Part shown: positions 1 through 64,000 of the stretch, piece after piece | How positions within the stretch are numbered: position 1 is the first letter of the stretch | Layout of the letters: each line of letters starts with the position of its first letter | Source of the DNA: Escherichia phage DCP80 | Sequence record: PQ671644.1 | Length of the DNA stretch: 64,000 nucleotides | Reading direction: 5' to 3' (one strand) | Made by a program: the position numbers and the translations under genes | The notes under the pieces: model-generated | Told to the model about the DNA's origin: nothing | Database searches by the model: none | The model's input: only the letters and a program-made list of their open reading frames with translations

Positions 1-111
1 TGTTCATAATTTTCTCTTTGTGTTTGGTTGATATGATAATGATACACCCTTTTGATGAGGTTGTAAACCCCTTATTGCAAATACATCTGGCATTGAAACA
101 AATAAATGCCA
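1..111. repeat. Exact 111-nt copy of 30600..30710 (block-end self-overlap or direct repeat)
   Basis: Base-for-base identity of 1-111 with 30600-30710. The second copy abuts the N10 gap. The repeat contains an early-type promoter on the minus strand (GTTTACA-17nt-TATCAT, 39-67). Confidence 0.95.
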
Positions 112-236
112 AATGACAATTGGTAAAACACCAGATGATGAACTGCAACAAATGGTATCTGATTACAAGTGCTTGATTTATAACAAACAGGAAACACCAG
201 GTACATCTGGCATTGAAACAAATAAATGCCAGATGT
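82..236. repeat. Two copies of a 30-mer, the second inside a 10-bp-stem inverted repeat
   Basis: tacatctggcattgaaacaaataaatgcca occurs at 82-111 and 202-231. acatctggca (203-212) pairs with tgccagatgt (227-236). Confidence 0.9.
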
Positions 237-802
237 ATGCCAAATGTAATTTCTGCGGACTGTTGATAGTAATTCTTGTTTAGAAAAAACCCATGCAGAT
301 TAATAGTTTAGAGAGCAAAAACAAGCCTTTCAAAAACAGTCACTCGGCTGCAAAACCCTTACTTAATAAGTCAACACCTGGTTCCGCCTTCGGCGTCACT
401 AATACTGCCACTCAATAAAAATCATAAGCGCAGCGACTAAGACAGGGCGTAGCCCGTGCCGAAGGCCTATTGCATGTACTAAGAACAATCAAAACAATAC
501 TGATTAATAATTGTAATGAGCCTTCGGCCACTCACTTCGTTCGTGATTATGATTTGATTAATTGATTACTAGATACAACTTGTATTGATAACAAATTGCT
601 TGTAGAATTGATTCTAAGAAGGTTTTAGATGAGACTAGTAGATTTTACTAGCATTAGAAGATTAGAAGCCCTACGGGCTCCGCAGGAGCTATATGATACT
701 AGTAAGAATCATCAATACAATTATCATTCGCTTCGCTCATGAGTTTCACATTTTATCTTCTGTGATTGATTGTTCTTAGTAGTAATGAATCTTGTTAGAA
801 CC

Positions 803-811
803 ATTATAACA
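803..811 (-). promoter_or_regulatory. Extended -10-like element TGTTATAAT (copy 1)
   Basis: The reverse complement of attataaca is TGTTATAAT. The same motif precedes the gene starting at 58584 (58611-58619). No ORF lies downstream. Confidence 0.3.
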
Positions 812-950
812 TGTAAATCTTAAAGCAAATAACAAACGCTTTAAATCTTAGTAGTATTAATGAGAACAATTATCATTCGCTTCGCTCATGAGTTTTACAT
901 TTCTTTTTTGTTGATTTGTTAATGATGATTCTTAGTAACCTTGTAGAACC

Positions 951-959
951 ATTATAACA
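951..959 (-). promoter_or_regulatory. Extended -10-like element TGTTATAAT (copy 2)
   Basis: Second copy, inside the 149-bp tandem repeat. Confidence 0.3.
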
Positions 960-1259
960 TGTAATTTTTGAAGCAATAAAGATTGGATTGTTCTTAGTAG
1001 TATCAATTAGCACCTGCGGTGCGCCTTCGGCATAGAATTTTTAAAGTCAATTTTATTAGAAGTTTTTACAAGCTATTGATTTGATTAGTATTAATTAATC
1101 ATCTTGTGTTGAAATTGCTGTTGTAAGTTATTGATTTGATTGATGAATTTAAAAACTGATAAAAATATATCAAAAAGGTAAGACGTGTGTCTTAGTGTAC
1201 CAAAATGTGAAGGCCCGAAGGGACTGAACTGTCATCATGTTGTTGAAATTTGATGCTGT

Positions 1260-1267
1260 TATAAATA
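1260..1267 (+). promoter_or_regulatory. T4-type late promoter TATAAATA
   Basis: gTTATAAATAaat lies 20 nt upstream of the ATG at 1287, followed by SD aagagg. Confidence 0.7.
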
Positions 1268-1286
1268 AATAAAAAGAGGAAACACA

Positions 1287-1469
1287 ATGGATATCAAAAA
1301 ACTTTCTGAAGTTGCATTAGGTAAATGGAATCACCCAGCACCGCGGGTGTCAAAGTACGAAACGGATTTGCTGATAAATTCTGTGATGGATTATCTGTCG
1401 TACAGAGGTATCAAGCATGAAGAAATTCATGTTCAACGTTTGAAGAAATTCTTTGAAGGTAAAAAATGA
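1287..1469 (+). CDS. Hypothetical late protein (60 aa)
   Basis: ORF with an SD, directly downstream of the late promoter. First gene of the packaging and head operon. Confidence 0.5.
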   Translation: MDIKKLSEVALGKWNHPAPRVSKYETDLLINSVMDYLSYRGIKHEEIHVQRLKKFFEGKK

Positions 1470-1744
1470 AATTTTATATCTACGATTACAAAAACCAATT
1501 AAGAACCAACCAGATTGTTCGTACTGGTGATTTGAACCATCAGAACCCTAACGTTTATTCAATCAAGATATACGGTACGAAAACACAACTTGAACAAAAT
1601 CCGGACCAGCTAATCAAAGCTGCTCTGCGTCGTATCAGCGAACAATTCGTAGATACAACTTACATCATTCCTGAGGTTGAAATCCAGATAACTGGTGGAT
1701 TGAAATCTTATGCTGAAATTTTTGTGAGGACTTATGAACATTGA
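1466..1744 (+). CDS. Hypothetical late protein (92 aa)
   Basis: ATGA start/stop overlap with the upstream ORF. Its end overlaps the terminase start. Confidence 0.5.
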   Translation: MKFYIYDYKNQLRTNQIVRTGDLNHQNPNVYSIKIYGTKTQLEQNPDQLIKAALRRISEQFVDTTYIIPEVEIQITGGLKSYAEIFVRTYEH

Positions 1745-3716
1745 AGAAAATTTGAGTGTTGAATTCCCTGAAGAAGTTGAACAAGAACAATTCAACCCTG
1801 TAGTTGAACGTATGAAAATTAAAAACATAATCCAGAGAGTATCAAAGTATATCAAAGCTCCTGAAGTGTGTAAGCCATCAGAATGGGTTGAGCGTAATTT
1901 GTATTTCCCTGATGGTCCGATGGCTAACCAACCGATGAAGCTTGATAACTTCCAGAAGGGAATGATTGATTCCATCAACGAAGGCAAGGTTAAAATTATT
2001 TTCATGACCTCCGCACAGATAGGAAAGACAACTGTTCTTAATGGTATGTTGTTCTGGAAATCTGCAATCGAAGGTGGAAACGTTGGTATCGCACAGGCAA
2101 CAGGCAAGGAAGTGTCTAACTGGTTGAACAGTAAGATAAGACCAATGATTGAAGTCTCCCCTGTTATGAAAGACCTGGTTGCGTCAAAAGCTGACCGTGA
2201 TAAATCAAACAACGAATCACGTATCGACCTTATGAACGGTGGTACATGGTTCATGATGTCATTAGGTTCCCCTACGCACCTGCGTGGTAAGACATTACCA
2301 ATGATTCTGATGGACGAAGTTGAAGGCGCAGAAGAATCTGAAGAAGGTTCTCCTATTAACCTGGCTGCCAAACGTGCAACGACTTTCCAGGACGAAGCGA
2401 GATTGATTATTTGCTCAACGCCAAATACGAAGTACGGTCCTATCAATAAAGAATTCGAAGCTTCTGATAAACGATACTTCATGGTTGATTGCCCCCATTG
2501 TGGTCATAATCACAGGATTACGTTTAAAGAGTGTATTAAATTCAATATGATACGTGAACAAGGTAAAGAGATTCCTGATGTTGATTCAGCTGTTCAAATC
2601 TGTCCTTCATGTGAACAGACCATAACAGATATCCAACGTACACGTATGATTCATAACGGTAAATGGGTAGCAACTAATCCAAACTCAAGCTCCATTGGAT
2701 TCCATATCTCTGCTCTTTATTCTCCGCGAAACTCCGTAAAAGGAATCGTGGAAGAGTATAAACAAGCGAGAGCATCGTTTGATGTTAAAAGTTTTTACAA
2801 CACAGTTCTGGGTGAACCATGGTCTGACGGAAACGAAAACATTGAGCTGCATGTTATTGATTCATTAAGAGAACCTATTGGATTGGAAAACATACCTGAT
2901 GATGTGTTGTTCTTAACAGCGGGCGTTGACCAACAGAAAGACCGTTTAGAAATTACAATCTTCGGTCACACAAAACATAAGCTGTACGTATTATCACACA
3001 AATCCATCCACGGACAGAACCTTGAATTGCATAACGACCCGGCATACAAAGGACTATATAATTACATAAGATTACCGTTCACAACTTGTACAGGTCGTAA
3101 GTTGACATTAGCACGAGTTAACATGGACTCCGGTAACGGTCGAGCAACGAAGGTAATTTATTCTTTTGCGCAGAAATGGAACAATATAAAGCCTATCAAA
3201 GGTGCATCAAAAGTTGAAGCTCCGTTTATTCCACCAAAATCTTCAACATCAGGTGGTTATGAATTATGGATGATTGGTGTTAACGAAGGCAAAAACAAAG
3301 TTCGTGAAATTCTTGCATCAAACATAAATGAGGCTGATACTCCTGAACTGGAATTGTCATTGTCTGATGATTTACCTGATGATTATGCTGAACAGTTGTT
3401 ATCAGAAGAAGTTGTCAAATCTGGTACAGCCAGACGCTGGGTAATCAGAAAAGGTGGTGGCCGAAATGAGTGCCTTGATACGTTTGTTTACGGATTAGCT
3501 GCTAGATTTCAAGTACTTAATACAAGTAATTGGGGATTCTGGGAAAAACTGAAAGACAAGAATGAAAAAACTGAGCAAATATCTCAAGAAGAAATTGATG
3601 AATCGGTAGAAACAGGTGTTGTTAACTATGTTGATATTAAACCTGAGAAACCAAAAGTTCAAAGACCACAACGTCCGCAAAGACCAAGGCCAACAACACA
3701 AAGAAGGAGATTCTAA
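1734..3716 (+). CDS. Terminase large subunit, lambda GpA family
   Basis: Matches remembered lambda gpA blocks: MTSAQIGKTT (Walker A region), GSPINLAAKR..STP, CPHCGHNH...CPSCEQ, GFHISALYSP, FYNTVLGEPW, LTAGVDQQKDRLE, IKPIKGAS and RNECLDTFVYGLAA. Confidence 0.93.
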   Translation: MNIEENLSVEFPEEVEQEQFNPVVERMKIKNIIQRVSKYIKAPEVCKPSEWVERNLYFPDGPMANQPMKLDNFQKGMIDSINEGKVKIIFMTSAQIGKTTVLNGMLFWKSAIEGGNVGIAQATGKEVSNWLNSKIRPMIEVSPVMKDLVASKADRDKSNNESRIDLMNGGTWFMMSLGSPTHLRGKTLPMILMDEVEGAEESEEGSPINLAAKRATTFQDEARLIICSTPNTKYGPINKEFEASDKRYFMVDCPHCGHNHRITFKECIKFNMIREQGKEIPDVDSAVQICPSCEQTITDIQRTRMIHNGKWVATNPNSSSIGFHISALYSPRNSVKGIVEEYKQARASFDVKSFYNTVLGEPWSDGNENIELHVIDSLREPIGLENIPDDVLFLTAGVDQQKDRLEITIFGHTKHKLYVLSHKSIHGQNLELHNDPAYKGLYNYIRLPFTTCTGRKLTLARVNMDSGNGRATKVIYSFAQKWNNIKPIKGASKVEAPFIPPKSSTSGGYELWMIGVNEGKNKVREILASNINEADTPELELSLSDDLPDDYAEQLLSEEVVKSGTARRWVIRKGGGRNECLDTFVYGLAARFQVLNTSNWGFWEKLKDKNEKTEQISQEEIDESVETGVVNYVDIKPEKPKVQRPQRPQRPRPTTQRRRF

Positions 3717-4201
3717 TGGCTGAAATTACAAATCCCGATGTTACCTTATACATCGGTTCTGAACTAACTGTTACTATCAAGGGCTCCCATGGGGCCTTTG
3801 GACGTAATGACGGTGAAACATATGGTTTAGAAAACGGTATAAATAAAATCAATACAGACAATCTGACACCAGGTGTTTACACGTTAGTTGATTATGCTGA
3901 TACAATTGAATTCACACGTTATGCTGTGAAATCTCCGTTCGGTAAACAATCTCAACTTGAACAAATTAAAGAAATGATTCGCGCAATCAGAGCTTGTTTG
4001 TTAGCACGTGTGAACGGTGATGATGCATATCTTCAAAGCATGGCTTCAGATGGTTATACATTTGCTTATGCTTCTGTCATGGAGCTTGAAGAATTGTTAT
4101 CTGCAAACGAACGCAGATTAGCAAGAGCCAAACAAGCAGATGACATTAAGAAAGGTAAATCACCTATGAGAACAATTAAAGCGAGGTTCCGTCATGCTTA
4201 A
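3716..4201 (+). CDS. Head-tail joining protein with a gpW-like C-terminal domain
   Basis: Sits between terminase and portal, as lambda W does. The C-terminal roughly 80 aa resemble the gpW pattern (QLEQIKEMIRAIRACLL..., ...VMELEELL). The N-terminal roughly 75 aa are extra. Confidence 0.45.
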   Translation: MAEITNPDVTLYIGSELTVTIKGSHGAFGRNDGETYGLENGINKINTDNLTPGVYTLVDYADTIEFTRYAVKSPFGKQSQLEQIKEMIRAIRACLLARVNGDDAYLQSMASDGYTFAYASVMELEELLSANERRLARAKQADDIKKGKSPMRTIKARFRHA

Positions 4202-5735
4202 TCCATTTAAAGTCTTCAAAAGAAATGGTATAAATAAAGCTATTAAAAAGAAACAACGTGATGAACAAAAATTACGAATCATCAACGATTCACCACGAAG
4301 TCAAATTCGTGCTCTGGCTGTACAGTCTTCACGTTTAACAGAAACATTTGAACAAGATATGATTCGCGGTTCTATTAACCCTGCGATTCGTCTTGGAAAT
4401 CAGGCTTTAATGGACCAGGCCCAAACAATGGCTGTACAATCTGTTTACGGTAAAAAAGCTGTTCAATACAGTATCGACCAGGTTGTTGGTGCAGAGGGAA
4501 TTCTGCCTATGCCGATTGTTATGAAAAATAAAGAACTTGATGAAGCACTGAACGATGAAATCAGTTATGAATTTGATAAGTGGGCACGTAAAGCTTCTAA
4601 ATTTTCAACCAACGGACAAATGAACTTCCGTCAATTCCAACAGCAAATGGAAGCATCAAGATTTATTTTTGGTGAAGCTTTTGCGATTATCGAAGAAGAT
4701 GATTATGGAATTCGTGTTGAGGTAATTTCTCCGCAACGTTGTCGAATGAATTATTCCGAAAAGACCAAAGAAGGTAACTATATCATCGATTCAATCGAGT
4801 ATACCCCTAGTGGTCGCCCTGTAGCTTATTATTTTGAAATTCTTGACGTAATGGCAAACGATTCCATCACTGGTAATAAATTCCGTGTTGATGCTGATGA
4901 TTGTTTCCACTATTTCAAACCAAACGTTCCAGGACAACGACGTGGGATTTCTGAATTCGCACCTGTTATTAAAGAGTTGAACCAGTTGGATGAATTTACG
5001 TTTTCTACAATCGTTCAAAAACGTATGGCTTCTAACAGCATGGGATTCATTACAACAGATGCAAACGGTCACGATTCAATTGATATTGAAATGGACGATG
5101 AAGCTGATGATGTTTATCAAGAGCCGGATATTATCCAAGAATTTGAAGCTGGTACGATGCACCAGTTAGCCGCTGGTCAAGACATTAAACAAATTACAGC
5201 AACACAAGGAGCTGATGATTATGTCGCGTTTAACTCCGCTATGGAATCAAAAATCGCAATGGGTTTTGGATTCTTTAAACAGGGTTTTCTTGGTGATACC
5301 AGTTCAATTAACTATTCCTCTGCTCGATTTGGTGATGCACAGCAACGTAATATGATTAAATCAACACAATCAACTTTGCGTGAATCTGTTCTGGAACCAT
5401 TATATGAGCGTTGGCTTGAGTGGATGTATATGCAAGGGAAATTGGTCAAATCAGACCGAATGGTTGAGTTTATTGCAGTTAATACAGATTGGATTTATCC
5501 TAAATCTGAGAGCATCGACCCAATGAAAGACCTTGATATCGAGATTAAAGCCGTTGAAGCTGGTATGCGCACCCGTCGTGATGCAATTACAAGACTTGGT
5601 GGTGACGATGTTGATGCAACTTTTGCTGGTATCGAAGCTGAACAAGGTTTACGCGTTCCGAAGAATGAACAACAGTTGGCTGCAGTATCTGCTCCTGCAG
5701 AAATCGCCGCCGGGGTCTCCGAAGAAGGTGTATAA
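4194..5735 (+). CDS. Portal protein, lambda gpB family
   Basis: 513 aa, immediately after the GpA and W-like genes. Blocks QRRGISEFAPVIKELNQLD and INYSSARFGDAQQRN...WLEW resemble lambda gpB. Confidence 0.85.
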   Translation: MLNPFKVFKRNGINKAIKKKQRDEQKLRIINDSPRSQIRALAVQSSRLTETFEQDMIRGSINPAIRLGNQALMDQAQTMAVQSVYGKKAVQYSIDQVVGAEGILPMPIVMKNKELDEALNDEISYEFDKWARKASKFSTNGQMNFRQFQQQMEASRFIFGEAFAIIEEDDYGIRVEVISPQRCRMNYSEKTKEGNYIIDSIEYTPSGRPVAYYFEILDVMANDSITGNKFRVDADDCFHYFKPNVPGQRRGISEFAPVIKELNQLDEFTFSTIVQKRMASNSMGFITTDANGHDSIDIEMDDEADDVYQEPDIIQEFEAGTMHQLAAGQDIKQITATQGADDYVAFNSAMESKIAMGFGFFKQGFLGDTSSINYSSARFGDAQQRNMIKSTQSTLRESVLEPLYERWLEWMYMQGKLVKSDRMVEFIAVNTDWIYPKSESIDPMKDLDIEIKAVEAGMRTRRDAITRLGGDDVDATFAGIEAEQGLRVPKNEQQLAAVSAPAEIAAGVSEEGV

Positions 5736-5738
5736 ATA
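5731..5738 (+). promoter_or_regulatory. T4-type late promoter TATAAATA
   Basis: Overlaps the portal stop codon, 50 nt upstream of the ATG at 5789. A hairpin at 5749-5768 follows. Confidence 0.6.
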
Positions 5739-5788
5739 AAGGTATAACGGGACTTCTAACGAGGTCCCAAAAAATAAGGACAAAAACA

Positions 5789-7789
5789 ATGTCGCAAACA
5801 ATCAGATTAAAACGTGAAATTTCTGTAGAGAAAATTCAGGCTGATGAAGACGGGATTTATGAAATTGCATTTTCTTCTGAAACCCCTGTTGAACGTCAGA
5901 TTGATACTCGTCACGGTCCACAAATTGTGAATGAAATTCTCATGCACACAGGTCCGGAAAACGCAGATTTAGAGCGTATAAATAATAATGCAAGCTTGCT
6001 GTTTAACCACAATTTCGACAACCATTTAGGTGTTGTTGTTCCTGGTTCAGTACGTATTGACAATGATAAAGTTGGCCGCGCTAAAGTAAAATTTTCAAGC
6101 GTTGGACAATTAGCACAAGAGATTAAAGCCAAGGTCGATGAAGGCACAATCTCAAAAATTTCGTTTGGATACGACATTAACGAGTATGATGTTGTTGGTG
6201 ATGACATGCTTGTTTCTCGTTGGGCACCATATGAAATTTCTTTCGTCACTGTCCCGGCAGATGATAAGGTTGGCCTCGGCCGCAGTATAAATAATATTGT
6301 AATTAACACAAATAAGGAAAAACGAATGAAACGTTACGAAGATTTTGAAATTGAAGACATCGTTGAACTGTCACGTGAAGAACTCGCTGATATGACAATC
6401 GCTGAAATCGAAGCCCTGGCTGAAGATGTACGTGCTAAGCGTGAAGAATTGCTTGACGAAGTTGAAGACGCTGAGAAAGAAGAAAAAGTTACCGATGAAG
6501 AAGATGCTGACTACGACAAAGCTGAAGGCAAAGATGCAGAAGCTAAAGTTGAAGATAAAAAAGCCGAAGGCATCGAAGACGAACTCACTGCTGAAGAGCG
6601 TGAAGAAGAAATCATCGAAATTGAAGAAATCGCTGAACGATACAAAATCGGTCGCGGAGAAGTTCGCAAAGCCATCGCAAGTGGCATGACTGCTCGTCAG
6701 TTCAAACGTTCTATTAAACCATCTAAAAACAAAAAGGAAATTCGTACTATGACTACCTCTATCGCTAAAGATACCCAGAAAAACCTCGAAGCTCGTTTTG
6801 ACCTGGCTGAAGTAACCCGTTCACTTGCTGCTGGTAAAGACATTAAAGGCGCTGCTGCTGAGTACTCTCAGGAAATGACTCGTAAACGTCAGAACGCAGG
6901 TCGTGACATTAACGGTCGTGCATATATCCCGGTAAGTGCTCTGCAAGGTCAGCGCGCAGTAAACACCGTTCCTACCGTTGCAAATATCGAACAGCACTAC
7001 GTTGATTACAACAGCTTTGTTGAATTGCTGCTCAAACCAACTGTAATTGGTAAACTGGGTGTTAACTTCCAGACCGGTCTGACCACTCCTTACGATGTAC
7101 CGAAACAAACTTCCAGCTCTGTTGATGCGTTTGGTTTCGTTGCTGAAAACGGTGACTCTCCTGAAGGCGAAAGCGGATTTGACATCATCAAATTCATGCC
7201 GCACACCTTTACTGGTGGTAACCCGATTTCTCGTCAGGCTCTTAACACCATGCCTAACCTGGCAAGCTTCATCTCTAACCACATCGTAGAACAATCTCGT
7301 TCTAAGATTCAAGGTCTGATGTTTGGTTCTGCTACTGACCCGGTTGCTTCTGGTGCTAACGCTCCGCAGAGCATCATCGCTCAGTTGGTTGCTAAGCAGA
7401 TTGGTATGACCTACAAAGAATTCGTTACCCTGGCTGCTGAAGCTGAAGGTAAAGGCGTTGCAATGGACCGCTTCAAGTATCTGATTGCTTCTGCACTTGG
7501 TGGTGAACTGAAATCCACTCTGCGTGATGCTGCTGTTGCTGGTTACATCATCGATGATGAAAACCGTATCGGTGGTCATGATGTAGTTACCTCTGGTCTG
7601 GTTAAACCTGGTCAGATTCTGTCTGGTGACTTCTCTGCAATCACTGTTGCTGAATGGGAAGGTCTGGCACTGGATATGGACGACACGACCTATCGTAACA
7701 AAGGCGCTATCGTTCCGCGTGTTTGGTGTGATATCGATTGGAAAGTTACTGCTGACGACCGTCTGTTCTTGTTCGAAAAGACAGCATAA
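5789..7789 (+). CDS. Single ORF fusing an HK97-type prohead protease, an acidic scaffold (delta-like) region and an HK97-fold major capsid protein
   Basis: The N-terminus has U35/S78 protease motifs (LLFNHNFDNHLG, ISFGY, YEISFVTVPAD). Residues about 180-320 are an E/D/K-rich coiled coil. The C-terminal roughly 345 aa are capsid-like with strong codon bias. Confidence 0.8.
   Translation: MSQTIRLKREISVEKIQADEDGIYEIAFSSETPVERQIDTRHGPQIVNEILMHTGPENADLERINNNASLLFNHNFDNHLGVVVPGSVRIDNDKVGRAKVKFSSVGQLAQEIKAKVDEGTISKISFGYDINEYDVVGDDMLVSRWAPYEISFVTVPADDKVGLGRSINNIVINTNKEKRMKRYEDFEIEDIVELSREELADMTIAEIEALAEDVRAKREELLDEVEDAEKEEKVTDEEDADYDKAEGKDAEAKVEDKKAEGIEDELTAEEREEEIIEIEEIAERYKIGRGEVRKAIASGMTARQFKRSIKPSKNKKEIRTMTTSIAKDTQKNLEARFDLAEVTRSLAAGKDIKGAAAEYSQEMTRKRQNAGRDINGRAYIPVSALQGQRAVNTVPTVANIEQHYVDYNSFVELLLKPTVIGKLGVNFQTGLTTPYDVPKQTSSSVDAFGFVAENGDSPEGESGFDIIKFMPHTFTGGNPISRQALNTMPNLASFISNHIVEQSRSKIQGLMFGSATDPVASGANAPQSIIAQLVAKQIGMTYKEFVTLAAEAEGKGVAMDRFKYLIASALGGELKSTLRDAAVAGYIIDDENRIGGHDVVTSGLVKPGQILSGDFSAITVAEWEGLALDMDDTTYRNKGAIVPRVWCDIDWKVTADDRLFLFEKTA
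6286..6293 (+). promoter_or_regulatory. Internal late promoter cassette inside the protease-capsid ORF
   Basis: tataaataatattgtaattaacacaaataaggaaa is nearly identical to the intergenic cassette at 13165 (tataaataatattgtaaattaaccccaaataaaaggaaa). It is followed by an SD and an in-frame ATG at 6326. Confidence 0.6.
6326..7789 (+). CDS. Nested in-frame product: scaffold(delta)-major capsid protein (487 aa)
   Basis: M180 of the long ORF is preceded by aaggaaaaacga and by the internal TATAAATA. This is analogous to the lambda C/Nu3 nested arrangement and to HK97 gp5 with its delta domain. Confidence 0.55.
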   Translation: MKRYEDFEIEDIVELSREELADMTIAEIEALAEDVRAKREELLDEVEDAEKEEKVTDEEDADYDKAEGKDAEAKVEDKKAEGIEDELTAEEREEEIIEIEEIAERYKIGRGEVRKAIASGMTARQFKRSIKPSKNKKEIRTMTTSIAKDTQKNLEARFDLAEVTRSLAAGKDIKGAAAEYSQEMTRKRQNAGRDINGRAYIPVSALQGQRAVNTVPTVANIEQHYVDYNSFVELLLKPTVIGKLGVNFQTGLTTPYDVPKQTSSSVDAFGFVAENGDSPEGESGFDIIKFMPHTFTGGNPISRQALNTMPNLASFISNHIVEQSRSKIQGLMFGSATDPVASGANAPQSIIAQLVAKQIGMTYKEFVTLAAEAEGKGVAMDRFKYLIASALGGELKSTLRDAAVAGYIIDDENRIGGHDVVTSGLVKPGQILSGDFSAITVAEWEGLALDMDDTTYRNKGAIVPRVWCDIDWKVTADDRLFLFEKTA

Positions 7790-7796
7790 ACCTAAT

Positions 7797-7814
7797 GGAG
7801 AGAGCAATCTCTCC
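7797..7814 (+). terminator. Hairpin after the capsid gene (7-bp stem, GCAA loop)
   Basis: ggagaga-gcaa-tctctcc, 8 nt after the stop codon. Confidence 0.4.
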
Positions 7815-7904
7815 TATGAGTTTGGGCGCAGAAGCTCTTGATGCCGCTCCGGTTAAAAAAAGCAAGAGCGCGTCGGGTTAAATCTACTGACTAACAAACT
7901 ATAA

Positions 7905-7928
7905 GGGAGCCTTCGGGTTCCCTTTTTT
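7905..7928 (+). terminator. C(UUCG)G hairpin plus T-run terminator
   Basis: gggagccttcgggttccc followed by tttttt. Confidence 0.7.
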
Positions 7929-7930
7929 GT

Positions 7931-7938
7931 TATAAATA
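7931..7938 (+). promoter_or_regulatory. T4-type late promoter TATAAATA
   Basis: gTTATAAATAagg lies 17 nt upstream of the ATG at 7955, with SD aaggag. Confidence 0.7.
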
Positions 7939-7954
7939 AGGTAAAGGAGAAATT

Positions 7955-8350
7955 ATGGAAATAAAAGATTCATCTACAACCAAATTTGTCCAGGAAGCAG
8001 TATTGATTTCTAATAAATCATATGGTCAACGTCGTTTTAACAGTTTCACTCAGAAAGAACAATCATTGTTCACCAAAAAGATGGGGCTTAAAACACGTGT
8101 TAGAGATAACTTTGCACCTGAAACGATTGAAGAAATAAACGCAATCTGGCGTGAACAACGAGAAGACACCGACCTTTCTGTTGGTAGTATGATTTATATC
8201 TTGATAGACGAAGATGATTTCTTTTTCTGGCGCGAGTATGAATCACCTGAAGGAAAATGGTATAAAGCTGGTAATACCACCAAATCTTATAACGGTATGC
8301 TCCGTGTAGAATTATCAATAGGGGAAGCAGATGGCAAGTTCAATTATTAA
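7955..8350 (+). CDS. Hypothetical virion-module protein (131 aa)
   Basis: ORF with an SD and a late promoter, in the head-tail connector position. Confidence 0.5.
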   Translation: MEIKDSSTTKFVQEAVLISNKSYGQRRFNSFTQKEQSLFTKKMGLKTRVRDNFAPETIEEINAIWREQREDTDLSVGSMIYILIDEDDFFFWREYESPEGKWYKAGNTTKSYNGMLRVELSIGEADGKFNY

Positions 8351-8753
8351 TTATCCACCGTTGAGCGTTAAAAAAGGCCTCGAAACTGTTATGAAACAAA
8401 TTGGTATCAAAGTTAACGTTGATTCTTATAAAGCTGATGTTAATGATGAAATCCAAGGTGTAGTAATGGGAATTCAATCCGAGTATCAAGAGCCAACTCC
8501 TATGCAGAAACACCAATTTGTTGACCTGACAGTTAACGTTGGATTGTTTACCAAACGTGATGCATTGCTGTTAGCCGAAGCCGCTGAAGAAATTAAGAAA
8601 ATCGATTTTGCACAAAAACCTTATAATGATTTGGTTGATTTCAAAGTTAACCGCATGTGGGTGTCTTCTGATACGATTGATTTCAGCGAAACAGATTCCG
8701 ATGGTAACGTACAAGCGATAATCATTTTCAATATCCAATACCTCAAAATTTAA
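8331..8753 (+). CDS. Hypothetical virion-module protein (140 aa)
   Basis: Overlaps the upstream ORF by 20 nt, with SD ggggaag. Connector or completion position. Confidence 0.5.
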   Translation: MASSIINYPPLSVKKGLETVMKQIGIKVNVDSYKADVNDEIQGVVMGIQSEYQEPTPMQKHQFVDLTVNVGLFTKRDALLLAEAAEEIKKIDFAQKPYNDLVDFKVNRMWVSSDTIDFSETDSDGNVQAIIIFNIQYLKI

Positions 8754-8759
8754 GGAGCT

Positions 8760-10859
8760 ATGATGGCTGAAGTTTTTGCAGGAACTAAAGTACGTATGGC
8801 TGTTAACGAAGACCTAACTTCTAACAGCCCTATGTACATTGACGCAGGGTATGTACCCTTAGATAATCTGGTTGCATTTCCAGAGATAACCACACAAACT
8901 GAAACATACAAAATGGAATCATATAACGAGGATTATGAGCGCGTTATATTAGGAGCATATGGTTCCGCCCCAGTTACAATCCAAGTTGCCGAAGTTGCCG
9001 ATGATGAAGCACAAGGTATCCTTGACAAGTATCTTAACTCAATGAAAATGTTACGATTCCGTATCATGTGGGTTGAAAAGGAATTACCTCCGGTTGAAGG
9101 TATGCCTGCTGAAGAACAATACAGTGGTCCAACTGCAATCTTTGATGCTTATGTGACTTCTACTCATCTGTCGGGTGGTGAAAACCAAACTGTTATTCGC
9201 AGTTATACATTATCCCCGTTTGGAAAAGTTACACGTGATGTAACAAACCTTGGTGAGTACGTTCGTCGTGGACAATATGGCGTAGGTGGTGGTACAACTG
9301 ATTATCCGGGCCCTACAGACACCAATAGTTATGAAGGTAACCGTTGGGTCAACCTGTCGGCAGCAAGCTCCCAGAACCCATTTGCGGACTCCACAGGGGC
9401 TATGACAGTACAATCAGGTGAGCAAGGTTGGGCATTAGTCGGTTCTTCAACTGGTAACATGATGCTCCGTGCCAGAAACCGTCAGCTATCACGTGTTGGT
9501 GAGTGGACCAAAATCTATACCTCCGCTGAACCACCTACTGCAGCTGAAATTGGTGCTATCCCAACAGTAGGTGATGCTTATGTACAAGGTAACTTGAAAG
9601 CAAACAGCTTCTACGTAACTGATACTGCTGGAACAACTATCACCACGCAGATTAACAAAGACGGTATCACCACTAACGTGTTGAAAATCACAGGCTCTGT
9701 TAACTCTCCTAACTCTAATATCAGCGGCACATCAACGCTTAATATTGTAACGGCGAATAAGTTAACTGCTCAGGAATTGATTTCTCCATTGGCTCGTATT
9801 GATACTGGTACAGTTACAACGTTGGGTTCAACTGATTTCACAGCTTTCGACGCAGTTGTTAATAACAAGTTGGTTGCGAAAGAAGCAGAGATTGATGATT
9901 TAACGATTAACACAAGATTCCACGTAGGTGCAGGTGCTTCGTTCCAGATTGCTGGTAACGTACAATCAGCAACTGTAACTGCAACGGATAAAGTTACAAC
10001 CAAGAACCTTGAAGTACAAGAGGTTGAAAAGGTTGGACAAGTTAACCCTAACCGTGTTTTTATTCACTCTGTAAATGAGACTCCAGAAGCATACGACTCC
10101 ATGAACACAGGTATATCGCCTAAGTTGTCGTTATCCCAAGCAGCAACATTAGTTGGATATGCAGGTGAATTTAAACCAGACGGCTCAACACTGAAAGCTT
10201 ACGAGTTTACAAACAACTTGCAACAGTTAGAAAATGCCAGAATTACCAACTTAACAGTTGTGAATGGAATTGGTGTTAATAACTTATCATTCAGTGGGGC
10301 AATCACAGCTGGTAATAGCGATGCTAAGATTTTGTTAGAAACTCCGGACCAAGTTATTGTCTCAAATGATGCAACTCCTGGAGTAGCTGCAGCTCACTGG
10401 ACTGAAATTCGAGCAGGTGTTATCTACATCGATGGTAAACCAATTTGGCACGATGGTAATATCCCTAACGTTGTACAAATGGGCGGTGTTCCATTAAATG
10501 GTAACTCAACAATAACTGGTGATGTAACTGTTAAAGGCCGTGTTTCTGCTGATTCAATGCGTGTCGGTCCAAACATTTTGATGACAACGGACCTTATAAA
10601 TATTGGTATCGGAACAATCAAAATCGGTGGACAAGAAATTTTCCATCCAGGTAACCCTCCAACTGCTGCACAATGTAAAGCTGTTCCATTAGCTGGTAAC
10701 TCGAGAATGGACGGTGAATTGACAGCTAACAAACTTTACGAGTACAACACTGTTACTTCTACACAAGAACGTGTTTTTAGCCCGTTAAACAGACCAACTG
10801 CAGCAAATGCCGGTGTTATGGTTCTGCTTGGTGACGTTATCGATTTTGGTTTAGAATAA
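8760..10859 (+). CDS. Tail-tube-like N-terminal domain fused to a long fibre with tail-fibre repeats
   Basis: The N-terminal roughly 165 aa align with the 164-aa tube protein at 13211 (FAG..V....ED.T...P..AGY..VP....AFPE...Y...Y.R). The C-terminus has repeats such as IWHDGNIPN..GGVPLNGNSTITG and IFHPGNPPTAAQ..AVPLAGNSRMDG. Confidence 0.6.
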   Translation: MMAEVFAGTKVRMAVNEDLTSNSPMYIDAGYVPLDNLVAFPEITTQTETYKMESYNEDYERVILGAYGSAPVTIQVAEVADDEAQGILDKYLNSMKMLRFRIMWVEKELPPVEGMPAEEQYSGPTAIFDAYVTSTHLSGGENQTVIRSYTLSPFGKVTRDVTNLGEYVRRGQYGVGGGTTDYPGPTDTNSYEGNRWVNLSAASSQNPFADSTGAMTVQSGEQGWALVGSSTGNMMLRARNRQLSRVGEWTKIYTSAEPPTAAEIGAIPTVGDAYVQGNLKANSFYVTDTAGTTITTQINKDGITTNVLKITGSVNSPNSNISGTSTLNIVTANKLTAQELISPLARIDTGTVTTLGSTDFTAFDAVVNNKLVAKEAEIDDLTINTRFHVGAGASFQIAGNVQSATVTATDKVTTKNLEVQEVEKVGQVNPNRVFIHSVNETPEAYDSMNTGISPKLSLSQAATLVGYAGEFKPDGSTLKAYEFTNNLQQLENARITNLTVVNGIGVNNLSFSGAITAGNSDAKILLETPDQVIVSNDATPGVAAAHWTEIRAGVIYIDGKPIWHDGNIPNVVQMGGVPLNGNSTITGDVTVKGRVSADSMRVGPNILMTTDLINIGIGTIKIGGQEIFHPGNPPTAAQCKAVPLAGNSRMDGELTANKLYEYNTVTSTQERVFSPLNRPTAANAGVMVLLGDVIDFGLE

Positions 10860-10867
10860 AATTAATC

Positions 10868-10881
10868 GGGGCTTCGGCCCC
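10868..10881 (+). terminator. C(UUCG)G hairpin (no T-run, possibly an RNA stabiliser)
   Basis: ggggcttcggcccc, 9 nt after the stop codon. Confidence 0.45.
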
Positions 10882-10898
10882 CTAAATGAGGAATTAAA

Positions 10899-13136
10899 AT
10901 GGCTGACGTACGCGCAAATTCAAAATTTAAATTTCGTAGGTCTCGTAACCCTGGTTATATCCCTAAAGCAGCAGACCTATTAGAAGGTGAACTGTTTATC
11001 AACGTTGCTGATAAAAAATTGTATACAAAAGATGAAGAAGGTGGCGTAATTATTGCTATTGGCGGTGGTTCAGGCGGCGGCGGTGGTGAATTAGGCGGTG
11101 GCGCAATTATCATTCGTCCGGAAGACGCAGTTAACAGCAGCGGCAACTTGATTCTTTCTACAACTAAAGTTGGTGAAGCTTCTTATGCTCGTGGTTTATC
11201 TGGTCTTAATATGAAAATGCAGCAATATATACCAACTGATTCAGACCCAATAAACGTTGACTCGCTTTATCTGGAGATTGGCTCCAAAACCCAACTCAAC
11301 GATGGAGCAGCCAACCCTTATGTTGAAATTCCCGGTAAATTGGCATTTGTTACATCTCGCGGAAACTCATCAGGCGTAACAACTGCATCACCTGGTGCAA
11401 CAGTAATAACTGCAAAACCTGGTGCAACATGGCACCGTGAATTTGGTACCCCTGTTGATGAATCAACACTAAAACTTGGCGACGGCACGGTCACGATTTC
11501 TTCAAAAGACATTATAATTGGTAAGAGCACATCAGATGTTTTTACAAAATCTATACAAAATAATATGGTTTATATTAACAGCCCAAATCTTATTTTAGGT
11601 GGTTCTGTTGACATTTCTGGATTAAAAACTTTAAACGGCGGCGCAACCTCAACAATTGATGTTGGTGCTTTAACTTCACAAGGTAACACAGTTGTTAAAG
11701 GTGACCTTTATGTTGAAGGTGAAATTATTTCTGGCTCCCCAACTCCAGGTCCAAAGCCTTTAGAAGACTTAGCTGGATTAAGTTTAAAATTAACATATGG
11801 TGCAACAGTTGGTACTAATATTGATGCTGGTGGTTATGTTCGTTTAAAAGACGAATTAACTGTTAAAGGTAAACAAAATACAACTGATTACGAATTTAGT
11901 ATCCAACATCGTAATCGTTCCGGTGAAGACTGGGAAGGTAACACAATTTTTTATTCAGAAACTTTCTTAAAATCAACTAATGATGTTTATTTTGTTTCAG
12001 AAATTAATGAATTTACAACTTCTGACCCAACTTATCAAAACATAAGAGCAGCTAATATCCGTGGTAGCAATGGTACCTTTAGTGGTAATTTAACTGGTTA
12101 TTATGGTGGATTCTTTGATAATAATATCACAATCAACGAAAACGGTATTAATTTAGCAAATGATTCTGGTTATTCACTTGGATTAAACTTCTTCAGTAAT
12201 AAATCTGTTGCAATCAGTCTGAAAACTGAAGCCGATGGTGCTGGTCTGGTAACCGATTATAATGCATCTTATACCAAGTTGAAAGATGATGAATTTGTTA
12301 TCGGTACCTCAATTGGTGATGGTTTTAAAGGTGTTACAATCAATAACGTTAAAGAGACAAACGCGGGCGTAACTGTTACTCCTTCCGTTTCTTCTACAAC
12401 TGTTAAACTGATTGAAGCTAACTATGGTAACTTTTCTCCATATATCAGTTCAACGTCCAACAGCATCACTATTGCACCTGATGAACAATCTAAAGTAACT
12501 TTTAGTAACACTGGTGTAGTATTTGGCCGTGAAGTTACAACTCCTGCTGTTCAATTAGGTCAGGCCAGGGTTGAGCAAACTGGTAACATCCTGGGTGGTA
12601 CATGGGGTGTAGACCTTAAGAGTTATATCAATAACCAGATTGCAAATGGATTTGTTAACGTTACAACCAACACTGTACAACTTCCTGATGCATTAATCAG
12701 TGCAGACGGTAACGTAACTGGTGGTATCTGGGGCACTGATAAGACTTTGAAAGAGTATATCGATGCTAATGCAGGCGGTGGCGGCGGTTCAGGTGGTCGT
12801 AAAGAAGCGGTTAAAGTTTGGACTGGTTCTGTATCCGGCGCGGCGAACACAAGCCCGATGACTATTACTTCTACAGAAGATGGTGACTTCCGTTGCGGTG
12901 GAAAGTTAATGCTTAAAGAATCATCTGGTGCTTGGTTAGAGTATGATTTTGATTGTCCAGATTCAGCATCACCTCCGGCTGGCACTGTTCAGTTTAACAG
13001 ACAAATCTTTTCTCAGAACACAGGCGCATCTGATATGATTCTTGCTCAGAACAGCATGTCCGGTACAAAAACTACATGGTCGCTTTACGGTCACGCTCGT
13101 AAAACATACACCGAAGCTTGGTGGCGTCCATACTGA
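10899..13136 (+). CDS. Tail fibre protein (745 aa)
   Basis: N-terminal fibre motif LLEGELFINVADKKLYTKDEEGGVI. Two Gly-rich linkers (GGGSGGGGGELGGG and AGGGGGSGG). A distinct C-terminal roughly 110-aa Cys-containing domain. Confidence 0.6.
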   Translation: MADVRANSKFKFRRSRNPGYIPKAADLLEGELFINVADKKLYTKDEEGGVIIAIGGGSGGGGGELGGGAIIIRPEDAVNSSGNLILSTTKVGEASYARGLSGLNMKMQQYIPTDSDPINVDSLYLEIGSKTQLNDGAANPYVEIPGKLAFVTSRGNSSGVTTASPGATVITAKPGATWHREFGTPVDESTLKLGDGTVTISSKDIIIGKSTSDVFTKSIQNNMVYINSPNLILGGSVDISGLKTLNGGATSTIDVGALTSQGNTVVKGDLYVEGEIISGSPTPGPKPLEDLAGLSLKLTYGATVGTNIDAGGYVRLKDELTVKGKQNTTDYEFSIQHRNRSGEDWEGNTIFYSETFLKSTNDVYFVSEINEFTTSDPTYQNIRAANIRGSNGTFSGNLTGYYGGFFDNNITINENGINLANDSGYSLGLNFFSNKSVAISLKTEADGAGLVTDYNASYTKLKDDEFVIGTSIGDGFKGVTINNVKETNAGVTVTPSVSSTTVKLIEANYGNFSPYISSTSNSITIAPDEQSKVTFSNTGVVFGREVTTPAVQLGQARVEQTGNILGGTWGVDLKSYINNQIANGFVNVTTNTVQLPDALISADGNVTGGIWGTDKTLKEYIDANAGGGGGSGGRKEAVKVWTGSVSGAANTSPMTITSTEDGDFRCGGKLMLKESSGAWLEYDFDCPDSASPPAGTVQFNRQIFSQNTGASDMILAQNSMSGTKTTWSLYGHARKTYTEAWWRPY

Positions 13137-13138
13137 TA

Positions 13139-13159
13139 GAAGGCCTTCGGGCCTTTTTC
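13139..13159 (+). terminator. C(UUCG)G hairpin plus T-run terminator
   Basis: aaggccttcgggccttttt. Confidence 0.7.
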
Positions 13160-13164
13160 AGCGT

Positions 13165-13172
13165 TATAAATA
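13165..13172 (+). promoter_or_regulatory. T4-type late promoter TATAAATA
   Basis: gTTATAAATAatattg lies 39 nt upstream of the ATG at 13211. Confidence 0.7.
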
Positions 13173-13210
13173 ATATTGTAAATTAACCCCAAATAAAAGG
13201 AAACTAAACA

Positions 13211-13705
13211 ATGTCTACATTTGATATTTTTGCAGGTTCGTATGTATCGGTTTTCATGACTGAAGACATCACTAACAAACTCCCGGCTTTCGCAGGTTAT
13301 AAATTTGTTCCAGAAACGGGTGCTTTCCCTGAATCCGGTTCAGAGCGTCAGGTAATCGATGTTCCTAACTACTCTGATAACTATAACCGTAAACTGGTTG
13401 GTCGTGGTTCTGTTCCGGCTATTGACCTTACTGTTAACTACAAAGCTGGCTCTATCCATGATACTCTTTCTAAATTGTCTGATGACGGTAAACGCTTCCA
13501 GATTAAAATTGTATACTGGATGGACGGTACTTATACTGATGGTATCGCAATCATCTATAATGGCTTCTTGAGTTCAGACCGTACAACTGGTTCTGATAGT
13601 TCTGCTGTTCAGAAAGTGTTTACGTTTGAAGTTGATGGTGGCCCGGTTGCTCGTGCTATCGTTACAGGCAGCGGTGAGAAACCTACCGAAGAGCCTATCG
13701 TTTAA
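13211..13705 (+). CDS. Major tail (tube) protein (164 aa)
   Basis: Lies immediately upstream of the chaperone pair and tape measure. Strong codon bias, own late promoter and terminator. Confidence 0.65.
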   Translation: MSTFDIFAGSYVSVFMTEDITNKLPAFAGYKFVPETGAFPESGSERQVIDVPNYSDNYNRKLVGRGSVPAIDLTVNYKAGSIHDTLSKLSDDGKRFQIKIVYWMDGTYTDGIAIIYNGFLSSDRTTGSDSSAVQKVFTFEVDGGPVARAIVTGSGEKPTEEPIV

Positions 13706-13710
13706 TGAAC

Positions 13711-13732
13711 GGGACCTTCGGGTCCCTTTTTT
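13711..13732 (+). terminator. C(UUCG)G hairpin plus T-run terminator
   Basis: gggaccttcgggtccc followed by tttttt. Confidence 0.75.
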
Positions 13733-13735
13733 GTT

Positions 13736-13743
13736 TATAAATA
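13736..13743 (+). promoter_or_regulatory. T4-type late promoter TATAAATA
   Basis: tTTATAAATAttg lies 34 nt upstream of the ATG at 13777. Confidence 0.65.
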
Positions 13744-13776
13744 TTGCTATATAATAACCTAACCAAAGAGGCTGAT

Positions 13777-14133
13777 ATGAACTTAGATGAATTAATGGAA
13801 GCGGTAACCCCTGAAGGGTTGGAATTCCTGGAAGTAAAATTAAAAGACAAAACTTTTAAATTCTATTGTCAACCAATGGACCTGAAAACTTATCAACTTT
13901 TTACAATGAACAGAGACCTTGCTGCTGTTGCTCCTTACGTTATTATGAAAGGGATTGTTGATGTTGACCGTAACCCTATTTTTAAAACAGCAAAACAAGT
14001 AACAAACCTGCCCACATGGTTGCAGAGTGATTTATTCAACTACGTTTTCGCATTTACAACTCGTTTGCCAGAAGACGTTGAGATTGAACAAAGTTTAAAG
14101 CCGATTGGGTCAAAAGATTCCGCTACCGATTAA
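13777..14133 (+). CDS. Tail assembly chaperone (gpG analogue)
   Basis: ATG with SD aaagagg (M12 of the track ORF). Sits between the tube and tape measure genes. Confidence 0.6.
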   Translation: MNLDELMEAVTPEGLEFLEVKLKDKTFKFYCQPMDLKTYQLFTMNRDLAAVAPYVIMKGIVDVDRNPIFKTAKQVTNLPTWLQSDLFNYVFAFTTRLPEDVEIEQSLKPIGSKDSATD

Positions 14134-14462
14134 TTCTTCGTGGATTGCTTCCAGAGATTATTGATAGCATGTCATTGCATGAATTTAAAGAGCTCTATAT
14201 TATGGATACCTATTTGGAACCGCAAGGACCAAACGCAGACGAAATGAGAGCAGCCAGACAAATTCATGCTCAATATATGACATCTCCAAACATGACCGCA
14301 AAAGCTGCTAAGGAAATTAAAGTTACAAACTTTACAATGCTTGGTAAAAATGTGTTCAAAACTCAGGAAGACATCATTGAAGAGAATAAAATCAAACAGA
14401 AAGAGGCTATGGAGCTTCAATTCGGCGACCTTTTGGCCCAAATGAAAAAAGAGGAAAAATAA
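13777..14462 (+). CDS. Tail assembly chaperone GT-type frameshift fusion (13777..14100 joined to 14100..14462)
   Basis: Canonical G/GT arrangement upstream of the tape measure. The downstream ORF lacks a convincing independent start (TTG at 14145). Confidence 0.5.
14094..14100 (+). promoter_or_regulatory. -1 programmed frameshift slippery heptamer T_TTA_AAG
   Basis: The heptamer is in phase with the G frame (codons TTA 14095 and AAG 14098). The -1 frame is open from 14088 through 14462. Confidence 0.6.
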
Positions 14463-16877
14463 ATGGCTGGTTCAAATTATAATTTAGAGATTACAGGTGA
14501 TAATAATAAATTTAAGCGTGTTGTCTCCGATTCCATGAAGCAGCTTGATGATTTATCTAAAAAAACCGGTGGTGCTTTTGCAAGCATCTCCGGTCAAATG
14601 GGTAATATGTCAGGACTGTTAAGCTCTATTAAAGGACTCCCTGCGCCATTGATGGCTGTTGGTGCTGCTGCTTCTGCGGCTTCATTAGCTTTTGATGCTT
14701 TTAACAAATCAAGAGACCAAGTTGCTGACCTTAATAAGTTGTCAACTGCAACAGGATTAACTGTTGAAGAATTACAGAAAATAACAAACGCTTTCAAAGA
14801 AACTGGTATTGAAATGGAACAATTCACGGCTATTAACCAGGACACGCTTGATAAGTTAGCAGACGGTGTTAAAGATGGTTCCGGTATTGTACAAGACCTG
14901 AAAGATTATGGAATCGAAGTACAACAATACTCCGAATTTATTAACCAGGCAAATGGTGGTTTAAAAGCTGTTATTCGTACGTTCTATGAAATGCAAGCAG
15001 CTGGTAAATCTCAAGCAGAAATGATTAACATGATGGAAGCAATGGGTTCAGACGCTTCTAAACTGATTCCTATTCTTAAGAATCTGGGTTCAGAACAATT
15101 AGCTCTCCAACACATCAATGGACAATCTGTTACTGTTACTAATGAAATGGCCGAATCTTACAAAGCATATGAAACAGCATTGTCAAAAATGTCAACAGAA
15201 GTTGATGCTCTGCGTAACGATGCAATGGTACCATTTGTTGAAATCATGACGGATATCCTGGAAGATGGTGGAAAGGTAATTCAAATTATTAACTCCATTC
15301 GTACTGATGATTCACAGGAAAACATCAAACGTTTAACAAAAGAATTTGGTGCATTAGCCGAATCTATTAAATTCGTTGCGGACACGTGGGACATGTTAAC
15401 TGGACTGGAACATTGGCTTGATGATGCAAAAGATAAATCCCAATCATGGATTGCAGATGGATTGGCAAGTGCAAGTAACAATGCGTTTGGTACGAATTTT
15501 AAAACAGATTCGATGATTAAATCTAACGCGCAAATTTCTGCCCGTGATTATGATATATCAGGTCCAGCTCCGCAAGGTGATTGGAAACCGGCAGCTCCCA
15601 AAACTCCTGACCCTAATGTCAATATGTATAACAAGGAAGATAACGATAAGGCTAAAAAGGCTAAATCTGCACAAGATGCGGCTAAGAAAGCAGCAGCGGA
15701 AATGGCTAAGCAGTTGGCTGAACGTAAGGCTATGCTTGCAGAAATTAATACAATTAACCAGAGTCTTTATACACAACAAGCATCAACCTTCGCAGCTGAA
15801 TCACAGCAGGCGGAAGCAAACGTTGCTAAGTTGCAGGAATTGCTCAGTAAAGGTATTATTACACAGCAAGAGTTTGAAACTAAACGTAAAGCTATCATAG
15901 ACCAATCAAGCTTCAACCTTGAACAAACTTTGCTTGGTACAACTGATGGTGACCTGTCAACTATCCTGGCTGGTATCAATCAGGTTTATACAGACACTAA
16001 CAATAACTTGAAATCCCAGTTGGAAGCACGTCTGATTACTCAGGAACAGTATAATCAGAAACTGGAATTAAACGAACAGATGCATACAGCAAGGATGTAT
16101 GAATTCCAAGTTGCAAAGGACAACTCCCTCCAGGCTCTTCGTGAATTAGGATTCACAACTGATGAAGAAAACTTCCAGATGGAAATGGAAAAAATGGACG
16201 AACAATTTGAGAAATTACAAGCTGATAACCAAGCTCGTTATGATGCACAGATTATTTCTTATGAAGAATTTCTGGCTTCTAAAGCTCGATTGGAAGATGT
16301 TTATGCAGCCAAATCAACTCAGTTGGAAAATGACCGAATGAAATCCAACCTGGCCGTTGGTGAATCTCTGGCAACTTCTATGCAGGGAATCTTTGCAGGT
16401 GCTTTTGGTGAACAATCTAAAGCTGCTAAAGCCGCGTTTGTTGTATCAAAATCTTTAGCAATCGCTCAGAGTACAATGGACGCTCACTCTGCTGCAACTA
16501 AAGCTCTGGCAACTTATCCACAACCAATGGGTGGAATCATGGCTGGTGCTGCTTATGCTCAGGTTCTGGCACAGGTTGCATCGATTAAATCCACCAACCT
16601 AACTGGTATGGCTCACGATGGCATTGATACCGTTCCAGAAGAAGGCACATGGTTACTCCAGAAGGGTGAACGTGTGGTTGATAACAGGACTAACCAAGAC
16701 CTGAAAGATTTCCTTCGTGATGGTTCCGGTTCAGGTGGTAATCCGATTGAGATTAATGCCCCATTAAATATCAGTGGGAACGTCGATTCTTCTGACAGAA
16801 TGGTAATGGATGCGATTAACCGTTATCCTGAAGAGGTTGCTCGCATGGTCGAGAAAGCACAATCTAAACGCATGTAA
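14463..16877 (+). CDS. Tape measure protein (804 aa)
   Basis: Long alpha-helical, coiled-coil and Ala-rich protein in the canonical position. The C-terminal block GMAHDGIDTVPEEGTWLLQKGERVV resembles lambda-H C-terminal domains. Confidence 0.85.
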   Translation: MAGSNYNLEITGDNNKFKRVVSDSMKQLDDLSKKTGGAFASISGQMGNMSGLLSSIKGLPAPLMAVGAAASAASLAFDAFNKSRDQVADLNKLSTATGLTVEELQKITNAFKETGIEMEQFTAINQDTLDKLADGVKDGSGIVQDLKDYGIEVQQYSEFINQANGGLKAVIRTFYEMQAAGKSQAEMINMMEAMGSDASKLIPILKNLGSEQLALQHINGQSVTVTNEMAESYKAYETALSKMSTEVDALRNDAMVPFVEIMTDILEDGGKVIQIINSIRTDDSQENIKRLTKEFGALAESIKFVADTWDMLTGLEHWLDDAKDKSQSWIADGLASASNNAFGTNFKTDSMIKSNAQISARDYDISGPAPQGDWKPAAPKTPDPNVNMYNKEDNDKAKKAKSAQDAAKKAAAEMAKQLAERKAMLAEINTINQSLYTQQASTFAAESQQAEANVAKLQELLSKGIITQQEFETKRKAIIDQSSFNLEQTLLGTTDGDLSTILAGINQVYTDTNNNLKSQLEARLITQEQYNQKLELNEQMHTARMYEFQVAKDNSLQALRELGFTTDEENFQMEMEKMDEQFEKLQADNQARYDAQIISYEEFLASKARLEDVYAAKSTQLENDRMKSNLAVGESLATSMQGIFAGAFGEQSKAAKAAFVVSKSLAIAQSTMDAHSAATKALATYPQPMGGIMAGAAYAQVLAQVASIKSTNLTGMAHDGIDTVPEEGTWLLQKGERVVDNRTNQDLKDFLRDGSGSGGNPIEINAPLNISGNVDSSDRMVMDAINRYPEEVARMVEKAQSKRM

Positions 16878-16891
16878 GGGGCTTCGGCCCC
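16878..16891 (+). terminator. C(UUCG)G hairpin (no T-run)
   Basis: ggggcttcggcccc directly after the stop codon. Confidence 0.4.
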
Positions 16892-16904
16892 CATAAGGAA
16901 CAAT

Positions 16905-17465
16905 ATGATTAACAGTAAAGAAGTTGTCTTAACAGACATGAAACTAAGCGATAACGCTCAGGTGTTTACCTCCCAAACATTTACAGGGAAGGTACAACGT
17001 CGATTCTCCGGGATTCAATATTACACGCTGAAATTCAGTGCTCAGTATAACAAAAAAGATATTGCAGTTGTTAAAAGATTTTTGACAGAGTATAGATTTG
17101 GTAAACCATTTAACCTGCCGCTTCCTAAGTACTCCGGTTCAACTAGCACGGTAACTGGTAACGTTGCTGCTGCTATTGCTGCTCCAGCTGGTTCACGAAA
17201 GGTTAAACTTTCAGGATTCACGGGTCAGCTTGATGTTGGTACGGTTATTCAATTTGCTAACCATAAAAAATTATACCAAGTTGCATCAGATACAAGAGGT
17301 AACGGTGAACTTTCTATCGTTCCTAATCTGCGAGCTGCTGTACAAGTTGGTGAATTGATTAAGTACAGGAACATCGAAGGTAGCTTTATCCTTACAACTG
17401 ACTCTGTAGAATGGCCACAAACCGAACTGCAAACTATTGAACTAGAGGCGACAGAAAACGTATGA
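16905..17465 (+). CDS. Minor tail protein (gpM position)
   Basis: First gene after the tape measure. Assigned by position only. Confidence 0.45.
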   Translation: MINSKEVVLTDMKLSDNAQVFTSQTFTGKVQRRFSGIQYYTLKFSAQYNKKDIAVVKRFLTEYRFGKPFNLPLPKYSGSTSTVTGNVAAAIAAPAGSRKVKLSGFTGQLDVGTVIQFANHKKLYQVASDTRGNGELSIVPNLRAAVQVGELIKYRNIEGSFILTTDSVEWPQTELQTIELEATENV

Positions 17466-18124
17466 CAATTAATGAAATCAAAGCAGCGTTTGAAAAGCTT
17501 GGCACCAACCCAGATTTTCTGGAAGTGTACAACCTTTACAATGGTACGAGCAAAACATCACTAACGGTATCAGAAGTGCAATCAATTGGTTACGCGTACA
17601 ACATTGTTAAAATTCAGCTCAAACAAGATACATTATATCTAACTGATTGTGGTTATGACATCCTTTATAACGGAAATCTATATCTGGCATCAGGTGATTT
17701 CATGGGAATGGGAGCAATCTCTGATTCTAAAGAAATCAATAACAAAGGACTGTCTGTAACAATGGCTAACATCAAGCCCGAATTTGCAGACCGTGTTACA
17801 AGTGGACAATTTAAAAATGCTCCAGTTGAGTTAAGTATTTGTTTTATAAACCCTAATACTGGTGTTCCTGAAGTTGTTTATTCAGTTTTCTCTGGTTCAG
17901 TTGATTCTGTCCAGATAACGCTTTCTCCAGATTCTAATGGAACAGCTATCAGCAATAGCATTAAAGCTGAGTTAAATAGCATCTGGGAAATTCTGGCTTC
18001 TAAGCCGAGGGCTCATTGTTCTGATGCTGTACATCGTTCAACACCAGGCAATGAGAATGATATGTTCTTCAGCCGAATCGGTAAATGGAATTCTGAAGAG
18101 GTGTGGAAATCAGGTAAACGATAA
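17462..18124 (+). CDS. Minor tail protein (gpL position)
   Basis: ATGA overlap with the upstream gene. 220 aa, close to lambda gpL in size. Assigned by position. Confidence 0.45.
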   Translation: MTINEIKAAFEKLGTNPDFLEVYNLYNGTSKTSLTVSEVQSIGYAYNIVKIQLKQDTLYLTDCGYDILYNGNLYLASGDFMGMGAISDSKEINNKGLSVTMANIKPEFADRVTSGQFKNAPVELSICFINPNTGVPEVVYSVFSGSVDSVQITLSPDSNGTAISNSIKAELNSIWEILASKPRAHCSDAVHRSTPGNENDMFFSRIGKWNSEEVWKSGKR

Positions 18125-18186
18125 GAGACCATATGGATACTGAACAAACTGCTTTAAAATTTAGTAAAATGCAATAGCCTAACCAG

Positions 18187-18208
18187 GGGACCTTCGGGTC
18201 CCTTTTTT
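18187..18208 (+). terminator. C(UUCG)G hairpin plus T-run terminator
   Basis: gggaccttcgggtccc followed by tttttt. Confidence 0.75.
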
Positions 18209-18211
18209 CGT

Positions 18212-18219
18212 TATAAATA
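18212..18219 (+). promoter_or_regulatory. T4-type late promoter TATAAATA
   Basis: gTTATAAATAaag lies 42 nt upstream of the ATG at 18261. Confidence 0.65.
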
Positions 18220-18260
18220 AAGTAACAAAAGTTTAGAAATTAAAATAATTCTTAGGGGGA

Positions 18261-18677
18261 ATGATGTACGAAAGACATATCAAAATCATCAACATCATTG
18301 ATAAGTATCGTGGTGAAGAACATGTGTATGGATTAAATGATTGTAATATCCTTGTAGCAGATGTTATCGACGCACTATGTGGAACGGAGTATGCTGATAA
18401 ATTACGTGGAAGTTACGACAGCATAATCTCAGGGATGATTGTTGCAAAGGAAAAGGTTGGATTCTCCAACGCAAGACAAGCTCTTGTTAAACACGGTGAA
18501 AAAGTTGATTATCCGATGAACGGTGATTTCTGTATCATCAAGCACTTGAATGAAGGGAAAACCTTTTACGCAACAACCATTTATTGGAATGGGAAGGTTC
18601 TTCTAGAGAAAGATAATCATTATCAATGGTGTCTTTTTGAAAAAGACAATTACAAAGAATTCTTTAAGGTGGTATAA
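18261..18677 (+). CDS. Tail-tip protein with an NlpC/P60-like Cys motif (gpK position)
   Basis: The [15 protein letters not shown] motif resembles the catalytic Cys region of phage NlpC/P60 tail proteins. Lies upstream of the J-like gene. Confidence 0.45.
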
Positions 18678-18678
18678 A

Positions 18679-21600
18679 ATGGCAGTAGTAGCTATAGGTG
18701 TAATTGTTGCAGCGGCATCAGCAGGTGCTGCAGCGGCGGCCGCTGGTTTATCAATAGCATTATCTATTGGTATCGCCGTTGCAGTTGGTGCGTTAAACGC
18801 ATTAATGACATACAGCATGATGAATCAACAATCAGCAAGCTTCAACTCTCCTGATACTGGTTCAACATTAGGGACAGCAAGTAACCCAAGCACAGTTCTC
18901 CCGTTAGTTTATGGCGAACAACGTGTTGGTTCTATTGCAGTTTGGAAAGCTCTTGACAACCAAGACAGACGTCGCCTGGTACAAGTGTTTGCTGTTGCTC
19001 AGGGTGAAATTGATGGATTCAAACAGCTCTATATGGACAACAAGAAAATCTTCCGTGATGATTTGTTCTTCCGTAATGGCGTTGTGCAGAATGGACAGAT
19101 TCTTGACATCTATAAAAAAGCTGTTGAAGTTGAATTTGGTTGTGGTGGTCCAGGTCAGAAAGCTTCTGTTCTTGCTCAGAAATATCTGGGTAAAGGCGAA
19201 TGGCCAGATACAATGACCGGTAACAACGTTGCATGGTGTGTTATTGTTATGTACAAATCCAACGACCAGTTACAAGACGGTGTTGACATCCTCCAGCCAC
19301 AATCACAAGTTGCTCTGGATATTGTTGGGAAGAAAATCACAGACCTTACAACAGGTGTAGTTGGTCCATCTCAGAACGGTCCATCTCAGGCATACGATTA
19401 TTTCGTAACCCCAACCGGCCGTGGTGGTCTTGGAATCTCTGGTACTAAACTGGATATTGATTCCTTCCGTGAAGCTGCGTTTAAAGTATCAGGAGCCAAG
19501 CTTTATTCCAATGGTACGTTTGACCCGAACGCAACTGCTAAAGAAAACCTGACACAGCTGTGTGGTAGTTTCCAAGGATTTTGTTTAACTCAATTCGGTT
19601 TAATCTCTCTGGTTATTGATGAACCAGCTCCAGTTGCATGGTCTTTTACAGAGAACGAAGTTGAATTAAAAGATGTTTCCCTGAAAGATGGTGAATCGGA
19701 AAAAGACTGGAACGTATTAAACGTGTCTTATCAGGAACCTCGTCTTGATTACTCCAGCCAGATTCTGCGTTATCCTTCTGTTATTACCCCAGAATGGATT
19801 CAAGCAAACGGTGACCCGAAATCAAAAGACATTGAGTACAAATTTGTTAAAGATAAAGCACAGATTGATAAGTTAGCTTCTATTGAACGAAACAAAATGA
19901 GCCTGACTCGTAGCGTTACTTTCAGAACGTTTGCAACTTATACAGTACAAGTTTGGGACGTTATCGAATTTACTTTCGAAGAATTCAATCTTAACAAATC
20001 TAAATGGCGCGTAACTTCTGTTAACCGTGATGCAATCGGTGGTACCTTCGGTGCTGTAACGATTCAAGCATCAGAGTATAACGAACAAGTATACACCAAT
20101 ATGGATTTTGCTAACAACCCTAACTATAACGAATCAAACATTCCTAACGTTGGAGTTCTTCAGCAGCCAACCAATCTTCGTTGTCGTGCTGTAATGGCTA
20201 CTAACTTTGGTACAAGCTTCCTCGCAACATGGGACGCTATCCAAGATTACAACCGTATCGGATTCCGTGTAGAGTACAAACGCTCCGGTTCAAACAACTG
20301 GATTAACGGTGGTACGACTTCATATAATGAATTCCGTATCGAAGGTCTGGTTATGAATGATGGTGAGCTGATTGATGTACGAGTTTGTGCATACGGTTTG
20401 TTCGGTCGTTCAGAATGGGTAACACTGCAAGCTTCACAAGAGATTCCATATGACCTCCCAGGAGTCACAGGATTGCGTCTGGTGAACAATGCCGGTAATG
20501 CTAACACTACACTAGATAAAGACTTTATCTTCGCATGGGACGACCAGGGCGACCAGATACTGACAATTGATGGTGAGCGTGTGAAGTACAACCAAGTGTT
20601 CAGTCATTATCAGATTTATGTAACAGTTAATAACGTTGTACGTACCTACGTTACCAAAGATGTTGGATTCACGATTTCTTATGAAATCAACCGTGATATT
20701 GCTGGTATTGCTAAACGTGATGTTAAGATTGAAGTGCAACCGATTGGTGTACAACGCCGTTCAGGTCCTAAAGTTGGAATGACAGCAAGGAACAACCAGG
20801 CAACTGCGATTCAGAACTTCAACGCTACTCCAGGTTTTGGTTATATCGTTTGTTCATGGAATGACCCGATATCAATTCCAGATTGGGCAGGTACACAGAT
20901 TCAGTTCAGTAAGACTCCAGGATTTGAGACTCCACTTTATGCAACAACTTCCGACCGCTTCCAACAGTTTGTAGATATTGATGATGGCGATTACTATGTA
21001 AGAGCTGGTTGGTTTGACGTGTTCGGTGTTGATAATGAAATGGTTCTCTCCCAACCGATTTTTGTTTCTCTGAAATCGAAGGTGGACTGGACGCAGCAAG
21101 ACCAAGACCAGATTGATGACCTGTTGAACTTAACAGACCGTCTTGACCAGGCGATTGCTGATGCTCTTCTGTTAGCTGGACAACAAATGACAATCATGGA
21201 AAATCGTATCAACGAAACAACTGATGCGAAGATTTTAAATTCCAAAGCAACAACCCTTACTGAAGCTGGTGAGATGATTGCACAGCAGATTAACATTGTT
21301 AACTCTAACATGGATGAAATGTCTGCAACAATCACCAAACTTGACCAAGCTGTAACGTCTCCGACAGGTTCGGTTGCAACGCAGATTAATCAGGTTAAAG
21401 CTGAAATGGGTTCACAGATTGCATCGGTTGACCAGGAATCTAAAGCAAGTATCGATAAGTTAACAGGGGATATTAACTCCAGTTATTCATTAGCAGTTAA
21501 TGCTAATGGTCGTGTAGCTGGTATGAAGTTAATCGCTTCTAATGACCCAACTAAAGATACTGCAATCTATTTCACCGCAGACAAGTTTGCGATTACTTCT

Positions 21601-22437
21601 CAGACAGCTGGTGGAACAACGATTATTCCGTTTGCAGTACAAAACGGTCAGGTGTTTATGAACAGCGCATTGATTGCTAACGCATCAATCGGTTCAGCTC
21701 AAATCGCCAACGCAGCTATTAACAATGCTAAGATTTCTGATGCGGCTATCAACACAGCCAAAATCCAGGATGGAGCCATCACTAATGCTAAAATTGTTAA
21801 CGGTGCGATTGATAACGCTAAGATTGGTCAGTATATAAGAAGCAACGACTTTGTATCAGGTTCTCGTGGATGGAACATAGATAAAAGTGGTTATGCTGAA
21901 TTCAACAACGTAACAGTTCGTGGTAACATCTACGCGAATAATGGATTATTCAGAGGACGTATCGAAGCTACTGACGGTTATTTTAGTGGTACTGTTTACG
22001 CTAACAAAATCGAAGGTGATATCGTTACACCTGAGCGTGGTACAGTTGGATTGGACTTCCGTTGGGAAGGTGACCTCAGTGGTACAAGAAGAGTAATGCA
22101 ATTCGCCGGTGCTGATTATAAACGATTCCTGGATTCAAACTTAGTGTTAAGGATTTATGCTACATGGGAAAACAACGAATTCCGTGTTTATAGTTGTTCT
22201 TCAGCTGGTCATAGAACCGAATTGTTCTACTATCGTAACCCAGGACCATATGCAGGTGTTAAGGATTTCAGACTACAAGGTGTACCATTAGAACAGGCTG
22301 GTAGAGCTGGGTCTAACTGGATTGAAGTAACAAATACGGCGAATAGAAACGCTAGATACGGTTGGTTTACAACTGATGGAACAAGTACATCTTATGTTTG
22401 CGCATATCGTGCAGGTTCACAACGTTTAGTTATATAG
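18679..22437 (+). CDS. Tail tip / host specificity protein (lambda J-like, 1252 aa)
   Basis: Start moved to the ATG after SD aaggtgg (M15 of the track ORF). Hydrophobic Ala/Gly-rich N-terminus, FN3-like middle region and a C-terminal A.I..A.I repeat ([37 protein letters not shown]). Confidence 0.75.
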
Positions 22438-22442
22438 TAAAA

Positions 22443-22458
22443 GGGGACTTCGGTCCCC
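22443..22458 (+). terminator. C(UUCG)G hairpin
   Basis: ggggacttcggtcccc, 6 nt after the stop codon. Confidence 0.55.
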
Positions 22459-22471
22459 TTAAGGATAGGAA

Positions 22472-22933
22472 ATGGAAGTAATGAGTTTGGCTGCATTTGT
22501 AAAATTAGTTGGTTGGTTAGTAGGAGCAATTGCTTTTGTTGTCGGTTCAATCTGGAGCGTAGGTAAAGGCATAGGTGCTATCAAGGGAAAGTTTATTGAT
22601 AACCCAATCAAGGAAGTTAAAGACGAAGTTAAAGCTTTACAGGATAATCTTTCTGAAGTTGAAAAGAAGATTGAATCTGTGGATATCAAACAGCAAGCTC
22701 TGATTGATTCTATCAAGACCAATAGTGATATGACAATGTTGCATATCGAAAAGATTTCAACACAGATGGATGGTATGAAGGAGTTAGTATTATCAAAGAA
22801 TGATGAAGTAAACCGCAGGCTGGCCGAGACTGAAAAACGTCAACAAGACCAGATTAATGAATTTCTGAAAGCTGCACTGGCTAAGGGAATTTCCAACAAC
22901 GTAAACTTTTCCGGAGACCAACGTGTACGATGA
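22472..22933 (+). CDS. N-terminally membrane-anchored coiled-coil protein (weak holin-like topology candidate)
   Basis: One N-terminal TM segment (LAAFVKLVGWLVGAIAFVVGSIW) followed by a soluble coiled-coil domain. The topology recalls T4 holin T. No sequence motif was recognised. Confidence 0.4.
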   Translation: MEVMSLAAFVKLVGWLVGAIAFVVGSIWSVGKGIGAIKGKFIDNPIKEVKDEVKALQDNLSEVEKKIESVDIKQQALIDSIKTNSDMTMLHIEKISTQMDGMKELVLSKNDEVNRRLAETEKRQQDQINEFLKAALAKGISNNVNFSGDQRVR

Positions 22934-22958
22934 GTTCGATGGATTCTAAGAGGTTATT

Positions 22959-23426
22959 ATGAAAGCAATAGAGTACAAACATATGTTATACGAAAGACAA
23001 CATGGAATTTGTCTGCTATGTAAACTTCCGCTTGAAGATGTTAAAAGTTCCCATCTAGACCACGACCACGCTTTAACAGGTCCTAATGCTGGATTCTGCC
23101 GAGGACTTCTATGTCCTAGTTGTAACGTCTTGGAAGGAACTTTGCTGCATAAATTCAACAGAAGTGGATTAAAAAGTAAAACAACCTTTACAGCTTATCT
23201 TAATAACCTGCTATCTTATTATGCAAATCCACTGCATGAAAAGATACACCCTAATTTTATTAGAGATAAGGTGAAGGCTGTTTCACGGATGAGCAATCAA
23301 AGTATCATAGCTGAAATTGAAAAACTGACCTTTAACCTCCCAGCTGATAAGTCAAAGAAAGGACTTGTCAGTTTCTATCGTAAGGCTCTTAAGAAGTCCC
23401 TGGAGGACGTATGTCTGCAAAGTTAA
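22959..23426 (+). CDS. 49: Recombination endonuclease VII (T4 gp49 homologue)
   Basis: Matches the remembered T4 gp49 sequence: C..C....HLDHDH.LTGPNAG.CRGLLC..CN..EG, HKFNRSGLK and IHPNF. Confidence 0.88.
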   Translation: MKAIEYKHMLYERQHGICLLCKLPLEDVKSSHLDHDHALTGPNAGFCRGLLCPSCNVLEGTLLHKFNRSGLKSKTTFTAYLNNLLSYYANPLHEKIHPNFIRDKVKAVSRMSNQSIIAEIEKLTFNLPADKSKKGLVSFYRKALKKSLEDVCLQS

Positions 23427-23584
23427 AGGTTAATAAAGATTTACTAAAAAAAGTGCTCATGGCGGCCCTGATAAGCTCCTTGGTATGGAATCATATAGTA
23501 TCACCTATAATTCTAATAACCACAGGTGTAAGTATCACGATTCCGATGCATGAAGTACTTCAACCGTTAATGCTATTACTATAA
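23411..23584 (+). CDS. Small membrane protein (57 aa)
   Basis: Strong SD ggagg 5 nt upstream of the ATG. Hydrophobic core VLMAALISSLVW...SPIILITTGVSITIP. Below the ORF-track size cutoff. Confidence 0.35.
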   Translation: MSAKLKVNKDLLKKVLMAALISSLVWNHIVSPIILITTGVSITIPMHEVLQPLMLLL

Positions 23585-23592
23585 GGAATGAT

Positions 23593-24144
23593 ATGAGAGA
23601 CCCTAATAAAGGTAAAGCTCGGAAGGTCAAGGAAGACCTTCAAAAGTGGGCGATTAAGGAAGATGACGTTTTCAGTAAGAAATTAACAAAGGCTTCCAAG
23701 CTGGCATCAGTTCAGTTACAGAGATATATCAACGGTAACATCAAAGGAGGTGCAACACCTTTTACACAGAAAGCAGTGGGATTCCAATTTAGATATGATA
23801 AGTTTGGTTCCTGGAACAGAATCTATATAAGAGATGCACAAGCGGCTTATCTTGGTGACCTGATTGATGATGACAAACGCTTTAAGAAGTTTGTACCAAT
23901 CGCTGGCAGGAACACAAACAAGTTCGGTAACATAATTGGTTTAAGGAATTTCAGAAACCTTATTCCCGTTAAACAGATGCATAACGGACGAATGAGAACA
24001 ATTCTCATCAAGCCATCAGCTAAAGGTATAAAAAGATTCGTTGCTGTACAGAAGGAAATTTCCCCACGGAAAACATTAGGTTCATGGAAAGAAATGGAAA
24101 AGAGAATGATAAATAACATTAACAGAGTCATTCACTCCAAATAA
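23593..24144 (+). CDS. Hypothetical basic protein (183 aa)
   Basis: ORF only. Confidence 0.5.
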   Translation: MRDPNKGKARKVKEDLQKWAIKEDDVFSKKLTKASKLASVQLQRYINGNIKGGATPFTQKAVGFQFRYDKFGSWNRIYIRDAQAAYLGDLIDDDKRFKKFVPIAGRNTNKFGNIIGLRNFRNLIPVKQMHNGRMRTILIKPSAKGIKRFVAVQKEISPRKTLGSWKEMEKRMINNINRVIHSK

Positions 24145-24157
24145 ACTAAGGATTAAC

Positions 24158-24457
24158 ATGTACAAGTACAGATATTATAACGAAGAATCATTACTAACGT
24201 TAAAGATAAACGGTGTGAATCCACCAGGTTGTTCATTACCAGAACCAGCTAAAAGTTTAAAGAAATTCCAGAAGGTAAATGATAACGATTACTTTGCTGT
24301 GTCAACTTTGTTCAAGACACCAAAGGTTTCTTATAAGAAAGGGGAAGTTGTTAAACTAGAAGGATTCCCGTTAAGGAGAGAGGCTGTGTGTATCGGTGAT
24401 TTGTTACACACAGAGAAGGGGTACAGAATTAAAAGTTATATCTTCCAATTCTGTTAA
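24158..24457 (+). CDS. Hypothetical protein (99 aa)
   Basis: ORF with SD aagga. Confidence 0.45.
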   Translation: MYKYRYYNEESLLTLKINGVNPPGCSLPEPAKSLKKFQKVNDNDYFAVSTLFKTPKVSYKKGEVVKLEGFPLRREAVCIGDLLHTEKGYRIKSYIFQFC

Positions 24458-24464
24458 TTTTAGT

Positions 24465-24776
24465 TTAGTTGAGTTTTTTACAATTAGTTATCAATAAACC
24501 GTTGACATAGAATTCACGTTCCCCACCACGAATCCATGTACCATACATGATTCCATCTCGTTCACGTTTCAGAGCAGGGATTTTCTTCCCGTCGATTTCA
24601 ACAGAACTAGAGCGCAAAGGTGGTGAACGGAATTCCTCTGAACTGAAAGATTCGATAACTGTAACGAACTCCACTTTAATCTCAGGACTGTAACACTGGA
24701 ACTTTTGTACTTCCATTGCATAACTTGATGCAGAGATAAGAAGCAATGATGCGATGATTGTTTTTAAAGTTTTCAT
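24465..24776 (-). CDS. Secreted/periplasmic protein (103 aa)
   Basis: Signal peptide MKTLKTIIASLLLISASSYA followed by a cleavage-like site. Confidence 0.5.
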   Translation of the reverse strand: MKTLKTIIASLLLISASSYAMEVQKFQCYSPEIKVEFVTVIESFSSEEFRSPPLRSSSVEIDGKKIPALKRERDGIMYGTWIRGGEREFYVNGLLITNCKKLN

Positions 24777-24868
24777 ATAGTCTCCAAAGTAATAATCTTA
24801 TTTAGTGTTTCAATAGTATAAGATAAGTATAACACATAAATTCTAAAGCGTAAACCTAAGGAGGTTTT

Positions 24869-25333
24869 ATGTCAGAAGCTTTTAACATGCTGATGAAAGA
24901 TGAAGGCATCGAGTATCATCTTTATAAATGCACGCAAGGATACTGGACAATCGGGATTGGTCATATGATTTCCCGTGATAAACAAACAGCTGAACGATTC
25001 CTTAATGAGAAATTTGGGAAGTGTGTAATAAGTAAGGAGCAGGCTATCCAGTTGTTCAAGCAAGATTATAATCATGCAGTATTAGGTGCACAGAGTATCG
25101 TAAGATTAGACACCTACCGTGAATTAGCATTGTCTAATATGGTTTTCCAGATGGGACTTGGTGGTGTACTGAAGTTCAAGAAAATGATAGCTGCACTGAA
25201 GATACAAGACTGGAACGAAGCTTATAAGCAGGCTTTAGATTCTACATGGTATAAACAAACACCTAATCGTGCCAAACGTGTGGCCGAGGTACTAAGAGAT
25301 GGGAAACAAGCATATGTCAAACATTACTCCTGA
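24869..25333 (+). CDS. e: Lysozyme (T4 gp e family endolysin)
   Basis: Aligns with T4 lysozyme: DEG....Y.....GY.TIGIGH, NMVFQMG and WY.QTPNRAKRV. Confidence 0.92.
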   Translation: MSEAFNMLMKDEGIEYHLYKCTQGYWTIGIGHMISRDKQTAERFLNEKFGKCVISKEQAIQLFKQDYNHAVLGAQSIVRLDTYRELALSNMVFQMGLGGVLKFKKMIAALKIQDWNEAYKQALDSTWYKQTPNRAKRVAEVLRDGKQAYVKHYS

Positions 25334-25526
25334 AATGATTGCTGAACTATACGTTGAGAATCATAACTTAAAGCGTCAATTCAAAGCTGCTAACGATTTC
25401 GTCGGGCAGGTAGCCATGGCTCTCCAGATGGATTCTGAAGACTCTATCGTAACTTATGAAGCATTGTCTAACAAGTTAGCTTCCGCGCTCGCCGGGGCCT
25501 CCCAGGGCGTCCAGGAAAAGCAATAG
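25299..25526 (+). CDS. Hypothetical protein (start uncertain: 25299 or 25314)
   Basis: ORF overlapping the lysozyme 3' end. No TM segment. Confidence 0.35.
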   Translation: MGNKHMSNITPEMIAELYVENHNLKRQFKAANDFVGQVAMALQMDSEDSIVTYEALSNKLASALAGASQGVQEKQ

Positions 25527-25533
25527 TTACTTT

Positions 25534-25569
25534 CCGGGGGCCCCCTCCCCGGGATGTTACGCCCACCCA
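25534..25569. other. GC-rich symmetric island, candidate cosN-like site or terminator
   Basis: ccgggggccccctccccggg contains the g5c5 palindrome and a ccgggg/ccccgg inverted repeat. It is the only strongly GC-rich stretch here and lies about 200 bp upstream of the Nu1-like gene, followed by an A-tract-rich region. Confidence 0.35.
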
Positions 25570-25693
25570 TTCTTCTGTTTACCAGAAATTTTTTTGGGAT
25601 AGCTAACACAACTTTATAATTATAAAATATTTTTTAAAATTAAAAATAGTTTTGAAAATAAATTTTGATTTTAAAATTAATTTTACAATTCAT

Positions 25694-25707
25694 GAACTTA
25701 TAAGTTC
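25694..25707. promoter_or_regulatory. Perfect 14-bp palindrome gaacttataagttc upstream of the small terminase gene
   Basis: Lies 53 nt upstream of the ATG at 25760, inside a phased A/T-tract region (25575-25755). Confidence 0.35.
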
Positions 25708-25759
25708 TTAATTTCTAAAAGATTTTCAAGAGCTTTTCCAAAACTGATGAGGAATTAAA

Positions 25760-26251
25760 ATGTCAACCAAAGACCCGATTTATCTTAACCAAAAACAAAT
25801 CTCCGAATCCTACGGAGTTACGCGCCAGACGATTGCAGAGTGGCAGAAGCGTGAAAATCCAATTCCGTGGATTGCTGGACGGGGATATCCGATGCCTGAT
25901 GCCGGAGTTTGGATTGCAGAAAATTTTATAAAAACTTTAAGACAGAACAACGAAGCACAGGATTTTAATTATCACAAGACAAGGAAGATGGCAGCAGAAG
26001 CGGACATTGCTGAAAGGGAAAACATGCTCGAGGCGCAATCCGTTATCAGAACAGATTTCGTAGAAGAGGAGTTAAGGAATTTTGTTACAAGAGTTAAGGA
26101 AACCCTCCGCGTCATTCCATTGAAGTATGCAGAAGATATTGCTATAAGAGCAACAAGCACATCAGAAGTTAAGAAGGCATTAAGGGAAGCGATTGATAAA
26201 TCCCTGAACGAGATTGACCTGTTGATGTTGTTTGAAGAGCATGAAGAATAA
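25760..26251 (+). CDS. Terminase small subunit, lambda Nu1-like
   Basis: The N-terminal wHTH LNQKQISESYGVTRQTIAEWQKRENPI resembles lambda Nu1 VNKKQLADIFGASIRTIQNWQEQGMPV. YHKTRKMAAEADIAERENM resembles YERHRLTRAQADAQELKNA. Confidence 0.7.
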   Translation: MSTKDPIYLNQKQISESYGVTRQTIAEWQKRENPIPWIAGRGYPMPDAGVWIAENFIKTLRQNNEAQDFNYHKTRKMAAEADIAERENMLEAQSVIRTDFVEEELRNFVTRVKETLRVIPLKYAEDIAIRATSTSEVKKALREAIDKSLNEIDLLMLFEEHEE

Positions 26252-26271
26252 TCCATTCCCCCAATAAAAAA

Positions 26272-26287
26272 GGGACCCGAAGGTCCC
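26272..26287. terminator. Bidirectional hairpin between convergent genes
   Basis: aaaaaagggacccgaaggtccctta. Confidence 0.7.
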
Positions 26288-26292
26288 TTACG

Positions 26293-26532
26293 TCATTCCC
26301 ACTTAATCGTTGCTACTCGCTCATACACGAGACGTAAATCAATCTTTCCTTTTACGGTATATGTTCTTTGAACTTCCCCTTGTGCTTCCACTGTGAGGCT
26401 ATCAATTAATTCATCGTTTTGATACAATCGATATAGGTTTTTCTGACGGTTTGAAATTGTTAAAGTACGTTGAACTTCTTCTTTAGTATCTTCCAATTTA
26501 TGGAGAGCTTTTAGACTAGTTGATTCGTACAT
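26293..26532 (-). CDS. Hypothetical protein (79 aa)
   Basis: ORF with SD aaggaaa. Confidence 0.5.
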   Translation of the reverse strand: MYESTSLKALHKLEDTKEEVQRTLTISNRQKNLYRLYQNDELIDSLTVEAQGEVQRTYTVKGKIDLRLVYERVATIKWE

Positions 26533-26549
26533 AGTTTTCCTTTTTAAAG

Positions 26550-26563
26550 GGGACCGAAGTCCC
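26550..26563 (-). terminator. C(UUCG)G hairpin on the minus-strand transcript
   Basis: Plus strand gggaccgaagtccc. A T-run follows on the minus strand. Confidence 0.6.
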
Positions 26564-26890
26564 TTATGCGTATAAGTGTTTTTCTTTCTTACGAAGACAG
26601 TTTTCAGAAGCTGTCAGGAGCTGCAAGTTACTTGGAGCGTTGTTCTTGCGGTTAAAATCGATATGGTCAATGTGCATACCCTCAGGAACTTCAGAATCGT
26701 TATCAAGCATCCACACGATTCGGTGAGCATACTCGTTATTATGAACCGGGTGGAAAACATGGATATAACCAGAAGGTAATTCGTAACCAGCTTCTTTGCC
26801 AGCGTGCTTACCAGTGGTGTAAATCAGTTTGTCATCAACGATTGCATAGTGAGCTTTAACGATGTCGAGAGTAATTTTAGTACGTGCCAT
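26564..26890 (-). CDS. HNH endonuclease (108 aa), late-expressed
   Basis: AHRIVWML....PEGMHIDHIDFNRKNNAPSNLQLLTASEN (HNH_3-type). Has its own TATAAATA promoter and is convergent with the Nu1-like gene. Confidence 0.8.
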   Translation of the reverse strand: MARTKITLDIVKAHYAIVDDKLIYTTGKHAGKEAGYELPSGYIHVFHPVHNNEYAHRIVWMLDNDSEVPEGMHIDHIDFNRKNNAPSNLQLLTASENCLRKKEKHLYA

Positions 26891-26910
26891 TTGATATACC
26901 TTTTAAAAAT

Positions 26911-26932
26911 GAAGCACCGGAATTGATGCTTC
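26911..26932 (-). promoter_or_regulatory. Conserved 5'-leader hairpin, copy A
   Basis: mRNA gaagca-tcaattccgg-tgcttc, downstream of TATAAATAAAAGTATGAAAAC. The stem covaries with copy B while the loop is identical. Confidence 0.5.
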
Positions 26933-26947
26933 GCGTTTTCATACTTT

Positions 26948-26955
26948 TATTTATA
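26948..26955 (-). promoter_or_regulatory. T4-type late promoter TATAAATA
   Basis: The reverse complement reads gTTATAAATAaaagtatgaaaac, 58 nt upstream of the start at 26890. Confidence 0.7.
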
Positions 26956-26969
26956 ACAGCTTTTCGGGC

Positions 26970-27152
26970 TTATTCAGAAGTCAGAATAAATTTTTGATAC
27001 TGTTTACCAGTTATCTTGTATCTGATGAAGTTGAACAAATCGAACAAATATCCAAGAGGAATCAGAGCAATCAGAAGTGGTGCCATGATGAACATCAGGA
27101 TTGCTTGGATAACAAACAGAATTGTTTCACCCAGAAATTTTAAAATAAACAT
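26970..27152 (-). CDS. Small membrane protein (60 aa, 2 predicted TM)
   Basis: Hydrophobic ILFVIQAILMFIMAPLLIALIPLGYLF. Confidence 0.5.
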   Translation of the reverse strand: MFILKFLGETILFVIQAILMFIMAPLLIALIPLGYLFDLFNFIRYKITGKQYQKFILTSE

Positions 27153-27164
27153 AGTTCTCCCGTT

Positions 27165-27178
27165 GGGGCCGAAGCCCC
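27165..27178 (-). terminator. C(UUCG)G hairpin (intercistronic)
   Basis: Plus strand ggggccgaagcccc. Confidence 0.45.
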
Positions 27179-27185
27179 AGATAAG

Positions 27186-27350
27186 TTAGCGAATTGATTT
27201 TTGTTCTTTAGCGCGATTCTTAATACCAAGTCCTTGCATCGTGGCTTCGATAACCTCGATTGCTTTAACACGTTTTTCATACTCTGCCAGAGTGATTTGT
27301 TTTTTGGCGAATTGTACATAAAGGGCAGACATAGCTTCGTAACTGTTCAT
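27186..27350 (-). CDS. Hypothetical protein (54 aa)
   Basis: Start moved to M18 of the track ORF. The longer ORF would run through its own promoter and leader. Confidence 0.45.
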   Translation of the reverse strand: MNSYEAMSALYVQFAKKQITLAEYEKRVKAIEVIEATMQGLGIKNRAKEQKSIR

Positions 27351-27368
27351 AGGATTTCTCTTTAAAGG

Positions 27369-27390
27369 GAGACACCGGAATTGATGTCTC
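27369..27390 (-). promoter_or_regulatory. Conserved 5'-leader hairpin, copy B
   Basis: mRNA gagaca-tcaattccgg-tgtctc, downstream of TATAAATAAATGTATGAAAAC. Confidence 0.5.
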
Positions 27391-27406
27391 GTTGTTTTCA
27401 TACATT

Positions 27407-27414
27407 TATTTATA
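27407..27414 (-). promoter_or_regulatory. T4-type late promoter TATAAATA
   Basis: The reverse complement reads gTTATAAATAaatgtatgaaaac. Confidence 0.7.
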
Positions 27415-27422
27415 ACGGTCTT

Positions 27423-27713
27423 TTAACGCTTTTTAAAACCACCGAAGAAGGTGCCAGATAATGATTGAGCGATTTTAGAAGCTTCATAGTTGTTTGATTC
27501 AACTTCACCATACTTCCAACCTTTACCAAGGAGTTTCAACCATTTCAATCTAGCGATTGTCACATCATGACCTGCGCAAAGGAGTTCAAATTCTTCCAGT
27601 TCATCATTAAGTAGATAAGCAAGTTTTTCTTTATCCACAGCGTATGTCCAATTGGTACCTTCGAATTCGAAGAAAACTGAATCACCGTGGGTTTCTACAT
27701 TTTTAATCTTCAT
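27423..27713 (-). CDS. Hypothetical protein (96 aa)
   Basis: ORF, start/stop-coupled to the upstream gene. Confidence 0.5.
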   Translation of the reverse strand: MKIKNVETHGDSVFFEFEGTNWTYAVDKEKLAYLLNDELEEFELLCAGHDVTIARLKWLKLLGKGWKYGEVESNNYEASKIAQSLSGTFFGGFKKR

Positions 27714-27904
27714 TAGATTTCCTTTACAATAAATTTATAAGTTACTTGGGACTCTTTAAAGACAGCTTCCGTTGCCCATTCTTCAGGTTTTTTCGAAAGC
27801 TCTGTGTGATAAAGCATTGCAGCTTCACCCTCTTGTGCTTCCAAAGCTTCTATGTAGCTTCGGCCTTCTTTAAGTTTAATAACACCGCAATCTATGATTC
27901 TCAT
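27713..27904 (-). CDS. Hypothetical protein (63 aa)
   Basis: ORF with ATGA overlap with the upstream small ORF. Confidence 0.5.
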   Translation of the reverse strand: MRIIDCGVIKLKEGRSYIEALEAQEGEAAMLYHTELSKKPEEWATEAVFKESQVTYKFIVKEI

Positions 27905-28050
27905 TTCTTGTCCAGTAGTTGTTGGTAAAATTCGATATGAGCATAAACATCTTGAATCCCGTGTAGGTAATCATCAAAGGTGATGTCCAGGTCTTCAAAG
28001 AAGTTATGATAAATTTCTTGTAGTTTGGTATAACCGTTTTCGTTAGTCAT
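27901..28050 (-). CDS. Hypothetical small protein (49 aa)
   Basis: ATG 26 nt downstream of the TATAAATA at 28076, with SD cgagg. Below the track cutoff. Confidence 0.4.
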   Translation of the reverse strand: MTNENGYTKLQEIYHNFFEDLDITFDDYLHGIQDVYAHIEFYQQLLDKK

Positions 28051-28075
28051 AAGTACCTCGTTGTTTTCATAATTT

Positions 28076-28083
28076 TATTTATA
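28076..28083 (-). promoter_or_regulatory. T4-type late promoter TATAAATA
   Basis: The reverse complement reads agTATAAATAaaattatgaaaac. Confidence 0.65.
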
Positions 28084-28087
28084 CTGA

Positions 28088-28216
28088 TTAATACTGGTTT
28101 AAATGGCGCCACAACGTGGTTCTGGATATACTATGTTTCTTCAGAACAGATTTCTTATCTTTACGACGAGCATTTTTATACTCGTCTGCAATTTGATTTA
28201 ACTTCTCGTTGGTCAT
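28088..28216 (-). CDS. Possible small HTH protein (42 aa)
   Basis: TAATG-coupled to the upstream ORF. Contains SISRTTLWRHL, an HTH-like segment. Confidence 0.3.
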   Translation of the reverse strand: MTNEKLNQIADEYKNARRKDKKSVLKKHSISRTTLWRHLNQY

Positions 28217-28947
28217 TAAAATTTTACGCATAACAGGTTGTCCAGTTGGTCTTCATGGGTTTCGATTAAGATTTCAGATTCCAGAGCTTCAGCAGCCTGA
28301 ATCATTGTGGCAGTATCACCACCAGCTTTAGCAACGTGAATCACAGTATCGAATTTACGTTTGTAAAGATTTTTCAGTTTAACTTCTTTAGTTTTCTGTG
28401 CAAAGTGTTTTTCAGATTTACGTTTAACTTCAACCAGTTCTTCTTTAACAACTTCAACTTCTTCTTCAGCTTCCTGGATAGCAACGTTTGCTTTCTTCAG
28501 AGCAGCATGTTGTGCACGAATGATTTCCATCATTTCTTCCACAGATAATTCCTCAAGATTGTTGATGTCAAATTTGACAACTTCTTTCTTTTCAACATGG
28601 TGATTAGAATTAACGGTATCGATTTCGTAAATCCAAGTTTTGTCACCGCGACGAGTCATTTCCAGGTTCTGCTGGATATAACCTTTACCTACTTTGTGAA
28701 TCACACGAGCTGAATTCCAATCAGTATGAACTACACAGATTGAATTTTCAAATTCTGCAACAAAGTAATCTCCCTCACCAAAATCAACTGCTTTAGCTTT
28801 AACTGCACGATACAGAGAACGATTAGCTGAACCAATTTCTTGTAACAAAGATTTAACAGAACTAGCATGAATTACTTTGGTTGCATTTTGTACAGACATG
28901 TTGCTTTCAGCTTGGTTTTCGCATTTTTTAAAAAGTTTGATAATCAT
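28216..28947 (-). CDS. Hypothetical protein with an acidic coiled-coil centre (243 aa)
   Basis: ORF with SD aaggaaa. Confidence 0.55.
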   Translation of the reverse strand: MIIKLFKKCENQAESNMSVQNATKVIHASSVKSLLQEIGSANRSLYRAVKAKAVDFGEGDYFVAEFENSICVVHTDWNSARVIHKVGKGYIQQNLEMTRRGDKTWIYEIDTVNSNHHVEKKEVVKFDINNLEELSVEEMMEIIRAQHAALKKANVAIQEAEEEVEVVKEELVEVKRKSEKHFAQKTKEVKLKNLYKRKFDTVIHVAKAGGDTATMIQAAEALESEILIETHEDQLDNLLCVKF

Positions 28948-28986
28948 GTGTTTTCCTTTATTTGTTAATCGTGTTATTATTTAGAA

Positions 28987-29136
28987 TTAAAAAGTGATGT
29001 GTAATTCTTTGTTGATTTCAAAGATGACAGTTGCTAATGTCAAGTTGTGTTCTTTACACCAATCAGCACGTTTAGCCGGTGGCAATTTGTTTAACGCACA
29101 GAAGATTTTCATTAATTTAATCTGATAAGAATTCAT
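28987..29136 (-). CDS. Hypothetical small protein (49 aa)
   Basis: ATG with SD gaggt, 73 nt downstream of the TATAAATA at 29209. Confidence 0.35.
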   Translation of the reverse strand: MNSYQIKLMKIFCALNKLPPAKRADWCKEHNLTLATVIFEINKELHITF

Positions 29137-29208
29137 GGTGACCTCAAGTGTTTCGATGTTTGTTAGGGTTTAAAAAAGAGGTTGTTCACCTCGTCGCTTT
29201 CATACATT

Positions 29209-29216
29209 TATTTATA
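29209..29216 (-). promoter_or_regulatory. T4-type late promoter TATAAATA
   Basis: The reverse complement reads gtgTATAAATAaatgtatgaaagc. Confidence 0.65.
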
Positions 29217-29225
29217 CACTAATTT

Positions 29226-29750
29226 TCGGCTCATTAGACAATCAGAAAAGTTCAATCCGGATTCAATCGCGTCAGGAGAATTTCCATGATAATATTTATC
29301 TCTTTATACTCACAAAAAACATTGAAACACATTTTGCAGTTTTTGGACTTTTAATCAAAAAAGGCTGTTTTTGATATTTCCGGGGGGTGCCTATGCCTTC
29401 CGGAGCACTTTTTGAGGCAAAAGTTATAAGAAACCTATTTTAATATATCAAAAGGTAATAACAAAGGCCTTTTTTCCCTCAAAAAACGTCAGAAAAAGGC
29501 TGTTTTTTCAGCTTATTTTGAGCCTTTTTTGAAGGTTCATTTTTGGGACTTTTAATCAAAAAACAAGGGAATTTTTCGGGAGCAGTACAGGGGTACTATC
29601 AGATGATAGGAGCTATCATTTAGAAGGGAGAATTGTGATTACTTATGACCGTTATACGATTGTATCGCGATTATTTGGTCAAATAACGACGAAATAATCA
29701 AAATAAATCATCGAAACACTTAGAAAACAGGCTGTTTTAGGTATAAAAAT
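29226..29750. repeat. ORF-free roughly 525-bp region with dispersed repeats
   Basis: ggacttttaatcaaaaaa occurs at 29345-29362 and 29546-29563. aaaa(a/c)aggctgtttt occurs at 29358, 29493 and 29724. T/A-tract rich. Confidence 0.8.
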
Positions 29751-29766
29751 GGCCCCTTTCGGAGCC
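29751..29766 (-). terminator. Hairpin plus T-run terminator (minus strand)
   Basis: mRNA ggctccgaaaggggcc followed by attttt, 7 nt after the stop at 29773. Confidence 0.6.
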
Positions 29767-29772
29767 TAAAAT

Positions 29773-29940
29773 TTATTTCATACGCAGGTATTTTTCATAA
29801 CTAACTTTTGACAGAGCCAAATAGTAAGCTGCATCTTTTTCTCCCGATAATTTACCTTCAGCAACTGTTGCACAATCTTCTTTGAAAGTTGCTTCCCAGG
29901 AAAATCCATCAAGCCAATCGGAAAATTGTTGTTCGTTCAT
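29773..29940 (-). CDS. Hypothetical protein (55 aa)
   Basis: Start moved to M14 (SD gaggt), adjacent to the stop of the upstream ORF. Confidence 0.45.
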   Translation of the reverse strand: MNEQQFSDWLDGFSWEATFKEDCATVAEGKLSGEKDAAYYLALSKVSYEKYLRMK

Positions 29941-29941
29941 A

Positions 29942-30148
29942 TTAACCTCTGTAATGTCTGTTGTAATGGTGTACTGCAATTTCTGTGCAAAGGTCTTCGA
30001 AGACCAATGGGATTATGTTTTCTCGGTAGACAACATAACTGTACTGTCTGTAGGTGTAGACCTCTTTATATTTCTCGAAGAACATAAACAGGTCTTGATT
30101 AGCTGTAACTTCTAACGGGGTGATTTTCCCGGCTGCATCAACTATCAT
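29942..30148 (-). CDS. Hypothetical protein (68 aa)
   Basis: ORF with SD aaggagg. Confidence 0.5.
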   Translation of the reverse strand: MIVDAAGKITPLEVTANQDLFMFFEKYKEVYTYRQYSYVVYRENIIPLVFEDLCTEIAVHHYNRHYRG

Positions 30149-30288
30149 ACTTCCTCCTTATTAACTTAATAATAGGCTCCCGCTCAGAAACCTATGATAA
30201 GGTACCACACATGAATTTAATCAAAGGTCTTCACATCACTAAAGACCTTTTGTTAAACACATGAATCAGGTCATCACTCCTGATACTT

Positions 30289-30606
30289 TTATTTATAACG
30301 GGATTTATTCATCCATTCAAATATGCCAGGGTTCCATTCGATGTTACCCATCGCTACATAATGATTGATTGCTTCTCGCAGAGACACCTGGAAGAATTCG
30401 GATTCGTCAAGTAATGAAACAATGATTTCCCCTTGTGCCTGTAAATCATCAACTGTCATCATGGAAAGAATTTCATATGCTGATTGAATTTCGTCTTCTG
30501 TGAAATCTGTGTCGAACCAATCATTAAGGTTATCATCAGATTTGTAATTATTGTAATAAGCCATACCTTCGATAACCAGATTGATAATTTCATTTACGTT
30601 GTTCAT
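30289..30606 (-). CDS. Hypothetical acidic protein (105 aa)
   Basis: Start moved to M55 of the track ORF. The longer ORF crosses the N gap and the promoter. Confidence 0.55.
   Translation of the reverse strand: MNNVNEIINLVIEGMAYYNNYKSDDNLNDWFDTDFTEDEIQSAYEILSMMTVDDLQAQGEIIVSLLDESEFFQVSLREAINHYVAMGNIEWNPGIFEWMNKSRYK
30290..30297 (-). promoter_or_regulatory. T4-type late promoter TATAAATA overlapping the upstream gene's stop
   Basis: The reverse complement reads cgTTATAAATAaaagtat. Confidence 0.55.
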
Positions 30607-30710
30607 AATTTTCTCTTTGTGTTTGGTTGATATGATAATGATACACCCTTTTGATGAGGTTGTAAACCCCTTATTGCAAATACATCTGGCATTGAAACAA
30701 ATAAATGCCA
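30600..30710. repeat. Second copy of the 111-nt repeat (identical to 1..111)
   Basis: See the feature at 1..111. Confidence 0.95.
30638..30666 (-). promoter_or_regulatory. T4-early-type sigma70 promoter
   Basis: ggTTTACA-17nt-TATCAT. The architecture is nearly the same as the promoter at 59314-59342 (ggtttaca.c..ca..aaaagggtgta..attatc). Confidence 0.6.
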
Positions 30711-30720
30711 NNNNNNNNNN
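30711..30720. other. Assembly gap (N10)
   Basis: Run of n. Confidence 1.
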
Positions 30721-30832
30721 CTTTGACCTTGACAATAGTTCCAAGGTAAGCGCCATGATACCAAACATCCCAACCCTCTTGAGTAGGTTCTACACAAGCG
30801 CGCAATTCATTAACAATATTCAGCTTATTCAT
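30721..30832 (-). CDS. Hypothetical protein, 3'-truncated by the gap
   Basis: ATG at 30832 with SD gaggaa. MNKLNIVNELRACVEPTQEGWDVWYHGAYLG... runs into the N10 gap. Confidence 0.4.
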
Positions 30833-30839
30833 AATTTCC

Positions 30840-31448
30840 TCACTTTAAGATGTTAATAACATGTTGAATGTTTTCAGTTGACATAACGTTGTCAATGTAG
30901 GTATTCAATCCACCCACTTTAACGCTAAATCCCACGTCTGTAAACTGTTTTACTATCTTTTGTTCAGTATTATACGCATGTACGCGAATCTGACCATCAC
31001 GACGAACATCAATCTGTTTTAATGTCTTGACGCGCTTGAACTTCACAATCAGATTGCTGCGGTCTTCTGAAATGCTCTTAAAGTCAATACCAATAGACAA
31101 CAATTGCTCTTTGATATATTCTGCAGTCGCTTCCATTTCATCAGTCACACCGCGTTTTGTTCTTGTCTTCTTCACTTCCAGAAGGTCAGGATTATTTTCA
31201 TTCGCCCAAAGTTCAGCTGCATCCAGAATAAGGTCAACACCCTTTTCTGTAATCATCAAACCATCACCAGAAGCTTCAACATAGTTGTTATTCAACAAGG
31301 TCTGCACACTATCAATTGATGTGTTCTGCTGGTCTAAAACAACCTCTGGACTCACGAAGTTGTTTTTGTATACAAACACCAGAGCATTGACATCAGTCTC
31401 ATGCAGCGCGTTCTGGGAGCATTTAACGATATAATTTAACTTGTTCAC
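30840..31448 (-). CDS. motA: Middle-transcription activator MotA
   Basis: Aligns with remembered T4 MotA: YIVKCSQNALHE, SGDGLMITEKG, ENNPDLLEVKKTRTKRG.TDEME, QFTDVGFSVKV and ENIQHVINIL. Adjacent to gene 52, as in T4. Confidence 0.75.
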   Translation of the reverse strand: MNKLNYIVKCSQNALHETDVNALVFVYKNNFVSPEVVLDQQNTSIDSVQTLLNNNYVEASGDGLMITEKGVDLILDAAELWANENNPDLLEVKKTRTKRGVTDEMEATAEYIKEQLLSIGIDFKSISEDRSNLIVKFKRVKTLKQIDVRRDGQIRVHAYNTEQKIVKQFTDVGFSVKVGGLNTYIDNVMSTENIQHVINILK

Positions 31449-31450
31449 AA

Positions 31451-31666
31451 TTATCCCTTAATAGATTTCATATAATTTGATGCATATGATTGTACCACAG
31501 TACGTTTCATATGGGAAGTAGAAACAATCACATCAATCGCTTGTTTGCGTTCTTCTTTAGAATTCGCCAGTTTGAACATATCAAAGTAGTAGTAACAAGC
31601 TTCTTTGTTAGATTTGAATTTAGCGTTGATGTATTCTTGACCTTCATTCTGTTGTGCAGTAAACAT
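31451..31666 (-). CDS. Hypothetical protein (71 aa)
   Basis: ATG (M5 of the track ORF) with SD ggag, downstream of an early promoter. Confidence 0.5.
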   Translation of the reverse strand: MFTAQQNEGQEYINAKFKSNKEACYYYFDMFKLANSKEERKQAIDVIVSTSHMKRTVVQSYASNYMKSIKG

Positions 31667-31715
31667 TTTATTCTCCAAAGTTTTTATGATTCATTGTGTA
31701 ACTCAGTATGGAATC

Positions 31716-31744
31716 ATTATGCCTCATGACCATCTGGTTGTACA
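31716..31744 (-). promoter_or_regulatory. Early sigma70-type promoter
   Basis: agtagTGTACA-17nt-CATAATga. The same family occurs at 34142, 35133, 35723, 40871, 59005 and in the right-arm copies. Confidence 0.6.
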
Positions 31745-31765
31745 CTACTTTTTTAAAATAAAAAA

Positions 31766-31781
31766 GGACCCCGAAGGGTCC
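31766..31781 (-). terminator. C(UUCG)G hairpin plus T-run
   Basis: Plus strand aaaaaaggaccccgaagggtcc. Confidence 0.7.
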
Positions 31782-31879
31782 TAGTCTTTATCTATCTTAT
31801 TACCAATAAACATACCAACAATCACACCTGCGATTGCCGCAAAAATACAAAGCAATGCAAACTCAACTCCAAAACTCAT
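31781..31879 (-). CDS. Small membrane peptide (32 aa)
   Basis: ATGA overlap with the gene 52 stop, SD ggagg. Hydrophobic FALLCIFAAIAGVIVGMFIG. Confidence 0.35.
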   Translation of the reverse strand: MSFGVEFALLCIFAAIAGVIVGMFIGNKIDKD

Positions 31880-33255
31880 AGAGCCTCCAAATCATTAAGG
31901 TATTCAGTTTTAACATCAGTTGTCTTCCAGTACTCATGCTCAGCTTTCTTAGCCTTTGCTTCGTCTGCAAGCTTCTTGGCTTCATCAGAGGTCATATGGT
32001 AGATGTTCATTGCCACTAACTTCTCTGCATAATCGCCATATATTTCACTCGCCTGGAGTTCCTCAATCAACTTCTTACGAGGTTTCCCCTGGATAACAAC
32101 CTTACCGTCAATCACTTCTTTAATAAAGAAGACTTTTGCCCGGGCCAGTTTAAATGCTGCTTCAGTTTCTTTAATCTTACTGTCAATTCGCACTTGAACA
32201 TAAGTCTTACGGACATCAACGAAATCGCGAATCAGGTCAAGCGTGTTGGTGTATTCAGCCAGCTTGCCTTTGTGATTAAGCACTGTTAAGTTTTGGGAGA
32301 GCTTCTCAATCAGACCAAAGTCTTTCATGATTTTCTCATGATTTTCTTCTTCAGTACCATCCAGCTTGTATTCTTTGCGGAATTTAATCTTAAACCCAAA
32401 ACCATGCTCGCCGCAGTTATCTTTCCAGGTGATAAAACCTTTCTCTTCCAGCGGGTCCAGGATTTTACTTGTATACTTTTCTAGGTTCCATTGGACCGGG
32501 ATTTCAGTAATTTCCATTTGGGTCCTGGAAGTCATTTTGTACGTGCCATGAAGCTCATACTTACCAGGCTCTTCCAGCTCAACCACTTCACCACGGAATT
32601 CTGGATATTTTACTTTCGGCGCAACCGGCTCACGACCTTCCACGATAGCTTTAACAGCTTCCTTGACGTCCTGGAACGAATGAGGAAGAATATCAGTAGC
32701 GAAGCCAACAGCAATCCCAGAAGTGGCGTTAAGTAATACAGTAGGAATAACAGGAAGATAAAAAGCAGGAGGCTTATGTTCTTCATCAGGATGGACCGGA
32801 GCATATTCTGTATCCTTAAACAAGTTATAAAAGTTCTTTGAAACCCGTGCGAATACATAACGAGCTGATGATGCTTCTGGCACCATTCTGGAACCAAAGT
32901 TGCCTTGTCCATCAAACATGGGGTATTCATTTTTATATGTTGCGACCAGACCAGAAGTTGCTTCTTCCGCTGATGCTTCACCATGGTGATAACCATAATC
33001 AGCTACGCCGCCGGCGATGGATGCAACTTTATGGAATTTATTCTTATCACCGCGCGCCAGGTCTAATGCTCTCGCCATAACAAATCTGTGAACTGGTTTA
33101 AAACCATCAATCATGTTTGGGATTGCGCGACCTTCCACAGTGTAGATAGCATATGATAATGCTTCCACATCAATAATGTCTTTTAGACTGCGTGGGTTAA
33201 GGGTCCCCATTGAATCACTGAACTGTTTGGACATCATACTTAAAACGTCAGACAT
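31876..33255 (-). CDS. 52: DNA topoisomerase II medium subunit (T4 gp52, GyrA-like)
   Basis: GyrA/ParC N-terminal motif IDGFKPVHRFV. The 459-aa size and the position next to motA match T4 gp52. Confidence 0.85.
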   Translation of the reverse strand: MSDVLSMMSKQFSDSMGTLNPRSLKDIIDVEALSYAIYTVEGRAIPNMIDGFKPVHRFVMARALDLARGDKNKFHKVASIAGGVADYGYHHGEASAEEATSGLVATYKNEYPMFDGQGNFGSRMVPEASSARYVFARVSKNFYNLFKDTEYAPVHPDEEHKPPAFYLPVIPTVLLNATSGIAVGFATDILPHSFQDVKEAVKAIVEGREPVAPKVKYPEFRGEVVELEEPGKYELHGTYKMTSRTQMEITEIPVQWNLEKYTSKILDPLEEKGFITWKDNCGEHGFGFKIKFRKEYKLDGTEEENHEKIMKDFGLIEKLSQNLTVLNHKGKLAEYTNTLDLIRDFVDVRKTYVQVRIDSKIKETEAAFKLARAKVFFIKEVIDGKVVIQGKPRKKLIEELQASEIYGDYAEKLVAMNIYHMTSDEAKKLADEAKAKKAEHEYWKTTDVKTEYLNDLEAL

Positions 33256-33263
33256 ATATCACC

Positions 33264-33404
33264 TTACCAGATTAACGAATGTACTGCCATTATAGCATCA
33301 GAAATAAAAAGCACAACCTGCACTAATGCAAATACAACTCCATAATATAGCGCTACCAATAAGGCAGCAAGGGCTAACGAGTAGCCCAGGATTTTCTTAA
33401 TCAT
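33264..33404 (-). CDS. Small membrane protein (46 aa)
   Basis: Hydrophobic ORF overlapping the upstream ORF's end. No clear SD. Confidence 0.3.
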   Translation of the reverse strand: MIKKILGYSLALAALLVALYYGVVFALVQVVLFISDAIMAVHSLIW

Positions 33405-33558
33405 TTTTAATCATCTTAAGTAAACCGACAAAAGTAGAAAGAATCCAGCCAATAAACAGAAAACTTAAGAATAGCGGACCAGGGGTCCAGACTCCTAAAA
33501 AGAAGCAGACTGAACAAACCACGGCAATAATAAGTTCGATAAAAGCCAGAATAATCAT
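33397..33558 (-). CDS. Small membrane protein (53 aa)
   Basis: Start at M8 with SD gagga. Two hydrophobic segments. Confidence 0.4.
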   Translation of the reverse strand: MIILAFIELIIAVVCSVCFFLGVWTPGPLFLSFLFIGWILSTFVGLLKMIKND

Positions 33559-33647
33559 ATTTTCCTCAAGGGCGTCCAAAGACGCCAGTTAATTTAAGAT
33601 TATGGCGATGCCATTGCATCACATGTTCATTATGGAAATTACTCATA

Positions 33648-34097
33648 TTAATAACTCTGCAGAATGAATTTAAAGTTATCAGCAAGCATGCGATTCATTT
33701 CTGAAAGGGTCTGGCAATCAGAACTATGTGAGCGAGTGAACGCCATCGCAATTTGACCTTTACCATAACCAGTTGTCAGGGGTTTCATTTTAGAAACTGG
33801 AACAAACAGGACTTCATAGATAACACCATTGTTCGCCATTGTGCGCGACAGTTGCGAACGCTGTTTGCGGATGTGACTTAATACAGTGTCAAACCCTTGT
33901 TGTGAACGTTGGTTACCAACGTAAAAACGTGCAGCAACAATACGTGATTCGCCTTCACCCTTAACTACAAAATAAAAACCTGGTTGAGTGATAGCTTCTT
34001 TAGTTGGACGCCCTGCAACATAATTACCATTATGGATATAAGCAACAGTGGTAGCGCCAGCATTCAGTACGTCACGACGGGTCATGTAAGTATTCAT
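33648..34097 (-). CDS. ndd: Ndd-like nucleoid disruption protein
   Basis: 149 aa. The blocks [39 protein letters not shown] and [10 protein letters not shown] resemble my recollection of T4 Ndd. Lies between rIIB and 52, as in T4. Confidence 0.5.
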
Positions 34098-34141
34098 ATT
34101 AATTTCCTCAGTAAGTTAAAGTTTTGTGCTCCAGTGGGGTC

Positions 34142-34170
34142 ATTATACTCTGACCCCAAGAGTATGTACA
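34142..34170 (-). promoter_or_regulatory. Early sigma70-type promoter
   Basis: atagTGTACA-17nt-TATAATga. Confidence 0.6.
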
Positions 34171-34515
34171 CTATTTTTGAAGTTGTTCTAAAATAAATCC
34201 GCTGGTGTAAAGGCTTGCATTATACAGGCGGTCAAGAGACAACGAATCCAATCCATAAGCTTCGCGAATTGCATTGATAGCACTCTCATAACTTGTATAA
34301 TAAACATCGCGATAATCGCGGTCCATAGTCATGCGGAACTTAATAAATTTGTAGAAACCAGTTTCAGGGTCCTGATAGAATGCAAATTCTGCAGACATCA
34401 AATTTTTAAGGTTAACAGCTTTTGTACCACCTGAATAACTTAAATCAAATGCTTCTGATACGCTAATCTGTTTAAAGAACATAATGTTGCGATTACCAAA
34501 AAATACTTTAGACAT
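34171..34515 (-). CDS. Hypothetical protein (114 aa)
   Basis: ORF with SD gagga. Confidence 0.5.
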   Translation of the reverse strand: MSKVFFGNRNIMFFKQISVSEAFDLSYSGGTKAVNLKNLMSAEFAFYQDPETGFYKFIKFRMTMDRDYRDVYYTSYESAINAIREAYGLDSLSLDRLYNASLYTSGFILEQLQK

Positions 34516-34530
34516 AATATTTTCCTCAGC

Positions 34531-34776
34531 TTATTCAGGGTCTACTGCGCCATCCCACAAGTCAACTTCTTCTGATGATTCCATCAGTTCATCAACTGTG
34601 AAGCACTCAGTATTATTTTCAATTGCAAAACGCTTCTGATAAAAAGGATAATCCAAACAGTTTTCAGTGCGCACTGGACGCTCGCTGTTATCCATTAAAG
34701 GCGAAATGCGAATCAGTTGTTGACCATTACCCAGGACAAATTTTTCACCAACTGCAACGTCTTTAAAAAGTTTCAT
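34531..34776 (-). CDS. Hypothetical protein (81 aa)
   Basis: ORF. Confidence 0.5.
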   Translation of the reverse strand: MKLFKDVAVGEKFVLGNGQQLIRISPLMDNSERPVRTENCLDYPFYQKRFAIENNTECFTVDELMESSEEVDLWDGAVDPE

Positions 34777-34979
34777 TGCTTAGCTCCATTCCAAATTACA
34801 TCAACAACAGACTTCAAACCATTATCCTGGATTTGTGTGAATACTTCAGCAGCAATCCAGACCTGGAAACCAATCATTGCAATGGCACCAATGAAAATCA
34901 GGATAATCATTGCCACAATAAACTTGAACATAAAGTCAAAGCGACGATTGGATTTCTGAAAGTGTGAATTGTAATTCAT
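34773..34979 (-). CDS. Membrane protein (68 aa)
   Basis: Start at M17 with SD gagga. TM segment FKFIVAMIILIFIGAIAMIGFQVWIAA. A truncated copy lies at 49644..49790. Confidence 0.5.
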   Translation of the reverse strand: MNYNSHFQKSNRRFDFMFKFIVAMIILIFIGAIAMIGFQVWIAAEVFTQIQDNGLKSVVDVIWNGAKQ

Positions 34980-34989
34980 AATATTATCC

Positions 34990-35106
34990 TCAAAAGAAAT
35001 AGTTAAAGTAAACACGTACATGGTCAATCATAAAAATAATTGGGAAAATGCTCAGGACAACAAACAATACAAACATGTTCCAAATGGCTTTAAGTAACTT
35101 TTTCAT
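34990..35106 (-). CDS. Small membrane protein (38 aa)
   Basis: SD ggaga. Conserved in the right arm (49360..49476). Confidence 0.4.
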   Translation of the reverse strand: MKKLLKAIWNMFVLFVVLSIFPIIFMIDHVRVYFNYFF

Positions 35107-35132
35107 AATCATCTCCAGTAGTTGATAGGTTC

Positions 35133-35160
35133 ATTATACTACAACCACCGGAGATGTACA
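35133..35160 (-). promoter_or_regulatory. Early sigma70-type promoter
   Basis: gagTGTACA-16nt-TATAATga followed by the leader tcaactactggaga. Confidence 0.6.
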
Positions 35161-35251
35161 CTCTTTTATGCAAGTTTCATTAATAATAAACTAAAACAAA
35201 CGCAAATTACTGGAATACACAACATCCAGATAAGACACCAGGTTTTGCTGC

Positions 35252-35518
35252 TCAAAATATCACCTCTTTTATTTCAATCAGACCCCTGTGCAATGCGGTG
35301 CGAAGGTCATAAAGAATATCTATGCCATCAACATTATCCAGTTTTCCATCAATAAGCTTTTTTAAATCATGCTTTGATGCAACTAGCGGGCGAAGAAATT
35401 TACATTCAGAAAGAGACAATTCTGTAGTAATATCATCACCATCACCTGACGCATCATACATGGCAGCAACAACCATACCTGTAACTTTGTGCTTGGCGTA
35501 ATATAATTTAATATCCAT
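35252..35518 (-). CDS. Hypothetical protein (88 aa), KLYYAKHKVTG family
   Basis: Start at M25. Homologue of 48949..49215 and paralogue of 48689..48952. Confidence 0.5.
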   Translation of the reverse strand: MDIKLYYAKHKVTGMVVAAMYDASGDGDDITTELSLSECKFLRPLVASKHDLKKLIDGKLDNVDGIDILYDLRTALHRGLIEIKEVIF

Positions 35519-35528
35519 TCTGTTTTCC

Positions 35529-35684
35529 TCACGCATAACGATTGTATGTATTTTTACGACAAGCGTAAAATTGACGCTCAGTAACTGCAAAACTTTTTCC
35601 GCGTTGTTGCATTAATTTAAAAAATTCAGTAATATCGCCATTAACTTCAAGGTATAAAGTCATTGCATATTGAGCAGGTTTCAT
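35529..35684 (-). CDS. Hypothetical small protein (51 aa)
   Basis: SD ggag. Present only in the left arm (replaced by 48689..48952 in the right arm). Confidence 0.35.
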   Translation of the reverse strand: MKPAQYAMTLYLEVNGDITEFFKLMQQRGKSFAVTERQFYACRKNTYNRYA

Positions 35685-35722
35685 TTTATTCTCCAGTCTG
35701 TTTGGTAACTCAGTATGGAATC

Positions 35723-35751
35723 ATTATGCACTGACTCCATACTGATGTACA
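35723..35751 (-). promoter_or_regulatory. Early sigma70-type promoter
   Basis: agtagTGTACA-17nt-CATAATgattccatactgagttac. Confidence 0.6.
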
Positions 35752-35762
35752 CTACTTTTTAA

Positions 35763-36038
35763 TTAATTGTGCATTTGTTCTTTAACTTCTTTATATGCGC
35801 CAACTGCATTCACGACCCCAGTAAAATCTGCAGTCCCACGATAGAGATAGAAAGCAATTTCAGTCAGGTGGTAGACTTCAAATTCTGAAAGATAAACGAT
35901 AACGTCATAATATGCAACTTGACCCTGGACTTCGTTGAATGCCACATCAAAAATTTCATGGGTTGGAAAATTGATGTTGTTGTTTTTGAGTGCTTGGATA
36001 AGAATTTGTTTGATGTTGTGAGTAGTAACGTGTTCCAT
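35763..36038 (-). CDS. Hypothetical protein (91 aa)
   Basis: Start at M31 of the track ORF, which otherwise overlaps the upstream gene. Confidence 0.5.
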   Translation of the reverse strand: MEHVTTHNIKQILIQALKNNNINFPTHEIFDVAFNEVQGQVAYYDVIVYLSEFEVYHLTEIAFYLYRGTADFTGVVNAVGAYKEVKEQMHN

Positions 36039-36085
36039 GATAATGTCCTCATTTGTTGGTATGAGGACATTATTACACGGTTGGT

Positions 36086-36679
36086 TCAGCTTGTAAACCG
36101 GTGATAGGGAAATTTTTCTTCTGAACAAGAACGGAGGTACCAGCCATCCCCTTGTGACTTCTGCACAAGACCAGACTCAGGAACGAAAGCACCAGGCCCA
36201 GCAAGGAATTTTGGTTTAAATCTATAACCTTTGAGAGTCTCTTTTACATCGAGCATAATCATAAGGTCAGCAAGCTTGTGCTGCATAAAAGGACCAAGAT
36301 TAATCCCGTAACCATGCGGATAATCGCCCTGGTGGCCAGTGTGTACGGATATCCATTTGGAACCAGACTGGTGGGTCTTGACTTCGATTCTTACCCCTTC
36401 CTTCGAAACTACATCAAATGCAAAGGAATAAGGATTATCGTAATCTTCGTCGCCGCCACATAAAAAACCAGAAGTCCATTTAGCAATAGCTTGTTCAGCC
36501 ATTGTAGCAACCATGCATCTTTGCATGACTTGCTCACGGTCCTGACCTGGGTCTTTACGCAATGAATACCGGGTAGTGTCTACAATCTTCTGCAGGGATT
36601 CGGGGTTTAAGTCTTCCTTTGTATAAAGAAAGGAGGGCATCTTTTTCAGATGCTCCCAGGTTTTACTCTTCTGAATCAT
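36086..36679 (-). CDS. denB: Putative nuclease, DenB (endonuclease IV)-like by position
   Basis: PD-(D/E)xK-like motif FAFDVV...RIEVKTHQ. 197 aa, located downstream of rIIB where T4 has denB. I cannot verify sequence identity to T4 DenB. Confidence 0.4.
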   Translation of the reverse strand: MIQKSKTWEHLKKMPSFLYTKEDLNPESLQKIVDTTRYSLRKDPGQDREQVMQRCMVATMAEQAIAKWTSGFLCGGDEDYDNPYSFAFDVVSKEGVRIEVKTHQSGSKWISVHTGHQGDYPHGYGINLGPFMQHKLADLMIMLDVKETLKGYRFKPKFLAGPGAFVPESGLVQKSQGDGWYLRSCSEEKFPYHRFTS

Positions 36680-36932
36680 TTACGACCTCATCGATACCGA
36701 CGATTCCACGGATGTGAAGCTCACCATAATACAAACGGTCATTAGCATCAAATGTATCAGAATCCGGGTCAGGGAATTCCCCAACAACTACTTCATCACA
36801 TTCCAACCAACCATAGTGAACATCACCTTCATGCTTGATGAGCTTACCGCAGTAAACTATTCCTGCATAATGATGACCCCGGAGATTTGAAACTTTGATG
36901 TCACGGTCTGACACATTGAAATGCTTAATCAT
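36663..36932 (-). CDS. Hypothetical protein (89 aa)
   Basis: ORF, conserved in both arms. Confidence 0.5.
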   Translation of the reverse strand: MIKHFNVSDRDIKVSNLRGHHYAGIVYCGKLIKHEGDVHYGWLECDEVVVGEFPDPDSDTFDANDRLYYGELHIRGIVGIDEVVNDSEE

Positions 36933-36935
36933 AAT

Positions 36936-37133
36936 TTATTCACCAAAATAAGAGATACGAGTTGCCAGTACATGAGCATAAGCGCCCATCGCGTCTAACT
37001 GTGCAATCAAAAGACCTTGTTGACGAGCATCGAGAGTTTCAAAAACACCGCCCTTAATAAATTCTTCAAGAGCATTGATTTTCAAAACCAGCTGGTCATG
37101 TTCTTCAACTACACGTGCTTGGAAACCTAACAT
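36936..37133 (-). CDS. Hypothetical protein (65 aa)
   Basis: ORF with SD tgagg, conserved in both arms. Confidence 0.5.
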   Translation of the reverse strand: MLGFQARVVEEHDQLVLKINALEEFIKGGVFETLDARQQGLLIAQLDAMGAYAHVLATRISYFGE

Positions 37134-37145
37134 AAAGCCTCATTA

Positions 37146-37159
37146 GGGGCCGAAGCCCC
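37146..37159 (-). terminator. C(UUCG)G hairpin in the rIIB-downstream spacer (endonuclease-free site)
   Basis: Plus strand ggggccgaagcccc. This spacer is replaced by the HNH-AP2 gene in the right arm. Confidence 0.5.
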
Positions 37160-37166
37160 GATTAAT

Positions 37167-38141
37167 TTAGAATTGTTCAGTTACATCATCAAGGACCAGG
37201 TAACCACAGACCCTCATCTTACTATCACCATAATCCACCGGGATACTTACAACATCACGCGGGTGAACTTTACAGGATACGATGCGTCCATCACCATGAC
37301 CAAAACCACTTCCAATATAACCTTTAGAGCAAACATGCAACCCAGTTGAACAAGTTTGTTCGTCATTATCGTTCACACGAGAGCGCGGCATTTTAACATA
37401 TTGACCAGGGCTGTTGTCGAATGTATTTGAGTGACAATCTTTGTAAGTTGCACGAACCATTTTCCATGCGATGAAATGACCGTCTTCGGTGATTTCGATA
37501 TCGTTCGCAACCAGGAAGTCAAACAAACGCTGTACGGCTTTCTCACTCGGGTTCTCAAGGAGATTCTCAAGGAACGGCAGATAGAATTCAAAGTCTTCGC
37601 CATTTTGCATTGAATCAATGATACGAGTAACCAGGCCAGAGCGTAGTTCAATTCCCTGATAGAACAGACTACCACCTTCAATACGCACATCGCCTTTCAC
37701 ATATTTTTGTACTGCAGCTTTGATTGAGATAAACTCGATAGCATCATCAAAACGAGATTCAATCAATGCCTGAATAATATCATTAAAGTGTTTATGGTCT
37801 TTTGTGGCGTTCCAGACTGTGCGACCTTCAGTGATGGAAACGAATTTGCTTGATGCGTTCCATACGATTTCTGGGCGGCTACCGCCGATTGTATCTTCAA
37901 CGACCGGAACTTCAACCATTACTGTCACCGGAGCATTAATCGCCACACCAACAGCTGCTTTCAGTGATGCAGAAATGGTTTTAGATAATTTTGATTCTTT
38001 ATCATTTTTCAAAACACGGCGAATGGTGTCAACCGATACACCGAAATTATCTGCTAGTTCCTGTTGGGTATAATTACCAGTTTTATAAAGAGAAACTACC
38101 TGGTTTTGGTCAAATTTGGATAAAGCTTTAATATTAAACAT
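37167..38141 (-). CDS. rIIB: rIIB protein (copy 1)
   Basis: Aligns with remembered T4 rIIB: MFNIK, SGNYTQQELA..GVSVDTIRRVLKN, DVRIEGGSLFYQ.IELRSGLV.RI, FEFY.PFLENLLENPS.KAV.RLFDFLVANDIEITEDG and GLHVCSK. Confidence 0.88.
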   Translation of the reverse strand: MFNIKALSKFDQNQVVSLYKTGNYTQQELADNFGVSVDTIRRVLKNDKESKLSKTISASLKAAVGVAINAPVTVMVEVPVVEDTIGGSRPEIVWNASSKFVSITEGRTVWNATKDHKHFNDIIQALIESRFDDAIEFISIKAAVQKYVKGDVRIEGGSLFYQGIELRSGLVTRIIDSMQNGEDFEFYLPFLENLLENPSEKAVQRLFDFLVANDIEITEDGHFIAWKMVRATYKDCHSNTFDNSPGQYVKMPRSRVNDNDEQTCSTGLHVCSKGYIGSGFGHGDGRIVSCKVHPRDVVSIPVDYGDSKMRVCGYLVLDDVTEQF

Positions 38142-38142
38142 A

Positions 38143-40377
38143 TTATTCCTTATTGGCCGCTTCCACGGCCTTCATGATTTGAGCAACGTTCTGTACTTGT
38201 TCAGTTGACATAGCGTTACGGTTATATAAAAAGTGTGAAACAATCGGGTGATTCTTTTCAAATTCAAAAACCATTTTATCGCTTGTTACCGAAGCGTTTT
38301 TGGTCAGGTCGTCATAAATCTTATTACAAAGGACCAGCGTTTCCTGCATGGTCTTATCAACCGTTCCACTGTTATATGCGTTATAAGCAAAGAACTTATT
38401 GAACTGCATTAGTTCGGCATAGTCAGTATTCACATCTTTCTGAACATCTTTTGCATAAAAATACTTGAACATAAAATTCAGTTCTGCATATTCAGACAGG
38501 ATAGGAATATAATAACGCGAACGGCTTGAAGCGGCAATGTACTGGTCTGCATCAACCGCATCAATCAATTCCACATAACGATTGACTGCAGCTTCAATCA
38601 GACAATCGCACTGCGCCAGCTTGGTAACCTTTTTCTGAAGCTGTGGACGAATAACACAGAATTCATTGATTTCCAACAGATTCGCCAGTTTGCACAATGT
38701 CTGGGTCCCGAAGGTCGTGGTGCCATATTCTTGATTCAACGGGGAAATGCTACTGCGGTTAATGAATACAGCATAACCATCGATTTCCTCTGCATCAGCT
38801 GCACATGTAAATTCTTCAACAGACTGCCAGCGACCATTGGTTTTAGTCCAACGAATCAATGATGGAGTCTTTGACTTAATGCGCGCTTTCGGGTCAGCAA
38901 CCGGAATCCAGTCTTTTACAAGGGCAGTCAGTTCAGACGTACGATAGATATTAACCGTATCGCCTTCAAATCGTTCCTGGAGTTGAACCATCAACCGTGT
39001 CTGAATTTCGCTGGTCGGGTCAACAAACAGTAAACTACTACCCTGACGAGTCGGGACTTTACCAGATGCAATAAGCTTTTTAGCTTTTGCGCTGGTATCA
39101 TACAACATTGAACTGATACCACGAATCATCGCAATTCGCCCTTTAACATCGTCAATAACAATGTTCAAGGTATCATTCTGAATACCAAACATGCTCGTCA
39201 GACTTGCCGTGTTCGAGCTTGAGCTTGAGTTGCGCAGACGTTTCAGACGAGTGTCACGATAGATATCATAGACAACCCCGGCATTAATAAGGTCTTTGTC
39301 CAGCTCGAACATTTCGTACATCTGGTTAAAGGTCAATTGTGATTTCGTAAATTTCGTTTCAGCATTACGAGCTTTCAGAAAATTACGAGCTTCATAATTC
39401 AGATTCTGCAATTCGCGATATGTATGGCGAAGACATTCTGATTCCTGCCATTTCTTACAATCGTCTTCCATGACTTTCTTATCAAGGGCTTCAATACGTT
39501 CAACGATATTTGCGACCGTACGTTTGTCCAGTGATAACGCTTCGCGAGAAGGTGCAATATCCAACGAACCCATCGGGAACTTAATAAAGACAACATCATT
39601 TTTGGCAGTCATCCAGGTTTTCTTGGTGTAACCATCACCAATCGGATAAACAATTCCGCCATAAATTGCATAAAGTCCATAACGTTCTGGACTGCTATAA
39701 TTAATACGCGCTGGAGCATAGTAATCATCAAATTCCGGGAAGTATTCAATTTCGCCAGCGCCTTGCACTTCAGCCAGCCCAGCAAATGGACGCATGATAT
39801 ACGCAATCTCGTAGCGGAACTTACCAAAATCATTACTATCAACCGGGACAACAACTTCAATCCCTGTGCGGTCACCAGGTTTCATTGGTTCACTAAAGGT
39901 TGGCTTAATCTGTGGACCATCGCCGTCCATATAAGCGACATATCCATTAACTTGACCATCATGATATGAAATCAGGCTAAACGTCTCGGTATAACTGAAC
40001 GGAGATTTAGAACCCAGACCAAAGCCACCAATAAAATCGTTGGATTCGGCCTTGGATGATGCAAAGAAACTGTTATACAGACCTGGAGTATTTTCATCAC
40101 CACGAATCTGGAAATCACTCATACCCGGACCAAAGTCACGACATACAAAACGTGGGTCCAGTTCACCAGGAGCTTGCACAATGAATTTATCCTGACATCC
40201 ATTGAGCATATGAGCATCAATCATATTGGTAATCAGCTCACGAACAACCGCGCGCACCTTGTTTGTATAAAGGTCGCTGGTCAGAATCTTAAACACCTTT
40301 GGAGATGCCTGGATTGTGAATGCTGATGCCTTGGCACCATTACCAAGGATTGTTTCCTTTTCAGTTTCTAAAATCAT
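38143..40377 (-). CDS. rIIA: rIIA protein (copy 1)
   Basis: Aligns with remembered T4 rIIA: TEKETILGNG.K, SPKVFKIL.SDLYTNK.RAVVRELITNMIDAH, DPRFVCRDFGPGMSDF, ESNDFIGGFGLGSKSPFSYT, GYVAYMDGDGPQIKPTF and LDIAPSREALSLD. Confidence 0.92.
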   Translation of the reverse strand: MILETEKETILGNGAKASAFTIQASPKVFKILTSDLYTNKVRAVVRELITNMIDAHMLNGCQDKFIVQAPGELDPRFVCRDFGPGMSDFQIRGDENTPGLYNSFFASSKAESNDFIGGFGLGSKSPFSYTETFSLISYHDGQVNGYVAYMDGDGPQIKPTFSEPMKPGDRTGIEVVVPVDSNDFGKFRYEIAYIMRPFAGLAEVQGAGEIEYFPEFDDYYAPARINYSSPERYGLYAIYGGIVYPIGDGYTKKTWMTAKNDVVFIKFPMGSLDIAPSREALSLDKRTVANIVERIEALDKKVMEDDCKKWQESECLRHTYRELQNLNYEARNFLKARNAETKFTKSQLTFNQMYEMFELDKDLINAGVVYDIYRDTRLKRLRNSSSSSNTASLTSMFGIQNDTLNIVIDDVKGRIAMIRGISSMLYDTSAKAKKLIASGKVPTRQGSSLLFVDPTSEIQTRLMVQLQERFEGDTVNIYRTSELTALVKDWIPVADPKARIKSKTPSLIRWTKTNGRWQSVEEFTCAADAEEIDGYAVFINRSSISPLNQEYGTTTFGTQTLCKLANLLEINEFCVIRPQLQKKVTKLAQCDCLIEAAVNRYVELIDAVDADQYIAASSRSRYYIPILSEYAELNFMFKYFYAKDVQKDVNTDYAELMQFNKFFAYNAYNSGTVDKTMQETLVLCNKIYDDLTKNASVTSDKMVFEFEKNHPIVSHFLYNRNAMSTEQVQNVAQIMKAVEAANKE

Positions 40378-40384
40378 GTTTTTC

Positions 40385-40594
40385 TCACTTTATGTTACGT
40401 TTGATTAATTCTGCAACTTCAAGAAGTTCATCCTTTGTTGCGGTGTCTGAAGCTATTTTAATACGGATTTCTTTGAAGCGTTCTTTAAACTCTTCAGCTT
40501 CTCTTATATCAAAAAAACGTTGGATAACACGGTATTCTTTATGGATAGCCTTATCAAACAGTTCCATATTAACTTTGAAGTTCGTCATTTCCAA
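40385..40594 (-). CDS. Hypothetical protein (69 aa)
   Basis: ORF, conserved in both arms. Confidence 0.5.
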   Translation of the reverse strand: MEMTNFKVNMELFDKAIHKEYRVIQRFFDIREAEEFKERFKEIRIKIASDTATKDELLEVAELIKRNIK

Positions 40595-40853
40595 TCTCCT
40601 GTAATATTTTTCTCATACTACGCATGGTAGCTTTATGTTCTTGGTCATGGTATATCAATGCAAGGAGTGCTTCAATTCGCTCCTCAGGGACCTTCTGGCC
40701 AGCCTTAATTCTCATGGCTGATGTTCTTACAGCTAACAAGTAACTTCGCTTCCTGTCGTTATCTGGGAGCCCCTGCACTTTCCTCAGACCTGCTTCCATA
40801 ATACACCGTGCGACATTTTGCAGATTAACTAAACTTCCGTCAGACATAATCAT
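40569..40853 (-). CDS. Hypothetical protein (94 aa)
   Basis: ORF with SD gaggtg, conserved in both arms (4 aa differences). Confidence 0.5.
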   Translation of the reverse strand: MIMSDGSLVNLQNVARCIMEAGLRKVQGLPDNDRKRSYLLAVRTSAMRIKAGQKVPEERIEALLALIYHDQEHKATMRSMRKILQEIGNDELQS

Positions 40854-40870
40854 ATTTTCACCTCAAAGAC

Positions 40871-40899
40871 ATCTTAACACACTTTTTGTGGCTTGTACA
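40871..40899 (-). promoter_or_regulatory. Early sigma70-type promoter
   Basis: aTGTACA-17nt-TAAGAT. Confidence 0.5.
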
Positions 40900-40908
40900 T
40901 AATAAAAA

Positions 40909-40926
40909 GGTCTCCCGAAGGAGACC
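40909..40926 (-). terminator. C(UUCG)G hairpin plus T-run
   Basis: Plus strand aaaaaggtctcccgaaggagacc. Confidence 0.7.
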
Positions 40927-40931
40927 AAATT

Positions 40932-40993
40932 TTATTCTACTTTATAGACTTGACCATACGCCATGAAAGTTTCACCTTCCCAGGTTTCGCACG
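40932..40993 (-). CDS. 3' fragment of a small ORF (homologue of 42834..42986), truncated by the gap
   Basis: Identical (reverse complement) to 42925..42986. Confidence 0.4.
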
Positions 40994-41040
40994 NNNNNNN
41001 NNNNNNNNNNNNNNNNNNNNNNNNNNNNNNNNNNNNNNNN
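40994..41040. other. Assembly gap (N47)
   Basis: Run of n. Confidence 1.
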
Positions 41041-41041
41041 A

Positions 41042-42793
41042 TTCTTGTTTGGTGAATATAAGTCCGTAAGCTATGTTCCTGGTATTGTAAAACTGATTGA
41101 TGAAATTATCGATAACTCTGTTGATGAAGCAATTCGCACCAGTTTTAAATTCGCCAATAAAATTGATGTTCAAATTAAAGGCAATAAGGTTATCGTTGAA
41201 GATAACGGACGCGGTATTCCACAAGCAATGGTTGTCGACCAGACCGGTGAACAAATACCTGGCCCTGTCGCGGCATGGACTATTCCAAAGGCCGGTGGCA
41301 ACTTCGGTGATGATGCTGAGCGTAAAACTGGCGGGATGAATGGCGTTGGTAGTAGTTTAACCAACATCTTCTCTGTAACATTTGCGGGTGCAACTTGTGA
41401 TGGTGAGAATGAAATTGTCGTACGTTGTTCTAACGGAATGGAAAATAAGAGCTGGAATAAAGTTCCCGCTTCGAAGAAAGAACATGTGAAGGCTAAGACT
41501 GGTACGGTTGTTTCCTTTATTCCCGAATTCAGCCATTTTGAAACTAATGGACTCGACGAGACTTATGACGCCATCACATTGGACCGTCTACAGACTCTTG
41601 CGGTTGTTTATCCGGATATTCAGTTTACCTTTAATGGCAAAAAGGTTGATGGTAACTTCAAGAAGTTCGCCAAGCAATTTGGAACCGAAGTTGTTATCCA
41701 GGAAACTGATACGGTATCGATGGCCTTTACGACTAGCCCGGATGGTTTCCGTCAGTTGACTTATGTCAACAACATTCATACAAAGAATGGCGGACACCAC
41801 GTTGAATGTGTTATGGATGATATCTGTGAACATCTTCAACCAGCCATTAAACGCAAATATAAAGGCATCGAGGTGACCAAGGCACGAGTTAAAGAATGTC
41901 TCACCATGCTTATGTTCATCCGCGATATGAGCAACATGCGATTTGATTCCCAGACCAAAGAGCGATTGACTTCTCCGGCTGGTGAAATTCGAAATCACAT
42001 TAAGATTGATGCTAAGAAAATCGCGCAAGCTATTCTGAAAAATGAACCGCTGATTATGCCGATTGTTGAAGCTGCATTAGCCCGTAAATTGGCTGCAGAA
42101 AAAGCAGCAGAGACTAAAGCGAATAAGAAAGCTTCGAAGGCTAAGGTACAAAAGCATATCAAAGCCAACGAATGGGGTAACGACAAACTTGAAACGACTC
42201 TATTCCTGACCGAAGGGGATTCTGCAACGGGTCCATTTATCAAGGTTCGCGACCGTGAATTGCAAGGTGCTTATCCATTACGTGGTAAGTTTAAAAACAC
42301 ATGGGGTCTGAAAGCTGTTGACGTTATGAAGAACGCTGAAGCCTTTGATGTGTGTGCAATTACTGGGTTAACGATTGGACAACCGGCCAAGAATATGAAT
42401 TACCGAAACATTGCTATCATGACAGATGCGGATGTGGATGGTGTCGGTAGTATCTATCCATCGTTATTGGCGTTTTTCAGTAACTGGCCAGAGCTGTTCC
42501 ATGAAGGACGAATTCGCTTTGTGAAAACTCCTGTTATTATTGCGCAGCTCAAAGACAAACAAGAATGGTTCTATTCTCTTCCTGACTATGAAGAAGCTAA
42601 GGATAAACTTCCGAAGCACACCATCCGATATATCAAGGGGCTTGGTTCTCTGGAAGATTCCGAGTATAAACGCGTATTGCTCGAACCAGTATTCGAAGTT
42701 GTCCAATTGCCTGATAACTGGAAAGAACTGTTCGAAATGTTATTCGGTAAAGATTCACAACAGCGTAAAGATTGGATGAATGCGACGCTATAA
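41042..42793 (+). CDS. 39: DNA topoisomerase II large subunit (T4 gp39, with the gp60 region fused), 5'-truncated by the gap
   Basis: Aligns with remembered T4 gp39 from about residue 35: YVPG.VKLIDEIIDNSVDE, VEDNGRGIPQ, PGPVAAWTIPKAGGNFGDD and GGMNGVGSSLTNIFS. Toprim motifs LTEGDSA and MTDADVDG lie in one continuous ORF. Confidence 0.9.
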   Translation, partial: FLFGEYKSVSYVPGIVKLIDEIIDNSVDEAIRTSFKFANKIDVQIKGNKVIVEDNGRGIPQAMVVDQTGEQIPGPVAAWTIPKAGGNFGDDAERKTGGMNGVGSSLTNIFSVTFAGATCDGENEIVVRCSNGMENKSWNKVPASKKEHVKAKTGTVVSFIPEFSHFETNGLDETYDAITLDRLQTLAVVYPDIQFTFNGKKVDGNFKKFAKQFGTEVVIQETDTVSMAFTTSPDGFRQLTYVNNIHTKNGGHHVECVMDDICEHLQPAIKRKYKGIEVTKARVKECLTMLMFIRDMSNMRFDSQTKERLTSPAGEIRNHIKIDAKKIAQAILKNEPLIMPIVEAALARKLAAEKAAETKANKKASKAKVQKHIKANEWGNDKLETTLFLTEGDSATGPFIKVRDRELQGAYPLRGKFKNTWGLKAVDVMKNAEAFDVCAITGLTIGQPAKNMNYRNIAIMTDADVDGVGSIYPSLLAFFSNWPELFHEGRIRFVKTPVIIAQLKDKQEWFYSLPDYEEAKDKLPKHTIRYIKGLGSLEDSEYKRVLLEPVFEVVQLPDNWKELFEMLFGKDSQQRKDWMNATL

Positions 42794-42801
42794 ATAGATG
42801 T

Positions 42802-42817
42802 GGGAGAATATTCTCCC
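42802..42817 (+). terminator. Perfect 16-bp palindromic hairpin after gene 39
   Basis: gggagaatattctccc. Confidence 0.4.
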
Positions 42818-42833
42818 GCTACTAGGAGACAAT

Positions 42834-42986
42834 ATGACTAAATACTGGATTACACTCGCTACCGGTGAATATGGTTTTCTCTGGGCAGAGAAAAAGCCTT
42901 TGTTTGCAGAATTTGTAACAATCACGTGCGAAACCTGGGAAGGTGAAACTTTCATGGCGTATGGTCAAGTCTATAAAGTAGAATAA
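42834..42986 (+). CDS. Hypothetical small protein (50 aa)
   Basis: ATG (M13 of the track ORF) with SD aggag. Confidence 0.4.
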   Translation: MTKYWITLATGEYGFLWAEKKPLFAEFVTITCETWEGETFMAYGQVYKVE

Positions 42987-42991
42987 AATTT

Positions 42992-43015
42992 GGTCTCCTT
43001 CGGGAGACCTTTTTA
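42992..43015 (+). terminator. C(UUCG)G hairpin plus T-run
   Basis: ggtctccttcgggagacc followed by ttttt. Confidence 0.7.
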
Positions 43016-43018
43016 TTA

Positions 43019-43047
43019 TGTACAAGCCACAAAAATTGTGTTAAGAT
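43019..43047 (+). promoter_or_regulatory. Early sigma70-type promoter
   Basis: aTGTACA-17nt-TAAGAT. Confidence 0.5.
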
Positions 43048-43064
43048 GTCTTTGAGGTGAAAAT

Positions 43065-43349
43065 ATGATTATGTCTGACGGAAGTTTAGTTAATCTGCAG
43101 AATGTCGCACGGTGTATTATGGAAGCAGGCCTGAGGAAGGTACAGGAGCTCCCAGATAGCGACAGGAAGCGAAGTTACTTGTTAGCTGTAAGAACAGCAG
43201 CCATGAGCATTAAGGCTGGCCAGAAGGTCCCTGAGGAGCGAATTGAAGCACTTCTTGCATTGATATACCATGACCAAGAACATAAAGCTACCATGCGTAG
43301 TATGAGAAAAATATTACAGGAGATTGGAAATGACGAACTTCAAAGTTAA
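43065..43349 (+). CDS. Hypothetical protein (94 aa), copy 2
   Basis: Homologue of 40569..40853. Confidence 0.5.
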   Translation: MIMSDGSLVNLQNVARCIMEAGLRKVQELPDSDRKRSYLLAVRTAAMSIKAGQKVPEERIEALLALIYHDQEHKATMRSMRKILQEIGNDELQS

Positions 43350-43533
43350 TATGGAGCTGTTTGATAAAGCTGTTCATAAAGAATACCGCGTTATCCAACG
43401 ATTTTTTGATATAAGAGAAGCTGAAGAGTTTAAAGAACGCTTCAAAGAAATCCGTATTAAAATAGCTTCAGACACCGCAACAAAGGATGAACTTCTTGAA
43501 GTTGCAGAATTAATCAAACGTAACATAAAGTGA
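43324..43533 (+). CDS. Hypothetical protein (69 aa), copy 2
   Basis: Homologue of 40385..40594. Confidence 0.5.
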   Translation: MEMTNFKVNMELFDKAVHKEYRVIQRFFDIREAEEFKERFKEIRIKIASDTATKDELLEVAELIKRNIK

Positions 43534-43540
43534 GAAAAAC

Positions 43541-45775
43541 ATGATTTTAGAAACTGAAAAGGAAACAATCCTTGGTAATGGTGCCAAGGCATCAGCATTC
43601 ACAATCCAGGCATCTCCAAAGGTGTTTAAGATTCTGACCAGCGACCTTTATACAAACAAGGTGCGCGCGGTTGTTCGTGAGCTGATTACCAATATGATTG
43701 ATGCTCATATGCTCAATGGCTGTCAGGATAAATTCATTGTTCAAGCTCCTGGTGAACTGGACCCACGTTTTGTGTGTCGTGACTTTGGTCCAGGTATGAG
43801 TGATTTCCAGATTCGTGGTGATGAAAATACGCCAGGTCTGTATAACAGTTTCTTTGCATCATCCAAGGCTGAATCCAATGATTTTATTGGTGGCTTCGGC
43901 TTGGGTTCTAAATCTCCGTTTAGTTATACAGAGACGTTTAGCCTGATTTCATATCATGATGGACAAGTTAATGGTTATGTCGCTTATATGGACGGTGATG
44001 GTCCACAGATTAAGCCAACCTTTAGCGAACCAATGAAACCTGGTGACCGCACAGGGATTGAAGTTGTTGTCCCGGTTGATAGTAATGATTTCGGTAAGTT
44101 CCGTTATGAGATTGCATATATCATGCGTCCATTTGCTGGACTGGCTGAAGTGCAAGGCGTAGGCGAAATTAATTACTTCCCAGAATTTGATGATTATTAT
44201 GCTCCAGCGCGTATTAATTATAGCAGTCCAGAACGTTATGGACTTTATGCAATTTATGGTGGAATTGTTTATCCGATTGGTGATGGTTACACCAAGAAAA
44301 CCTGGATGACTGCCAAAAATGATGTTGTCTTTATTAAGTTCCCAATGGGTTCGCTGGATATTGCACCTTCTCGCGAAGCGTTATCACTGGACAAACGTAC
44401 GGTCGCAAATATCGTTGAACGTATTGAAGCCCTTGATAAGAAAGTCATGGAAGATGATTGTAAGAAATGGCAGGAATCAGAATGTCTCCGCCATACATAT
44501 CGCGAATTGCAGAATCTGAATTATGAAGCTCGTAATTTTCTGAAAGCTCGTAATGTTGAAACGAAATTTACGAAATCACAATTGACCTTTAACCAGATGT
44601 ACGAAATGTTCGAGCTGGACAAAGACCTTATTAATGCCGGGGTTGTCTATGATATCTATCGCGATACTCGTCTGAAACGTCTGCGTAACGCAAGCTCAAG
44701 CTCGAACACGGCAAGTCTGACGCGCATGTTTGGTATTCAGACTGATACCTTGAACATTGTTATTGATGATGCTAAAGGGCGAATTGCGATGATTCGTGGT
44801 ATCAGTTCAATGTTGTATGATACCAGCGCGAAAGCTAAAAAGCTTATTGCATCTGGTAAAGTCCCGACTCGTCAGGGTAGTAGTTTACTGTTTGTTGACC
44901 CAACCAGCGAAATTCAAACACGGTTGATGGTTCAACTCCAGGAACGATTTAAAGGCGATACGGTTAATATCTATCGTACGTCTGAACTGACTGCCCTTGT
45001 AAAAGACTGGATTCCGGTTGCTGACCCGAAAGCGCGCGTTAAGTCAAAGACTCCATCATTGATTCGTTGGACTAAAACTAATGGTCGCTGGCAGTCTGTT
45101 GAAGAATTTACATGTGCAGCTGATGCAGAGGAAATCGATGGTTATGCTGTATTCATTAACCGCAGTAGCATTTCCCCGTTGAATCAAGAATACGGCACCA
45201 CGACCTTCGGGACCCAGACATTGTGTAAACTGGCAAACCTGTTGGAAATCAATGAATTCTGTGTTATTCGTCCACAGCTTCAGAAAAAGGTTACCAAGCT
45301 GGCGCAGTGCGATTGTCTGATTGAAGCTGCAGTCAATCGTTATGTGGAATTGATTGATGCGGTTGATGCGGACCAGTACATTGCCGCTTCAAGCCGTTCG
45401 CGTTATTATATTCCTATCCTGTCTGAATATGCAGAACTGAATTTTATGTTCAAGTATTTTTATGCAAAAGATGTTCAGAAAGATGTGAATACTGACTATG
45501 CCGAACTAATGCAGTTCAATAAGTTCTTTGCTTATAACGCATATAACAGTGGAACAGTTGATAAGACCATGCAGGAAACATTGGTCCTTTGTAATAAGAT
45601 TTATGACGACCTGACCAAAAACGCTTCGGTAACAAGCGATAAAATGGTTTTTGAATTTGAAAAGAATCACCCGATTGTTTCACACTTTTTATATAACCGT
45701 AACGCTATGTCAACTGAACAAGTACAGAACGTTGCTCAAATCATGAAGGCCGTGGAAGCGGCCAATAAGGAATAA
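43541..45775 (+). CDS. rIIA: rIIA protein (copy 2)
   Basis: 744 aa, about 10 aa differences from copy 1. Same T4 rIIA motifs. Confidence 0.92.
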   Translation: MILETEKETILGNGAKASAFTIQASPKVFKILTSDLYTNKVRAVVRELITNMIDAHMLNGCQDKFIVQAPGELDPRFVCRDFGPGMSDFQIRGDENTPGLYNSFFASSKAESNDFIGGFGLGSKSPFSYTETFSLISYHDGQVNGYVAYMDGDGPQIKPTFSEPMKPGDRTGIEVVVPVDSNDFGKFRYEIAYIMRPFAGLAEVQGVGEINYFPEFDDYYAPARINYSSPERYGLYAIYGGIVYPIGDGYTKKTWMTAKNDVVFIKFPMGSLDIAPSREALSLDKRTVANIVERIEALDKKVMEDDCKKWQESECLRHTYRELQNLNYEARNFLKARNVETKFTKSQLTFNQMYEMFELDKDLINAGVVYDIYRDTRLKRLRNASSSSNTASLTRMFGIQTDTLNIVIDDAKGRIAMIRGISSMLYDTSAKAKKLIASGKVPTRQGSSLLFVDPTSEIQTRLMVQLQERFKGDTVNIYRTSELTALVKDWIPVADPKARVKSKTPSLIRWTKTNGRWQSVEEFTCAADAEEIDGYAVFINRSSISPLNQEYGTTTFGTQTLCKLANLLEINEFCVIRPQLQKKVTKLAQCDCLIEAAVNRYVELIDAVDADQYIAASSRSRYYIPILSEYAELNFMFKYFYAKDVQKDVNTDYAELMQFNKFFAYNAYNSGTVDKTMQETLVLCNKIYDDLTKNASVTSDKMVFEFEKNHPIVSHFLYNRNAMSTEQVQNVAQIMKAVEAANKE

Positions 45776-45776
45776 T

Positions 45777-46754
45777 ATGTTTAATATCAAATGTATGTCT
45801 AAAGCCGAACAAGAACGAGTTGTCTCTCTTTATGAATCTGGTAACTATACGCAAGACGAACTTGCACTCGGTTTCGGCGTTTCGGTTGACACCATTCGTC
45901 GCGTTTTGAAAAATGACAAAGAATCAAAATTAGCTAAAACCATTTCTGCATCACTGAAAGCCGCTGTCGGGGTGGCGATTAATGCTCCAGTGACAGTAAC
46001 AGTTGAAGCCCCGGTTGAAGCCACAATCGGTGGAAGCCGCCCGGAAATCGTATGGAATGCATCAAGTAAATTCGTTTCCATTACTGAAGGTCGTACAGTC
46101 TGGAATGCAACAAAAGACCATAAACACTTTGATGATATTATTCAGGCACTCAAAGAATCTCGTTTTGATGATGCTATTGAGTATATCTCAATCAAAGCTG
46201 CAGTACAAAAATATGTGAAAGGCGATGTGCGTATTGAAGGTGGTAGTCTGTTCTATCAGGGAATTGAACTGCGCTCTGGCCTGGTTACTCGTATCATTGA
46301 TTCAATGCAAAATGGCGAAGACTTTGAATTCTATCTGCCATTCCTTGAGAATCTCCTTGAGAACCCGAGTGAGAAAGCCGTACAGCGTTTGTTTGACTTC
46401 CTGGTTGCGAACGATATCGAAATCACCGAAGACGGCCATTTCATCGCATGGAAAATGGTTCGTGCAACCTACAAAGATTGTCACTCAAACACATTCGACA
46501 ACAGCCCTGGCCAATATGTTAAAATGCCACGCTCTCGTGTGAATGACAATGACGAACAAACTTGTTCGACTGGTCTGCACGTTTGCTCTAAAGGCTATAT
46601 CGGAAGTGGTTTTGGTCATGGTGATGGACGCATCGTATCCTGTAAAGTTCACCCGCGTGATGTTGTAAGTATCCCGGTGGATTATTCCGATAGTAAGATG
46701 AGGGTTTGCGGTTACCTGGTTCTTGAAGATGTGACCGAACGTTTCAATGATTAA
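45777..46754 (+). CDS. rIIB: rIIB protein (copy 2)
   Basis: 325 aa. Same T4 rIIB motifs. More diverged from copy 1 in the N-terminal roughly 90 aa. Confidence 0.88.
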   Translation: MFNIKCMSKAEQERVVSLYESGNYTQDELALGFGVSVDTIRRVLKNDKESKLAKTISASLKAAVGVAINAPVTVTVEAPVEATIGGSRPEIVWNASSKFVSITEGRTVWNATKDHKHFDDIIQALKESRFDDAIEYISIKAAVQKYVKGDVRIEGGSLFYQGIELRSGLVTRIIDSMQNGEDFEFYLPFLENLLENPSEKAVQRLFDFLVANDIEITEDGHFIAWKMVRATYKDCHSNTFDNSPGQYVKMPRSRVNDNDEQTCSTGLHVCSKGYIGSGFGHGDGRIVSCKVHPRDVVSIPVDYSDSKMRVCGYLVLEDVTERFND

Positions 46755-47238
46755 ACAAACAATTGCTAAAGATGGCTCGGCTCGTGGTATTGTCCACGGG
46801 CTAGGTCACACGCCTGAATACATTGTATGGATTGGCATGAAAGCTCGGTGTTGCAATCCAACACATATTAGTTATTCTCGATATGGCGGTCGGGGTATCA
46901 CTGTTTGCGATGAATGGCTGCATGATTTTGAAAGATTTTATACAGATATGGGGCCACGACCCACTGACAAACATCAACTTGACCGAACAGATAACGATAA
47001 AGGGTACTCTCCCGATAACTGCAGATGGGTTAGTCCAGGCGAGAATGCTTTAAATAAGCGCCCGTATAATAACAACAAGTCTGGATTTAAAGGAGTCTCG
47101 TTTGATAAACGAGCTTTGAATAAACCATGGCGAGCCACTATTATGCGAAATAAAAAACAAATTCAAGTCGGAGCTTTTGCAACTCCAGAAGAAGCAAATG
47201 AAGCTCGATTAAAATATATGGAAGAACACAATGTCTAA
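46747..47238 (+). CDS. HNH-AP2 homing endonuclease (163 aa)
   Basis: HNH-like DRTDNDKGYSPDNCRWVSPGENALN plus an AP2-type DNA-binding domain FKGVSF...PWRATIMRNKKQIQVGAFATPEEANEARLKY. Absent from the left arm. Confidence 0.8.
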   Translation: MIKQTIAKDGSARGIVHGLGHTPEYIVWIGMKARCCNPTHISYSRYGGRGITVCDEWLHDFERFYTDMGPRPTDKHQLDRTDNDKGYSPDNCRWVSPGENALNKRPYNNNKSGFKGVSFDKRALNKPWRATIMRNKKQIQVGAFATPEEANEARLKYMEEHNV

Positions 47239-47440
47239 AGAAATGTTAGGTTTCCAAGCACGTGTAGTTGAAGAACATGACCAGCTGGTTTTGAAAATTA
47301 ATGCTCTTGAAGAATTTATTAAGGGCGGAGTTTTTGAAACTCTCGATGCTCGTCAACAAGGTCTTTTGATTGCCCAGTTAGATGCAATGGGTGCATATGC
47401 TCATATACTGGCAACTCGTATCTCTTATTTTGGTGAATAA
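47231..47440 (+). CDS. Hypothetical protein (start 47231 or 47243), copy 2
   Basis: Homologue of 36936..37133. Confidence 0.5.
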   Translation: MSKEMLGFQARVVEEHDQLVLKINALEEFIKGGVFETLDARQQGLLIAQLDAMGAYAHILATRISYFGE

Positions 47441-47443
47441 ATT

Positions 47444-47713
47444 ATGATTAAGCATTTCAATGTGTCAGACCGTGACATCAAAGTTTCAAATCTCCGGGGT
47501 CATCATTATGCGGGAATAGTTTACTGCGGTAAGCTCATCAAGCATGAAGGTGATGTTCACTATGGTTGGTTGGAATGTGATGAAGTAGTTGTTGGGGAAT
47601 TCCCTGACCCGAATTCTGATACATTTGATGCTAATGACCGTTTGTATTATGGCGAGCTTCACATCCGTGGAATCGTCGGTATCGATGAGGTCGTAAATGA
47701 TTCAGAAGAGTAA
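47444..47713 (+). CDS. Hypothetical protein (89 aa), copy 2
   Basis: Homologue of 36663..36932. Confidence 0.5.
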   Translation: MIKHFNVSDRDIKVSNLRGHHYAGIVYCGKLIKHEGDVHYGWLECDEVVVGEFPDPNSDTFDANDRLYYGELHIRGIVGIDEVVNDSEE

Positions 47714-48290
47714 AACCTGGGAGCATTTGAAAAAGATGCCCTCCTTTCTTTATACGAAGGAAGACTTAACCCCCGAATCCCTACAAAAGATTGTAGACAC
47801 TGCCAGATATTCATTGCGTAAAGACCCAGGTCAGGACCGTGAGCAAGTCATGCAAAGATGTATGGTGGCCACAATGGCTGAACAAGCTATTGCTAAATGG
47901 ACCTCCGGTTTTTTATGTGGCGGTGATGAAGATTACGATAATCCTTATTCCTTTGCATTTGATGTAGTTTCGAAGGAAGGGGTGAGAATCGAAGTCAAGA
48001 CCCACCAGTCTGGGTCCAAATGGATATCCGTGCATACTGGCCACCAGGGCGATTATCCACATGGTTACGGGATTAATCTTGGTCCTTTTATGCAACACAA
48101 GCTTGCTGACCTTATGATTATGCTCGATGTAAAAGAGACTCTCAAAGGTTATAGATTTAAACCAAAATTCCTTGCTGGACCCGGTGCTTTCGTTCCTGAG
48201 TCTGGTCTTGTGCAGAAGTCACAAGGGGATGGCTGGTACCTCCGTTCTTGTTCAGAAGAAAAATTTCCCTATCACCGGTTTACAAGCTGA
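47697..48290 (+). CDS. denB: Putative nuclease, DenB-like by position, copy 2
   Basis: Homologue of 36086..36679. Confidence 0.4.
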   Translation: MIQKSKTWEHLKKMPSFLYTKEDLTPESLQKIVDTARYSLRKDPGQDREQVMQRCMVATMAEQAIAKWTSGFLCGGDEDYDNPYSFAFDVVSKEGVRIEVKTHQSGSKWISVHTGHQGDYPHGYGINLGPFMQHKLADLMIMLDVKETLKGYRFKPKFLAGPGAFVPESGLVQKSQGDGWYLRSCSEEKFPYHRFTS

Positions 48291-48337
48291 ACCAACTGTG
48301 TAATAATGTCCTCATACCAACAAATAAGGACATTATC

Positions 48338-48613
48338 ATGGAACACGTTACTACTCACAACATCAAACAAATTCTTATCCAAGCACTCAAAAACAACAAC
48401 ATCAATTTTCCAACCCATGAAATTTTTGATGTGGTATTCAACGAAGTCCAGGGTCAAGTTGCATATTATGACGTTATCGTTTATCTTTCAGAATTTGAAG
48501 TCTACCATCTGACTGAAATTGCTTTCTATCTCTATCGTGGGACTGCAGATTTTACTGGGGTCGTGAATGCAGTTGGCGCATATAAAGAAGTTAAAGAGCA
48601 AATGCACAATTAA
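48338..48613 (+). CDS. Hypothetical protein (91 aa), copy 2
   Basis: Homologue of 35763..36038. Confidence 0.5.
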   Translation: MEHVTTHNIKQILIQALKNNNINFPTHEIFDVVFNEVQGQVAYYDVIVYLSEFEVYHLTEIAFYLYRGTADFTGVVNAVGAYKEVKEQMHN

Positions 48614-48624
48614 TTAAAAAGTAG

Positions 48625-48653
48625 TGTACATCAGTATGGAGTCAGTGCATAAT
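48625..48653 (+). promoter_or_regulatory. Early sigma70-type promoter
   Basis: agtagTGTACA-17nt-CATAATgattccatactgagttac. Confidence 0.6.
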
Positions 48654-48688
48654 GATTCCATACTGAGTTACCAACCTGGAGAAACAAA

Positions 48689-48952
48689 ATGAAATTTAAA
48701 TTTTATTATATTAAGCATAAAGTTACTGGGGAGTTTATTGCATTTACAACTTCATCCAATAATCAAGGTGATACTTTTACTTCATTGTTCTTATCTAGAT
48801 GGGATTCAGACCAGCCTTATTTGTCCACAAAAGAGCATCTTCAACGTATGGCGAAGGGCGAGCTAAACGATTCTTGGGATAATATTGTGAATAATTGTAT
48901 CAAGAAAGCTATCCAAGAAAATCAACTTGAAATCATTGAGGTGGAATTGTGA
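48689..48952 (+). CDS. Hypothetical protein (87 aa), KFYYIKHKVTG family, right arm only
   Basis: Paralogue of the next gene (shared N-terminal K.YY.KHKVTG and C-terminal LEIIEVEL / LIEIKEVIF). Confidence 0.5.
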   Translation: MKFKFYYIKHKVTGEFIAFTTSSNNQGDTFTSLFLSRWDSDQPYLSTKEHLQRMAKGELNDSWDNIVNNCIKKAIQENQLEIIEVEL

Positions 48953-49215
48953 ATATTAAATTATATTACGCCAAGCACAAAGTTACAGGTATGGTTGTTG
49001 CTGCTATGTATGACGCGTCAGGCGATGGTGATGATGTTATTACAGAGTTATCTCTTTCTGATTGTAAATTTCTTCGCCCGTTGGTTGCATCAAAGCGTGA
49101 TTTAAAAAAGCTTATTGATGGTAAGCTGGACAATATTGATGGTATAGATATTTTTTATGACCTCCGCGTCGCATTGTCTGATGGATTGATTGAAATCAAA
49201 GAGGTGATATTTTGA
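48949..49215 (+). CDS. Hypothetical protein (88 aa), copy 2
   Basis: Homologue of 35252..35518. Confidence 0.5.
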   Translation: MNIKLYYAKHKVTGMVVAAMYDASGDGDDVITELSLSDCKFLRPLVASKRDLKKLIDGKLDNIDGIDIFYDLRVALSDGLIEIKEVIF

Positions 49216-49305
49216 GCAGCAAAACCTGGTGTCTTATCTGGATGTTGTGTATCCCAGTAATTTGCGTTTGTTTTAGTTTATTATTAATGAAACTTGCATA
49301 AAGAG

Positions 49306-49333
49306 TGTACATCTCCGGTGGTTGTAGTATAAT
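49306..49333 (+). promoter_or_regulatory. Early sigma70-type promoter
   Basis: gagTGTACA-16nt-TATAATga. Confidence 0.6.
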
Positions 49334-49359
49334 GAACCTATCAACTACTGGAGATGATT

Positions 49360-49476
49360 ATGAAAAAGTTACTTAAAGCCATTTGGAACATGTTTATACT
49401 GTTTGTTGTCCTGAGCATTTTCCCAATTGTTTTTATGATTGACCATGTACGTGTTTACTTTAACTATTTCTTTTGA
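49360..49476 (+). CDS. Small membrane protein (38 aa), copy 2
   Basis: Homologue of 34990..35106. Confidence 0.4.
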   Translation: MKKLLKAIWNMFILFVVLSIFPIVFMIDHVRVYFNYFF

Positions 49477-49486
49477 GGATAATACT

Positions 49487-49633
49487 ATGATAGTTATGAA
49501 AAAGTTTAAAGAATATCATTGCTATGAATGTGGCAAAAAGATTGATTCTATTCATTCATTAAACGTCTTTTCTTTTGATAATTTAAACTATGCACACATT
49601 TGGTGCCTTCGTGGAATGACTAAATTTAACTGA
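49487..49633 (+). CDS. Small Cys-containing protein (48 aa), right arm only
   Basis: SD gagga. Contains CYEC...C. Flanked by a duplicated tgaggataata(c/t)tATG junction. Confidence 0.35.
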   Translation: MIVMKKFKEYHCYECGKKIDSIHSLNVFSFDNLNYAHIWCLRGMTKFN

Positions 49634-49643
49634 GGATAATATT

Positions 49644-49790
49644 ATGAATTACAATTCACACTTTCAGAAATCCAATCGCCGCTTTGACTTTATGTTCAAG
49701 TTTATTGTGGCAATGATTATCCTGATTTTCATTGGTGCCATTGCAATGATTGGTTTCCAGGTCTGGATTGCTGCTGAAGTATTCACACAA
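49644..49790 (+). CDS. Membrane protein, 3'-truncated by the gap (copy 2 of 34773..34979)
   Basis: MNYNSHFQKSNRRFDFMFKFIVAMIILIF... runs into the N10 gap. Confidence 0.45.
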
Positions 49791-49800
49791 NNNNNNNNNN
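49791..49800. other. Assembly gap (N10)
   Basis: Run of n. Confidence 1.
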
Positions 49801-49831
49801 TTTACAATTGAGTTAACTCCCAAGGATTAAT

Positions 49832-50143
49832 ATGCAAGCTCCAGATATTTCTCAACTGACCGATAAGCAGATTGAAGAAGCACAGGAACGTCTCGAAGAA
49901 GCGAACGCACTTGAAGCACGCAGTCAAGCAGCGAAGATTCTGAAAAAGAATGCTCGTGAAATTGCACGACTGAATAAGCATGCTCAAGGGGCAGTGCTGG
50001 AAAACAATTTTGAAGCATACAAATATGCTTTAGTTAAACTGCGTGGAATTTACCGCCAACCAGTTACGGAAGACCTGATTAAGTTGATGTGGGAAACTAC
50101 TCGCAAACAAATTTGGGAAATCGTAAATGGCATTAGTAAATAA
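49832..50143 (+). CDS. Hypothetical coiled-coil protein (103 aa)
   Basis: ORF with SD aagga. Confidence 0.5.
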   Translation: MQAPDISQLTDKQIEEAQERLEEANALEARSQAAKILKKNAREIARLNKHAQGAVLENNFEAYKYALVKLRGIYRQPVTEDLIKLMWETTRKQIWEIVNGISK

Positions 50144-50333
50144 ACCGTTTAAGCGGCTTCGTGTAGGGGCCGCTTTCAGATTTCGCTCATATGGTGATAT
50201 CTGTATCAAGCAGACCGAAACCGAATGTAAGCTCCTTGGCCCTTATGGTGTTCCAAAAGGTATTGTTAAAATTGAGCCGACATCCAAAGTTTGGGTGGAT
50301 TCACACCAACTTAAGAAATGGTGGCAACGATGA
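50127..50333 (+). CDS. Hypothetical basic protein (68 aa)
   Basis: ORF overlapping the upstream gene by 17 nt. Confidence 0.45.
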   Translation: MALVNKPFKRLRVGAAFRFRSYGDICIKQTETECKLLGPYGVPKGIVKIEPTSKVWVDSHQLKKWWQR

Positions 50334-50391
50334 TAACATGGACAGCAGGCTAATGAAAGACGAATACGAAAAAGTTTAAGAGGTTGTATGA

Positions 50392-50565
50392 ATGACGAAT
50401 TCGATGGATTTTGATAAGATTAAATCTGACAAAAATGAGATGTTGCTTAAATTTGAAGCCGCTCGTATTAAAGCAGAAAATGAAGGTACTATTACCTATA
50501 AGCCTATCAAGTTCAGGTCTTCTCATGAACCTCTGTATGGTGTATTAATTGGAAAGGAAGCCTAG
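50392..50565 (+). CDS. Hypothetical small protein (57 aa)
   Basis: SD aagagg. Followed by a terminator. Confidence 0.35.
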   Translation: MTNSMDFDKIKSDKNEMLLKFEAARIKAENEGTITYKPIKFRSSHEPLYGVLIGKEA

Positions 50566-50578
50566 TGCTTCCTTTTTT
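50556..50578 (+). terminator. Hairpin plus T-run terminator
   Basis: ggaagc-ctagt-gcttcc followed by tttttt. Confidence 0.65.
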
Positions 50579-50622
50579 GCTTTATATTCGGGATGATAAA
50601 ATGAACCAACTGAGGAGAACAT

Positions 50623-50766
50623 ATGGAATTATTTTTAGGATATGTCGTGCTATTCATGGCATTCTATACATTCACACGAGCTTGTTGGATAGGATTCTTT
50701 TCCACTCCTGACGGGTTCATTTCAATAATTTTATTTTGCATTGCGATAACGGTGCTTGGCTTATGA
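50623..50766 (+). CDS. Small membrane protein (47 aa)
   Basis: SD gaggag. ATGA overlap with the gene 47 start. Confidence 0.35.
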   Translation: MELFLGYVVLFMAFYTFTRACWIGFFSTPDGFISIILFCIAITVLGL

Positions 50767-51782
50767 AAATTTTAAATTTAGGTGATTGGCACTTGGGTGT
50801 CAAAGCTGACGACCCATGGGCTCAAAACATTCAACGCGATGGTATTTTACAGGCGATTGCGTATTCCAAAGCGAATGGGATTAAAGTCTGGATTCAATAT
50901 GGCGATATTTTTGACGTCCGTAAGGCCGTAACGCATAAGACGATGGAATTCAGCCGTGAGATTATGGAACTCCTTCGTGAAGCAGGAATTACTATGCACA
51001 CGATAGTCGGGAACCATGACATGAATCTGAAGAATAAGATTCATCCTAATGCTATCACTGAACTCCTGAATAAGTATGACCATGTTAAAATCTACGACAA
51101 GCCAACGACTGTTGATTTTGACGGTTGTCAGATTGATATGATTCCATGGATGTGTGACGAGAACGCAACTGACATTCACCAACATATCAAAACTTCTGGT
51201 GCTGAATATTGCATCGGTCACTGGGAATTAACCGGGTTTTATTTCTATAAAGGATTGAAATCCCACGGACTTGAGCCTGATTTCCTTAAGAAGTACAAGC
51301 AAGTTTGGTCTGGTCACTTCCACACAATTTCAGAAGCTGCGAACGTTAAGTACATAGGAACACCATGGACATTAACAGCAGGTGATGAGAACGACCCACG
51401 CGGGTTCTGGGAATTTGATACCGAAACCGAAGAGATGAAATTTATTCCGAATGAAACCACCTGGCATCGGAAGATTTTTTATCCAAACGAAACTATTAAC
51501 TACGACGACTTCAAAGACTTATCAGTCCGTGTTATTGTAGAAAAAGTCGATAAAGACCTGACCAAGTTCGAATCCGAATTAGAAAAGCGTGTGCATGAAT
51601 TGCGTGTTGTCAATAAGGTTGATAACAGTGTTGATACGACTGACTCCGAAGAAGAGTTAGACATAAAACGCTTAACTGATATGATGGCAGAATATATTGA
51701 TGCATTACCTGACACCAATGAGAAAGAATCAAAAGCTCTTAAAGCATTGGCCAACAAATTATATCTTGAGGTGCAACCGTGA
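50763..51782 (+). CDS. 47: Recombination nuclease subunit gp47 (Mre11/SbcD-like)
   Basis: MKILNLGDWHLGVKADD, WIQYGDIFDVRKA and TIVGNHD (phosphoesterase motifs). 339 aa from M10 of the track ORF. Confidence 0.9.
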   Translation: MKILNLGDWHLGVKADDPWAQNIQRDGILQAIAYSKANGIKVWIQYGDIFDVRKAVTHKTMEFSREIMELLREAGITMHTIVGNHDMNLKNKIHPNAITELLNKYDHVKIYDKPTTVDFDGCQIDMIPWMCDENATDIHQHIKTSGAEYCIGHWELTGFYFYKGLKSHGLEPDFLKKYKQVWSGHFHTISEAANVKYIGTPWTLTAGDENDPRGFWEFDTETEEMKFIPNETTWHRKIFYPNETINYDDFKDLSVRVIVEKVDKDLTKFESELEKRVHELRVVNKVDNSVDTTDSEEELDIKRLTDMMAEYIDALPDTNEKESKALKALANKLYLEVQP

Positions 51783-52042
51783 AACTTTATGATTTTAATG
51801 AAGCGGGGCTTGAACATATCCGCGAATGTGATGTGGTTGACGACGATAATCAACCGAATACTATTAAGTATTGGTTTGAAGCTATCACTGACCGGGAAAC
51901 CGGTCAACTTATCAAAGTCTATGTAGTCACCGATTGGGCCGTAGAATTTAGTTTTAATGTAATGGAAGATGATACTCCAGAAACATTAATTCATATGGCT
52001 GAATCATGCATCAAGGATGCTTATAATGATGAAAATGTATAA
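51779..52042 (+). CDS. Hypothetical strongly acidic protein (87 aa, GTG start)
   Basis: SD gaggtg. Net charge about -15. Lies between 47 and 46. Confidence 0.45.
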   Translation: MKLYDFNEAGLEHIRECDVVDDDNQPNTIKYWFEAITDRETGQLIKVYVVTDWAVEFSFNVMEDDTPETLIHMAESCIKDAYNDENV

Positions 52043-52241
52043 ACATGATTTTCATATTGGCGATGGCTGGTTCGGTAATGTAGAATGGGACGTGGATGGT
52101 TCTTGGTATACCGGAACTATGTATGTCACTTCTGAATATTCTGAAGGTGTTTCATGGGCCATGGAACTTGACGACGTGTTTGCTTCTTCCGAAGAAATGC
52201 TAGAATATGCTGAACAAACAATTCGTGAGAACAATACATGA
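52017..52241 (+). CDS. Hypothetical strongly acidic protein (about 70 aa, start uncertain)
   Basis: C-terminus EEMLEYAEQTIRENN resembles ETLIHMAESCIKDAYNDEN of the upstream ORF. Confidence 0.45.
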   Translation: MLIMMKMYKHDFHIGDGWFGNVEWDVDGSWYTGTMYVTSEYSEGVSWAMELDDVFASSEEMLEYAEQTIRENNT

Positions 52242-53920
52242 AAACGTTTAAGCTAAAGAAAGTAACGTATAAAAATATTATGTCTGTAGGCCAGCAGCCT
52301 ATTACAATCCAACTTGATAAGGTCCAAAAGACCTTAGTCACTGGTAAAAATGGCGCTGGTAAATCGACATTCCTTGAAGCTGTTACTTTTGCTTTATTTG
52401 GTAAGCCTTTTCGTGATGTTAAGAAAGGGCAATTAATTAACTCAAGTAACAAGAAAGACCTTTTGGTCGAACTGTGGATGGAATATGATGGAAAAGAATA
52501 CTATATCAAGCGCGGGCAAAAACCCAACGTTTTTGAAATCTCTTGTGGCGGTGAACGTCTTGATGAATCTGCCAGCAGTAAAGACTTCCAAGCGGAATTT
52601 GAACAGCTCATCGGAATGTCCTATGCGAGCTTCAAACAGATTGTCGTACTCGGCACAGCTGGATATACCCCTTTTATGGGCCTATCCACTCCTGCAAGAA
52701 GAAAACTTGTCGAAGACCTTTTAGAGGTTTCTGTACTGGCCGATATGGATAAGCTGAACAAATCTCTTATCCGTGAAGTCAATAGTCAAATCCAGGTGAT
52801 GGATGTGCAGCATGACGGGATTGTTCAACAGATTAAAATCTATCAGGACAACGAAGACCGTCAAAGAAAATTATCAGGCGATAATCTGTTGCGACTGCAA
52901 ACGATGTATGATGAACTTGCCACAGAAGCACGTGGAATCAAGGCAACTATCGAAGAAGCAACGACAAGACTGACCGAGATAATCTTGGGAGAAGACCCTG
53001 AGCACGAACTCACAAAGTTAAAGCAGGAATCATTCCTGATTAAATCGAAGATTGACGATTATCGAAAGGTTGTTGGTCTGTACGAGAAAGGTGGTTGTTG
53101 TCAGACCTGTGCTAGTCAGTTGCATCCAGGAGACCCTATTGTCGCCAGGATTGAGTCAAAGATTGAAGAATGTAATGCATCGGCTGATAAGCATAAAGCT
53201 CGCCAGAATGCTGTTCAGGAGCAATTTGATGCGTATACCAAGGCAAGACAAAACCAGCGTACAATAGCTCAAGACATTCAAACCAAGAAACAAACCTTAG
53301 TCCAGACTGTCGAAAAAGCTAAAAAGGTTAAAGCATTAATCGAGCAAGCCAAGTCAGAATTCATCGACCATGCAGCAGACATTAAAATGCTTCAAGACCA
53401 GCTTGATAAAATAGTCAAACAGAAATCTGACCTTGTGATGGAAAAATATCAACGTGGCATCCTAACGGATATGTTGAAAGATTCCGGTATCAAAGGTGCG
53501 ATTATTAAGAAATATATTCCTATCTTTAATAAGCAGATAAACGCTTACCTTAAAGTTATGGAAGCTGATTATAGTTTTACGTTAGATGAAGAGTTCAACG
53601 AAACGATTAAATCTCGTGGACGTGAAGACTTCAGCTATGCATCATTTAGCCAGGGTGAAAAAGCTCGTATCGATATTGCATTGCTGTTTACATGGCGTGA
53701 TATTGCTGCGAAAGTATCTGGTGTTAATATTAACACCTTGATTCTGGATGAAGTTTTTGACTCGGCCACCGATGTAGAGGGTGTTAAAGCAATTGCTACC
53801 ATCCTGAACAAATTGGAAGACACCAACATCTTTATTATCAGTCACCGAGACCATGACCCGGAAGCATACGGGCAACATCTCCAGATGAAAAAAGTTGGTC
53901 GATTCACTGTTATGGAATAA
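52238..53920 (+). CDS. 46: Recombination ATPase subunit gp46 (Rad50/SbcC-like)
   Basis: Walker A GKNGAGKST, central coiled coil with a CCQTC zinc hook-like motif, signature SFSQGEKARI and Walker B LILDEVFD. 560 aa. Confidence 0.9.
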   Translation: MKTFKLKKVTYKNIMSVGQQPITIQLDKVQKTLVTGKNGAGKSTFLEAVTFALFGKPFRDVKKGQLINSSNKKDLLVELWMEYDGKEYYIKRGQKPNVFEISCGGERLDESASSKDFQAEFEQLIGMSYASFKQIVVLGTAGYTPFMGLSTPARRKLVEDLLEVSVLADMDKLNKSLIREVNSQIQVMDVQHDGIVQQIKIYQDNEDRQRKLSGDNLLRLQTMYDELATEARGIKATIEEATTRLTEIILGEDPEHELTKLKQESFLIKSKIDDYRKVVGLYEKGGCCQTCASQLHPGDPIVARIESKIEECNASADKHKARQNAVQEQFDAYTKARQNQRTIAQDIQTKKQTLVQTVEKAKKVKALIEQAKSEFIDHAADIKMLQDQLDKIVKQKSDLVMEKYQRGILTDMLKDSGIKGAIIKKYIPIFNKQINAYLKVMEADYSFTLDEEFNETIKSRGREDFSYASFSQGEKARIDIALLFTWRDIAAKVSGVNINTLILDEVFDSATDVEGVKAIATILNKLEDTNIFIISHRDHDPEAYGQHLQMKKVGRFTVME

Positions 53921-53954
53921 TGCTTTAAACAAGGATGTTATAATAGAGGCTATT

Positions 53955-54146
53955 ATGGCTGACTTCTTAACCGGGCAGCATTTACTGGCTGTCCCTGAAA
54001 TTAAACGGTATGTGTTAGTTAATACCTTTTCGAAAGATGAACACCTTGTTACTGAACGTGACTTACAAAACGCTTTCGGTGAAGAATATGTTAAAATAAT
54101 CGCGAACAGACACAATGCCTGGTTCGCATATGAATACTTTGATTAA
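53955..54146 (+). CDS. Hypothetical protein (63 aa) in the 46-45 spacer
   Basis: Start at M21 with SD agagg. Confidence 0.4.
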   Translation: MADFLTGQHLLAVPEIKRYVLVNTFSKDEHLVTERDLQNAFGEEYVKIIANRHNAWFAYEYFD

Positions 54147-54170
54147 TTGATAATGAATAGAGAGAATATT

Positions 54171-54578
54171 ATGAACAACGTAACTGCTAAAGATATCCAA
54201 GTTAAAACCATCCGCACCGACGCTAACCCACATAACCAAAACCGCATCCGCAAATCCTGGGTCCTGGCGTGTGATGAAGTATCTGCCACCCGTCTGCAGT
54301 CTCTGCCGCAAGAAGTTAAATTCATGTTGTATGGTGTTATCGATACTGATGTATCTGATAAGTGGATTGAACTGATGCAACGTCATTACAACGATTCACT
54401 GGCTGCTGGTGCTAAACTGGTTATCGACCGTGACGGTTCCGAACGTCTTGAAGATGATTACTGTGTTAACTCTGACGACCATCTGGTGCAAGCTGGTTCT
54501 ATTATTGCTGCGCAACTTCCAGAGTATATTGAATCTCTTCCGGAAGCTATCCACAAACAAATGGCAGTTGTTGCTTAA
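54171..54578 (+). CDS. Hypothetical, highly codon-biased protein immediately upstream of gene 45 (rpbA position in T4)
   Basis: Position only. Start ambiguous (54153 or 54171). Confidence 0.4.
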   Translation: MNNVTAKDIQVKTIRTDANPHNQNRIRKSWVLACDEVSATRLQSLPQEVKFMLYGVIDTDVSDKWIELMQRHYNDSLAAGAKLVIDRDGSERLEDDYCVNSDDHLVQAGSIIAAQLPEYIESLPEAIHKQMAVVA

Positions 54579-54608
54579 TTAATTTTGATTTGAATAAAAG
54601 GTAATTAA

Positions 54609-55304
54609 ATGAAATTCTCTAAAGACACTATCGCAGTTTTGAAAAACTTCACCTCCATCTACTCTGGCATTATGCTTAAACCAGGCAATACCATCCTGAC
54701 TCGTTCTGTAACTGGAGCGTCATATGGCGAATCCGAAATCAATGATACAATTGACTTTGAAGCTGCGATTTATGACCTGAACGGCTTCTTAAGTATCCTG
54801 GGCCTGGTAACTGACCAAGCTGAAGTATCTCTGGCTGAAGACGCATCAAATATCATTATCAAAGACCAACGTTCAACGATTCACTGGCCTGCGGCTGACC
54901 CGAGCACTATCGTGTTCCCTGCTAAGAAGATTCCTTTCCCGGTAGCTAAGGTTATCTTCGACCTGAAAGGCAGTGACCTGCAGCAGCTTCTGCGTGTGGC
55001 TGGTGGTTTGTCTCTGGACACTTTTGCAATCACCAACAAAGACGGTAAGATTGTTATCCATGGTTATAACCAGCTCGAAGATAAAGAATTAGCGCGTCCA
55101 TTGTATTCCCTGGTGTGTGGTGATTACGAAGGCGATGCAGCGTTTAAATTTATCATTAACAAACTGAACATGAAAATGATTCCGGCTGATTACCGTGTTA
55201 TGCTTTGGGCAAAAGATGATAAATTTGCTACGAAGTTTGAAGGCACACAAGCAAGCTATGTGATTGCAATGGAACAAGGCTCTAGCCACGAATTCCAAGA
55301 TTAA
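54609..55304 (+). CDS. 45: Sliding clamp gp45
   Basis: Aligns with T4 gp45: SKDT...LKNF....SGIMLK, AIYDLNGFL.IL.LV, WPAADPST.V, DLQQLLRV, FIIN..NMKM and LWAK. Confidence 0.92.
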   Translation: MKFSKDTIAVLKNFTSIYSGIMLKPGNTILTRSVTGASYGESEINDTIDFEAAIYDLNGFLSILGLVTDQAEVSLAEDASNIIIKDQRSTIHWPAADPSTIVFPAKKIPFPVAKVIFDLKGSDLQQLLRVAGGLSLDTFAITNKDGKIVIHGYNQLEDKELARPLYSLVCGDYEGDAAFKFIINKLNMKMIPADYRVMLWAKDDKFATKFEGTQASYVIAMEQGSSHEFQD

Positions 55305-55307
55305 TAA

Positions 55308-55325
55308 ATGGGGCTTCGGCCCCAT
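55308..55325 (+). terminator. C(UUCG)G hairpin
   Basis: atggggcttcggccccat. Confidence 0.5.
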
Positions 55326-55360
55326 GGAGTACAAAGTAGAAACTAATATGAGGAAAATAT

Positions 55361-56320
55361 ATGTTAACGGTTAATGACAAAGAATTCATGTGGGAACAAA
55401 AATACCGCCCAGGTACATTATCAGAGTGTATTCTCCCGGCTCATGATAAAGAAACATTAGAGGCGATTGTTAAAAAAGGTTTGATTCCTAACTTGATTCT
55501 GGTCAGTAGTTCCCCTGGTACTGGTAAGACAACAGTTGCAAAAGCTATGTGCGCAGATACGAATTCTGATATGCTGTTTGTTAACGGCTCCGATTGCCGA
55601 ATTGACTTTGTGCGTAATGAATTGACTCGCTTTGCATCATCCAAATCAATCGAAGGTCGCCGTAAGGTAATTGTTATCGATGAGTTCGACCGTGCAGGTC
55701 TGGCAGAATCACAACGGCATCTTCGTAGCTTTATGGAAGCTTATTCAAGCAACTGTTCAATCATTATGACCGCGAACAATATTGATGGCATCATCACTCC
55801 GTTGCAGTCTCGTTGTCGCGTCATTAAGTTTGGTGAAGCAACTCCGGCTGACCAGACTACCATGATGAAAGAGATGATTCATCGTGCAGTCGCGATATGT
55901 AAAAACGAAGGCGTTGAAATCGAAGACCTGAAAGTTGTTGCTGCTTTGGTTAAGCATAACTTCCCGGACCTGCGTAAGACAATTAATGAGCTTGACCGTT
56001 ACTCTGCAAAGGGTGTTATCGATTCCGGTATTCTAAGCATCGTGACAAACAATCGCACGCCAATTGATGATGTGATTGATGCCCTTAAGGACCGTAACTT
56101 TAAAGTTCTCCGTGGTCTGGCTCCTAAGCATGCAAATGATTATTCAAGCTTCATTGCAAAGCTGGCTGATGAAATGTATGGCAAACTGACTGGTGCAAGT
56201 ATTATCCGCATGTATGAGATTGTAGGTGAGAATAATCAGTATCATGGCATTGCAGCCAATACCGAAGTTCACTTGACTTATCTGTTTGCTCAACTGGCTG
56301 GGGAAATGAAATGGCTGTAA
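55361..56320 (+). CDS. 44: Clamp loader large subunit gp44
   Basis: EQKYRP, SPGTGKTTVAKA (Walker A), VIVIDEFDR, SQRHLRSFMEAYSSNCSII.TANN and SRCRVI.FG. Confidence 0.92.
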   Translation: MLTVNDKEFMWEQKYRPGTLSECILPAHDKETLEAIVKKGLIPNLILVSSSPGTGKTTVAKAMCADTNSDMLFVNGSDCRIDFVRNELTRFASSKSIEGRRKVIVIDEFDRAGLAESQRHLRSFMEAYSSNCSIIMTANNIDGIITPLQSRCRVIKFGEATPADQTTMMKEMIHRAVAICKNEGVEIEDLKVVAALVKHNFPDLRKTINELDRYSAKGVIDSGILSIVTNNRTPIDDVIDALKDRNFKVLRGLAPKHANDYSSFIAKLADEMYGKLTGASIIRMYEIVGENNQYHGIAANTEVHLTYLFAQLAGEMKWL

Positions 56321-56742
56321 GTCTCTTTGATGATGACGTTCAATTAAACGAACATGAGGTTGCGTGGAAATCACGCGACTTTAACAAAATTCAGGAATTG
56401 TCCGATTCATACAAAGAGAAAGCAGAAAATGAATTGTTCGCGATTCTTAACGACATAACCGTTAGCAAAAAACCACGGAACCTGATTCAATCGGAAAACT
56501 ACAATAAATTCTGGCTGGACAATGCCTTGAGTCAACATGTCGATTGCATCATGCAGGTGAACGTGATGAACTTAATCGGTTCTGGATTAACAGACCAACA
56601 GCATTATAATTATTTGCTGCATGCGGTTCCACAAGGCAAGCGTTATGGCAAATGGGCGAAGGCTGAACCGGATGTAGTCAGCGTCCAGCTTGTGTTAAAG
56701 CTTTTGATGAAATATTATACAATTAATGCAGATGATGCTTTG
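56311..56742 (+). CDS. 62: Clamp loader small subunit gp62, 3'-truncated by the gap
   Basis: SLF.DD.QLNEH.VAW, KEKAENE.F, ENALSQ, MNLIGSGL and VP.GKRYGKWAK. Runs into the N18 gap. Confidence 0.8.
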
Positions 56743-56760
56743 NNNNNNNNNNNNNNNNNN
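56743..56760. other. Assembly gap (N18)
   Basis: Run of n. Confidence 1.
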
Positions 56761-56910
56761 ACGAATCTGACGTTTAGTCGGTCGCGCAACGTAAGCTTGT
56801 GTAGTTACTCGTCCAAAAACACCATACTTAGGCGAAGGAGTATCAATAAAGACTTCCCACTGGCAAGAGTAGCTATATATTGCTTTAGAGAATTGGGTCA
56901 AAACAAACAT
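56761..56910 (-). CDS. Hypothetical protein, 3'-truncated by the gap
   Basis: ATG at 56910. MFVLTQFSKAIYSYSCQWEVF... runs into the N18 gap. Confidence 0.4.
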
Positions 56911-56911
56911 A

Positions 56912-57271
56912 TTAACCTCGCTTCATGAAGGCATTAAAAATCTGGTCATCAATATCAGTAGGCGGTTCTTGAGCTTTGACCCAAGCCCCTTCCAGAATGT
57001 CATTCGCTTCAGTAGATAACATGACCCCAATTTCGGGGTTTCCCGTTATCCAGGCGGCGCAATCACGTACATTCTTTTTATCAAATGGATAGCCACGAGT
57101 ATCTTCATAAGGTCCATTCATTACCAGGAATGAGCGAGCCTTTATGATAATATCATCTTTAACGATAATATAACCAATCGCTTGATTAAACTGAGGGTCG
57201 CGGAATTCATAATGAGCATTACCATCATTATTGCTCGCCAGTTCAAAATTCAGAAAATTGTAATCATTCAT
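56912..57271 (-). CDS. Hypothetical protein (119 aa) with a DDQIFNAFMKRG tail
   Basis: ORF. Shares its last roughly 11 codons plus the stop and next-start junction with the upstream gene. Confidence 0.5.
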   Translation of the reverse strand: MNDYNFLNFELASNNDGNAHYEFRDPQFNQAIGYIIVKDDIIIKARSFLVMNGPYEDTRGYPFDKKNVRDCAAWITGNPEIGVMLSTEANDILEGAWVKAQEPPTDIDDQIFNAFMKRG

Positions 57272-57272
57272 A

Positions 57273-57707
57273 TTAATCTCGCTTCATGAAGGCATTAAAA
57301 ATCTGGTCGTCAACTGAATATACAGGGGTTTCCAGAAGTTTCAAAAGACTGTTTTTGATGTACTTACCCGGGATACCCTTAACAATACTGTCATTCAACT
57401 CATTATCAGGGTTGATGTCTTTAAATTCAAACCCGTCAAACTCAACCTTGTCAGGAATACCGTCAGCGAAAAAATAAACCAATTGGTGCATTGTATTGCG
57501 CGAAAATAATTTAGACTTGACCGCAATAAGTTCTTGCCAATGGTTTAATTCTTTGTTAAGAAGTTTATGAGCAAACGTAATTCTATTATCACTATCAACA
57601 AGAAAATAACCCAGGTATTGAATCTCGTCGCTCCAAAACACCCTGTATGCCTGCGCATTTGGATTTTTACAACGAAGTTTTTTGATAACCAAATTTCTGT
57701 TAATCAT
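57273..57707 (-). CDS. Hypothetical protein (144 aa) with a DDQIFNAFMKRD tail
   Basis: Start at M46 of the track ORF (SD ggtga). The longer ORF overlaps the sp-like gene. Confidence 0.5.
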   Translation of the reverse strand: MINRNLVIKKLRCKNPNAQAYRVFWSDEIQYLGYFLVDSDNRITFAHKLLNKELNHWQELIAVKSKLFSRNTMHQLVYFFADGIPDKVEFDGFEFKDINPDNELNDSIVKGIPGKYIKNSLLKLLETPVYSVDDQIFNAFMKRD

Positions 57708-57708
57708 T

Positions 57709-58002
57709 TTATTCACCTGTAACCCATTGAACAATTTTGCTATTGTCAAATGAAGCATCGCAATACAGAATATAGTTATACTGCATAACGTCACCAGAAG
57801 ACAATTGGTCAGATACTTCTTTAACCATATCAGGGCGGTCACGTTTGGTTATGTTCATGATATCAGCACGAATCTGGGTTTCAACTTCAGATTGCTCTGC
57901 TGTCATAGACCATTCACAAAGGTTTTTATCAAGCCCAGCAGTAACTGGAGCTGTACCACATGATGCTACGGTAAGAATTGCTGCAATAATTAACTTTTTC
58001 AT
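57709..58002 (-). CDS. sp: Spackle-like periplasmic/lipoprotein (superinfection exclusion candidate)
   Basis: 97 aa. Signal peptide with a lipobox-like VASC. Resembles my recollection of T4 Sp (LCEWSMTA.Q.EVETQI.ADIMNI.KRDRP, VMQYNY.LYCD). Lies downstream of 41 and dmd, as in T4. Confidence 0.55.
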   Translation of the reverse strand: MKKLIIAAILTVASCGTAPVTAGLDKNLCEWSMTAEQSEVETQIRADIMNITKRDRPDMVKEVSDQLSSGDVMQYNYILYCDASFDNSKIVQWVTGE

Positions 58003-58030
58003 AATGTTCTCCTCAGTAGTTGATATGGAT

Positions 58031-58059
58031 AATATACTGCATTATCCCTTTGATGTAAA
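58031..58059 (-). promoter_or_regulatory. T4-early-type promoter
   Basis: aGTTTACA-17nt-TATATT followed by the leader atcaactactgaggag. Confidence 0.6.
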
Positions 58060-58062
58060 CTG

Positions 58063-58266
58063 TTATTTTTCGTTAGAACGATAATCACATTCAAAAACTT
58101 TATTGCCATTAACAAAGGCTTTAACCAGCGCATTATTCACTTCTGCATACTGCACTGTAACCCATTCAATCATATTTTTGTCACTGACATCCAGGGCGGT
58201 TTCTTTGGTAAACATATTACCATTTTCAAACCAACCAATAAACACTACGTTCTCTAATTTATACAT
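58063..58266 (-). CDS. dmd: Dmd-like antitoxin (anti-RnlA/LsoA)
   Basis: 67 aa. VVFIGWFENGNMFTKE...QYAEVNNALVKAF..GNKV.ECD.R resembles my recollection of T4 Dmd (61.5). Syntenic downstream of gene 41. Confidence 0.55.
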   Translation of the reverse strand: MYKLENVVFIGWFENGNMFTKETALDVSDKNMIEWVTVQYAEVNNALVKAFVNGNKVFECDYRSNEK

Positions 58267-58584
58267 TTAGATTTCCTCACAAAACGCCCAAGCGGCGTGA
58301 TAAACTGTTGCGCCTTTAGTATCATTTAAACAAACCACGTCAACAGGTGCAATCACACGATAAAGACGGGGTTCTCCTCCATATGAGCGAGCTGCTCTTC
58401 CTGCATAGATACGCGCCAAACCAATATCTTCAGTAAAAAACACACGCCCTAAATTTTTCTTACGTCCAACTTCTGACAGAACACCAGTTGCATCAGGAGG
58501 ACAAAGCATATTTTGGATTCCAGCATTAGAGCTTGACCCATGATAATAAACTTTGTATTCTGCCTTGCAATCAATGGTTTTCAT
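58267..58584 (-). CDS. Hypothetical protein (105 aa), weak ART-like motifs
   Basis: VYYHGSS ... GRVFFTEDIGLARIYA ... RLYRV. Only loosely reminiscent of H-Y-E ADP-ribosyltransferase or DUF3990-type cores. Confidence 0.5.
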   Translation of the reverse strand: MKTIDCKAEYKVYYHGSSSNAGIQNMLCPPDATGVLSEVGRKKNLGRVFFTEDIGLARIYAGRAARSYGGEPRLYRVIAPVDVVCLNDTKGATVYHAAWAFCEEI

Positions 58585-58610
58585 TTTATTCTCCAGTAGT
58601 TGATAGAGTC

Positions 58611-58619
58611 ATTATAACA
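58611..58619 (-). promoter_or_regulatory. Extended -10 promoter TGTTATAAT
   Basis: atGTTATAATgactctatcaactactggagaataaaATG, directly after a terminator hairpin. Confidence 0.5.
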
Positions 58620-58628
58620 TAAGAAAAA

Positions 58629-58643
58629 GGGGCTGTAAGCCCC
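58629..58643 (-). terminator. Hairpin plus T-run terminator
   Basis: Plus strand aaaaaggggctgtaagcccc. Confidence 0.65.
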
Positions 58644-58652
58644 TTTGTTCAC

Positions 58653-58955
58653 TTACGCCAACTCATAGTTGTGCATAGTCAGACAACGAATTTTCCCAGT
58701 AGTTGGGTGCATAACAGTCACACTAATTGTGTAATCATCACACACGTTAACAAAAGGTTCAGCGATAACATATACTGCCCCACCCGCCAACAGGTATTCA
58801 CGAAGAGAGCTGCGAACAGATGAAGGTTGAACATCGCTTTTGAGCTTTATTAATTTACCAGTTTGAATGCCTGATGCGATAAGAGCAGCACAGTTTTCAT
58901 CACGGCGAGCGAATTGTCCAAAATAGTAACGATTCATGTCGGTTTGATTAAACAT
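58653..58955 (-). CDS. Hypothetical protein (100 aa)
   Basis: ORF with SD aaggaaa. Confidence 0.5.
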   Translation of the reverse strand: MFNQTDMNRYYFGQFARRDENCAALIASGIQTGKLIKLKSDVQPSSVRSSLREYLLAGGAVYVIAEPFVNVCDDYTISVTVMHPTTGKIRCLTMHNYELA

Positions 58956-59004
58956 ATGGTTTTCCTTTTAACAGTTGGTTTATTGTGTAACTCAGTATGA
59001 AATC

Positions 59005-59033
59005 ATTATGTCCTAAGACAAGGGGCTTGTACA
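59005..59033 (-). promoter_or_regulatory. Early sigma70-type promoter
   Basis: atagTGTACA-17nt-CATAATgatttcatactgagttac. Confidence 0.6.
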
Positions 59034-59282
59034 CTATTTTAATTCATTAATTAAATGAAAATCTTGTGCATTGAAAGTAATGAAAAAATAATCATTCCCT
59101 TCAACTGAAGCATGACAGGCAACACTACACCAGCGCCTTGCTCTGTTCAAGGAGCAATCCAAAATTTTAAAAGGCTTCAGACCAACAATGGCAGCTGTTC
59201 TTTTATTATGCTCACAAATATCAGCATACTTTTGGAGAGCTTCTTCAGATTTGAACTGGTAATGCACATTAACTAATAACAT
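59034..59282 (-). CDS. Hypothetical protein (82 aa)
   Basis: ORF with SD gagga. Confidence 0.5.
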   Translation of the reverse strand: MLLVNVHYQFKSEEALQKYADICEHNKRTAAIVGLKPFKILDCSLNRARRWCSVACHASVEGNDYFFITFNAQDFHLINELK

Positions 59283-59313
59283 TTTATTATCCTCATCAGT
59301 AGTTGATGGGATA

Positions 59314-59342
59314 ATAGTACACCCTTTTTATGGTGATGTAAA
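59314..59342 (-). promoter_or_regulatory. T4-early-type promoter
   Basis: ggTTTACA-17nt-TACTAT followed by the leader atcaactactgatgagg. Confidence 0.6.
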
Positions 59343-59358
59343 CCTCTAAAATGAAAAA

Positions 59359-59371
59359 GACCCGAAGGGTC
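59359..59371 (-). terminator. C(UUCG)G hairpin plus T-run after gene 41
   Basis: Plus strand aaaaagacccgaagggtc. Confidence 0.65.
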
Positions 59372-59372
59372 T

Positions 59373-60812
59373 TTAGAATTTCATTTGAGCAGCAAGGTCG
59401 TCCAGGTCGCTCCTGTTGACCCTGGTTTGTCTATTCATTTCAGCCTGGCGATTCATCTCACCGGTGGCTTCTTTAACCGTAGGGCCTTGTTTAGGAGCTG
59501 AATCATCATCAACCTCGTACCAGCGCTGATTACCTTTCTTAACACCCATCTTGAATTTATTATAGTAGTTCTTATCGCCATAACGAGACTTAAGCTGTTT
59601 GATTAACTGCAGACCCATTTGAGCGAATTCTTCAGTCTCAACAACACCCAACATAAAGTCGGCCGTGTGAGCAATACCAAAGGATTCTGCGATGTCAGCC
59701 ATATCAATCTCAGCTGCAACGTTCGCGCCCCTGGTTGTCTGTGCTGCAGTCCACAGGACCACATTTTTCTCAACAGCCAGACCACGAAGTTCTTCTGCAA
59801 CCATCTTAATCAGGCCGTAACTGTTTTCGGTAAACGTTTTCAGTCTTGAGCTTGCACAGATTGCCAGGTAGTCAACAATAATCACATCCGGCACAAACCC
59901 TTGCTTCAGTTTGTATTCATTCAATAATGCACGGAAGGTATCTGCATGAGCACCGCCAGTTGGATATTGTTTTATCTTCAGAGTCCCAAGAGTCCCTGAT
60001 GCCCGCCATTTTTCCATCTTAGCTTTGTATTCTGCCCATGATATATGACCTTCATCAATATCATCCAGAGACACATCCAGCAAGTTGGCATCAATACGTT
60101 TGGCACATACTTCTTCAGCCATTTCCATGCTTATATAAAGCACGTTATGACCAGTCTGAAGATAGTCGGCCGCTAACGAACAAAGTCCCAGAGATTTCCC
60201 GACGTTTGTCCCGGCCAGTAAAACGTTCTCTGTGCCGTACTCAACTCCACCCTTCGTAATTTTATTCAGGATGTTAATACGGAACGGAACCTTCTTCGAT
60301 TTGTTCAGATAAGTCTGGAATCGAGCTTCGTAATCGTTTAACCAGTCATGGCCCAGTGCAGAGTCAAAACAGATAGACAATGCATCGCGCATGATATCAG
60401 GGATAGCACCAATATCTGGGATTCGTTTATCACGTTTATCTTTCGGAAGTTCGGCATTACTCTGGATTTCGATAATCCTGGATGTGGCATTGAACATCGC
60501 AGACTTCTGTACATACTTCTCGGTTTCTCTAACCAACCATTCCTGGTCTTCTGGAGTATCAGCCAGAACTCCTAAGAGTTTCTTTGTGCCTTCATATTCG
60601 ACTTCAGAAAGGTCAGAACTGTCAAGCGCAATATCAAGTGCAGTCTTAGTTGGTACCGCTTGATATTCTTTTACGTGTTCGTTAATCGTATTAAAAAGGG
60701 TCTTTGCAGGACCCTTTTCAAAATATGTGTTATTCAGATATGGCCAGACTTTAACAAAATATTCCTTGTTAAAGAGTAGCTGGGATAAAATAGTTTCTAC
60801 CACTTCCACCAC
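59373..60812 (-). CDS. 41: Replicative DNA helicase gp41 (DnaB family)
   Basis: Aligns with remembered T4 gp41: KVWPY, ETEKYVQ..AMFNATS.IIEIQ.NAELP, GVNVGKSLGLCSLAADYLQ.GHNVLYISMEMAEEVCAKRIDAN.LDVSLDDID.GHIS and SRYGDKN. Confidence 0.92.
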   Translation of the reverse strand: MVEVVETILSQLLFNKEYFVKVWPYLNNTYFEKGPAKTLFNTINEHVKEYQAVPTKTALDIALDSSDLSEVEYEGTKKLLGVLADTPEDQEWLVRETEKYVQKSAMFNATSRIIEIQSNAELPKDKRDKRIPDIGAIPDIMRDALSICFDSALGHDWLNDYEARFQTYLNKSKKVPFRINILNKITKGGVEYGTENVLLAGTNVGKSLGLCSLAADYLQTGHNVLYISMEMAEEVCAKRIDANLLDVSLDDIDEGHISWAEYKAKMEKWRASGTLGTLKIKQYPTGGAHADTFRALLNEYKLKQGFVPDVIIVDYLAICASSRLKTFTENSYGLIKMVAEELRGLAVEKNVVLWTAAQTTRGANVAAEIDMADIAESFGIAHTADFMLGVVETEEFAQMGLQLIKQLKSRYGDKNYYNKFKMGVKKGNQRWYEVDDDSAPKQGPTVKEATGEMNRQAEMNRQTRVNRSDLDDLAAQMKF

Positions 60813-61141
60813 CTCTTTTTCATTTTAATTTTATCAATTTCATCTTGTATTTGCATTGTAACACACTTTTCTACATGCACTGCAAGCTCCGCTTTGCGGT
60901 CTTCAGAAGGGGTGCCGAAATCAACTGAAACTTTTCCAGATGGTTCAATTTTAATTCCGGTTACGTACACAATGTGACTGGACCCATCAGGGAGTGATAA
61001 CAGAATTTCCTGCCGTACAGTTCCCATGGATTGCCGGATAATCTCCAAACTTTTTTCGTAGTAAGGTACAGAAGGAGCCTTAGCTCCCTCCGCATCTTTC
61101 TCGAAATTATCTAAATCAGATAAATCGATATCATTCATCAA
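60797..61141 (-). CDS. 40: Hypothetical protein in the gene 40 position (114 aa)
   Basis: Lies between uvsX and 41, as T4 gene 40 does. Trp/Lys-rich C-terminus KKRWWKW. Symbol assigned by synteny only. Confidence 0.35.
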   Translation of the reverse strand: MMNDIDLSDLDNFEKDAEGAKAPSVPYYEKSLEIIRQSMGTVRQEILLSLPDGSSHIVYVTGIKIEPSGKVSVDFGTPSEDRKAELAVHVEKCVTMQIQDEIDKIKMKKRWWKW

Positions 61142-62309
61142 GGTCTTCCATCATATCTAAATCGTTTTCGATATCTGCCGCAGACGGTTTTGTCTTACCT
61201 TCAGGAGCAGTGTATTTTTCAACCTTGGAGGCAATAAGCGCATCAACTTCGGCATCAACAACAGCATTGCTATCGATTGCACCCAGTTGGTAATGGCGTT
61301 TGATTGCATCACGGAAAGGTTCGTGCTTGAACAGCGGGCCCCAGAATTCGGTGCAGTTAGTATCTTTTGCGCGCCATGATTTTTCTTCGCGGACCATTTC
61401 ACCGGTCTCAACATCAAGATATTCACGGTTATACCAACCAACTTTTGGTTTCACCACAAATCCGATTTCCATTGCCATATCAAGCAGGCCAGAATACGGG
61501 TCAATCCCACCATCGAATTTTACATCAATGAAGAATTTACTTTTCTCTTTGACCATACGAGATTTTTCGGCGTTCAGAACAAATTGGAAGCCTTCAAGTT
61601 CTTTACCAGTTTCTTTAATCTGGCGTTTGCCGATAATGAATACGGTGTCCGCAGAATACATAACACCTGTACCGCCGGTCATAACGGTTTTACTGTACAT
61701 CTCAATCGTCTCGATTGTATGGTTAACCGCGACACAAGGAATATCCTTGATGCTAAAATACGGGGTAACAATACGGAACAGAGATTTCAGGGATTTGGCA
61801 CGAGTCATATCACCAACGACTTTTTCGTTCATCGCATCTTCTGTTTCTTTTTTCGACGCCATGTTACCGATTGAGTCAATAAAAATAATGACTTTTTCAC
61901 CACGCTCAATTGCTTCAAGCTGGTTAACCATATCAACTTTCAATTGTTCAACCGACTGGATTGGTGTATGGATAACACGTTCCGGGTCAACTTTCATTGC
62001 ACGAAGATATGCTTCTGTGATACCAAATTCTGAATCATAGAACAAACAGATTGCATCGGGGTATTTGTTCATATATGCAGAGACCATCGTTAAACCCATA
62101 TTGGATTTAAAGTGTTTTGACGGACCAGCAAAAATAGTCAAACCTGACTGCATACCACCATCTAGTGCACCGCTGATTGCAATGTTCAGCATCGGGATTT
62201 TTGTACGAACTACATCTTTACCATTAAAGAACTTGGACTTGGTAAGAGTCGCGGTCATTTTGGATGTAGAAGCTTTAATCAAACGGGATTTCAAATCTGC
62301 AATAGACAT
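61131..62309 (-). CDS. uvsX: Recombinase UvsX (RecA/Rad51 family)
   Basis: Aligns with remembered T4 UvsX: DLKSRLIKASTSK, AGPSKHFKSN (Walker A region), CLFYDSEFGIT, ERGEKV..FIDS.GN.ASKKETEDA.NEKVV.DMTRAK, GGTG.MYSADTVFIIGKRQIK and KSWRAKDTNC..FWGPLFKH.PFRDAIK. Confidence 0.93.
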   Translation of the reverse strand: MSIADLKSRLIKASTSKMTATLTKSKFFNGKDVVRTKIPMLNIAISGALDGGMQSGLTIFAGPSKHFKSNMGLTMVSAYMNKYPDAICLFYDSEFGITEAYLRAMKVDPERVIHTPIQSVEQLKVDMVNQLEAIERGEKVIIFIDSIGNMASKKETEDAMNEKVVGDMTRAKSLKSLFRIVTPYFSIKDIPCVAVNHTIETIEMYSKTVMTGGTGVMYSADTVFIIGKRQIKETGKELEGFQFVLNAEKSRMVKEKSKFFIDVKFDGGIDPYSGLLDMAMEIGFVVKPKVGWYNREYLDVETGEMVREEKSWRAKDTNCTEFWGPLFKHEPFRDAIKRHYQLGAIDSNAVVDAEVDALIASKVEKYTAPEGKTKPSAADIENDLDMMEDLDE

Positions 62310-62362
62310 TCATTTTTTCCATAGGCACCATCATATTTTTCTCACAGGTTTAAGATAGGATA

Positions 62363-62388
62363 ATTATATCACTGTATTTTTAGAGCAA
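62363..62388 (-). promoter_or_regulatory. MotA-dependent middle promoter candidate upstream of uvsX
   Basis: Minus strand reads aaTTGCTCTAaaaatacagtgaTATAAT. A MotA-box-like TGCT(c)TA lies 12 nt upstream of a -10 TATAAT, with no -35. Confidence 0.45.
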
Positions 62389-62517
62389 TTAACGATTGAA
62401 TCCACGATTAATTGCACGTTCAACAATCTTCCGGGTCTGACGTTTGTCCCACCAGTACATAAACCCAATACCAAATGCAGACAACAGCCATAAGCTAATC
62501 AATAACATACCAATCAT
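62389..62517 (-). CDS. Small membrane protein (42 aa)
   Basis: SD gagaag. Hydrophobic IGMLLISLWLLSAFGIGFMYWW. Confidence 0.3.
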   Translation of the reverse strand: MIGMLLISLWLLSAFGIGFMYWWDKRQTRKIVERAINRGFNR

Positions 62518-62544
62518 AATATTCTTCTCACAGTTCAGGGAAAT

Positions 62545-62652
62545 TTAGTAAACGTTACCACGTTTCCAGTTTTCTTCAGCCAAATGCTTATTACGCTTTT
62601 CTAATAGCAACAAACCAATTACTGTTACAACAATCAGAAGTAATAATAACAT
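62545..62652 (-). CDS. Small membrane protein (35 aa)
   Basis: TGATG coupling with the upstream gene. LLLLLIVVTVIGLLLL. Confidence 0.3.
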   Translation of the reverse strand: MLLLLLIVVTVIGLLLLEKRNKHLAEENWKRGNVY

Positions 62653-63092
62653 CAGTTAATACCTTGGCGTGCTTTCTCTTTAGCTACACATTTATTAATA
62701 TAGCTCAGACGGTTTTGAGCAGAACGCTGATACATATCACGATACTCATTAGCTTTTGGAGAACCCGTCTCCGCTGCCTGATAAGCTTCCGCGCGCATGA
62801 TGTTTATCTGCATATTGATGTATGACATGCAGACCTGCGAAATCTGGTTAACAGTATCCAGGTCATTTTGTCGCTTGGTTTCTGCTNNNNNNNNNNNNNN
62901 NNNNNNNNNNNNNNNNNNNNNNNNNNNNNNNNNNNNNNNNAGATTGGTTGCAAGACTGTGCTCACCAACAAGCCATAATGAGTATGTTTGAACATCCAGA
63001 CCATAATTTCTGTCTTTATGAACTCGTACACCCATTACTTCAAATTGTTCACTCGCCTTTTCTACTGCATCCAGGAAATCATCTTTAGTCAT
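62652..63092 (-). CDS. Hypothetical protein interrupted by the N54 gap (could be two gene fragments)
   Basis: The frame stays open across 54 N. The N-terminal part MTKDDFLDAVEKASEQFE... starts at M5 of the track ORF. Confidence 0.35.
   Translation of the reverse strand: MTKDDFLDAVEKASEQFEVMGVRVHKDRNYGLDVQTYSLWLVGEHSLATNXXXXXXXXXXXXXXXXXXXAETKRQNDLDTVNQISQVCMSYINMQINIMRAEAYQAAETGSPKANEYRDMYQRSAQNRLSYINKCVAKEKARQGIN
62887..62940. other. Assembly gap (N54)
   Basis: Run of n. Confidence 1.
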
Positions 63093-63093
63093 G

Positions 63094-63462
63094 TTAGACC
63101 CCAAAAGTTGCTTTAATCAGTGCAATGACTTCTGCTGCATTTTTGTGATTGACTTGCACATGAATGGTTTGAGTATCAACATCAGGAGCATCACCATCAA
63201 CTTCCAGGAAGTGACAGAATTCCCATTCAGCGAGTTCAAAGTACTCATCAACATCACCCATACTATTCAGGATGGTGCCATCTTTCATTTCAACTTTTTC
63301 AACAAAATAATCACCTTCAATATAACACATATCCAGGACTTTGAAGGAATTGCCATGTTGTTCCATCAACTTGACCATGCACGAATTATCATCAGGACTA
63401 CCAGCGATGAATTGTTTTTTAGCAGCAGGGTCTAATACGTAAAATTTACCAGTTTCCATCAT
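63094..63462 (-). CDS. Hypothetical acidic protein (122 aa)
   Basis: Start at M24 with SD gagga. Paralogue of the partial gene at 63811..64000 (GD.D.YFEL.E.EF.CF.E). Confidence 0.5.
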   Translation of the reverse strand: MMETGKFYVLDPAAKKQFIAGSPDDNSCMVKLMEQHGNSFKVLDMCYIEGDYFVEKVEMKDGTILNSMGDVDEYFELAEWEFCHFLEVDGDAPDVDTQTIHVQVNHKNAAEVIALIKATFGV

Positions 63463-63520
63463 TTTAATTTCCTCATTTTTGTTGAGGGAACATATTATCA
63501 TGTTCCCGTTGGTTTGTATA

Positions 63521-63748
63521 TTAAGCTTCAATCAAATTCATATAAAATTTAGCGTCTTCCGGGTGCATCCCTTCGCAATATTCATTTTGCATAAAGCGGG
63601 TAAGGTCTTCAAGAGGACCTTGAACTTCAATTTGAATACTAAAGAATTGGGTATCTTTAATGTAAGTCATACACAAAGAAGGATACCGATTACGAATAAC
63701 TTCGTAAGTGTATTCAAAATCAACGATATCAATATTAACCTTAGCCAT
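63521..63748 (-). CDS. Hypothetical protein (75 aa)
   Basis: ORF with SD gagga, downstream of an early promoter. Confidence 0.5.
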
Positions 63749-63777
63749 TTTATTTTCCTCATGTAGTTGATAGGTCT

Positions 63778-63807
63778 ATAATAACATAATCATAGACCCG
63801 TTGTAAA
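63778..63807 (-). promoter_or_regulatory. T4-early-type promoter
   Basis: aGTTTACA-18nt-TATTAT followed by the leader tatcaactacatgagg. Confidence 0.5.
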
Positions 63808-63810
63808 CTG

Positions 63811-64000
63811 CTATTTGAAAGCTTTTTGCAGAAGTTCAATGATTTGGTCGACGTTATTAGCATCTACAACACAATTAATAGAAACCGCCCCCGAAGGTGT
63901 TTTTGTATAATTGGAGTATTCACGGAAGCAATAAAACTCTTCTTCACTAAGTTCAAAATAATCATCACCCATACCATCATCATTATAGATTGCACCATTA
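63811..64000 (-). CDS. Hypothetical protein, 5' end outside the window
   Basis: ...AIYNDDGMGDDYFELSEEEFYCFREY...IIELLQKAFK, stop at 63811-63813. Confidence 0.45.
   Translation of the reverse strand, partial: NGAIYNDDGMGDDYFELSEEEFYCFREYSNYTKTPSGAVSINCVVDANNVDQIIELLQKAFK

Follow-up and report, generated by a model that had tools for sequence, protein, structure and literature searches.

Introduction

In phage lambda, the nicking site cosN lies about 190 bp upstream of Nu1, with cosB and IHF-bent DNA in between, and the Nu1 and A terminase genes are adjacent. The lambda ends carry a 12-nt 5′ overhang and the local order is R/Rz, cos, Nu1. The 3′-cos phages of the HK97 type have a 10-nt 3′ overhang and an HNH accessory nuclease. 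P2 is also a cos phage; its M and P terminase genes are separate, with about 2 kb of head genes between them and divergent operons beside cos.

Here we describe a locus from Escherichia phage DCP80 (PQ671644.1), of which a stretch of 64,000 nt (the window) was analysed. One contig of this window, contig A, probably represents a 30.6-kb siphovirus-like phage with a cos at 25525-25613 and a Nu1-type small terminase (TerS) encoded by 25760-26251. The locus resembles lambda in its gpA-type large terminase (TerL) with a nuclease domain of its own, in its Nu1-type winged helix-turn-helix (HTH) TerS, in the position of the site, which follows the lysis genes directly and precedes terS by about 200 bp, and in a GC-rich nicking region followed by an AT-rich stretch. 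As in lambda, terS would be reached by late transcripts crossing cos. However, terS is separated from terL by 6.1 kb that include an opposite-strand block, and a gap between contigs implies 11-nt 3′ ends where lambda has 12-nt 5′ ends. Also unlike lambda, the locus lacks an IHF consensus, a demonstrable R-site array and conserved dyad symmetry, and its overhang sequence can differ freely from one relative to another.

The putative 3′ ends are similar in length to those of the HK97 type and an HNH-family gene is likewise found near terS, but TerL is gpA-type, with its own nuclease domain, and is not HK97-type. We considered this HNH gene as an HK97-like cos cofactor and rejected it, because it is of the homing HNH_3 type and encoded on the opposite strand, and because TerL already has the gpA nuclease domain; that it serves as a packaging cofactor is unlikely. 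The separation of small and large terminase genes, transcribed apart, is shared with P2, whereas the gap of about 6 kb in contig A consists of early/regulatory genes and its terminase genes are on the same strand. Klebsiella phage KA2-1 is the only isolated phage with a match to TerS (27% identical over 90% of the query; TerL about 28%), and the matched gene is annotated as TerS. In contrast to contig A, its terS (105-560) is followed directly by terL (625-2361), and the pair opens the record.

Composition of the record

Runs of N cut the window into six contigs, so that it is a chain of contigs, and contig A (1-30710) is the sole part of it belonging to the phage with the split terminase. Positions 1-111 are identical to 30600-30710, which closes a unit of 30,599 bp; the circular reading of the original prediction is thus borne out, for contig A only. 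A physical terminal repeat was rejected as the source of this 111-bp identity, since the contig stops precisely at the point of divergence between two copies of a 34-nt hairpin repeat, and the breaks in other assemblies fall at different repeats of this region. Contigs B-F, which carry gp44, gp45, UvsX and topoisomerase genes, were rejected as parts of the same phage, being about 96% identical to VR7-like T4-type phages (100% for gp45). Judged by this identity, the window outside contig A is a VR7-like T4-type coliphage. The DNA similarity of contig A to isolated phages was confined to a lysozyme fragment and a 55-nt promoter match, and tRNA and Rfam scans over the whole window found nothing. 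The features of contig A are collected in Table 1.

Table 1. Features of contig A discussed in the text, in window coordinates.
Feature	Position	Strand	Basis or remark
1.2-kb non-coding repeat region	8-1286	.	
Early promoter of minus-strand block	27-81	-	85% identical to VR7 intergenic region upstream of mobD.5
Hairpin repeats	82-115, 202-235		In 1.2-kb non-coding region
Repeat units of ~148 bp	700-828, 849-976		In 1.2-kb non-coding region
Two MotA-box/extended -10 promoters	803-827, 951-975	-	
TATAAATA late-promoter motif	1260		In 1.2-kb non-coding region
Two small ORFs (60 and 89 aa) coupled to TerL start	1287-1735	+	No PHROG matches
Large terminase TerL, lambda gpA type, ATPase and nuclease domains	1734-3716	+	Pfam
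Lysis genes directly upstream of proposed cos	24869-25526	+	
T4 e-type lysozyme	24869-25333	+	
75-aa ORF of lysis cassette	25299-25526	+	Stops at 25526
Bipartite box AGTTACT-N21-GGGATGTTAC, proposed cos nicking site	25525-25560	+	Conservation and contig ends
CCCTCCCCGGG, putative 11-nt cohesive end, 3′ overhang on top strand of right end	25543-25553	+	
Conserved block right of putative nick, ATGTTACGCCCACCCATT ... TTTACC ... AAATTTTTTTG ... GCTAACACAAC	25554-25613	+	Alignment to relative
AT-rich spacer (~85% AT) with three 14-bp palindromes and TerS ribosome-binding site	25614-25759	+	
Small terminase subunit TerS, distant Nu1-type	25760-26251	+	phrog_57, remote homologues, AF2 model
Hairpin terminator between TerS gene and convergent minus-strand block	26270-26289	-	
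Small, mostly unassigned genes separating terS from terL	26293-30606	-	
HNH_3 (PF13392) homing-type endonuclease in the intervening block	26564-26890	-	

The terminase genes and their relatives

The terS ORF encodes 163 aa and is preceded by a ribosome-binding site. A Nu1-like gene had been predicted at this position, and the prediction is borne out by a match to the small-terminase family phrog_57 (E = 9.4e-20) that covers residues 3-152, but the match to Pfam Phage_Nu1 (PF07471) is under the gathering cut-off (20.5 versus 30 bits). A profile search built from TerS gave 52 remote homologues, 32 of which match PF07471 (best 1.8e-15). The AF2 model (pLDDT 93) has helices at residues 11-18 and 22-31, a strand at 42-44 and long helices over 47-162, and the protein is confidently modelled as an N-terminal winged HTH followed by long helices. 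Sequence matches in the PDB were weak and were to the winged-HTH TerS structures 1J9I, 6HN7_B and 7LW0. A PDB fold search with the model placed RacA/MerR-type winged HTH domains best and also returned 6HN7_B, none being significant; fold matches to known TerS structures were weak (E 0.08-0.6). Weaker PHROG matches were to ‘excisionase and transcriptional regulator’ and ‘DNA binding protein’ families. An IMG/VR scan with the TerS protein found no relatives.

TerL matches PF05876 (8e-52) and PF20454 (4e-50) and is 43-57% identical to prophage relatives, with no more than about 30% identity to any isolated phage in the collection. On the closed map of contig A, 6,081 bp separate the TerS stop from the TerL start, and the gene directly upstream of TerL is not TerS, although TerS would be expected there for the Nu1 class. 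A PHROG search of the two small ORFs found there gave no matches. Of 28 relatives, 26 have TerL on the TerS strand, 5.0-7.6 kb downstream; the loci of the remaining two end before reaching TerL, and the gap is therefore seen in 26/26 of those that reach it. Because it is present in all of these, the separation is, on comparison of the loci, a family trait and not a one-off displacement. The arrangement had been described as displaced and atypical: atypical holds with respect to lambda, but displaced is misleading given the conservation of the gap.

The closest relatives found are uncharacterised enterobacterial prophages, for example that of E. coli MEI003 (NZ_CP071263, ~224.7-260.4 kb), which is inserted in hicB. 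As in contig A, a TerS-like gene, annotated only as ‘hypothetical protein’, is followed by a 5-7.6-kb block and a GpA TerL, and then by a 160-aa gene, portal, protease-capsid fusion, fibres and tail; a bipartite box of the same kind as in contig A (see below) is present upstream of TerS. Unlike contig A, these prophages are integrated, with a large serine recombinase, and an M15 peptidase replaces the T4-type lysozyme. Contig A in turn has no integrase and differs from them in its endonuclease VII, e-type lysozyme and T4-like promoters. The split-terminase family is absent from the isolated-phage collection searched, and the module belongs to a phage/prophage family in E. coli and other bacterial genomes.

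A conserved bipartite box upstream of terS

We propose as the cos nicking site a bipartite box that is flanked by the lysis genes on one side and, some 200 bp further on, by terS on the other. A scan of 19 sequences (332 kb, both strands) found the consensus AGKTWCT-N19-21-GRKKTTWC once per locus in 17 of the 19 loci, with about 8 distinct versions among the loci that have it. In each of these 17 loci the box shares the strand of TerS and precedes that gene by 170-240 bp (positions -235 to -200 relative to the ATG in contig A), its internal spacing is fixed at 27±1 bp, and it is retained in E. coli prophages whose TerS is only 26-31% identical. Compared with a 75%-identical relative, the left box is 93% and the right box 100% identical, with 0/12 identities in the centre and about 50% in flanking sequence. 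The conservation continues to the right, where the 18 nt at 25554-25571 match this relative in full and 25572-25613 does so at 67% of positions, compared with about 50% for the flanks, making 25554-25613 a candidate TerS-binding, cosB-like region. Short GTTAC-like repeats are found at 25526, 25556 and 25577, along with low-complexity AT repeats, and no clear R-site repeat array was found near the proposed cos. Exact-pattern scans for the right box gave one chance match inside a high-GC gene in IMG/VR and no match in JGI metagenomes and GTDB genomes; a related-locus search over GTDB genomes gave no result.

The box contains the most GC-rich 20-mer of the unit (CCGGGGGCCCCCTCCCCGGG, 25534-25553, 19/20), and 25479-25556 is the only stretch of the unit built from 60-nt windows at ≥65% GC. 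It adjoins 25554-25776, the most AT-rich part of the unit in 150-nt stretches (up to 85% AT). Thus the GC-rich symmetric element of the original prediction is indeed the only strong GC stretch, but its symmetry is absent from the 75% relative (L013/L014) and a special role for it finds no support. Moreover, the hairpin symmetry, at 25534-25552, is centred on 25543, off the midpoint between the proposed nicks. The GC hairpin was also considered as an intrinsic terminator and rejected, because neither strand has a T-run after it, in contrast to the GGGACCTTCGGGTCCC-T6 terminators of this phage.

The AT-rich spacer, which probably harbours the TerS promoter, shares 49% identity with the 75% relative. 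A 14-bp palindrome within it (GAACTTATAAGTTC, 25694-25707) had been singled out. It exists and is perfect, but a special role is unsupported: it is one of three within 25613-25707 (the others being 25613-25626 and 25672-25685), it is absent from the relative, and 85% AT sequence readily yields palindromes of this kind. Similarly, the A/T tracts described upstream of terS are real but their phasing is not distinctive, the AA/TT periodicity of 10-11.5 bp in 25570-25759 being matched by 199 of 500 dinucleotide shuffles. The expected lambda-like IHF-bent DNA before TerS did not hold up, there being no IHF consensus (WATCAANNNNTTR) in 25500-25760 and no significant helical phasing.

Contig ends at the proposed cos

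Two independent public assemblies each have a contig that stops at 25542 and another that resumes at 25554, with exactly CCCTCCCCGGG missing. A 22.9-kb contig of SRR30884460 ends at 25542 and a 5.8-kb contig begins at 25554; SRR22355887, from a different strain, has the same two bases. Across these two samples, the contigs ending at 25542 are L010 and L012 and those starting at 25554 are L003 and L006. In SRR27732226, a contig (L009) of the relative with 75% identical TerS starts at the base equivalent to 25554, ATGTTACG, yet its lineage is without the G5C5 hairpin. End repair is known to remove 3′ overhangs, leaving a gap between the termini in assemblies (PMC5557969). Since the contig ends are separated by an 11-nt gap and do not overlap, we infer that these would be cos ends with 11-nt 3′ overhangs. 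Such ends would set this gpA-type terminase apart from that of lambda, which counts against the cos reading, as do the missing IHF consensus and the lack of clear R-site repeats. The 21-mer at 25551-25571 has no second match in the window with up to 3 mismatches allowed, and a repeat search of the window reported none involving 25513-25583. Thus no repeat was found that could account for the break at 25542/25554. The proposal of 25534-25760 as a cos region gains support because independent contigs stop and start at fixed bases inside the GC element, and the bipartite box is conserved in distant relatives.

Alternative explanations

The contig breaks could instead be artefacts of assembly or coverage, with the box being regulatory (late read-through into terS) or a site for another protein, and packaging starting elsewhere, for example in the 1.2-kb non-coding region, which is repeat-rich and directly upstream of the terL operon. 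The region of the site is generally break-prone in assemblies: one contig (L011) ends 3 nt earlier, at 25539, and four further contigs start at scattered points of the AT-rich stretch; exact recurrent breaks also occur at 746/747 and 467/468 in the non-coding region. However, the break at 746/747 is explained by a 30-nt exact repeat (k-1 for a presumed k=31) and is therefore an assembly break and not a genome end, whereas no repeat was found at 25542 or 25554. The break at 467/468 is without such an explanation, and break positions in the non-coding region vary between samples. Against an artefact, too, the break recurs at the same base in the relative that has no G5C5 hairpin, and the known L013 and L014 variants of this relative differ at other positions, so that a contig starting at ATGTT would not result from a variant bubble. 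Moreover, no T-run follows the box. Overall we regard an artefact as unlikely. Several assemblies circularise or read through the site (four cross the proposed cos: the window, L001, L002 and L013/L014), which would suit headful (pac) packaging with the site marking only a first, imprecise cut. Such a cut sits badly with two samples in which the end on either side is confined to one fixed base, and with a TerL of gpA type, the best-known member of which, that of lambda, is a cos enzyme; headful packaging is highly improbable.

A further alternative concerns the gene at 25760-26251, which may be a MerR/excisionase-like regulator resembling Nu1, the true TerS being one of the small terL-coupled ORFs (1287-1468 or 1466-1735). 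The sub-threshold Pfam Nu1 score, the regulator-like PHROG matches and the RacA and MerR-type winged HTH domains at the top of the fold search would all fit with this, as would the classical TerS position of the two ORFs. On the other hand, the phrog_57 match extends beyond the HTH over nearly the whole protein, its full-length remote homologues are mostly Pfam Nu1, and the gene keeps a fixed relation to both the GpA TerL and the conserved box across the family, while the terL-coupled ORFs have no family matches. A regulator at this position is very unlikely, and the reading of 25760-26251 as terS and of the box as cos is the more probable one.

Proposed packaging mechanism

On the cos reading, the N-terminal winged HTH of TerS would bind the conserved block just right of the box and position the GpA-type TerL, whose own nuclease domain would introduce nicks at a stagger of 11 bp, cutting the bottom strand between 25542 and 25543 and the top strand between 25553 and 25554. 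The cohesive ends would be CCCTCCCCGGG, most simply as 3′ overhangs. By analogy with lambda only, packaging would proceed rightwards from ATGTTACG, with terS entering first. The mature linear map would then run cos, terS, minus-strand early block, 1.2-kb non-coding region, terL, head, tail, lysis, cos. Late transcripts would reach terS as their last gene by crossing cos in the circular or concatemeric form of the DNA, and terL would be transcribed from its own TATAAATA promoter.

The putative packaging module can be searched for as a bipartite cos box followed about 200 bp later by a TerS gene and, after a further 5-7.6 kb, by a GpA TerL; from sequence alone, ends and start points could then be assigned to such genomes. 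Should the 11-nt 3′ ends prove real, a gpA-type terminase would cut with a polarity opposite to that of lambda, and the variable overhang between conserved boxes would be a natural experiment on nick-site choice.

T4-like signals in contig A

Contig A holds 16 TATAAATA late-promoter motifs, all co-oriented with genes, and encodes T4 endonuclease VII, an e-type lysozyme and gp37-like fibre N-termini. No replication or transcription genes were recognisable in it; motA, asiA, 55, 33 and 45 were not found with Pfam and PHROGs, many of its small ORFs being without assignment. These features raise the question of whether contig A is a virulent, capsid-and-tail-encoding parasite of T-even-type phages and not an autonomous phage. 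Such dependence is favoured by the VR7-like early promoter, the MotA boxes, the TATAAATA motifs and the T4-type genes, as well as by the lack of recognisable replication and transcription genes and the presence of a VR7-like phage in the same record. It is weakened because integrated E. coli relatives are likewise without recognisable replication genes and TATAAATA is also found upstream of genes in one of them. A T4-dependent satellite of this kind was not found in the literature, and we consider the parasite reading rather doubtful. Were it true, the split-terminase cos system would let contig A package only its own DNA from a helper-replicated pool.

With its T4-like signals, this genome deserves isolation. 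A 243-aa early protein gave no family match and has its only distant homologue (46%) on a contig with T4-like baseplate genes. Lastly, both MotA-box middle promoters are perfect and lie in sequence free of genes, which recalls T4 replication origins, where a middle promoter is followed by an unwinding element.

A conserved box at contig ends upstream of the small terminase

The intergenic region ahead of the Nu1-type small terminase gene (terS) contains a bipartite sequence, AGKTWCT-N19-21-GRKKTTWC (25525-25560, hereafter the box). The feature itself is real, and it is very probably a cos site with a cognate small terminase. This layout would be a new, conserved variant of the lambda-type arrangement. 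The box was compared with that of a lineage whose TerS is 75% identical (Table). The centre shares no base between the two lineages, which suggests that changes cluster there. Two otherwise near-identical members of that lineage (L013 7368-7380 and L014 1994-2006) differ at three adjacent bases, CCGGTGAGGG versus CCGTCAAGGG, on the left margin of the putative overhang (equivalent to window 25541-25545). The pattern is present in about eight distinct versions of the upstream region with a fixed register (27±1 bp). It occurs once per locus in 17/19 sequences (332 kb, both strands scanned), in every case on the TerS strand and 170-240 bp ahead of the gene, though this uniqueness is a descriptive check and not an independent test because the pattern was built from the same sequences. 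It is absent from the related loci L052 and L053, whose upstream context differs. The box is intact in prophages and was therefore ruled out as an attP.

TerS with an identical protein sequence was found on eight contigs of public assemblies, and the 75%-identical version on three more. In SRR30884460 one contig (L010, 22.9 kb) ends at 25542 and another (L003) starts at 25554; in SRR22355887, a different strain, L012 (21.3 kb) and L006 end and start at these same bases. Exactly CCCTCCCCGGG (25543-25553) is lost between contigs in both of these fully informative samples. In SRR27732226, from the 75% relative, no contig ending at the site was recovered; the start of L009 falls on the equivalent ATGTTACG, the same base, although this relative lacks the G5C5 hairpin. 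In SRR14520626, L011 ends at 25539, 3 nt short, and L007 starts further in (~25635). According to the PhageTerm authors (PMC5557969), cos ends come to lie at the limits of assembled contigs, and during end repair 5′ overhangs are filled in whereas 3′ overhangs are lost, which leaves a gap between the termini; contigs that end and restart with CCCTCCCCGGG missing match this pattern. Taken together, conserved flanks, fixed spacing, a free centre and the position at contig ends are best explained by a terminase cutting site.

TerS would bind its predicted site in the conserved sequence right of the box, and the GpA-type large terminase (TerL) would nick 11 bp apart, once in the variable centre and once at the right-box edge, leaving CCCTCCCCGGG cohesive ends. 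These would most simply be 3′ overhangs, unlike the cohesive ends of lambda. Packaging may run from the terS side, and terS could be expressed either by transcripts crossing cos or by a weak promoter close by.

Alternative explanations

The contig breaks could be an assembly artefact, or the box a regulatory site. As a control, exact breaks also recur at 746/747 and 467/468. The break at 746 coincides with an exact repeat of 30 nt (copies at 717-746 and 866-895), a length that presumably equals k-1 if contigs were built with k=31. The break at ~467/468 is common to L002 and L006, contigs of different samples, and unlike 746 no repeat accounting for it was found. Nor was a repeat of the sequence around 25542 or 25554 found elsewhere in the window, and we consider this explanation unlikely. 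Caveats on fixed ends are that four contigs begin at scattered AT-rich positions, that L011 stops early and that four assemblies read through the site. Read-through is common where circular or replicating DNA is present (PhageTerm, PMC5557969). Headful packaging seems very improbable beside the shared end positions.

A further alternative is that the terS ORF encodes a regulator and that the true TerS lies among the two small ORFs ahead of terL. Its Pfam Phage_Nu1 score is below the cut-off (20.5 versus 30 bits), and Foldseek with its AF2 model (pLDDT 93; a winged HTH at the N-terminus, then long helices) returned non-significant matches to MerR/RacA-type winged HTH domains and 6HN7_B. However, the ORF matches phrog_57 ('terminase small subunit') over nearly its full length (9.4e-20). 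Searching 1.8 billion representatives with a profile returned 69 proteins, mostly full-length matches (140-240 aa), and 32/52 aligned homologues match Phage_Nu1 (best 1.8e-15). Of six weak sequence matches in the PDB, five belong to HTH domains of small terminases or to a TerS-binding protein (1J9I, 6HN7_B, 7LW0, 7LXS, RppC). Among isolated phages only Klebsiella phage KA2-1 gave a match, to its annotated TerS, and its TerL likewise matches that of contig A (window 1-30710). The regulator reading is thus very unlikely; the ORF belongs to the Nu1 superfamily as a distant member and is no close homologue of Nu1.

Sequence features of the intergenic region

The original prediction gave correct coordinates for all sequence features. 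Its GC-rich element (25534-25553) is the most GC-rich 20-mer of the whole 30,599-bp unit and adjoins the most AT-rich 150-nt stretch. As no T-run follows on either strand, the GC hairpin was ruled out as a terminator. The 14-bp palindrome is perfect, but 100 bp of 85%-AT DNA hold three of the kind. This palindrome is not conserved and overlaps a TATAAG/TATAAAT-like element, whose aligned position is the same in both lineages. The proposed phasing of A/T tracts was not supported, AA/TT periodicity at 10-11.5 bp being no greater than in shuffles (199/500), and no IHF consensus was found in this region.

Split terminase genes and prophage relatives

TerS had also been described as displaced. In 26/28 related loci, TerL (43-57% identical to that of the window) is encoded 5.0-7.6 kb downstream of TerS and on its strand; the other two loci end too early. 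The split is thus an ancestral trait of the family rather than a displacement in this genome. Remote homologues of TerS (26-31% identical) reside in prophages, such as one of 35.7 kb inserted in hicB of E. coli MEI003 (NZ_CP071263.1, ~224.7-260.4 kb), where the homologue is annotated 'hypothetical protein'. This prophage has the gene order of contig A plus a Gp38-type adhesin, an M15 peptidase and a serine recombinase, in which it terminates, whereas contig A has no recombinase. Hypothetical and regulatory-looking genes lie between its TerS and TerL. Its TerS region matched 64/5,426 complete E. coli genomes.

Coordinates of features in the window.
Feature	Position	Strand	Remarks
Early promoter of minus-strand block	27-81	-	GTTTACA-17 nt-TATCAT
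34-nt hairpin element, two copies	82-115, 202-235; also 30681-30710 at contig A end		ACATCTGGCATT-loop-AATGCCAGATGT
T4-type middle promoters, two near-identical	803-827, 951-975	-	MotA box TGCTTYA, 12-nt spacer, TATAAT with TGn (extended -10)
TATAAATA	1260 (ahead of two small ORFs), 3838, 4229, 5731, 5977, 6286, 7931, 10595, 13165, 13736, 18212	+	
TATAAATA	26948, 27407, 28076, 29209, 30290	-	
Two small ORFs	1287-1735	+	
TerL, GpA-type	1734-3716	+	ATPase 8e-52, nuclease 4e-50
161-aa gene	between TerL and portal	+	
Portal, lambda-family	4194-5735	+	
Protease-capsid fusion	5789-7789	+	
Two large fibre-like proteins	8760-13136	+	699 and 745 aa; between head genes and major tail protein
Major tail protein, tape measure, distal tail, tail-tip proteins	after fibre-like genes	+	
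Endonuclease VII	22959-23426	+	
T4 e-type lysozyme	24869-25333	+	
75-aa ORF	ends 25526	+	directly before intergenic region with proposed cos
Left box	25525-25538		13/14 identical (93%), window versus 75% lineage
Centre	25539-25550		0/12 identical (0%)
Right box	25551-25571		21/21 identical (100%)
Flanking sequence	both sides of box		44-67% identical
TerS ORF	25760-26251	+	after intergenic region
Hairpin terminator	26270-26289		after TerS ORF
Small genes, no known role	26293-30606	-	
HNH_3 homing-type endonuclease	26564-26890	-	just downstream of terS
243-aa protein, largest of early block	28216-28947	-	
1.2-kb non-coding region	after minus-strand block		rich in repeats
N runs	30711-30720, 40994-41040, 49791-49800, 56743-56760, 62887-62940		divide window into six contigs

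T4-type signals in contig A

The second fibre-like protein matches T4 gp37-type 'long tail fiber distal subunit' PHROGs at its N-terminus, and the HNH_3 gene keeps its place beside terS in both lineages (L009 and the L013 group). The 243-aa early-block protein has no family match; its sole distant homologue (46%) is in L058, a 23.8-kb contig bearing T4-like baseplate genes. Over 55 nt, the early promoter shares 85% identity with the intergenic sequence that precedes mobD.5 in VR7 and relatives. Both MotA-box promoters fall within repeat units (~148 bp) of the gene-free 1.2-kb region, with a GCGAAGC-containing repeat after each. L001 conserves them too, and they may mark an origin of the T4 style or genes for small RNAs. 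Contig A has 16 copies of the T4 late-promoter motif TATAAATA, each in the orientation of the genes, where ~3.8 would be expected in the whole 64-kb window and hence ~2 in contig A. In cassettes at 7906, 13140, 13711 and 18187 the motif directly follows a GGGACCTTCGGGTCCC-T6 terminator.

No replication, transcription or integration genes were recognised across contig A, nor any gp55- or gp33-like gene. Dependence on a T-even helper is allowed by the T4-type signals, endonuclease VII, the e-type lysozyme and co-assembly with a VR7-like phage. However, TATAAATA also precedes genes in the integrated MEI003 relative, which likewise has no annotated replication gene. No description of such a helper-dependent element was found in the literature searched, and we regard this dependence as doubtful.

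Composition of the window

The first 111 bases of contig A are also its last, so that it forms a closed unit of 30,599 bp. Because it stops exactly where the two copies of the 34-nt hairpin diverge (A versus G at 112 and 232), the terminal identity is an assembly feature. The circular reading in the original prediction applies to contig A and not to contigs B-F (30721-64000). These carry T4-type replication genes and are ~96% identical in DNA to VR7-like T4-type coliphages (gp45 protein 100% identical); they are thus another phage assembled into the same record, and were ruled out as part of the contig A phage. Contigs B (30721-40993) and C (41041-49790) are inverted copies of one rIIA/topoisomerase region (94-99% identical), which suggests two co-assembled strains.

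Follow-up and report, generated by a model that had tools for sequence, protein, structure and literature searches.

Four minus-strand late promoters in the window, by which we mean the whole 64,000-nucleotide stretch of Escherichia phage DCP80 DNA analysed here (PQ671644.1), were described in the initial annotation as sharing an extended box, followed in two leaders by a hairpin with compensating stems and an identical loop, which raises the question of whether this leader element is a selected signal and, if so, in which molecule and in what capacity it acts. The 21-nt box TATAAATAAAWKTATGAAARC has four exact matches in the window, all on the minus strand (26935-26955, 27394-27414, 28063-28083 and 29196-29216), compared with none found and none expected in shuffled sequence, and the four copies were thus verified. 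The octamer with which the box begins, TATAAATA, occurs 17 times in the window where 3.8 occurrences are expected, and is present as the exact 8-mer at five of five minus-strand sites (P1-P5), the 40 nt upstream of these sites being unconserved and without a conserved -35. From the exact match to the T4 consensus, we infer that these sites are late promoters. They show an exact -10-like element without a conserved -35 and T-A-T at the initiation region as in T4-like phages, and on the plus strand TATAAATA lies 3′ of terminators and 5′ of the Shine-Dalgarno-ATG of the late (virion) genes for head and tail. In addition, TAT is enriched at offset +12 to +14 in 30 late-promoter sites of Gaprivervirus CJ20, which is the offset seen in the P3 box. 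A sigma70 scan returned sites no more numerous than in shuffles, and neither a Mot box nor a conserved -35 was found at the cassette promoters. T4-type late transcription starts about 6 nt after the promoter octamer, and the starts predicted here rest on this knowledge of T4.

The hairpin is found behind two of the promoters, P3 (box 27394-27414, minus strand; exact TATAAATA at 27407-27414, predicted start at about the A at 27401; the box is lineage-specific) and P4 (box 26935-26955, minus strand; exact TATAAATA at 26948-26955). The stems gaagca/tgcttc (26911-26932) and gagaca/tgtctc (27369-27390) are as first described, and their compensating changes and the fixed tip hold; the geometry of 6 bp around a 10-nt loop does not, as the stem is extended by a U.G and a C-G pair into an 8-bp hairpin with the 6-nt loop AAUUCC. 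The P3 hairpin, GAGACAUC-AAUUCC-GGUGUCUC, spans 27369-27390 on the minus strand (5′ arm 27383-27390, loop 27377-27382, 3′ arm 27369-27376) and the P4 hairpin, GAAGCAUC-AAUUCC-GGUGCUUC, spans 26911-26932 on the same strand (5′ arm 26925-26932, loop 26919-26924, 3′ arm 26911-26918), with folding energies of the 22-mers of -10.2 and -9.9 kcal/mol, respectively, and z-scores of about -4.4 to -4.9. The 14-nt core CATCAATTCCGGTG has exact matches only at 26915-26928 and 27373-27386. Each copy begins 24-25 nt 3′ of the first T of TATAAATA and about 11-12 nt past the predicted start of the T4-type late promoter, and lies 33-60 nt past the upstream stop codon and 18-20 nt ahead of the next start codon. 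In folds of both the read-through and the late-start RNA the hairpin is kept, and the Shine-Dalgarno sequence and AUG are unpaired. Downstream of the hairpins, the P3 tail CCUUUAAAGAGAAAUCCU (27351-27368, minus strand) carries the weak Shine-Dalgarno sequence of orf54 (ATG 27350) and is 13/18 identical to its counterpart in a second lineage described below (UUUUUAAAGAGAAAAAAU), and the P4 tail AUUUUUAAAAGGUAUAUCAA (26891-26910, minus strand) carries a U-tract and then the Shine-Dalgarno sequence of an HNH gene (ATG 26890), with 16/21 positions identical between lineages; the two tails are otherwise unrelated to each other.

The P3-driven unit (26970-27350, minus strand) comprises orf54 (27186-27350), which lies directly 3′ of the P3 hairpin and encodes a helical protein that is the best conserved of the cluster (94% amino acid identity between lineages), and orf60 (26970-27152), which encodes a small protein with two predicted membrane helices. 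The P4-driven unit (26270-26890, minus strand) comprises an HNH_3 endonuclease gene (26564-26890; PF13392, E 7e-15), orf79 (26293-26532) and a GC-rich terminator with a UUCG loop (26270-26289). A TerS-like gene and the HNH gene adjoin the hairpin elements. The other minus-strand sites differ in what follows the promoter. P2 (28048-28083, minus strand) has the same box and no hairpin, and the conserved GAGG there (28056-28059, in ACGAGG) is the Shine-Dalgarno sequence for an ATG at 28050. P1 (29172-29216, minus strand) has the same box and a short hairpin with its own 5-bp stem, GAGGU-GAACA-ACCUC (29178-29192), followed by T6; it resembles a shortened paralogue of the P3 and P4 hairpins, matches the hairpin covariance model weakly (18.7 bits, E 0.14), and has a leader in which 1/81 columns varies among strains. 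At P5 (TATAAATA at 30290-30297, element 30210-30297, minus strand; folding energy -27.6 kcal/mol, z -6.0) the shared TATAAATAAAAGTAT is directly followed by two other hairpins, of which the first (30265-30284) coincides with the predicted +1 and the second (30210-30263) is strong.

The search of relatives proposed in the initial annotation recovered a second lineage (lineage B) from public assemblies, in which the HNH protein is 67-71% identical and orthologues of both the P3 and the P4 hairpin are present at equivalent positions. The covariation set thus consists of four distinct hairpin versions from two lineages, within which the paralogues are not independent since they are homogenised. 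Across the four versions 98.4% of cells are paired, compared with 34-52% when the partner columns are slid, and two pairs show double-sided changes (pair 3/20 is G-C or A-U; pair 4/19 is A-U, G-C or U.G), which bears out the suggestion that covariation marks a selected structure. A third pair, 7/16, is U.G in one lineage and U-A in lineage B, and the four substitutions between the P3 and P4 copies of the window are all compensatory. The loop and upper stem, i.e., the 14-nt core, are 13/14 identical in each orthologous comparison between the lineages, while the lower stem uses other pairs in lineage B (10/16 identical). In the remaining leader 46/71 positions are identical, compared with an identity of 0.57-0.69 at third codon positions, such that the leader outside the hairpin diverges at about the synonymous-site rate. 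The difference between core and lower stem or flanks gave a Fisher p = 0.005 if the copies are taken as independent, and a binomial p = 0.02-0.04 for one copy. Among eight strain-level relatives, 0/44 hairpin nucleotides vary, in comparison to 11% of all columns (0.89^44 = 0.006). Folding energies of the sense-strand hairpins were -8.5 to -10.2 kcal/mol, and those of the antisense counterparts were 3-4 kcal/mol weaker (-5.9 to -6.3 kcal/mol). Given the G.U pairs and this asymmetry in energy, the selected structure lies in the sense-strand RNA rather than in the DNA; of the 'RNA or DNA structure' proposed earlier the RNA part is therefore retained, and a site on the DNA for a late-transcription co-activator is unsupported. 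Together, the sequence comparisons indicate that the hairpin is a real selected RNA signal. With two lineages to compare, sequence-specific recognition of the loop is plausible, and the unchanging tip is a hint that some specific factor binds there.

The extended box behaves differently. Between lineages it is only 7-10/16 identical, while within a genome it is identical among the lineage B paralogues and nearly so among those of lineage A; since the paralogues of each genome are alike and the lineages unlike, the box has apparently been homogenised. Its proposed role as a conserved functional element was consequently dropped, the ATG and A-run of the box also varying by indels among strains. 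Translation from the box ATG, which lies at the predicted +1 and could have served a leader peptide or a leaderless mRNA, was likewise rejected because this ATG is missing in some strains: it is lost or shifted in L074, L079, L078 and L081 (lost at P3 in L079 and at P2 in L078/L081), a 3- or 5-nt indel is present, and the peptides vary in length and frame. Gene content changes at the cassette borders: orf60/61 are 38% identical, and in L087 another gene precedes P3′. The boxes thus evolve in concert while orf60/61 and the gene preceding P3′ have been replaced; among the eight strains, neither a mini-circle nor a clean cassette indel was observed.

As to what the RNA hairpin does, a U-tract follows it in three of the four versions (P4 and the lineage B P3′ and P4′, where the hairpins run into UUUUU or AUUUUU), and all copies are located directly 3′ of the stop codon of the upstream gene; for these two reasons the hairpins look like intrinsic terminators or attenuators. 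In the window, the tracts behind P4, P3 and P1 lie at 26905-26910, about 27363-27366 and 29172-29177, respectively. A terminator scan called P4 and P1; the P3 hairpin of the window, which has a poor U-tract (CCUUUAAAG), was not called. The most likely reading of these sequences is that the hairpin is a terminator-like transcript boundary, possibly also bound by a specific factor. In the fuller form that we favor, to which we give somewhat less than an even chance, the late promoter and stem-loop would form a cassette resembling the promoter-early stem-loop (PeSL) cassettes of T4-type phages, working as a leaky terminator and leader structure with a tip that is perhaps factor-bound. The cis-acting sense-RNA hairpin would then be one part of a repeated module of late promoter, stem-loop and Shine-Dalgarno sequence, and the modules would split the minus-strand small-gene cluster into separate late transcription units. 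RNA polymerase with a T4-type late sigma factor (gp55-like, provided in trans) would initiate about 6 nt after TATAAATA, and the 8-bp hairpin, which is predicted to form in both the read-through and the newly started RNA, would together with the U-tract act as a leaky intrinsic terminator or attenuator that ends the upstream unit, damps the downstream unit and leaves a structured RNA end. Recombination would homogenise the paralogous cassettes, as it does the PeSL cassettes. The apical 14 nt (CAUC-AAUUCC-GRUG) carry an extra sequence constraint, and a specific factor that probably reads this tip would couple the two units, orf54 with the two-helix membrane protein and HNH with orf79.

Several observations speak against this reading, among them the poor U-tract of the P3 copy. 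The unambiguous terminators of the element are different (GC-rich, with UUCG loops and T6-7), and a terminator placed 12-40 nt past its own promoter would also cut the transcripts of that promoter, so termination at this place makes sense only in a leaky or regulated form. A hairpin close to the promoter is also found in the MCP leader (TATAAATA at 5731), where no U-tract follows; hence not every promoter-proximal hairpin of this genome has to be a terminator. Lastly, a plain terminator would leave a frozen loop and upper stem above a freely covarying lower stem unexplained. Compared with intrinsic terminators and attenuators generally, the leader structures share a stem-loop of about -10 kcal/mol just past a stop codon with a U-tract in 3/4 AAUUCC versions and in P1; unlike them, they have moderate GC, lack a proper U-tract in one copy, lie within about 40 nt of their own promoter, and conserve the sequence of loop and upper stem, which terminators do not need.

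The frozen tip is what an operator would account for. The hairpin might mainly be a site for a sequence-specific RNA-binding protein that reads the AAUUCC loop and the CAUC/GRUG upper stem and co-regulates the two units, as a translational repressor, a stabiliser or an anti- or pro-termination factor, and that comes from the element itself (for instance an autogenously acting orf54, or a protein of the P1/P2 units) or from a helper phage; we regard this as rather unlikely, yet as the foremost of the alternatives. It fits the near-identity of the apical 14 nt in both copies while lower stem and flanks drift, and a fixed tip on a covarying base is typical of protein-bound hairpins such as the MS2 operator and lambda boxB. 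Each genome has exactly two copies, which lie in 5′ leaders with 18-20 nt to the start codon, and the highly conserved orf54 is directly downstream of one of them. Against it, orf54 is predicted to be a plain helical hairpin (helix-turn-helix, pLDDT 88) for which fold comparison gave no informative match, and its candidacy as a recognisable RNA-binding fold was rejected with every Foldseek PDB match at E>1; no RNA-binding Pfam or PHROG match was obtained among the cluster proteins. The Shine-Dalgarno sequence and AUG lie outside the hairpin, such that simple occlusion is not evident, the comparison covers two lineages with gene conversion between paralogues, and P1, the apparent truncated paralogue without the tip, is conserved equally well. 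Phage RNA operators read at a hairpin tip include lambda nut boxB/N, the MS2 coat operator and the T4 gene 43 operator, and the leaders here resemble these in being small hairpins with a fixed loop and a covarying stem, present in few copies just 3′ of promoters or 5′ of start codons. They bear no sequence resemblance to them, having the loop AAUUCC, no boxA and no GNRA-like pentaloop, and no N-like, coat-like or polymerase partner was found. A lambda nut site combines a boxA consensus with a 5-bp boxB stem, the purine-rich pentaloop of which is bound by an N-like protein; the 8-bp stem, the AAUUCC loop and the absence of CGCUCUUA led us to reject this type. Rfam 15 gave no gathering-level match in the window, and at E<=10 only chance-level matches elsewhere in 26200-29800 and none on the hairpins. 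No kissing partner (a GGAAUU loop) was found within the element.

The remaining explanations are less probable. RNase E protection requires a stem within a few nt of the 5′ end, and about 11 unpaired A/U-rich nt precede the hairpin at the predicted 5′ end, which makes it improbable that the hairpin is a mere stabiliser of the 5′ or processed ends of late mRNAs against host or helper RNases, one that neither terminates transcription nor has a specific ligand and whose loop identity reflects shared ancestry; the U-tracts and the frozen tip would also go unexplained. Such a role would agree with the unrelated promoter-proximal hairpins after other TATAAATA sites (P1, P5, the MCP leader at 5731 and the third promoter of L087), and 5′ stem-loops do stabilise E. 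coli and T4 mRNAs (PMC3014915). We consider a site acting at the DNA level, i.e., a recombination or gene-conversion hotspot, an HNH target, a packaging signal or a palindromic operator (e.g., for the small HTH-like orf47), more improbable still. The repeats do flank the cassette and evolve in concert, the HNH and TerS-like genes are adjacent, and PeSL crossovers have been mapped in or near the stem-loop (PMC2839356). A protein-bound palindrome would keep its consensus, however, while the half-sites here covary; the G.U pairs are A.C mismatches on the other strand, where the fold is 3-4 kcal/mol weaker, and the U.G to U-A change improves pairing in RNA. A recent functionless duplication with covariation by chance was conceivable while the observation rested on two copies, the paralogues being homogenised, and is by now disfavoured to the point of being very improbable: the four substitutions between the window copies are all compensatory, lineage B keeps the hairpin with further pair changes, 0/44 hairpin columns vary among strains, and the downstream tails of the two copies are otherwise unrelated.

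The cassette reading has its closest precedent in the PeSL and PmSL (promoter-early and promoter-middle stem-loop) cassettes of T4-type phages, in which a promoter is combined with a stem-loop acting as terminator and which mediate recombination (Arbiol et al., 2010, PMC2839356; Comeau et al., 2014, PMC4122927). The two systems have in common a repeated intergenic module of promoter, stem-loop and Shine-Dalgarno sequence beside small ORFs of unknown function, a stem-loop that would here too terminate or attenuate upstream transcription, and copies similar enough for recombination, with gene content shifting at the cassette borders. They differ in that the promoter here is of the 8-bp T4 late type instead of sigma70 (early) or MotA (middle), and in that the stem-loop is 3′ of the predicted start and inside the new transcript, while in PeSL it is mostly between -35 and -10 or over -10. 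In addition, the genome is a 30.6 kb siphovirus-like one and not that of a T4-like myovirus, and the hairpin tip is sequence-constrained. A late promoter likewise accompanies an inhibitory hairpin in the leaders of T4 gene e (lysozyme) and I-TevI (reviewed in PMC3014915), before a lysis or endonuclease gene, and an HNH gene is behind one of our copies. In T4 the ribosome-binding site is sequestered by the hairpin, inside which late transcription starts, so late RNA escapes; the present hairpin is wholly 3′ of the start and forms in both RNA classes. With the promoter entirely upstream and the Shine-Dalgarno sequence and AUG unpaired in the folds, occlusion of this type was rejected. If the cassette reading is right, the principle of promoter and stem-loop, known for early and middle promoters of T4-type phages, extends to late promoters and beyond T4-like myoviruses, with a compact case of an 8-bp late promoter and an RNA structure setting expression levels. 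Reading of the tip by a factor, if it occurs, would make the hairpin a new small RNA operator in which the stem base is free and the tip fixed.

The genomic context is more striking than the hairpin itself. The 30.6 kb genome that carries the hairpins encodes a virion, and T4-type late promoters occur along its whole length. Genes for replication or transcription were not recognisable in it, and neither a gp55-like nor a gp33-like gene was detected, such genes being present in the co-recorded Gaprivervirus type. A bolder reading, which we consider unlikely, is that a dedicated regulator uses the AAUUCC hairpin as its operator or attenuator handle in an undescribed kind of helper-dependent virus, the genes of which would all lie behind T4-type late promoters and would therefore be expressed by the gp55, gp33 and clamp machinery of a co-infecting T4-like (Gaprivervirus) phage. 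If the helper-dependent reading is true, the hairpin would give the parasite its own temporal sub-class (the lysis/packaging genes orf54-2TM and HNH-orf79) within the late program of the helper. Such a genome, with apparently all of its promoters of the T4 late type, would be a new sort of phage parasite, and the leaders would be its only recognisable internal regulatory signals.

A covariance model of the hairpin (R1), run against the window, its relatives, phage CJ20, L072 and prophage relatives, found only two copies per genome in addition to the weak P1 match. CJ20 has no hairpin copy and no AAUUCC-loop hairpin; the hairpin therefore does not imitate a signal of the helper. No homologue of the region or leader was returned by BLAST searches of INPHARED phages, PLSDB plasmids and 5,426 E. 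coli genomes, with the exception of the capsid gene, which is about 75% identical to E. coli prophages, and exact-protein look-ups of the 243-aa protein of the window, rIIB and MCP gave no record. The exact box has 33 matches in IMG/VR, all single and unrelated, mostly from marine T4-like contigs in which a gene does begin at this ATG. The pattern TATAAATA-N(10-35)-core gave five matches in IMG/VR and JGI metagenomes, all stemless and attributable to chance. Matches to GANNCATCAATTCCGRTGNNTC (one in IMG/VR and 51 in GTDB genomes) were also unrelated: 19 have a complementary NN, mostly inside one conserved protein-coding gene, the reverse strand of which encodes ETPELMP, recognisable as a MetK motif.

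Along the row of small genes at 26.2-30.3 kb on the minus strand, a pattern scan of the window returned four exact matches to TATAAATAAAWKTATGAAARC, all on that strand (26935-55, 27394-414, 28063-83 and 29196-216; here P4, P3, P2 and P1), and none in 100 shuffles, which bears out the common extended box that the initial annotation described at four late promoters. A fifth minus-strand TATAAATA octamer (30290-97; P5) has TATAAATAAAAGTAT in common with these, and two hairpins of another kind come after it. Exact octamers number 17 in the window against 3.8 expected, and all but one of them (16/17) fall in the 30.6-kb siphovirus-like element at 1-30710; of the 11 on the plus strand, several are directly behind GC-rich terminators, seven stand shortly ahead of the SD-ATG of a virion gene and four lie within genes. 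The box as far as TAT also fits the general late-promoter context of the plus-strand sites and of the Gaprivervirus phage CJ20, a candidate helper type, whose 30 TATAAATA sites are enriched for T-A-T at the same offset as in the element's TATAAATAnnnnTAT. Given this shared offset and the enrichment and placement of the octamer, the late-promoter label appears well founded, with start sites as predicted from sequence.

Two leaders, those of P3 (27369-27390, minus strand, ahead of orf54) and P4 (26911-26932, minus strand, ahead of an HNH endonuclease gene), were confirmed to carry hairpins with different but compensating stems, and the 14-mer CATCAATTCCGGTG occurs exactly in the window only at 26915-28 and 27373-86. 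The loop of 10 nt originally described is shorter, as the stem runs on via a U.G and a C-G pair to give an 8-bp stem and the 6-nt loop AAUUCC. Their folding energies are -9.9 and -10.2 kcal/mol, a stability that no shuffled 22-mer reached. Behind P1 there is a short hairpin (GAGGU-GAACA-ACCUC) with T6; P2 is without a hairpin, and the common ACGAGG there is a Shine-Dalgarno sequence.

Homologues of the 243-aa, 96-aa and HNH proteins were found in Logan/ENA assemblies only; IMG/VR, JGI metagenomes and GTDB genomes yielded no relatives of the hairpin element. The motif search in relatives located both hairpins in two lineages. Lineage A comprises the window and eight contigs (L073-L081) from eight different samples at 94.5-99.4% identity to it; both AAUUCC hairpins are unchanged in 8/8 contigs with 11% of all alignment columns variable, the probability of zero change across the 44 hairpin columns being 0.006. 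Lineage B (L087-L089, three samples) has the gene order of the window, with identities of 67-71% for HNH, 94% for orf54 and 57-69% at third codon positions. Its two leaders read TATAAATAATTATGTAAATTCAACGAG[G/T]CATCAATTCCGATGGCTC, then TTTTT or ATTTTT, and their hairpins have the same loop and upper stem as those of the window, the U.G pair of the latter becoming U-A and pair 4/19 differing between the two lineage B copies (U.G, and a G.G mismatch). Between lineages, the apical 14 nt agree at 13/14 positions in each orthologous pair, the lower stem at 10/16 (compensated), the tail up to the ATG at 13/18 and 16/21, and all non-hairpin leader at 46/71, comparable to synonymous sites. The hairpin tip is thus conserved above the remainder (Fisher p = 0.005 with both copies counted separately; binomial 0.02-0.04 for a single copy), on an evolutionary sample of two lineages with non-independent paralogues. 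The hairpin has no family in Rfam, and no copy was present in CJ20, the distant relative L072 or prophage relatives.

The extended box fared differently from its first description as a conserved element. Its behaviour is the reverse of the tip's: past TATAAATA it agrees at 7-10/16 positions between lineages and is near-identical among paralogues in one genome, a pattern characteristic of repeats that evolve in concert, through gene conversion or recombination with each other, and not of a conserved site. Past TAT it varies even within lineage A, where P3 has TATGACAACGAG in L074 and TATCAACGAG in L079, and P2 has TATCAAACGACGAGG in L078 and L081. A leader peptide or leaderless ORF from the box ATG, which would fall at the predicted +1, was ruled out because this ATG is not conserved among lineage A strains and the promoter-hairpin spacing shifts by 3-5 nt. 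Among IMG/VR loci L001-L033, several marine T4-like contigs, unrelated to the present element, have TATAAATAAAAGTATGAAAAC with its ATG as a real gene start codon, which suggests leaderless late mRNAs there.

In eight leaders of distinct sequence, base pairing was present in 98.4% of cells, against 34-52% with the partner slid; two pairs changed on both sides and one on one side only, and the covariation score was matched by just 1/500 column shuffles, in a small sample, since the two lineages supply four different hairpins and their paralogues are not independent. Because G.U pairs turn into A.C on the antisense strand, the sense RNA has the more stable fold, by 3-4 kcal/mol, and is therefore the object under selection. 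The earlier proposal of a selected RNA or DNA structure accordingly stands for its RNA half; a site acting at the DNA level is very improbable, given this strand asymmetry and half-sites that covary.

The hairpins lie 33-60 nt past the preceding stop codon, begin ~11-12 nt past the predicted start and end 18-20 nt ahead of the next ATG. By folding, they form alike in read-through and late-start RNA, with SD and AUG unpaired. A U-tract follows at P4, at P1 and in both lineage B copies, a consensus scan calling P4 and P1 terminator-like; the P3 hairpin of the window has only CCUUU in its place. Among elements already described, the nearest counterparts are the PeSL and PmSL cassettes found in T4-type phages, repeated promoter, stem-loop and SD modules around small ORFs whose stem-loops terminate upstream transcription and which recombine mutually (PMC2839356, PMC4122927); the present cassettes differ in their late promoter class, in a stem-loop that sits past the start and in residing in a different host genome. 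Because of this likeness, we tentatively read the modules, at slightly short of an even chance, as late-promoter/stem-loop cassettes in which the hairpin would act as a leaky terminator or attenuator and would leave a structured end on the transcript. In kind the element varies a known theme, either the cassette of promoter and stem-loop or the leader hairpin with terminator-like features. The device of T4 gene e and I-TevI, with a late start inside an SD-sequestering hairpin (PMC3014915), was rejected because the hairpin forms in both RNA classes and leaves SD and AUG free. In L072 (Logan SRR23924977, a 23.8 kb contig; 9200-16000), with 46% identity to the 243-aa protein, an orf49-like gene and T4_baseplate-like genes, several TATAAATA sites precede a hairpin with T-run, behind which stands a repeated motif of the CATGAAACAAT type, so that the promoter-then-hairpin layout also occurs in a different genome.

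A plain terminator leaves the frozen hairpin tip unexplained, and it is a serious possibility, though less likely than not, that a specific ligand reads the tip, either instead of termination or as a layer added to it; candidates for such a factor, orf54 among them, are positional guesses, and the orf54 model is a simple helical hairpin with no informative fold matches. That the hairpin purely stabilises the 5' end of the transcript is improbable: this would suit other promoter-proximal hairpins, including that of the capsid gene leader, but does not fit the ~11 unpaired nucleotides preceding the stem. Both this and the DNA-level reading are weaker than the terminator and specific-ligand readings. 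The capsid (protease-MCP) leader (5731-5788, plus strand) consists of TATAAATAAAGGTAT and, at ~+6, the hairpin GGGACUUC-UAAC-GAGGUCCC (-12.1 kcal/mol), with an A-run, not a U-run, behind it; this hairpin is promoter-proximal and not terminator-like. The P5 leader (30210-30297, minus strand), upstream of two 68-aa ORFs, forms a pair of hairpins more stable than every shuffle (-27.6 kcal/mol, z -6.0) and may represent a structured leader or a small RNA.

The carrier genome is more unusual than the hairpin element. The window is several sequences joined via N runs (30711-20, 40994-41040, 49791-800, 56743-60 and 62887-940), and its first piece, 1-30710, is a complete siphovirus-like genome of ~30.6 kb, since it has an identical 111 bases at both ends and independent public assemblies hold contigs of 30,478 and 29,973 bp bearing the same genes. 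It encodes large terminase, portal, an HK97-type protease-capsid fusion, tail tube, tape measure, distal tail and J-like tip proteins, fibres, a T4-type lysozyme, an HNH endonuclease and a T4 endonuclease VII homologue (22959-23426); genes for replication, for integration, for an RNA polymerase or for a sigma factor were not recognisable in the 30.6 kb. Capsid relatives occur in IMG/VR prophage contigs (59-65% identical) and E. coli prophages (~75% nucleotide identity), in neither case with TATAAATA enrichment. Searches of INPHARED, PLSDB and 5,426 complete E. coli genomes did not find the element, nor did our literature search turn up a description of one like it. The genome appears to be a virion-encoding replicon reliant on T4-type late transcription, whose sigma factor would have to be supplied by a T4-like phage, and it may be a helper-dependent virus or a satellite of such phages; its co-occurrence with Gaprivervirus contigs is known from this record only.

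Within the 666-aa protease-capsid fusion ORF (5789-7789), TATAAATA, SD and ATG at 6286-6330 (plus strand) could form an internal late promoter that lets the C-terminal capsid portion be made on its own. The N-terminus of a 745-aa fibre protein (10899-11080, plus strand) matches that of phrog_1699 and phrog_19966 (residues ~9-60), families of the distal subunit (gp37) of the T4 long tail fibre, which hints that fibre modules were exchanged with T4-like phages. Two long non-coding, repeat-rich stretches (80-1250 and 29217-29770) may serve as origin, packaging or regulatory regions; they contain a 34-nt hairpin-forming repeat (82-115, 202-235 and also the contig end), ~150 bp repeat units (700-767/849-916 and 796-828/944-976), GGACTTTTAATCAAAAAA at 29337 and 29538, and AAAAAGGCTGTTTT motifs. 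The remainder, 30721-64000, holds T4-like genes of the genus Gaprivervirus, rIIA being 99.6% identical to that of CJ20. Here ~6 kb (four stretches, 34833-40993), including the rIIA-rIIB block (96% identity), recurs inverted within 42925-49790 at 94-99% identity, so that two strains of this helper-type phage are combined in the record.

Follow-up and report, generated by a model that had tools for sequence, protein, structure and literature searches.

We found that the two copies of the rII block in the Escherichia phage DCP80 record (PQ671644.1) are very probably (approximately 93%) two haplotypes of one single-copy locus, recovered as separate overlapping contigs from co-assembled strains. 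This locus spans 39 - rIIA - rIIB - denB - ndd in a coliphage of the genus Gaprivervirus (Straboviridae, Tevenvirinae). An earlier reading of the window, i.e., the whole 64,000-nt stretch that was analysed, was made from the letters only; it had described copies in inverted orientation at 34833-40993 and 42925-49790 and favored two alleles of one locus from two strains. The copies were confirmed, and the allelic interpretation gained support from four sides: both arms map to the same single-copy locus, their contigs share 111-nt overlaps, the arms are not sisters, and rIIA is a single-copy gene.

Each arm stops exactly where an N run begins (40993/40994 for the left arm, 49790/49791 for the right), as the sequence-only reading had described. 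All five N runs in the window end at multiples of 60, namely 30720, 41040, 49800, 56760 and 62940, and the probability of such an arrangement by chance is approximately (1/60)^5. The N runs and the two contigs that carry the arms are as follows.

40994-41040: 47 N after the end of contig c2, filling the line up to a multiple of 60; padding, not a sized scaffold gap
30711-30720, 49791-49800, 56743-56760 and 62887-62940: the other N runs, each filling to a multiple of 60
30721-40993, minus strand: contig c2, 10,273 nt, bounded by N runs; colinear with 25683-35998 of Escherichia phage CJ20, reversed (local blastn)
41041-49790, plus strand: contig c3, 8,750 nt; colinear with CJ20 23820-31935 (local blastn)

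The six segments between the N runs are arranged longest first, with 30710, 10273, 8750, 6942 and 6126 nt for the first five. They were placed by local blastn against a rebuilt complete CJ20 genome and with the CJ20 annotation. The fourth segment mapped to CJ20 163548-169884 plus 1-921, the fifth to 5185-11196 (minus strand) and the sixth to 52298-53355 (minus strand). The first segment had no local blastn match in the CJ20 genome and is an unrelated siphovirus-like contig. Because the N runs are padding, the lengths decrease and the segments map to scattered places on CJ20, the arms belong to independent contigs, c2 and c3. The contigs were simply strung together in the window, ordered by length and in arbitrary orientation, and the window is not a scaffold. 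The N runs are line padding between length-sorted independent contigs, and the adjacency and orientation of c2 and c3 are therefore uninformative. Thus, the earlier suggestion that a scaffolder had placed the two contigs head to head was abandoned, since the N merely pad each contig to a 60-base boundary.

Rightwards in the window, c2 has the gene order motA - gene 52 - ndd - small ORFs - denB - rIIB - rIIA, and its final element is the 3' end of the small ORF downstream of gene 39; Pfam matches on c2 were Ndd, topoisomerase subunit A and MotA. The order on c3 is gene 39 (5'-truncated) - rIIA.1 - rIIA - rIIB - HNH - denB - small ORFs. The major genes of the block were identified as listed below.

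41042-42793, plus strand: gene 39, GyrB-like large subunit of topoisomerase II (Pfam HATPase_c, DNA_gyraseB and TOPRIM_C; CJ20_044 annotation)
43541-45775, plus strand: right copy of rIIA, 744 aa, 99.2% identical to CJ20 rIIA (tblastn)
38143-40377, minus strand: left copy of rIIA, 744 aa, 99.6% identical to CJ20 rIIA (tblastn)
45777-46754, plus strand: right copy of rIIB, 325 aa, colinear with CJ20_048 rIIB
37167-38141, minus strand: left copy of rIIB, 324 aa, colinear with CJ20 rIIB
47697-48290, plus strand: right copy of denB (endonuclease IV), 197 aa, colinear with CJ20_050 'DNA endonuclease IV' and MN01 denB
36086-36679, minus strand: left copy of denB, differing from the right copy at 2 residues (dN/dS 0.02)

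The right rIIA protein was 50.8% identical to T4 rIIA (X52686.1) over 99% of the T4 length (tblastn), and this full-length homology, together with the order 39 - rIIA - rIIB - denB - ndd - 52 - motA, identifies a T4-type rII locus. The reading frame of gene 39 stays open up to the start of the contig, and colinearity with CJ20, in which the gene begins at 23719 and the contig at 23820, places the number of missing N-terminal codons at approximately 34, close to the approximately 35 estimated before. Both copies of rIIA are full length, and they differ at 9 residues (the earlier estimate was about 10), which corresponds to 98.8% identity and a dN/dS of 0.058. The two rIIB proteins differ at 21 residues, with a dS of 0.31.

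The arms and the features that distinguish them are as follows.

34833-40993, minus strand: left arm, overlap of c2 with c3; haplotype 2, which lacks the HNH gene; architecture like that of CJ20, TH57, P896 and DK-13
42925-49790, plus strand: right arm, overlap of c3 with c2; haplotype 1, which has the HNH gene; architecture like that of MN01, TH54 and phage 212
48672-48950 (plus strand) versus 35517-35702: non-homologous module swap; an 87-aa phrog_2390 paralog (48689-48952) on the right, an unrelated 51-aa ORF (35529-35684) on the left
48616-48671 and 35705-35760: early-promoter-like repeat bordering the module swap
49474-49630, plus strand: 157-nt insertion in the right arm only, with a small phrog_25572 ORF (49439-49633); MN01 shares 155 of the 157 nt
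34773-34979: DUF7248 ORF, 68 aa, complete on the left contig only

A full pairwise alignment with dN/dS, proposed by the sequence-only reading as a check, contained 5817 matches and 323 mismatches over approximately 6.1 kb (94.7% identity). Local comparison resolved the similarity into six ungapped blocks of 91-99% identity in inverted orientation, and a similarity of this extent is beyond the reach of chance. Ten ORFs are shared and are intact in both arms; their differences comprise 159 synonymous and 68 non-synonymous changes, with a pooled dN/dS of 0.11. Judged from these sequences, intact reading frames and such a ratio would be the pattern of functional orthologous alleles. The earlier claim of colinearity does not extend to the HNH gene, the module swap or the 157-nt insertion, and the right arm is longer by 726 nt. 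Each of these three structural differences segregates among isolates. Likewise, the 68-aa ORF ascribed to both arms is complete on the left contig, whereas only 49 codons of its right copy precede the end of the contig.

The gene found only in the right arm (46747-47238, plus strand) is predicted to encode a 163-aa free-standing HNH homing endonuclease with a weak AP2-like C-terminus. Its ORF shares 8 nt with the rIIB stop and another 8 nt with the beginning of the following ORF. It matched phrog_374 'HNH endonuclease' (E = 8e-59) and several further HNH PHROGs, while searches against Pfam returned AP2 alone (E = 2e-4), a match that does not reach the curated cut-off. The gene is identical (492/492 nt) in MN01 and TH54 and degraded in phage 212; it was absent from the left arm and from CJ20, TH57, P896 and DK-13. 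Across the whole block, the right arm shares 93-95% identity with MN01 and TH54, whereas the element itself is 100% identical and thus more conserved than its flanks. Both homology and presence or absence at a fixed site assign 46747-47238 to the putative free-standing HNH homing endonuclease genes. Such genes in T-even phages are likewise located exactly between two conserved genes and are patchy among close relatives; a difference is that the AP2-like DNA-binding region of the predicted DCP80 protein does not reach the Pfam cut-off.

The ends of the contigs were informative with respect to their origin.

40883-40993: terminal 111 nt of c2, the exact reverse complement of 42925-43035 within c3; the identity covers these 111 nt and goes no further
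49680-49790: terminal 111 nt of c3, the exact reverse complement of 34833-34943 within c2; the identity again covers 111 nt and goes no further

The first segment also overlaps itself by 111 nt (1-111 = 30600-30710). That one overlap length recurs at three independent termini suggests that it is the k of the assembler (k = 111). In addition, the reciprocal exact overlaps show that c2 and c3 were cut against each other in one graph, and therefore they were assembled together. Between the arms, there are six internal identical runs longer than 111 nt, the longest of 318 nt. These were bridged by the assembler, and each contig could therefore be a phase-switched mosaic of strains; the number of strains in the sample may exceed two.

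Both arms map to one place in related genomes (CJ20 25683-31935; TH57 145715-151871), and the rII block is single copy within CJ20 (local blastn). Database searches gave 2042 rIIA places in 2034 records in one case and 839 places in 838 records in another, and each of the 33 Gaprivervirus records had one place. Essentially all of the approximately 2,000 phage records with rIIA thus carry a single copy. The left and right arms are 94.7% identical to each other, and 96.8% and 96.5% identical, respectively, to CJ20; by local blastn, the left arm matched CJ20 at 98.3% over 5.3 kb. Almost every 500-nt interval of either arm had a closer relative among seven isolates than in the opposite arm. The arms are not sister sequences, and their divergence lies within population diversity. 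The gene order in each contig is the same as in the rII region of Gaprivervirus isolates such as CJ20, SP18, VR7, VR20 and MN01, with 94-98% nucleotide identity, but the combination of modules present and absent in the DCP80 contigs is unlike that of any isolate examined. By these comparisons, the DCP80 rII alleles are new, yet inside the known population diversity.

These observations are best explained as follows. The sample would hold at least two closely related strains, and a short-read de Bruijn graph assembly with k = 111 would form a bubble, in which a shared gene-39 flank leads to variant 1 or variant 2 and then to a shared ndd-side flank. Contig c3 would have been written as the first flank plus variant 1, and c2 as variant 2 plus the second flank, each variant path being cut k bases into the sequence common to both. 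In this model, 40883-40993 would be the graph vertex at which haplotype 2 joins gene-39-proximal sequence, and 49680-49790 the vertex at which haplotype 1 joins ndd-proximal sequence. Listing of the contigs longest first, with N padding to a 60-base boundary, would then have brought c2 and c3 head to head. We infer that the flanks are common to both strains and that the two haplotypes reside in different virions. Strain-variant bubbles in de Bruijn assemblies of metagenomes and viromes likewise show approximately 95% identical contigs, k-base shared ends, a single place in the reference and a fragmented genome. The DCP80 case is the same in kind, but it is long (6-7 kb) and phased through several identical stretches longer than k.

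The sequence-only reading had also considered a genuine inverted duplication of the 6-7 kb rII block around gene 39, through which homologous recombination could invert this gene. Only the layout of the window, in which two intact copies lie in opposite orientation around gene 39, agrees with such a repeat, and we give it next to no chance. The arms are on separate contigs linked by padding N alone, and the order in the window differs from that in the genome. Nor does any contiguous sequenced molecule in the window carry both arms with a spacer between them. Moreover, the inner 111 nt of the left arm recur in c3 directly next to the 3' flank of gene 39; since they are common to both arms, both copies face gene 39 from one side and not from opposite sides. 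The arms are not nearest relatives of each other, and no Gaprivervirus record (of 33) and essentially none of the approximately 2000 rIIA-bearing records had two copies. With headful packaging, an extra 6-7 kb hardly fits unless deletions compensate (compare PMC9391042), which leaves scant room for a second copy. T4-type recombination, for which less than 50 bp of homology is enough according to a statement quoted in PMC2839356, would also be likely to homogenise arms of this kind or to rearrange them. Almost certainly, neither an inverted repeat in the genome nor flipping of gene 39 exists. More generally, we consider it very improbable that one Gaprivervirus genome has two diverged functional rIIA-rIIB-denB copies, inverted or tandem. 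If this were true, the inverted case would allow the topoisomerase gene 39 to be turned around by homologous recombination, and in the tandem case two rII alleles might counter different host exclusion systems.

There is a very slight chance that the copies form a heterozygous direct duplication in one genome, generated by unequal recombination between co-infecting strains. Tandem duplication is a known phenomenon of T4 rII, and its graph topology would be similar except for one extra junction edge, while the smaller contigs of the assembly fall outside the window. However, no distal-to-proximal direct junction between the copies was found within the 64-kb window, the ends of the arms are set by k-length identity and not by a breakpoint, and rIIA copy-number searches revealed no relative with such a duplication. 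The fragmentation of a genome of approximately 170 kb into contigs of at most 10 kb fits a mixture of strains rather than one local duplication. Tandem rII duplications are also unstable and limited by packaging. The laboratory duplications of T4 (Kumagai et al. 1993, Genetics 135:255, as cited in PMC9391042) involve the same locus and two rII copies; there, a single molecule contains both copies as direct repeats, which form a novel junction and are identical at the start, whereas the DCP80 copies are on separate contigs, with no junction seen in the window and with population-mosaic divergence. A slight chance is left to pooling, i.e., a merging after assembly of contigs from different samples, libraries or bins. 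The record does mix unrelated entities, as its first segment belongs to a different phage, but the reciprocal exact 111-nt ends of c2 and c3 indicate a single assembly graph. We therefore retain the reading as two strain alleles of one locus.

The module swap may resemble the modular shuffling by PeSL and early-promoter cassettes in T4-type phages (PMC2839356, PMC4122927), in that its border coincides exactly with an early-promoter-like repeat of approximately 60 nt. The alignment covered the promoter-like part of such a cassette. This repeat is present at further intergenic sites as well.

The two rII arms in the window, the left arm at 34833-40993 (-) and the right arm at 42925-49790 (+), aligned in inverted orientation in six ungapped blocks of 160–3091 nt with 91–99% identity. 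This confirmed the inverted copies that the sequence-only reading had described on either side of gene 39 (topoisomerase II large subunit), as well as their ending exactly at N runs. That reading had also suggested a full pairwise alignment with dN/dS. As run, with the left arm reverse-complemented, the alignment contained 5817 matches and 323 mismatches (94.7% identity), 726 extra bases in the right arm and 21 in the left, and a longest identical run of 318 nt. All ten shared ORFs were open in both arms, and rIIA was 744 aa in each with 9 residue differences, so the description of the copies as intact held. Colinearity held largely, the exceptions in the right arm being an extra gene, a non-homologous replacement and a 157-nt insertion. 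The 68-aa DUF7248 ORF said to terminate each arm was whole in the left contig and incomplete in the right one. rIIA and denB gave no match in Pfam and were identified by tblastn to T4 and CJ20 (a complete Gaprivervirus reference genome) and by colinear annotation.

Pooled over the shared ORFs, there were 159 synonymous and 68 non-synonymous differences (dS 0.15, dN 0.016, ratio 0.11), which fits purifying selection on both arms, as two functional orthologues that are each the sole copy in their own genome. In this set the 91-aa ORF 48338-48613 was used in place of a 68-aa ATG ORF, 48306-48512 (+) / 35864-36070 (-). The latter is read in a different frame from the annotated 91-aa gene (48338-48613 / 35763-36038), with which it overlaps, and between the arms it had 3 non-synonymous and no synonymous differences; it is probably not a gene. 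Inter-arm identity fell to 87–90% at 45675-46172, which covers the rIIA/rIIB junction and the 5' part of rIIB, and dS was 0.31 in rIIB versus 0.10 in rIIA. The left arm was 100% identical to CJ20 across the counterpart of this segment. These patterns point to a putative recombination mosaic boundary within the rII genes.

The sequence similarity is thus real, but the inverted-repeat arrangement does not exist as a feature of the genome. The window contains five N runs (30711-30720, 40994-41040, 49791-49800, 56743-56760 and 62887-62940; 10, 47, 10, 18 and 54 nt), which end at 30720, 41040, 49800, 56760 and 62940, all multiples of 60. Between the N runs lie stretches of 30710, 10273, 8750, 6942 and 6126 nt, strictly decreasing, followed by a sixth that is cut by the window end. 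The multiples of 60 and the falling lengths indicate that the N runs are line-boundary padding between independent contigs stored longest first, and not sized scaffolder gaps; the proposal that a scaffolder had placed the arms head to head was therefore dropped. In this data set, adjacency and orientation across such 60-base-padded N runs are uninformative, a warning that applies to truncated genes and synteny breaks as much as to inverted repeats.

Both arms matched one and the same place in complete Gaprivervirus genomes (Straboviridae, Tevenvirinae), for example CJ20 25683-31935 and TH57 145715-151871. We joined five pieces into the full CJ20 genome and aligned every contig to it.

Contigs of the window and their positions on CJ20
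1-30710, c1: no CJ20 match
30721-40993, c2 (holds the left arm): 25683-35998, reverse
41041-49790, c3 (holds gene 39 and the right arm): 23820-31935, forward
49801-56742, c4: 163548-169884 plus 1-921
56761-62886, c5: 5185-11196, reverse
62941-64000, c6: 52298-53355, reverse

Since these positions are scattered, order and orientation in the window say nothing about genome order, and the apparent inverted repeat around gene 39 is c2, stored in reverse, printed ahead of c3. Contig c4 spans both ends of the linear CJ20 record. T4-type genomes are circularly permuted, which accounts for this and makes the record ends arbitrary.

The contig termini revealed how the two arms were separated. Contig c2 closes with 111 nt (40883-40993) whose reverse complement occurs without mismatch within c3, at 42925-43035; the final 111 nt of c3 (49680-49790) correspond in the same way to 34833-34943 within c2, and neither exact match extends beyond 111 nt. 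The first and last 111 nt of c1 are also identical. One overlap length at three independent termini indicates de Bruijn graph assembly at k = 111. We consider it very probable (about 0.93) that the assembler separated a mixture of strains into two overlapping contigs and that these were later concatenated. The gene 39 flank would lead into a shared vertex and split there into variants 1 and 2, which would rejoin at a second shared vertex leading to the ndd-side flank; c3 would have been written as the first flank plus variant 1, and c2 as variant 2 plus the second flank. From the graph logic and the comparative data we infer that the flanks are common to both strains and that the two haplotypes lie on different molecules. 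Six internal identical runs between the arms exceed 111 nt and were evidently bridged by the assembler, so c2 and c3 may hold phase switches. Exact-word DNA searches for the source contigs gave no match, whether made with the variant-specific end of c2 (viral contigs), the shared 111-mer (genome and metagenome contigs) or c1 (all three collections), and exact-protein look-ups of the two rIIA copies were likewise empty.

Comparison with relatives led to the same reading. Within CJ20 the rII block is single-copy, its only other matches being intergenic elements of 40–90 nt at 78–87% identity. A tblastn search with rIIA found 2042 places in 2034 phage records (839 places in 838 records at E <= 1e-100), and at the latter threshold each of the 33 Gaprivervirus records had exactly one. 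We also aligned the arms with the same block of seven isolates (CJ20, phage 212, TH57, P896, MN01, TH54 and DK-13). Identity to CJ20 was 96.8% for the left arm and 96.5% for the right, compared with 94.7% between the arms; in almost all 500-nt windows each arm was nearer to some isolate than to the other arm, often at 98–100%, and all three structural differences between the arms segregate among the isolates. This suggests that the arms are two ordinary mosaic population alleles rather than products of duplication in one genome. The preference of the sequence-only reading for two alleles of one locus from co-assembled strains was thus borne out by the single reference place, the k-mer overlaps, the closer kinship to isolates and the single-copy rIIA.

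The alternative raised in that reading, a real inverted duplication around gene 39 in one genome, would be the first rII duplication of natural origin and would open a way of inverting the gene; it has no support, and we assign it next to no probability. The arms lie on independent padded contigs, are not each other's nearest relatives and have no duplicated counterpart in related phages. The junction geometry is also wrong, since a gene 39 spacer would need the variants on opposite sides and inspection of the sequence placed both on the same side. Background knowledge makes such a duplication implausible too: T4-type phages recombine through patches of < 50 bp, as quoted in PMC2839356, and according to a passage in PMC9391042 amplified DNA has to be offset by deletions when packaging is headful. 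A second alternative, a heterozygous duplication in tandem, would resemble the classical T4 rII cases (Kumagai et al. 1993, as cited in PMC9391042). It could hide in the small contigs of the assembly outside the window, but no junction was seen in the 64-kb window and no relative has one, making it highly improbable. Pooling of separately assembled data would also bring two alleles into one record; the reciprocal k-mer overlaps, however, show that c2 and c3 were trimmed relative to one another within a single graph, and we regard pooling as improbable.

Contig c1 is a different, unrelated siphovirus-like phage, with the following genes.

Phage genes of c1
1734-3716, lambda-type TerL (large terminase)
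4194-5735, portal
5789-7789, protease-major-capsid fusion
14463-16877, tape measure
18637-22437, J-like tail protein

It had no nucleotide match among 50,697 phage records, and its TerL was at most 30% identical to anything in the phage collection. Contig c1 could represent a small and fairly novel phage or prophage-like element. Given its identical termini, it probably forms a circular path that closes at 30,599 bp. A tandem repeat was considered for these termini; Tandem Repeats Finder reported no array there, and only dispersed matches of 30–34 nt were seen.

The underlying biology is unremarkable: the coliphage genus is well sampled, and the two strains occurring together are approximately 5% apart in the rII region and further distinguished by three mobile or shuffled modules.

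Features that distinguish the two arms
46747-47238 (+), right arm only: HNH endonuclease gene (163 aa, 492 nt; phrog_374, E = 8e-59)
48672-48950 (right) versus 35517-35702 (left): non-homologous replacement
49474-49630, right arm only: 157-nt insertion, common to MN01

Two paralogs of phrog_2390, a family of unknown function, follow each other in the right arm (87 aa, 48689-48952, and 88 aa, 48949-49215; both +), the first of them at the replacement. The left arm has only the second (35252-35518), an unrelated 51-aa ORF replacing the first; the 87-aa paralog is also present in CJ20 and phage 212. An early-promoter-like repeat of ~57–65 nt (GTGTACA-N17-CATAATGATTCCATACTGAGTTAC), with further copies at 31687-31753 and 58976-59040, lies exactly at the edge of this sole non-homologous swap (48616-48671 in the right arm, 35705-35760 in the left), an arrangement that resembles the PeSL/promoter-cassette modular shuffling of T4-type phages (PMC2839356).

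The HNH gene, whose product has a sub-threshold AP2-like C-terminus, is located between rIIB and a crAss001_48-family ORF, overlapping each by 8 nt. It is identical over 492/492 nt in MN01 (Bangladesh) and TH54 (USA), whereas the whole block of the right arm is only 93–95% identical to theirs; phage 212 has a degraded copy, and CJ20, TH57, P896 and DK-13 lack the gene. Such conservation against diverged flanks is what a homing endonuclease in active spread would be expected to show, and the sample seems to contain the homing site in both its occupied and its empty form.
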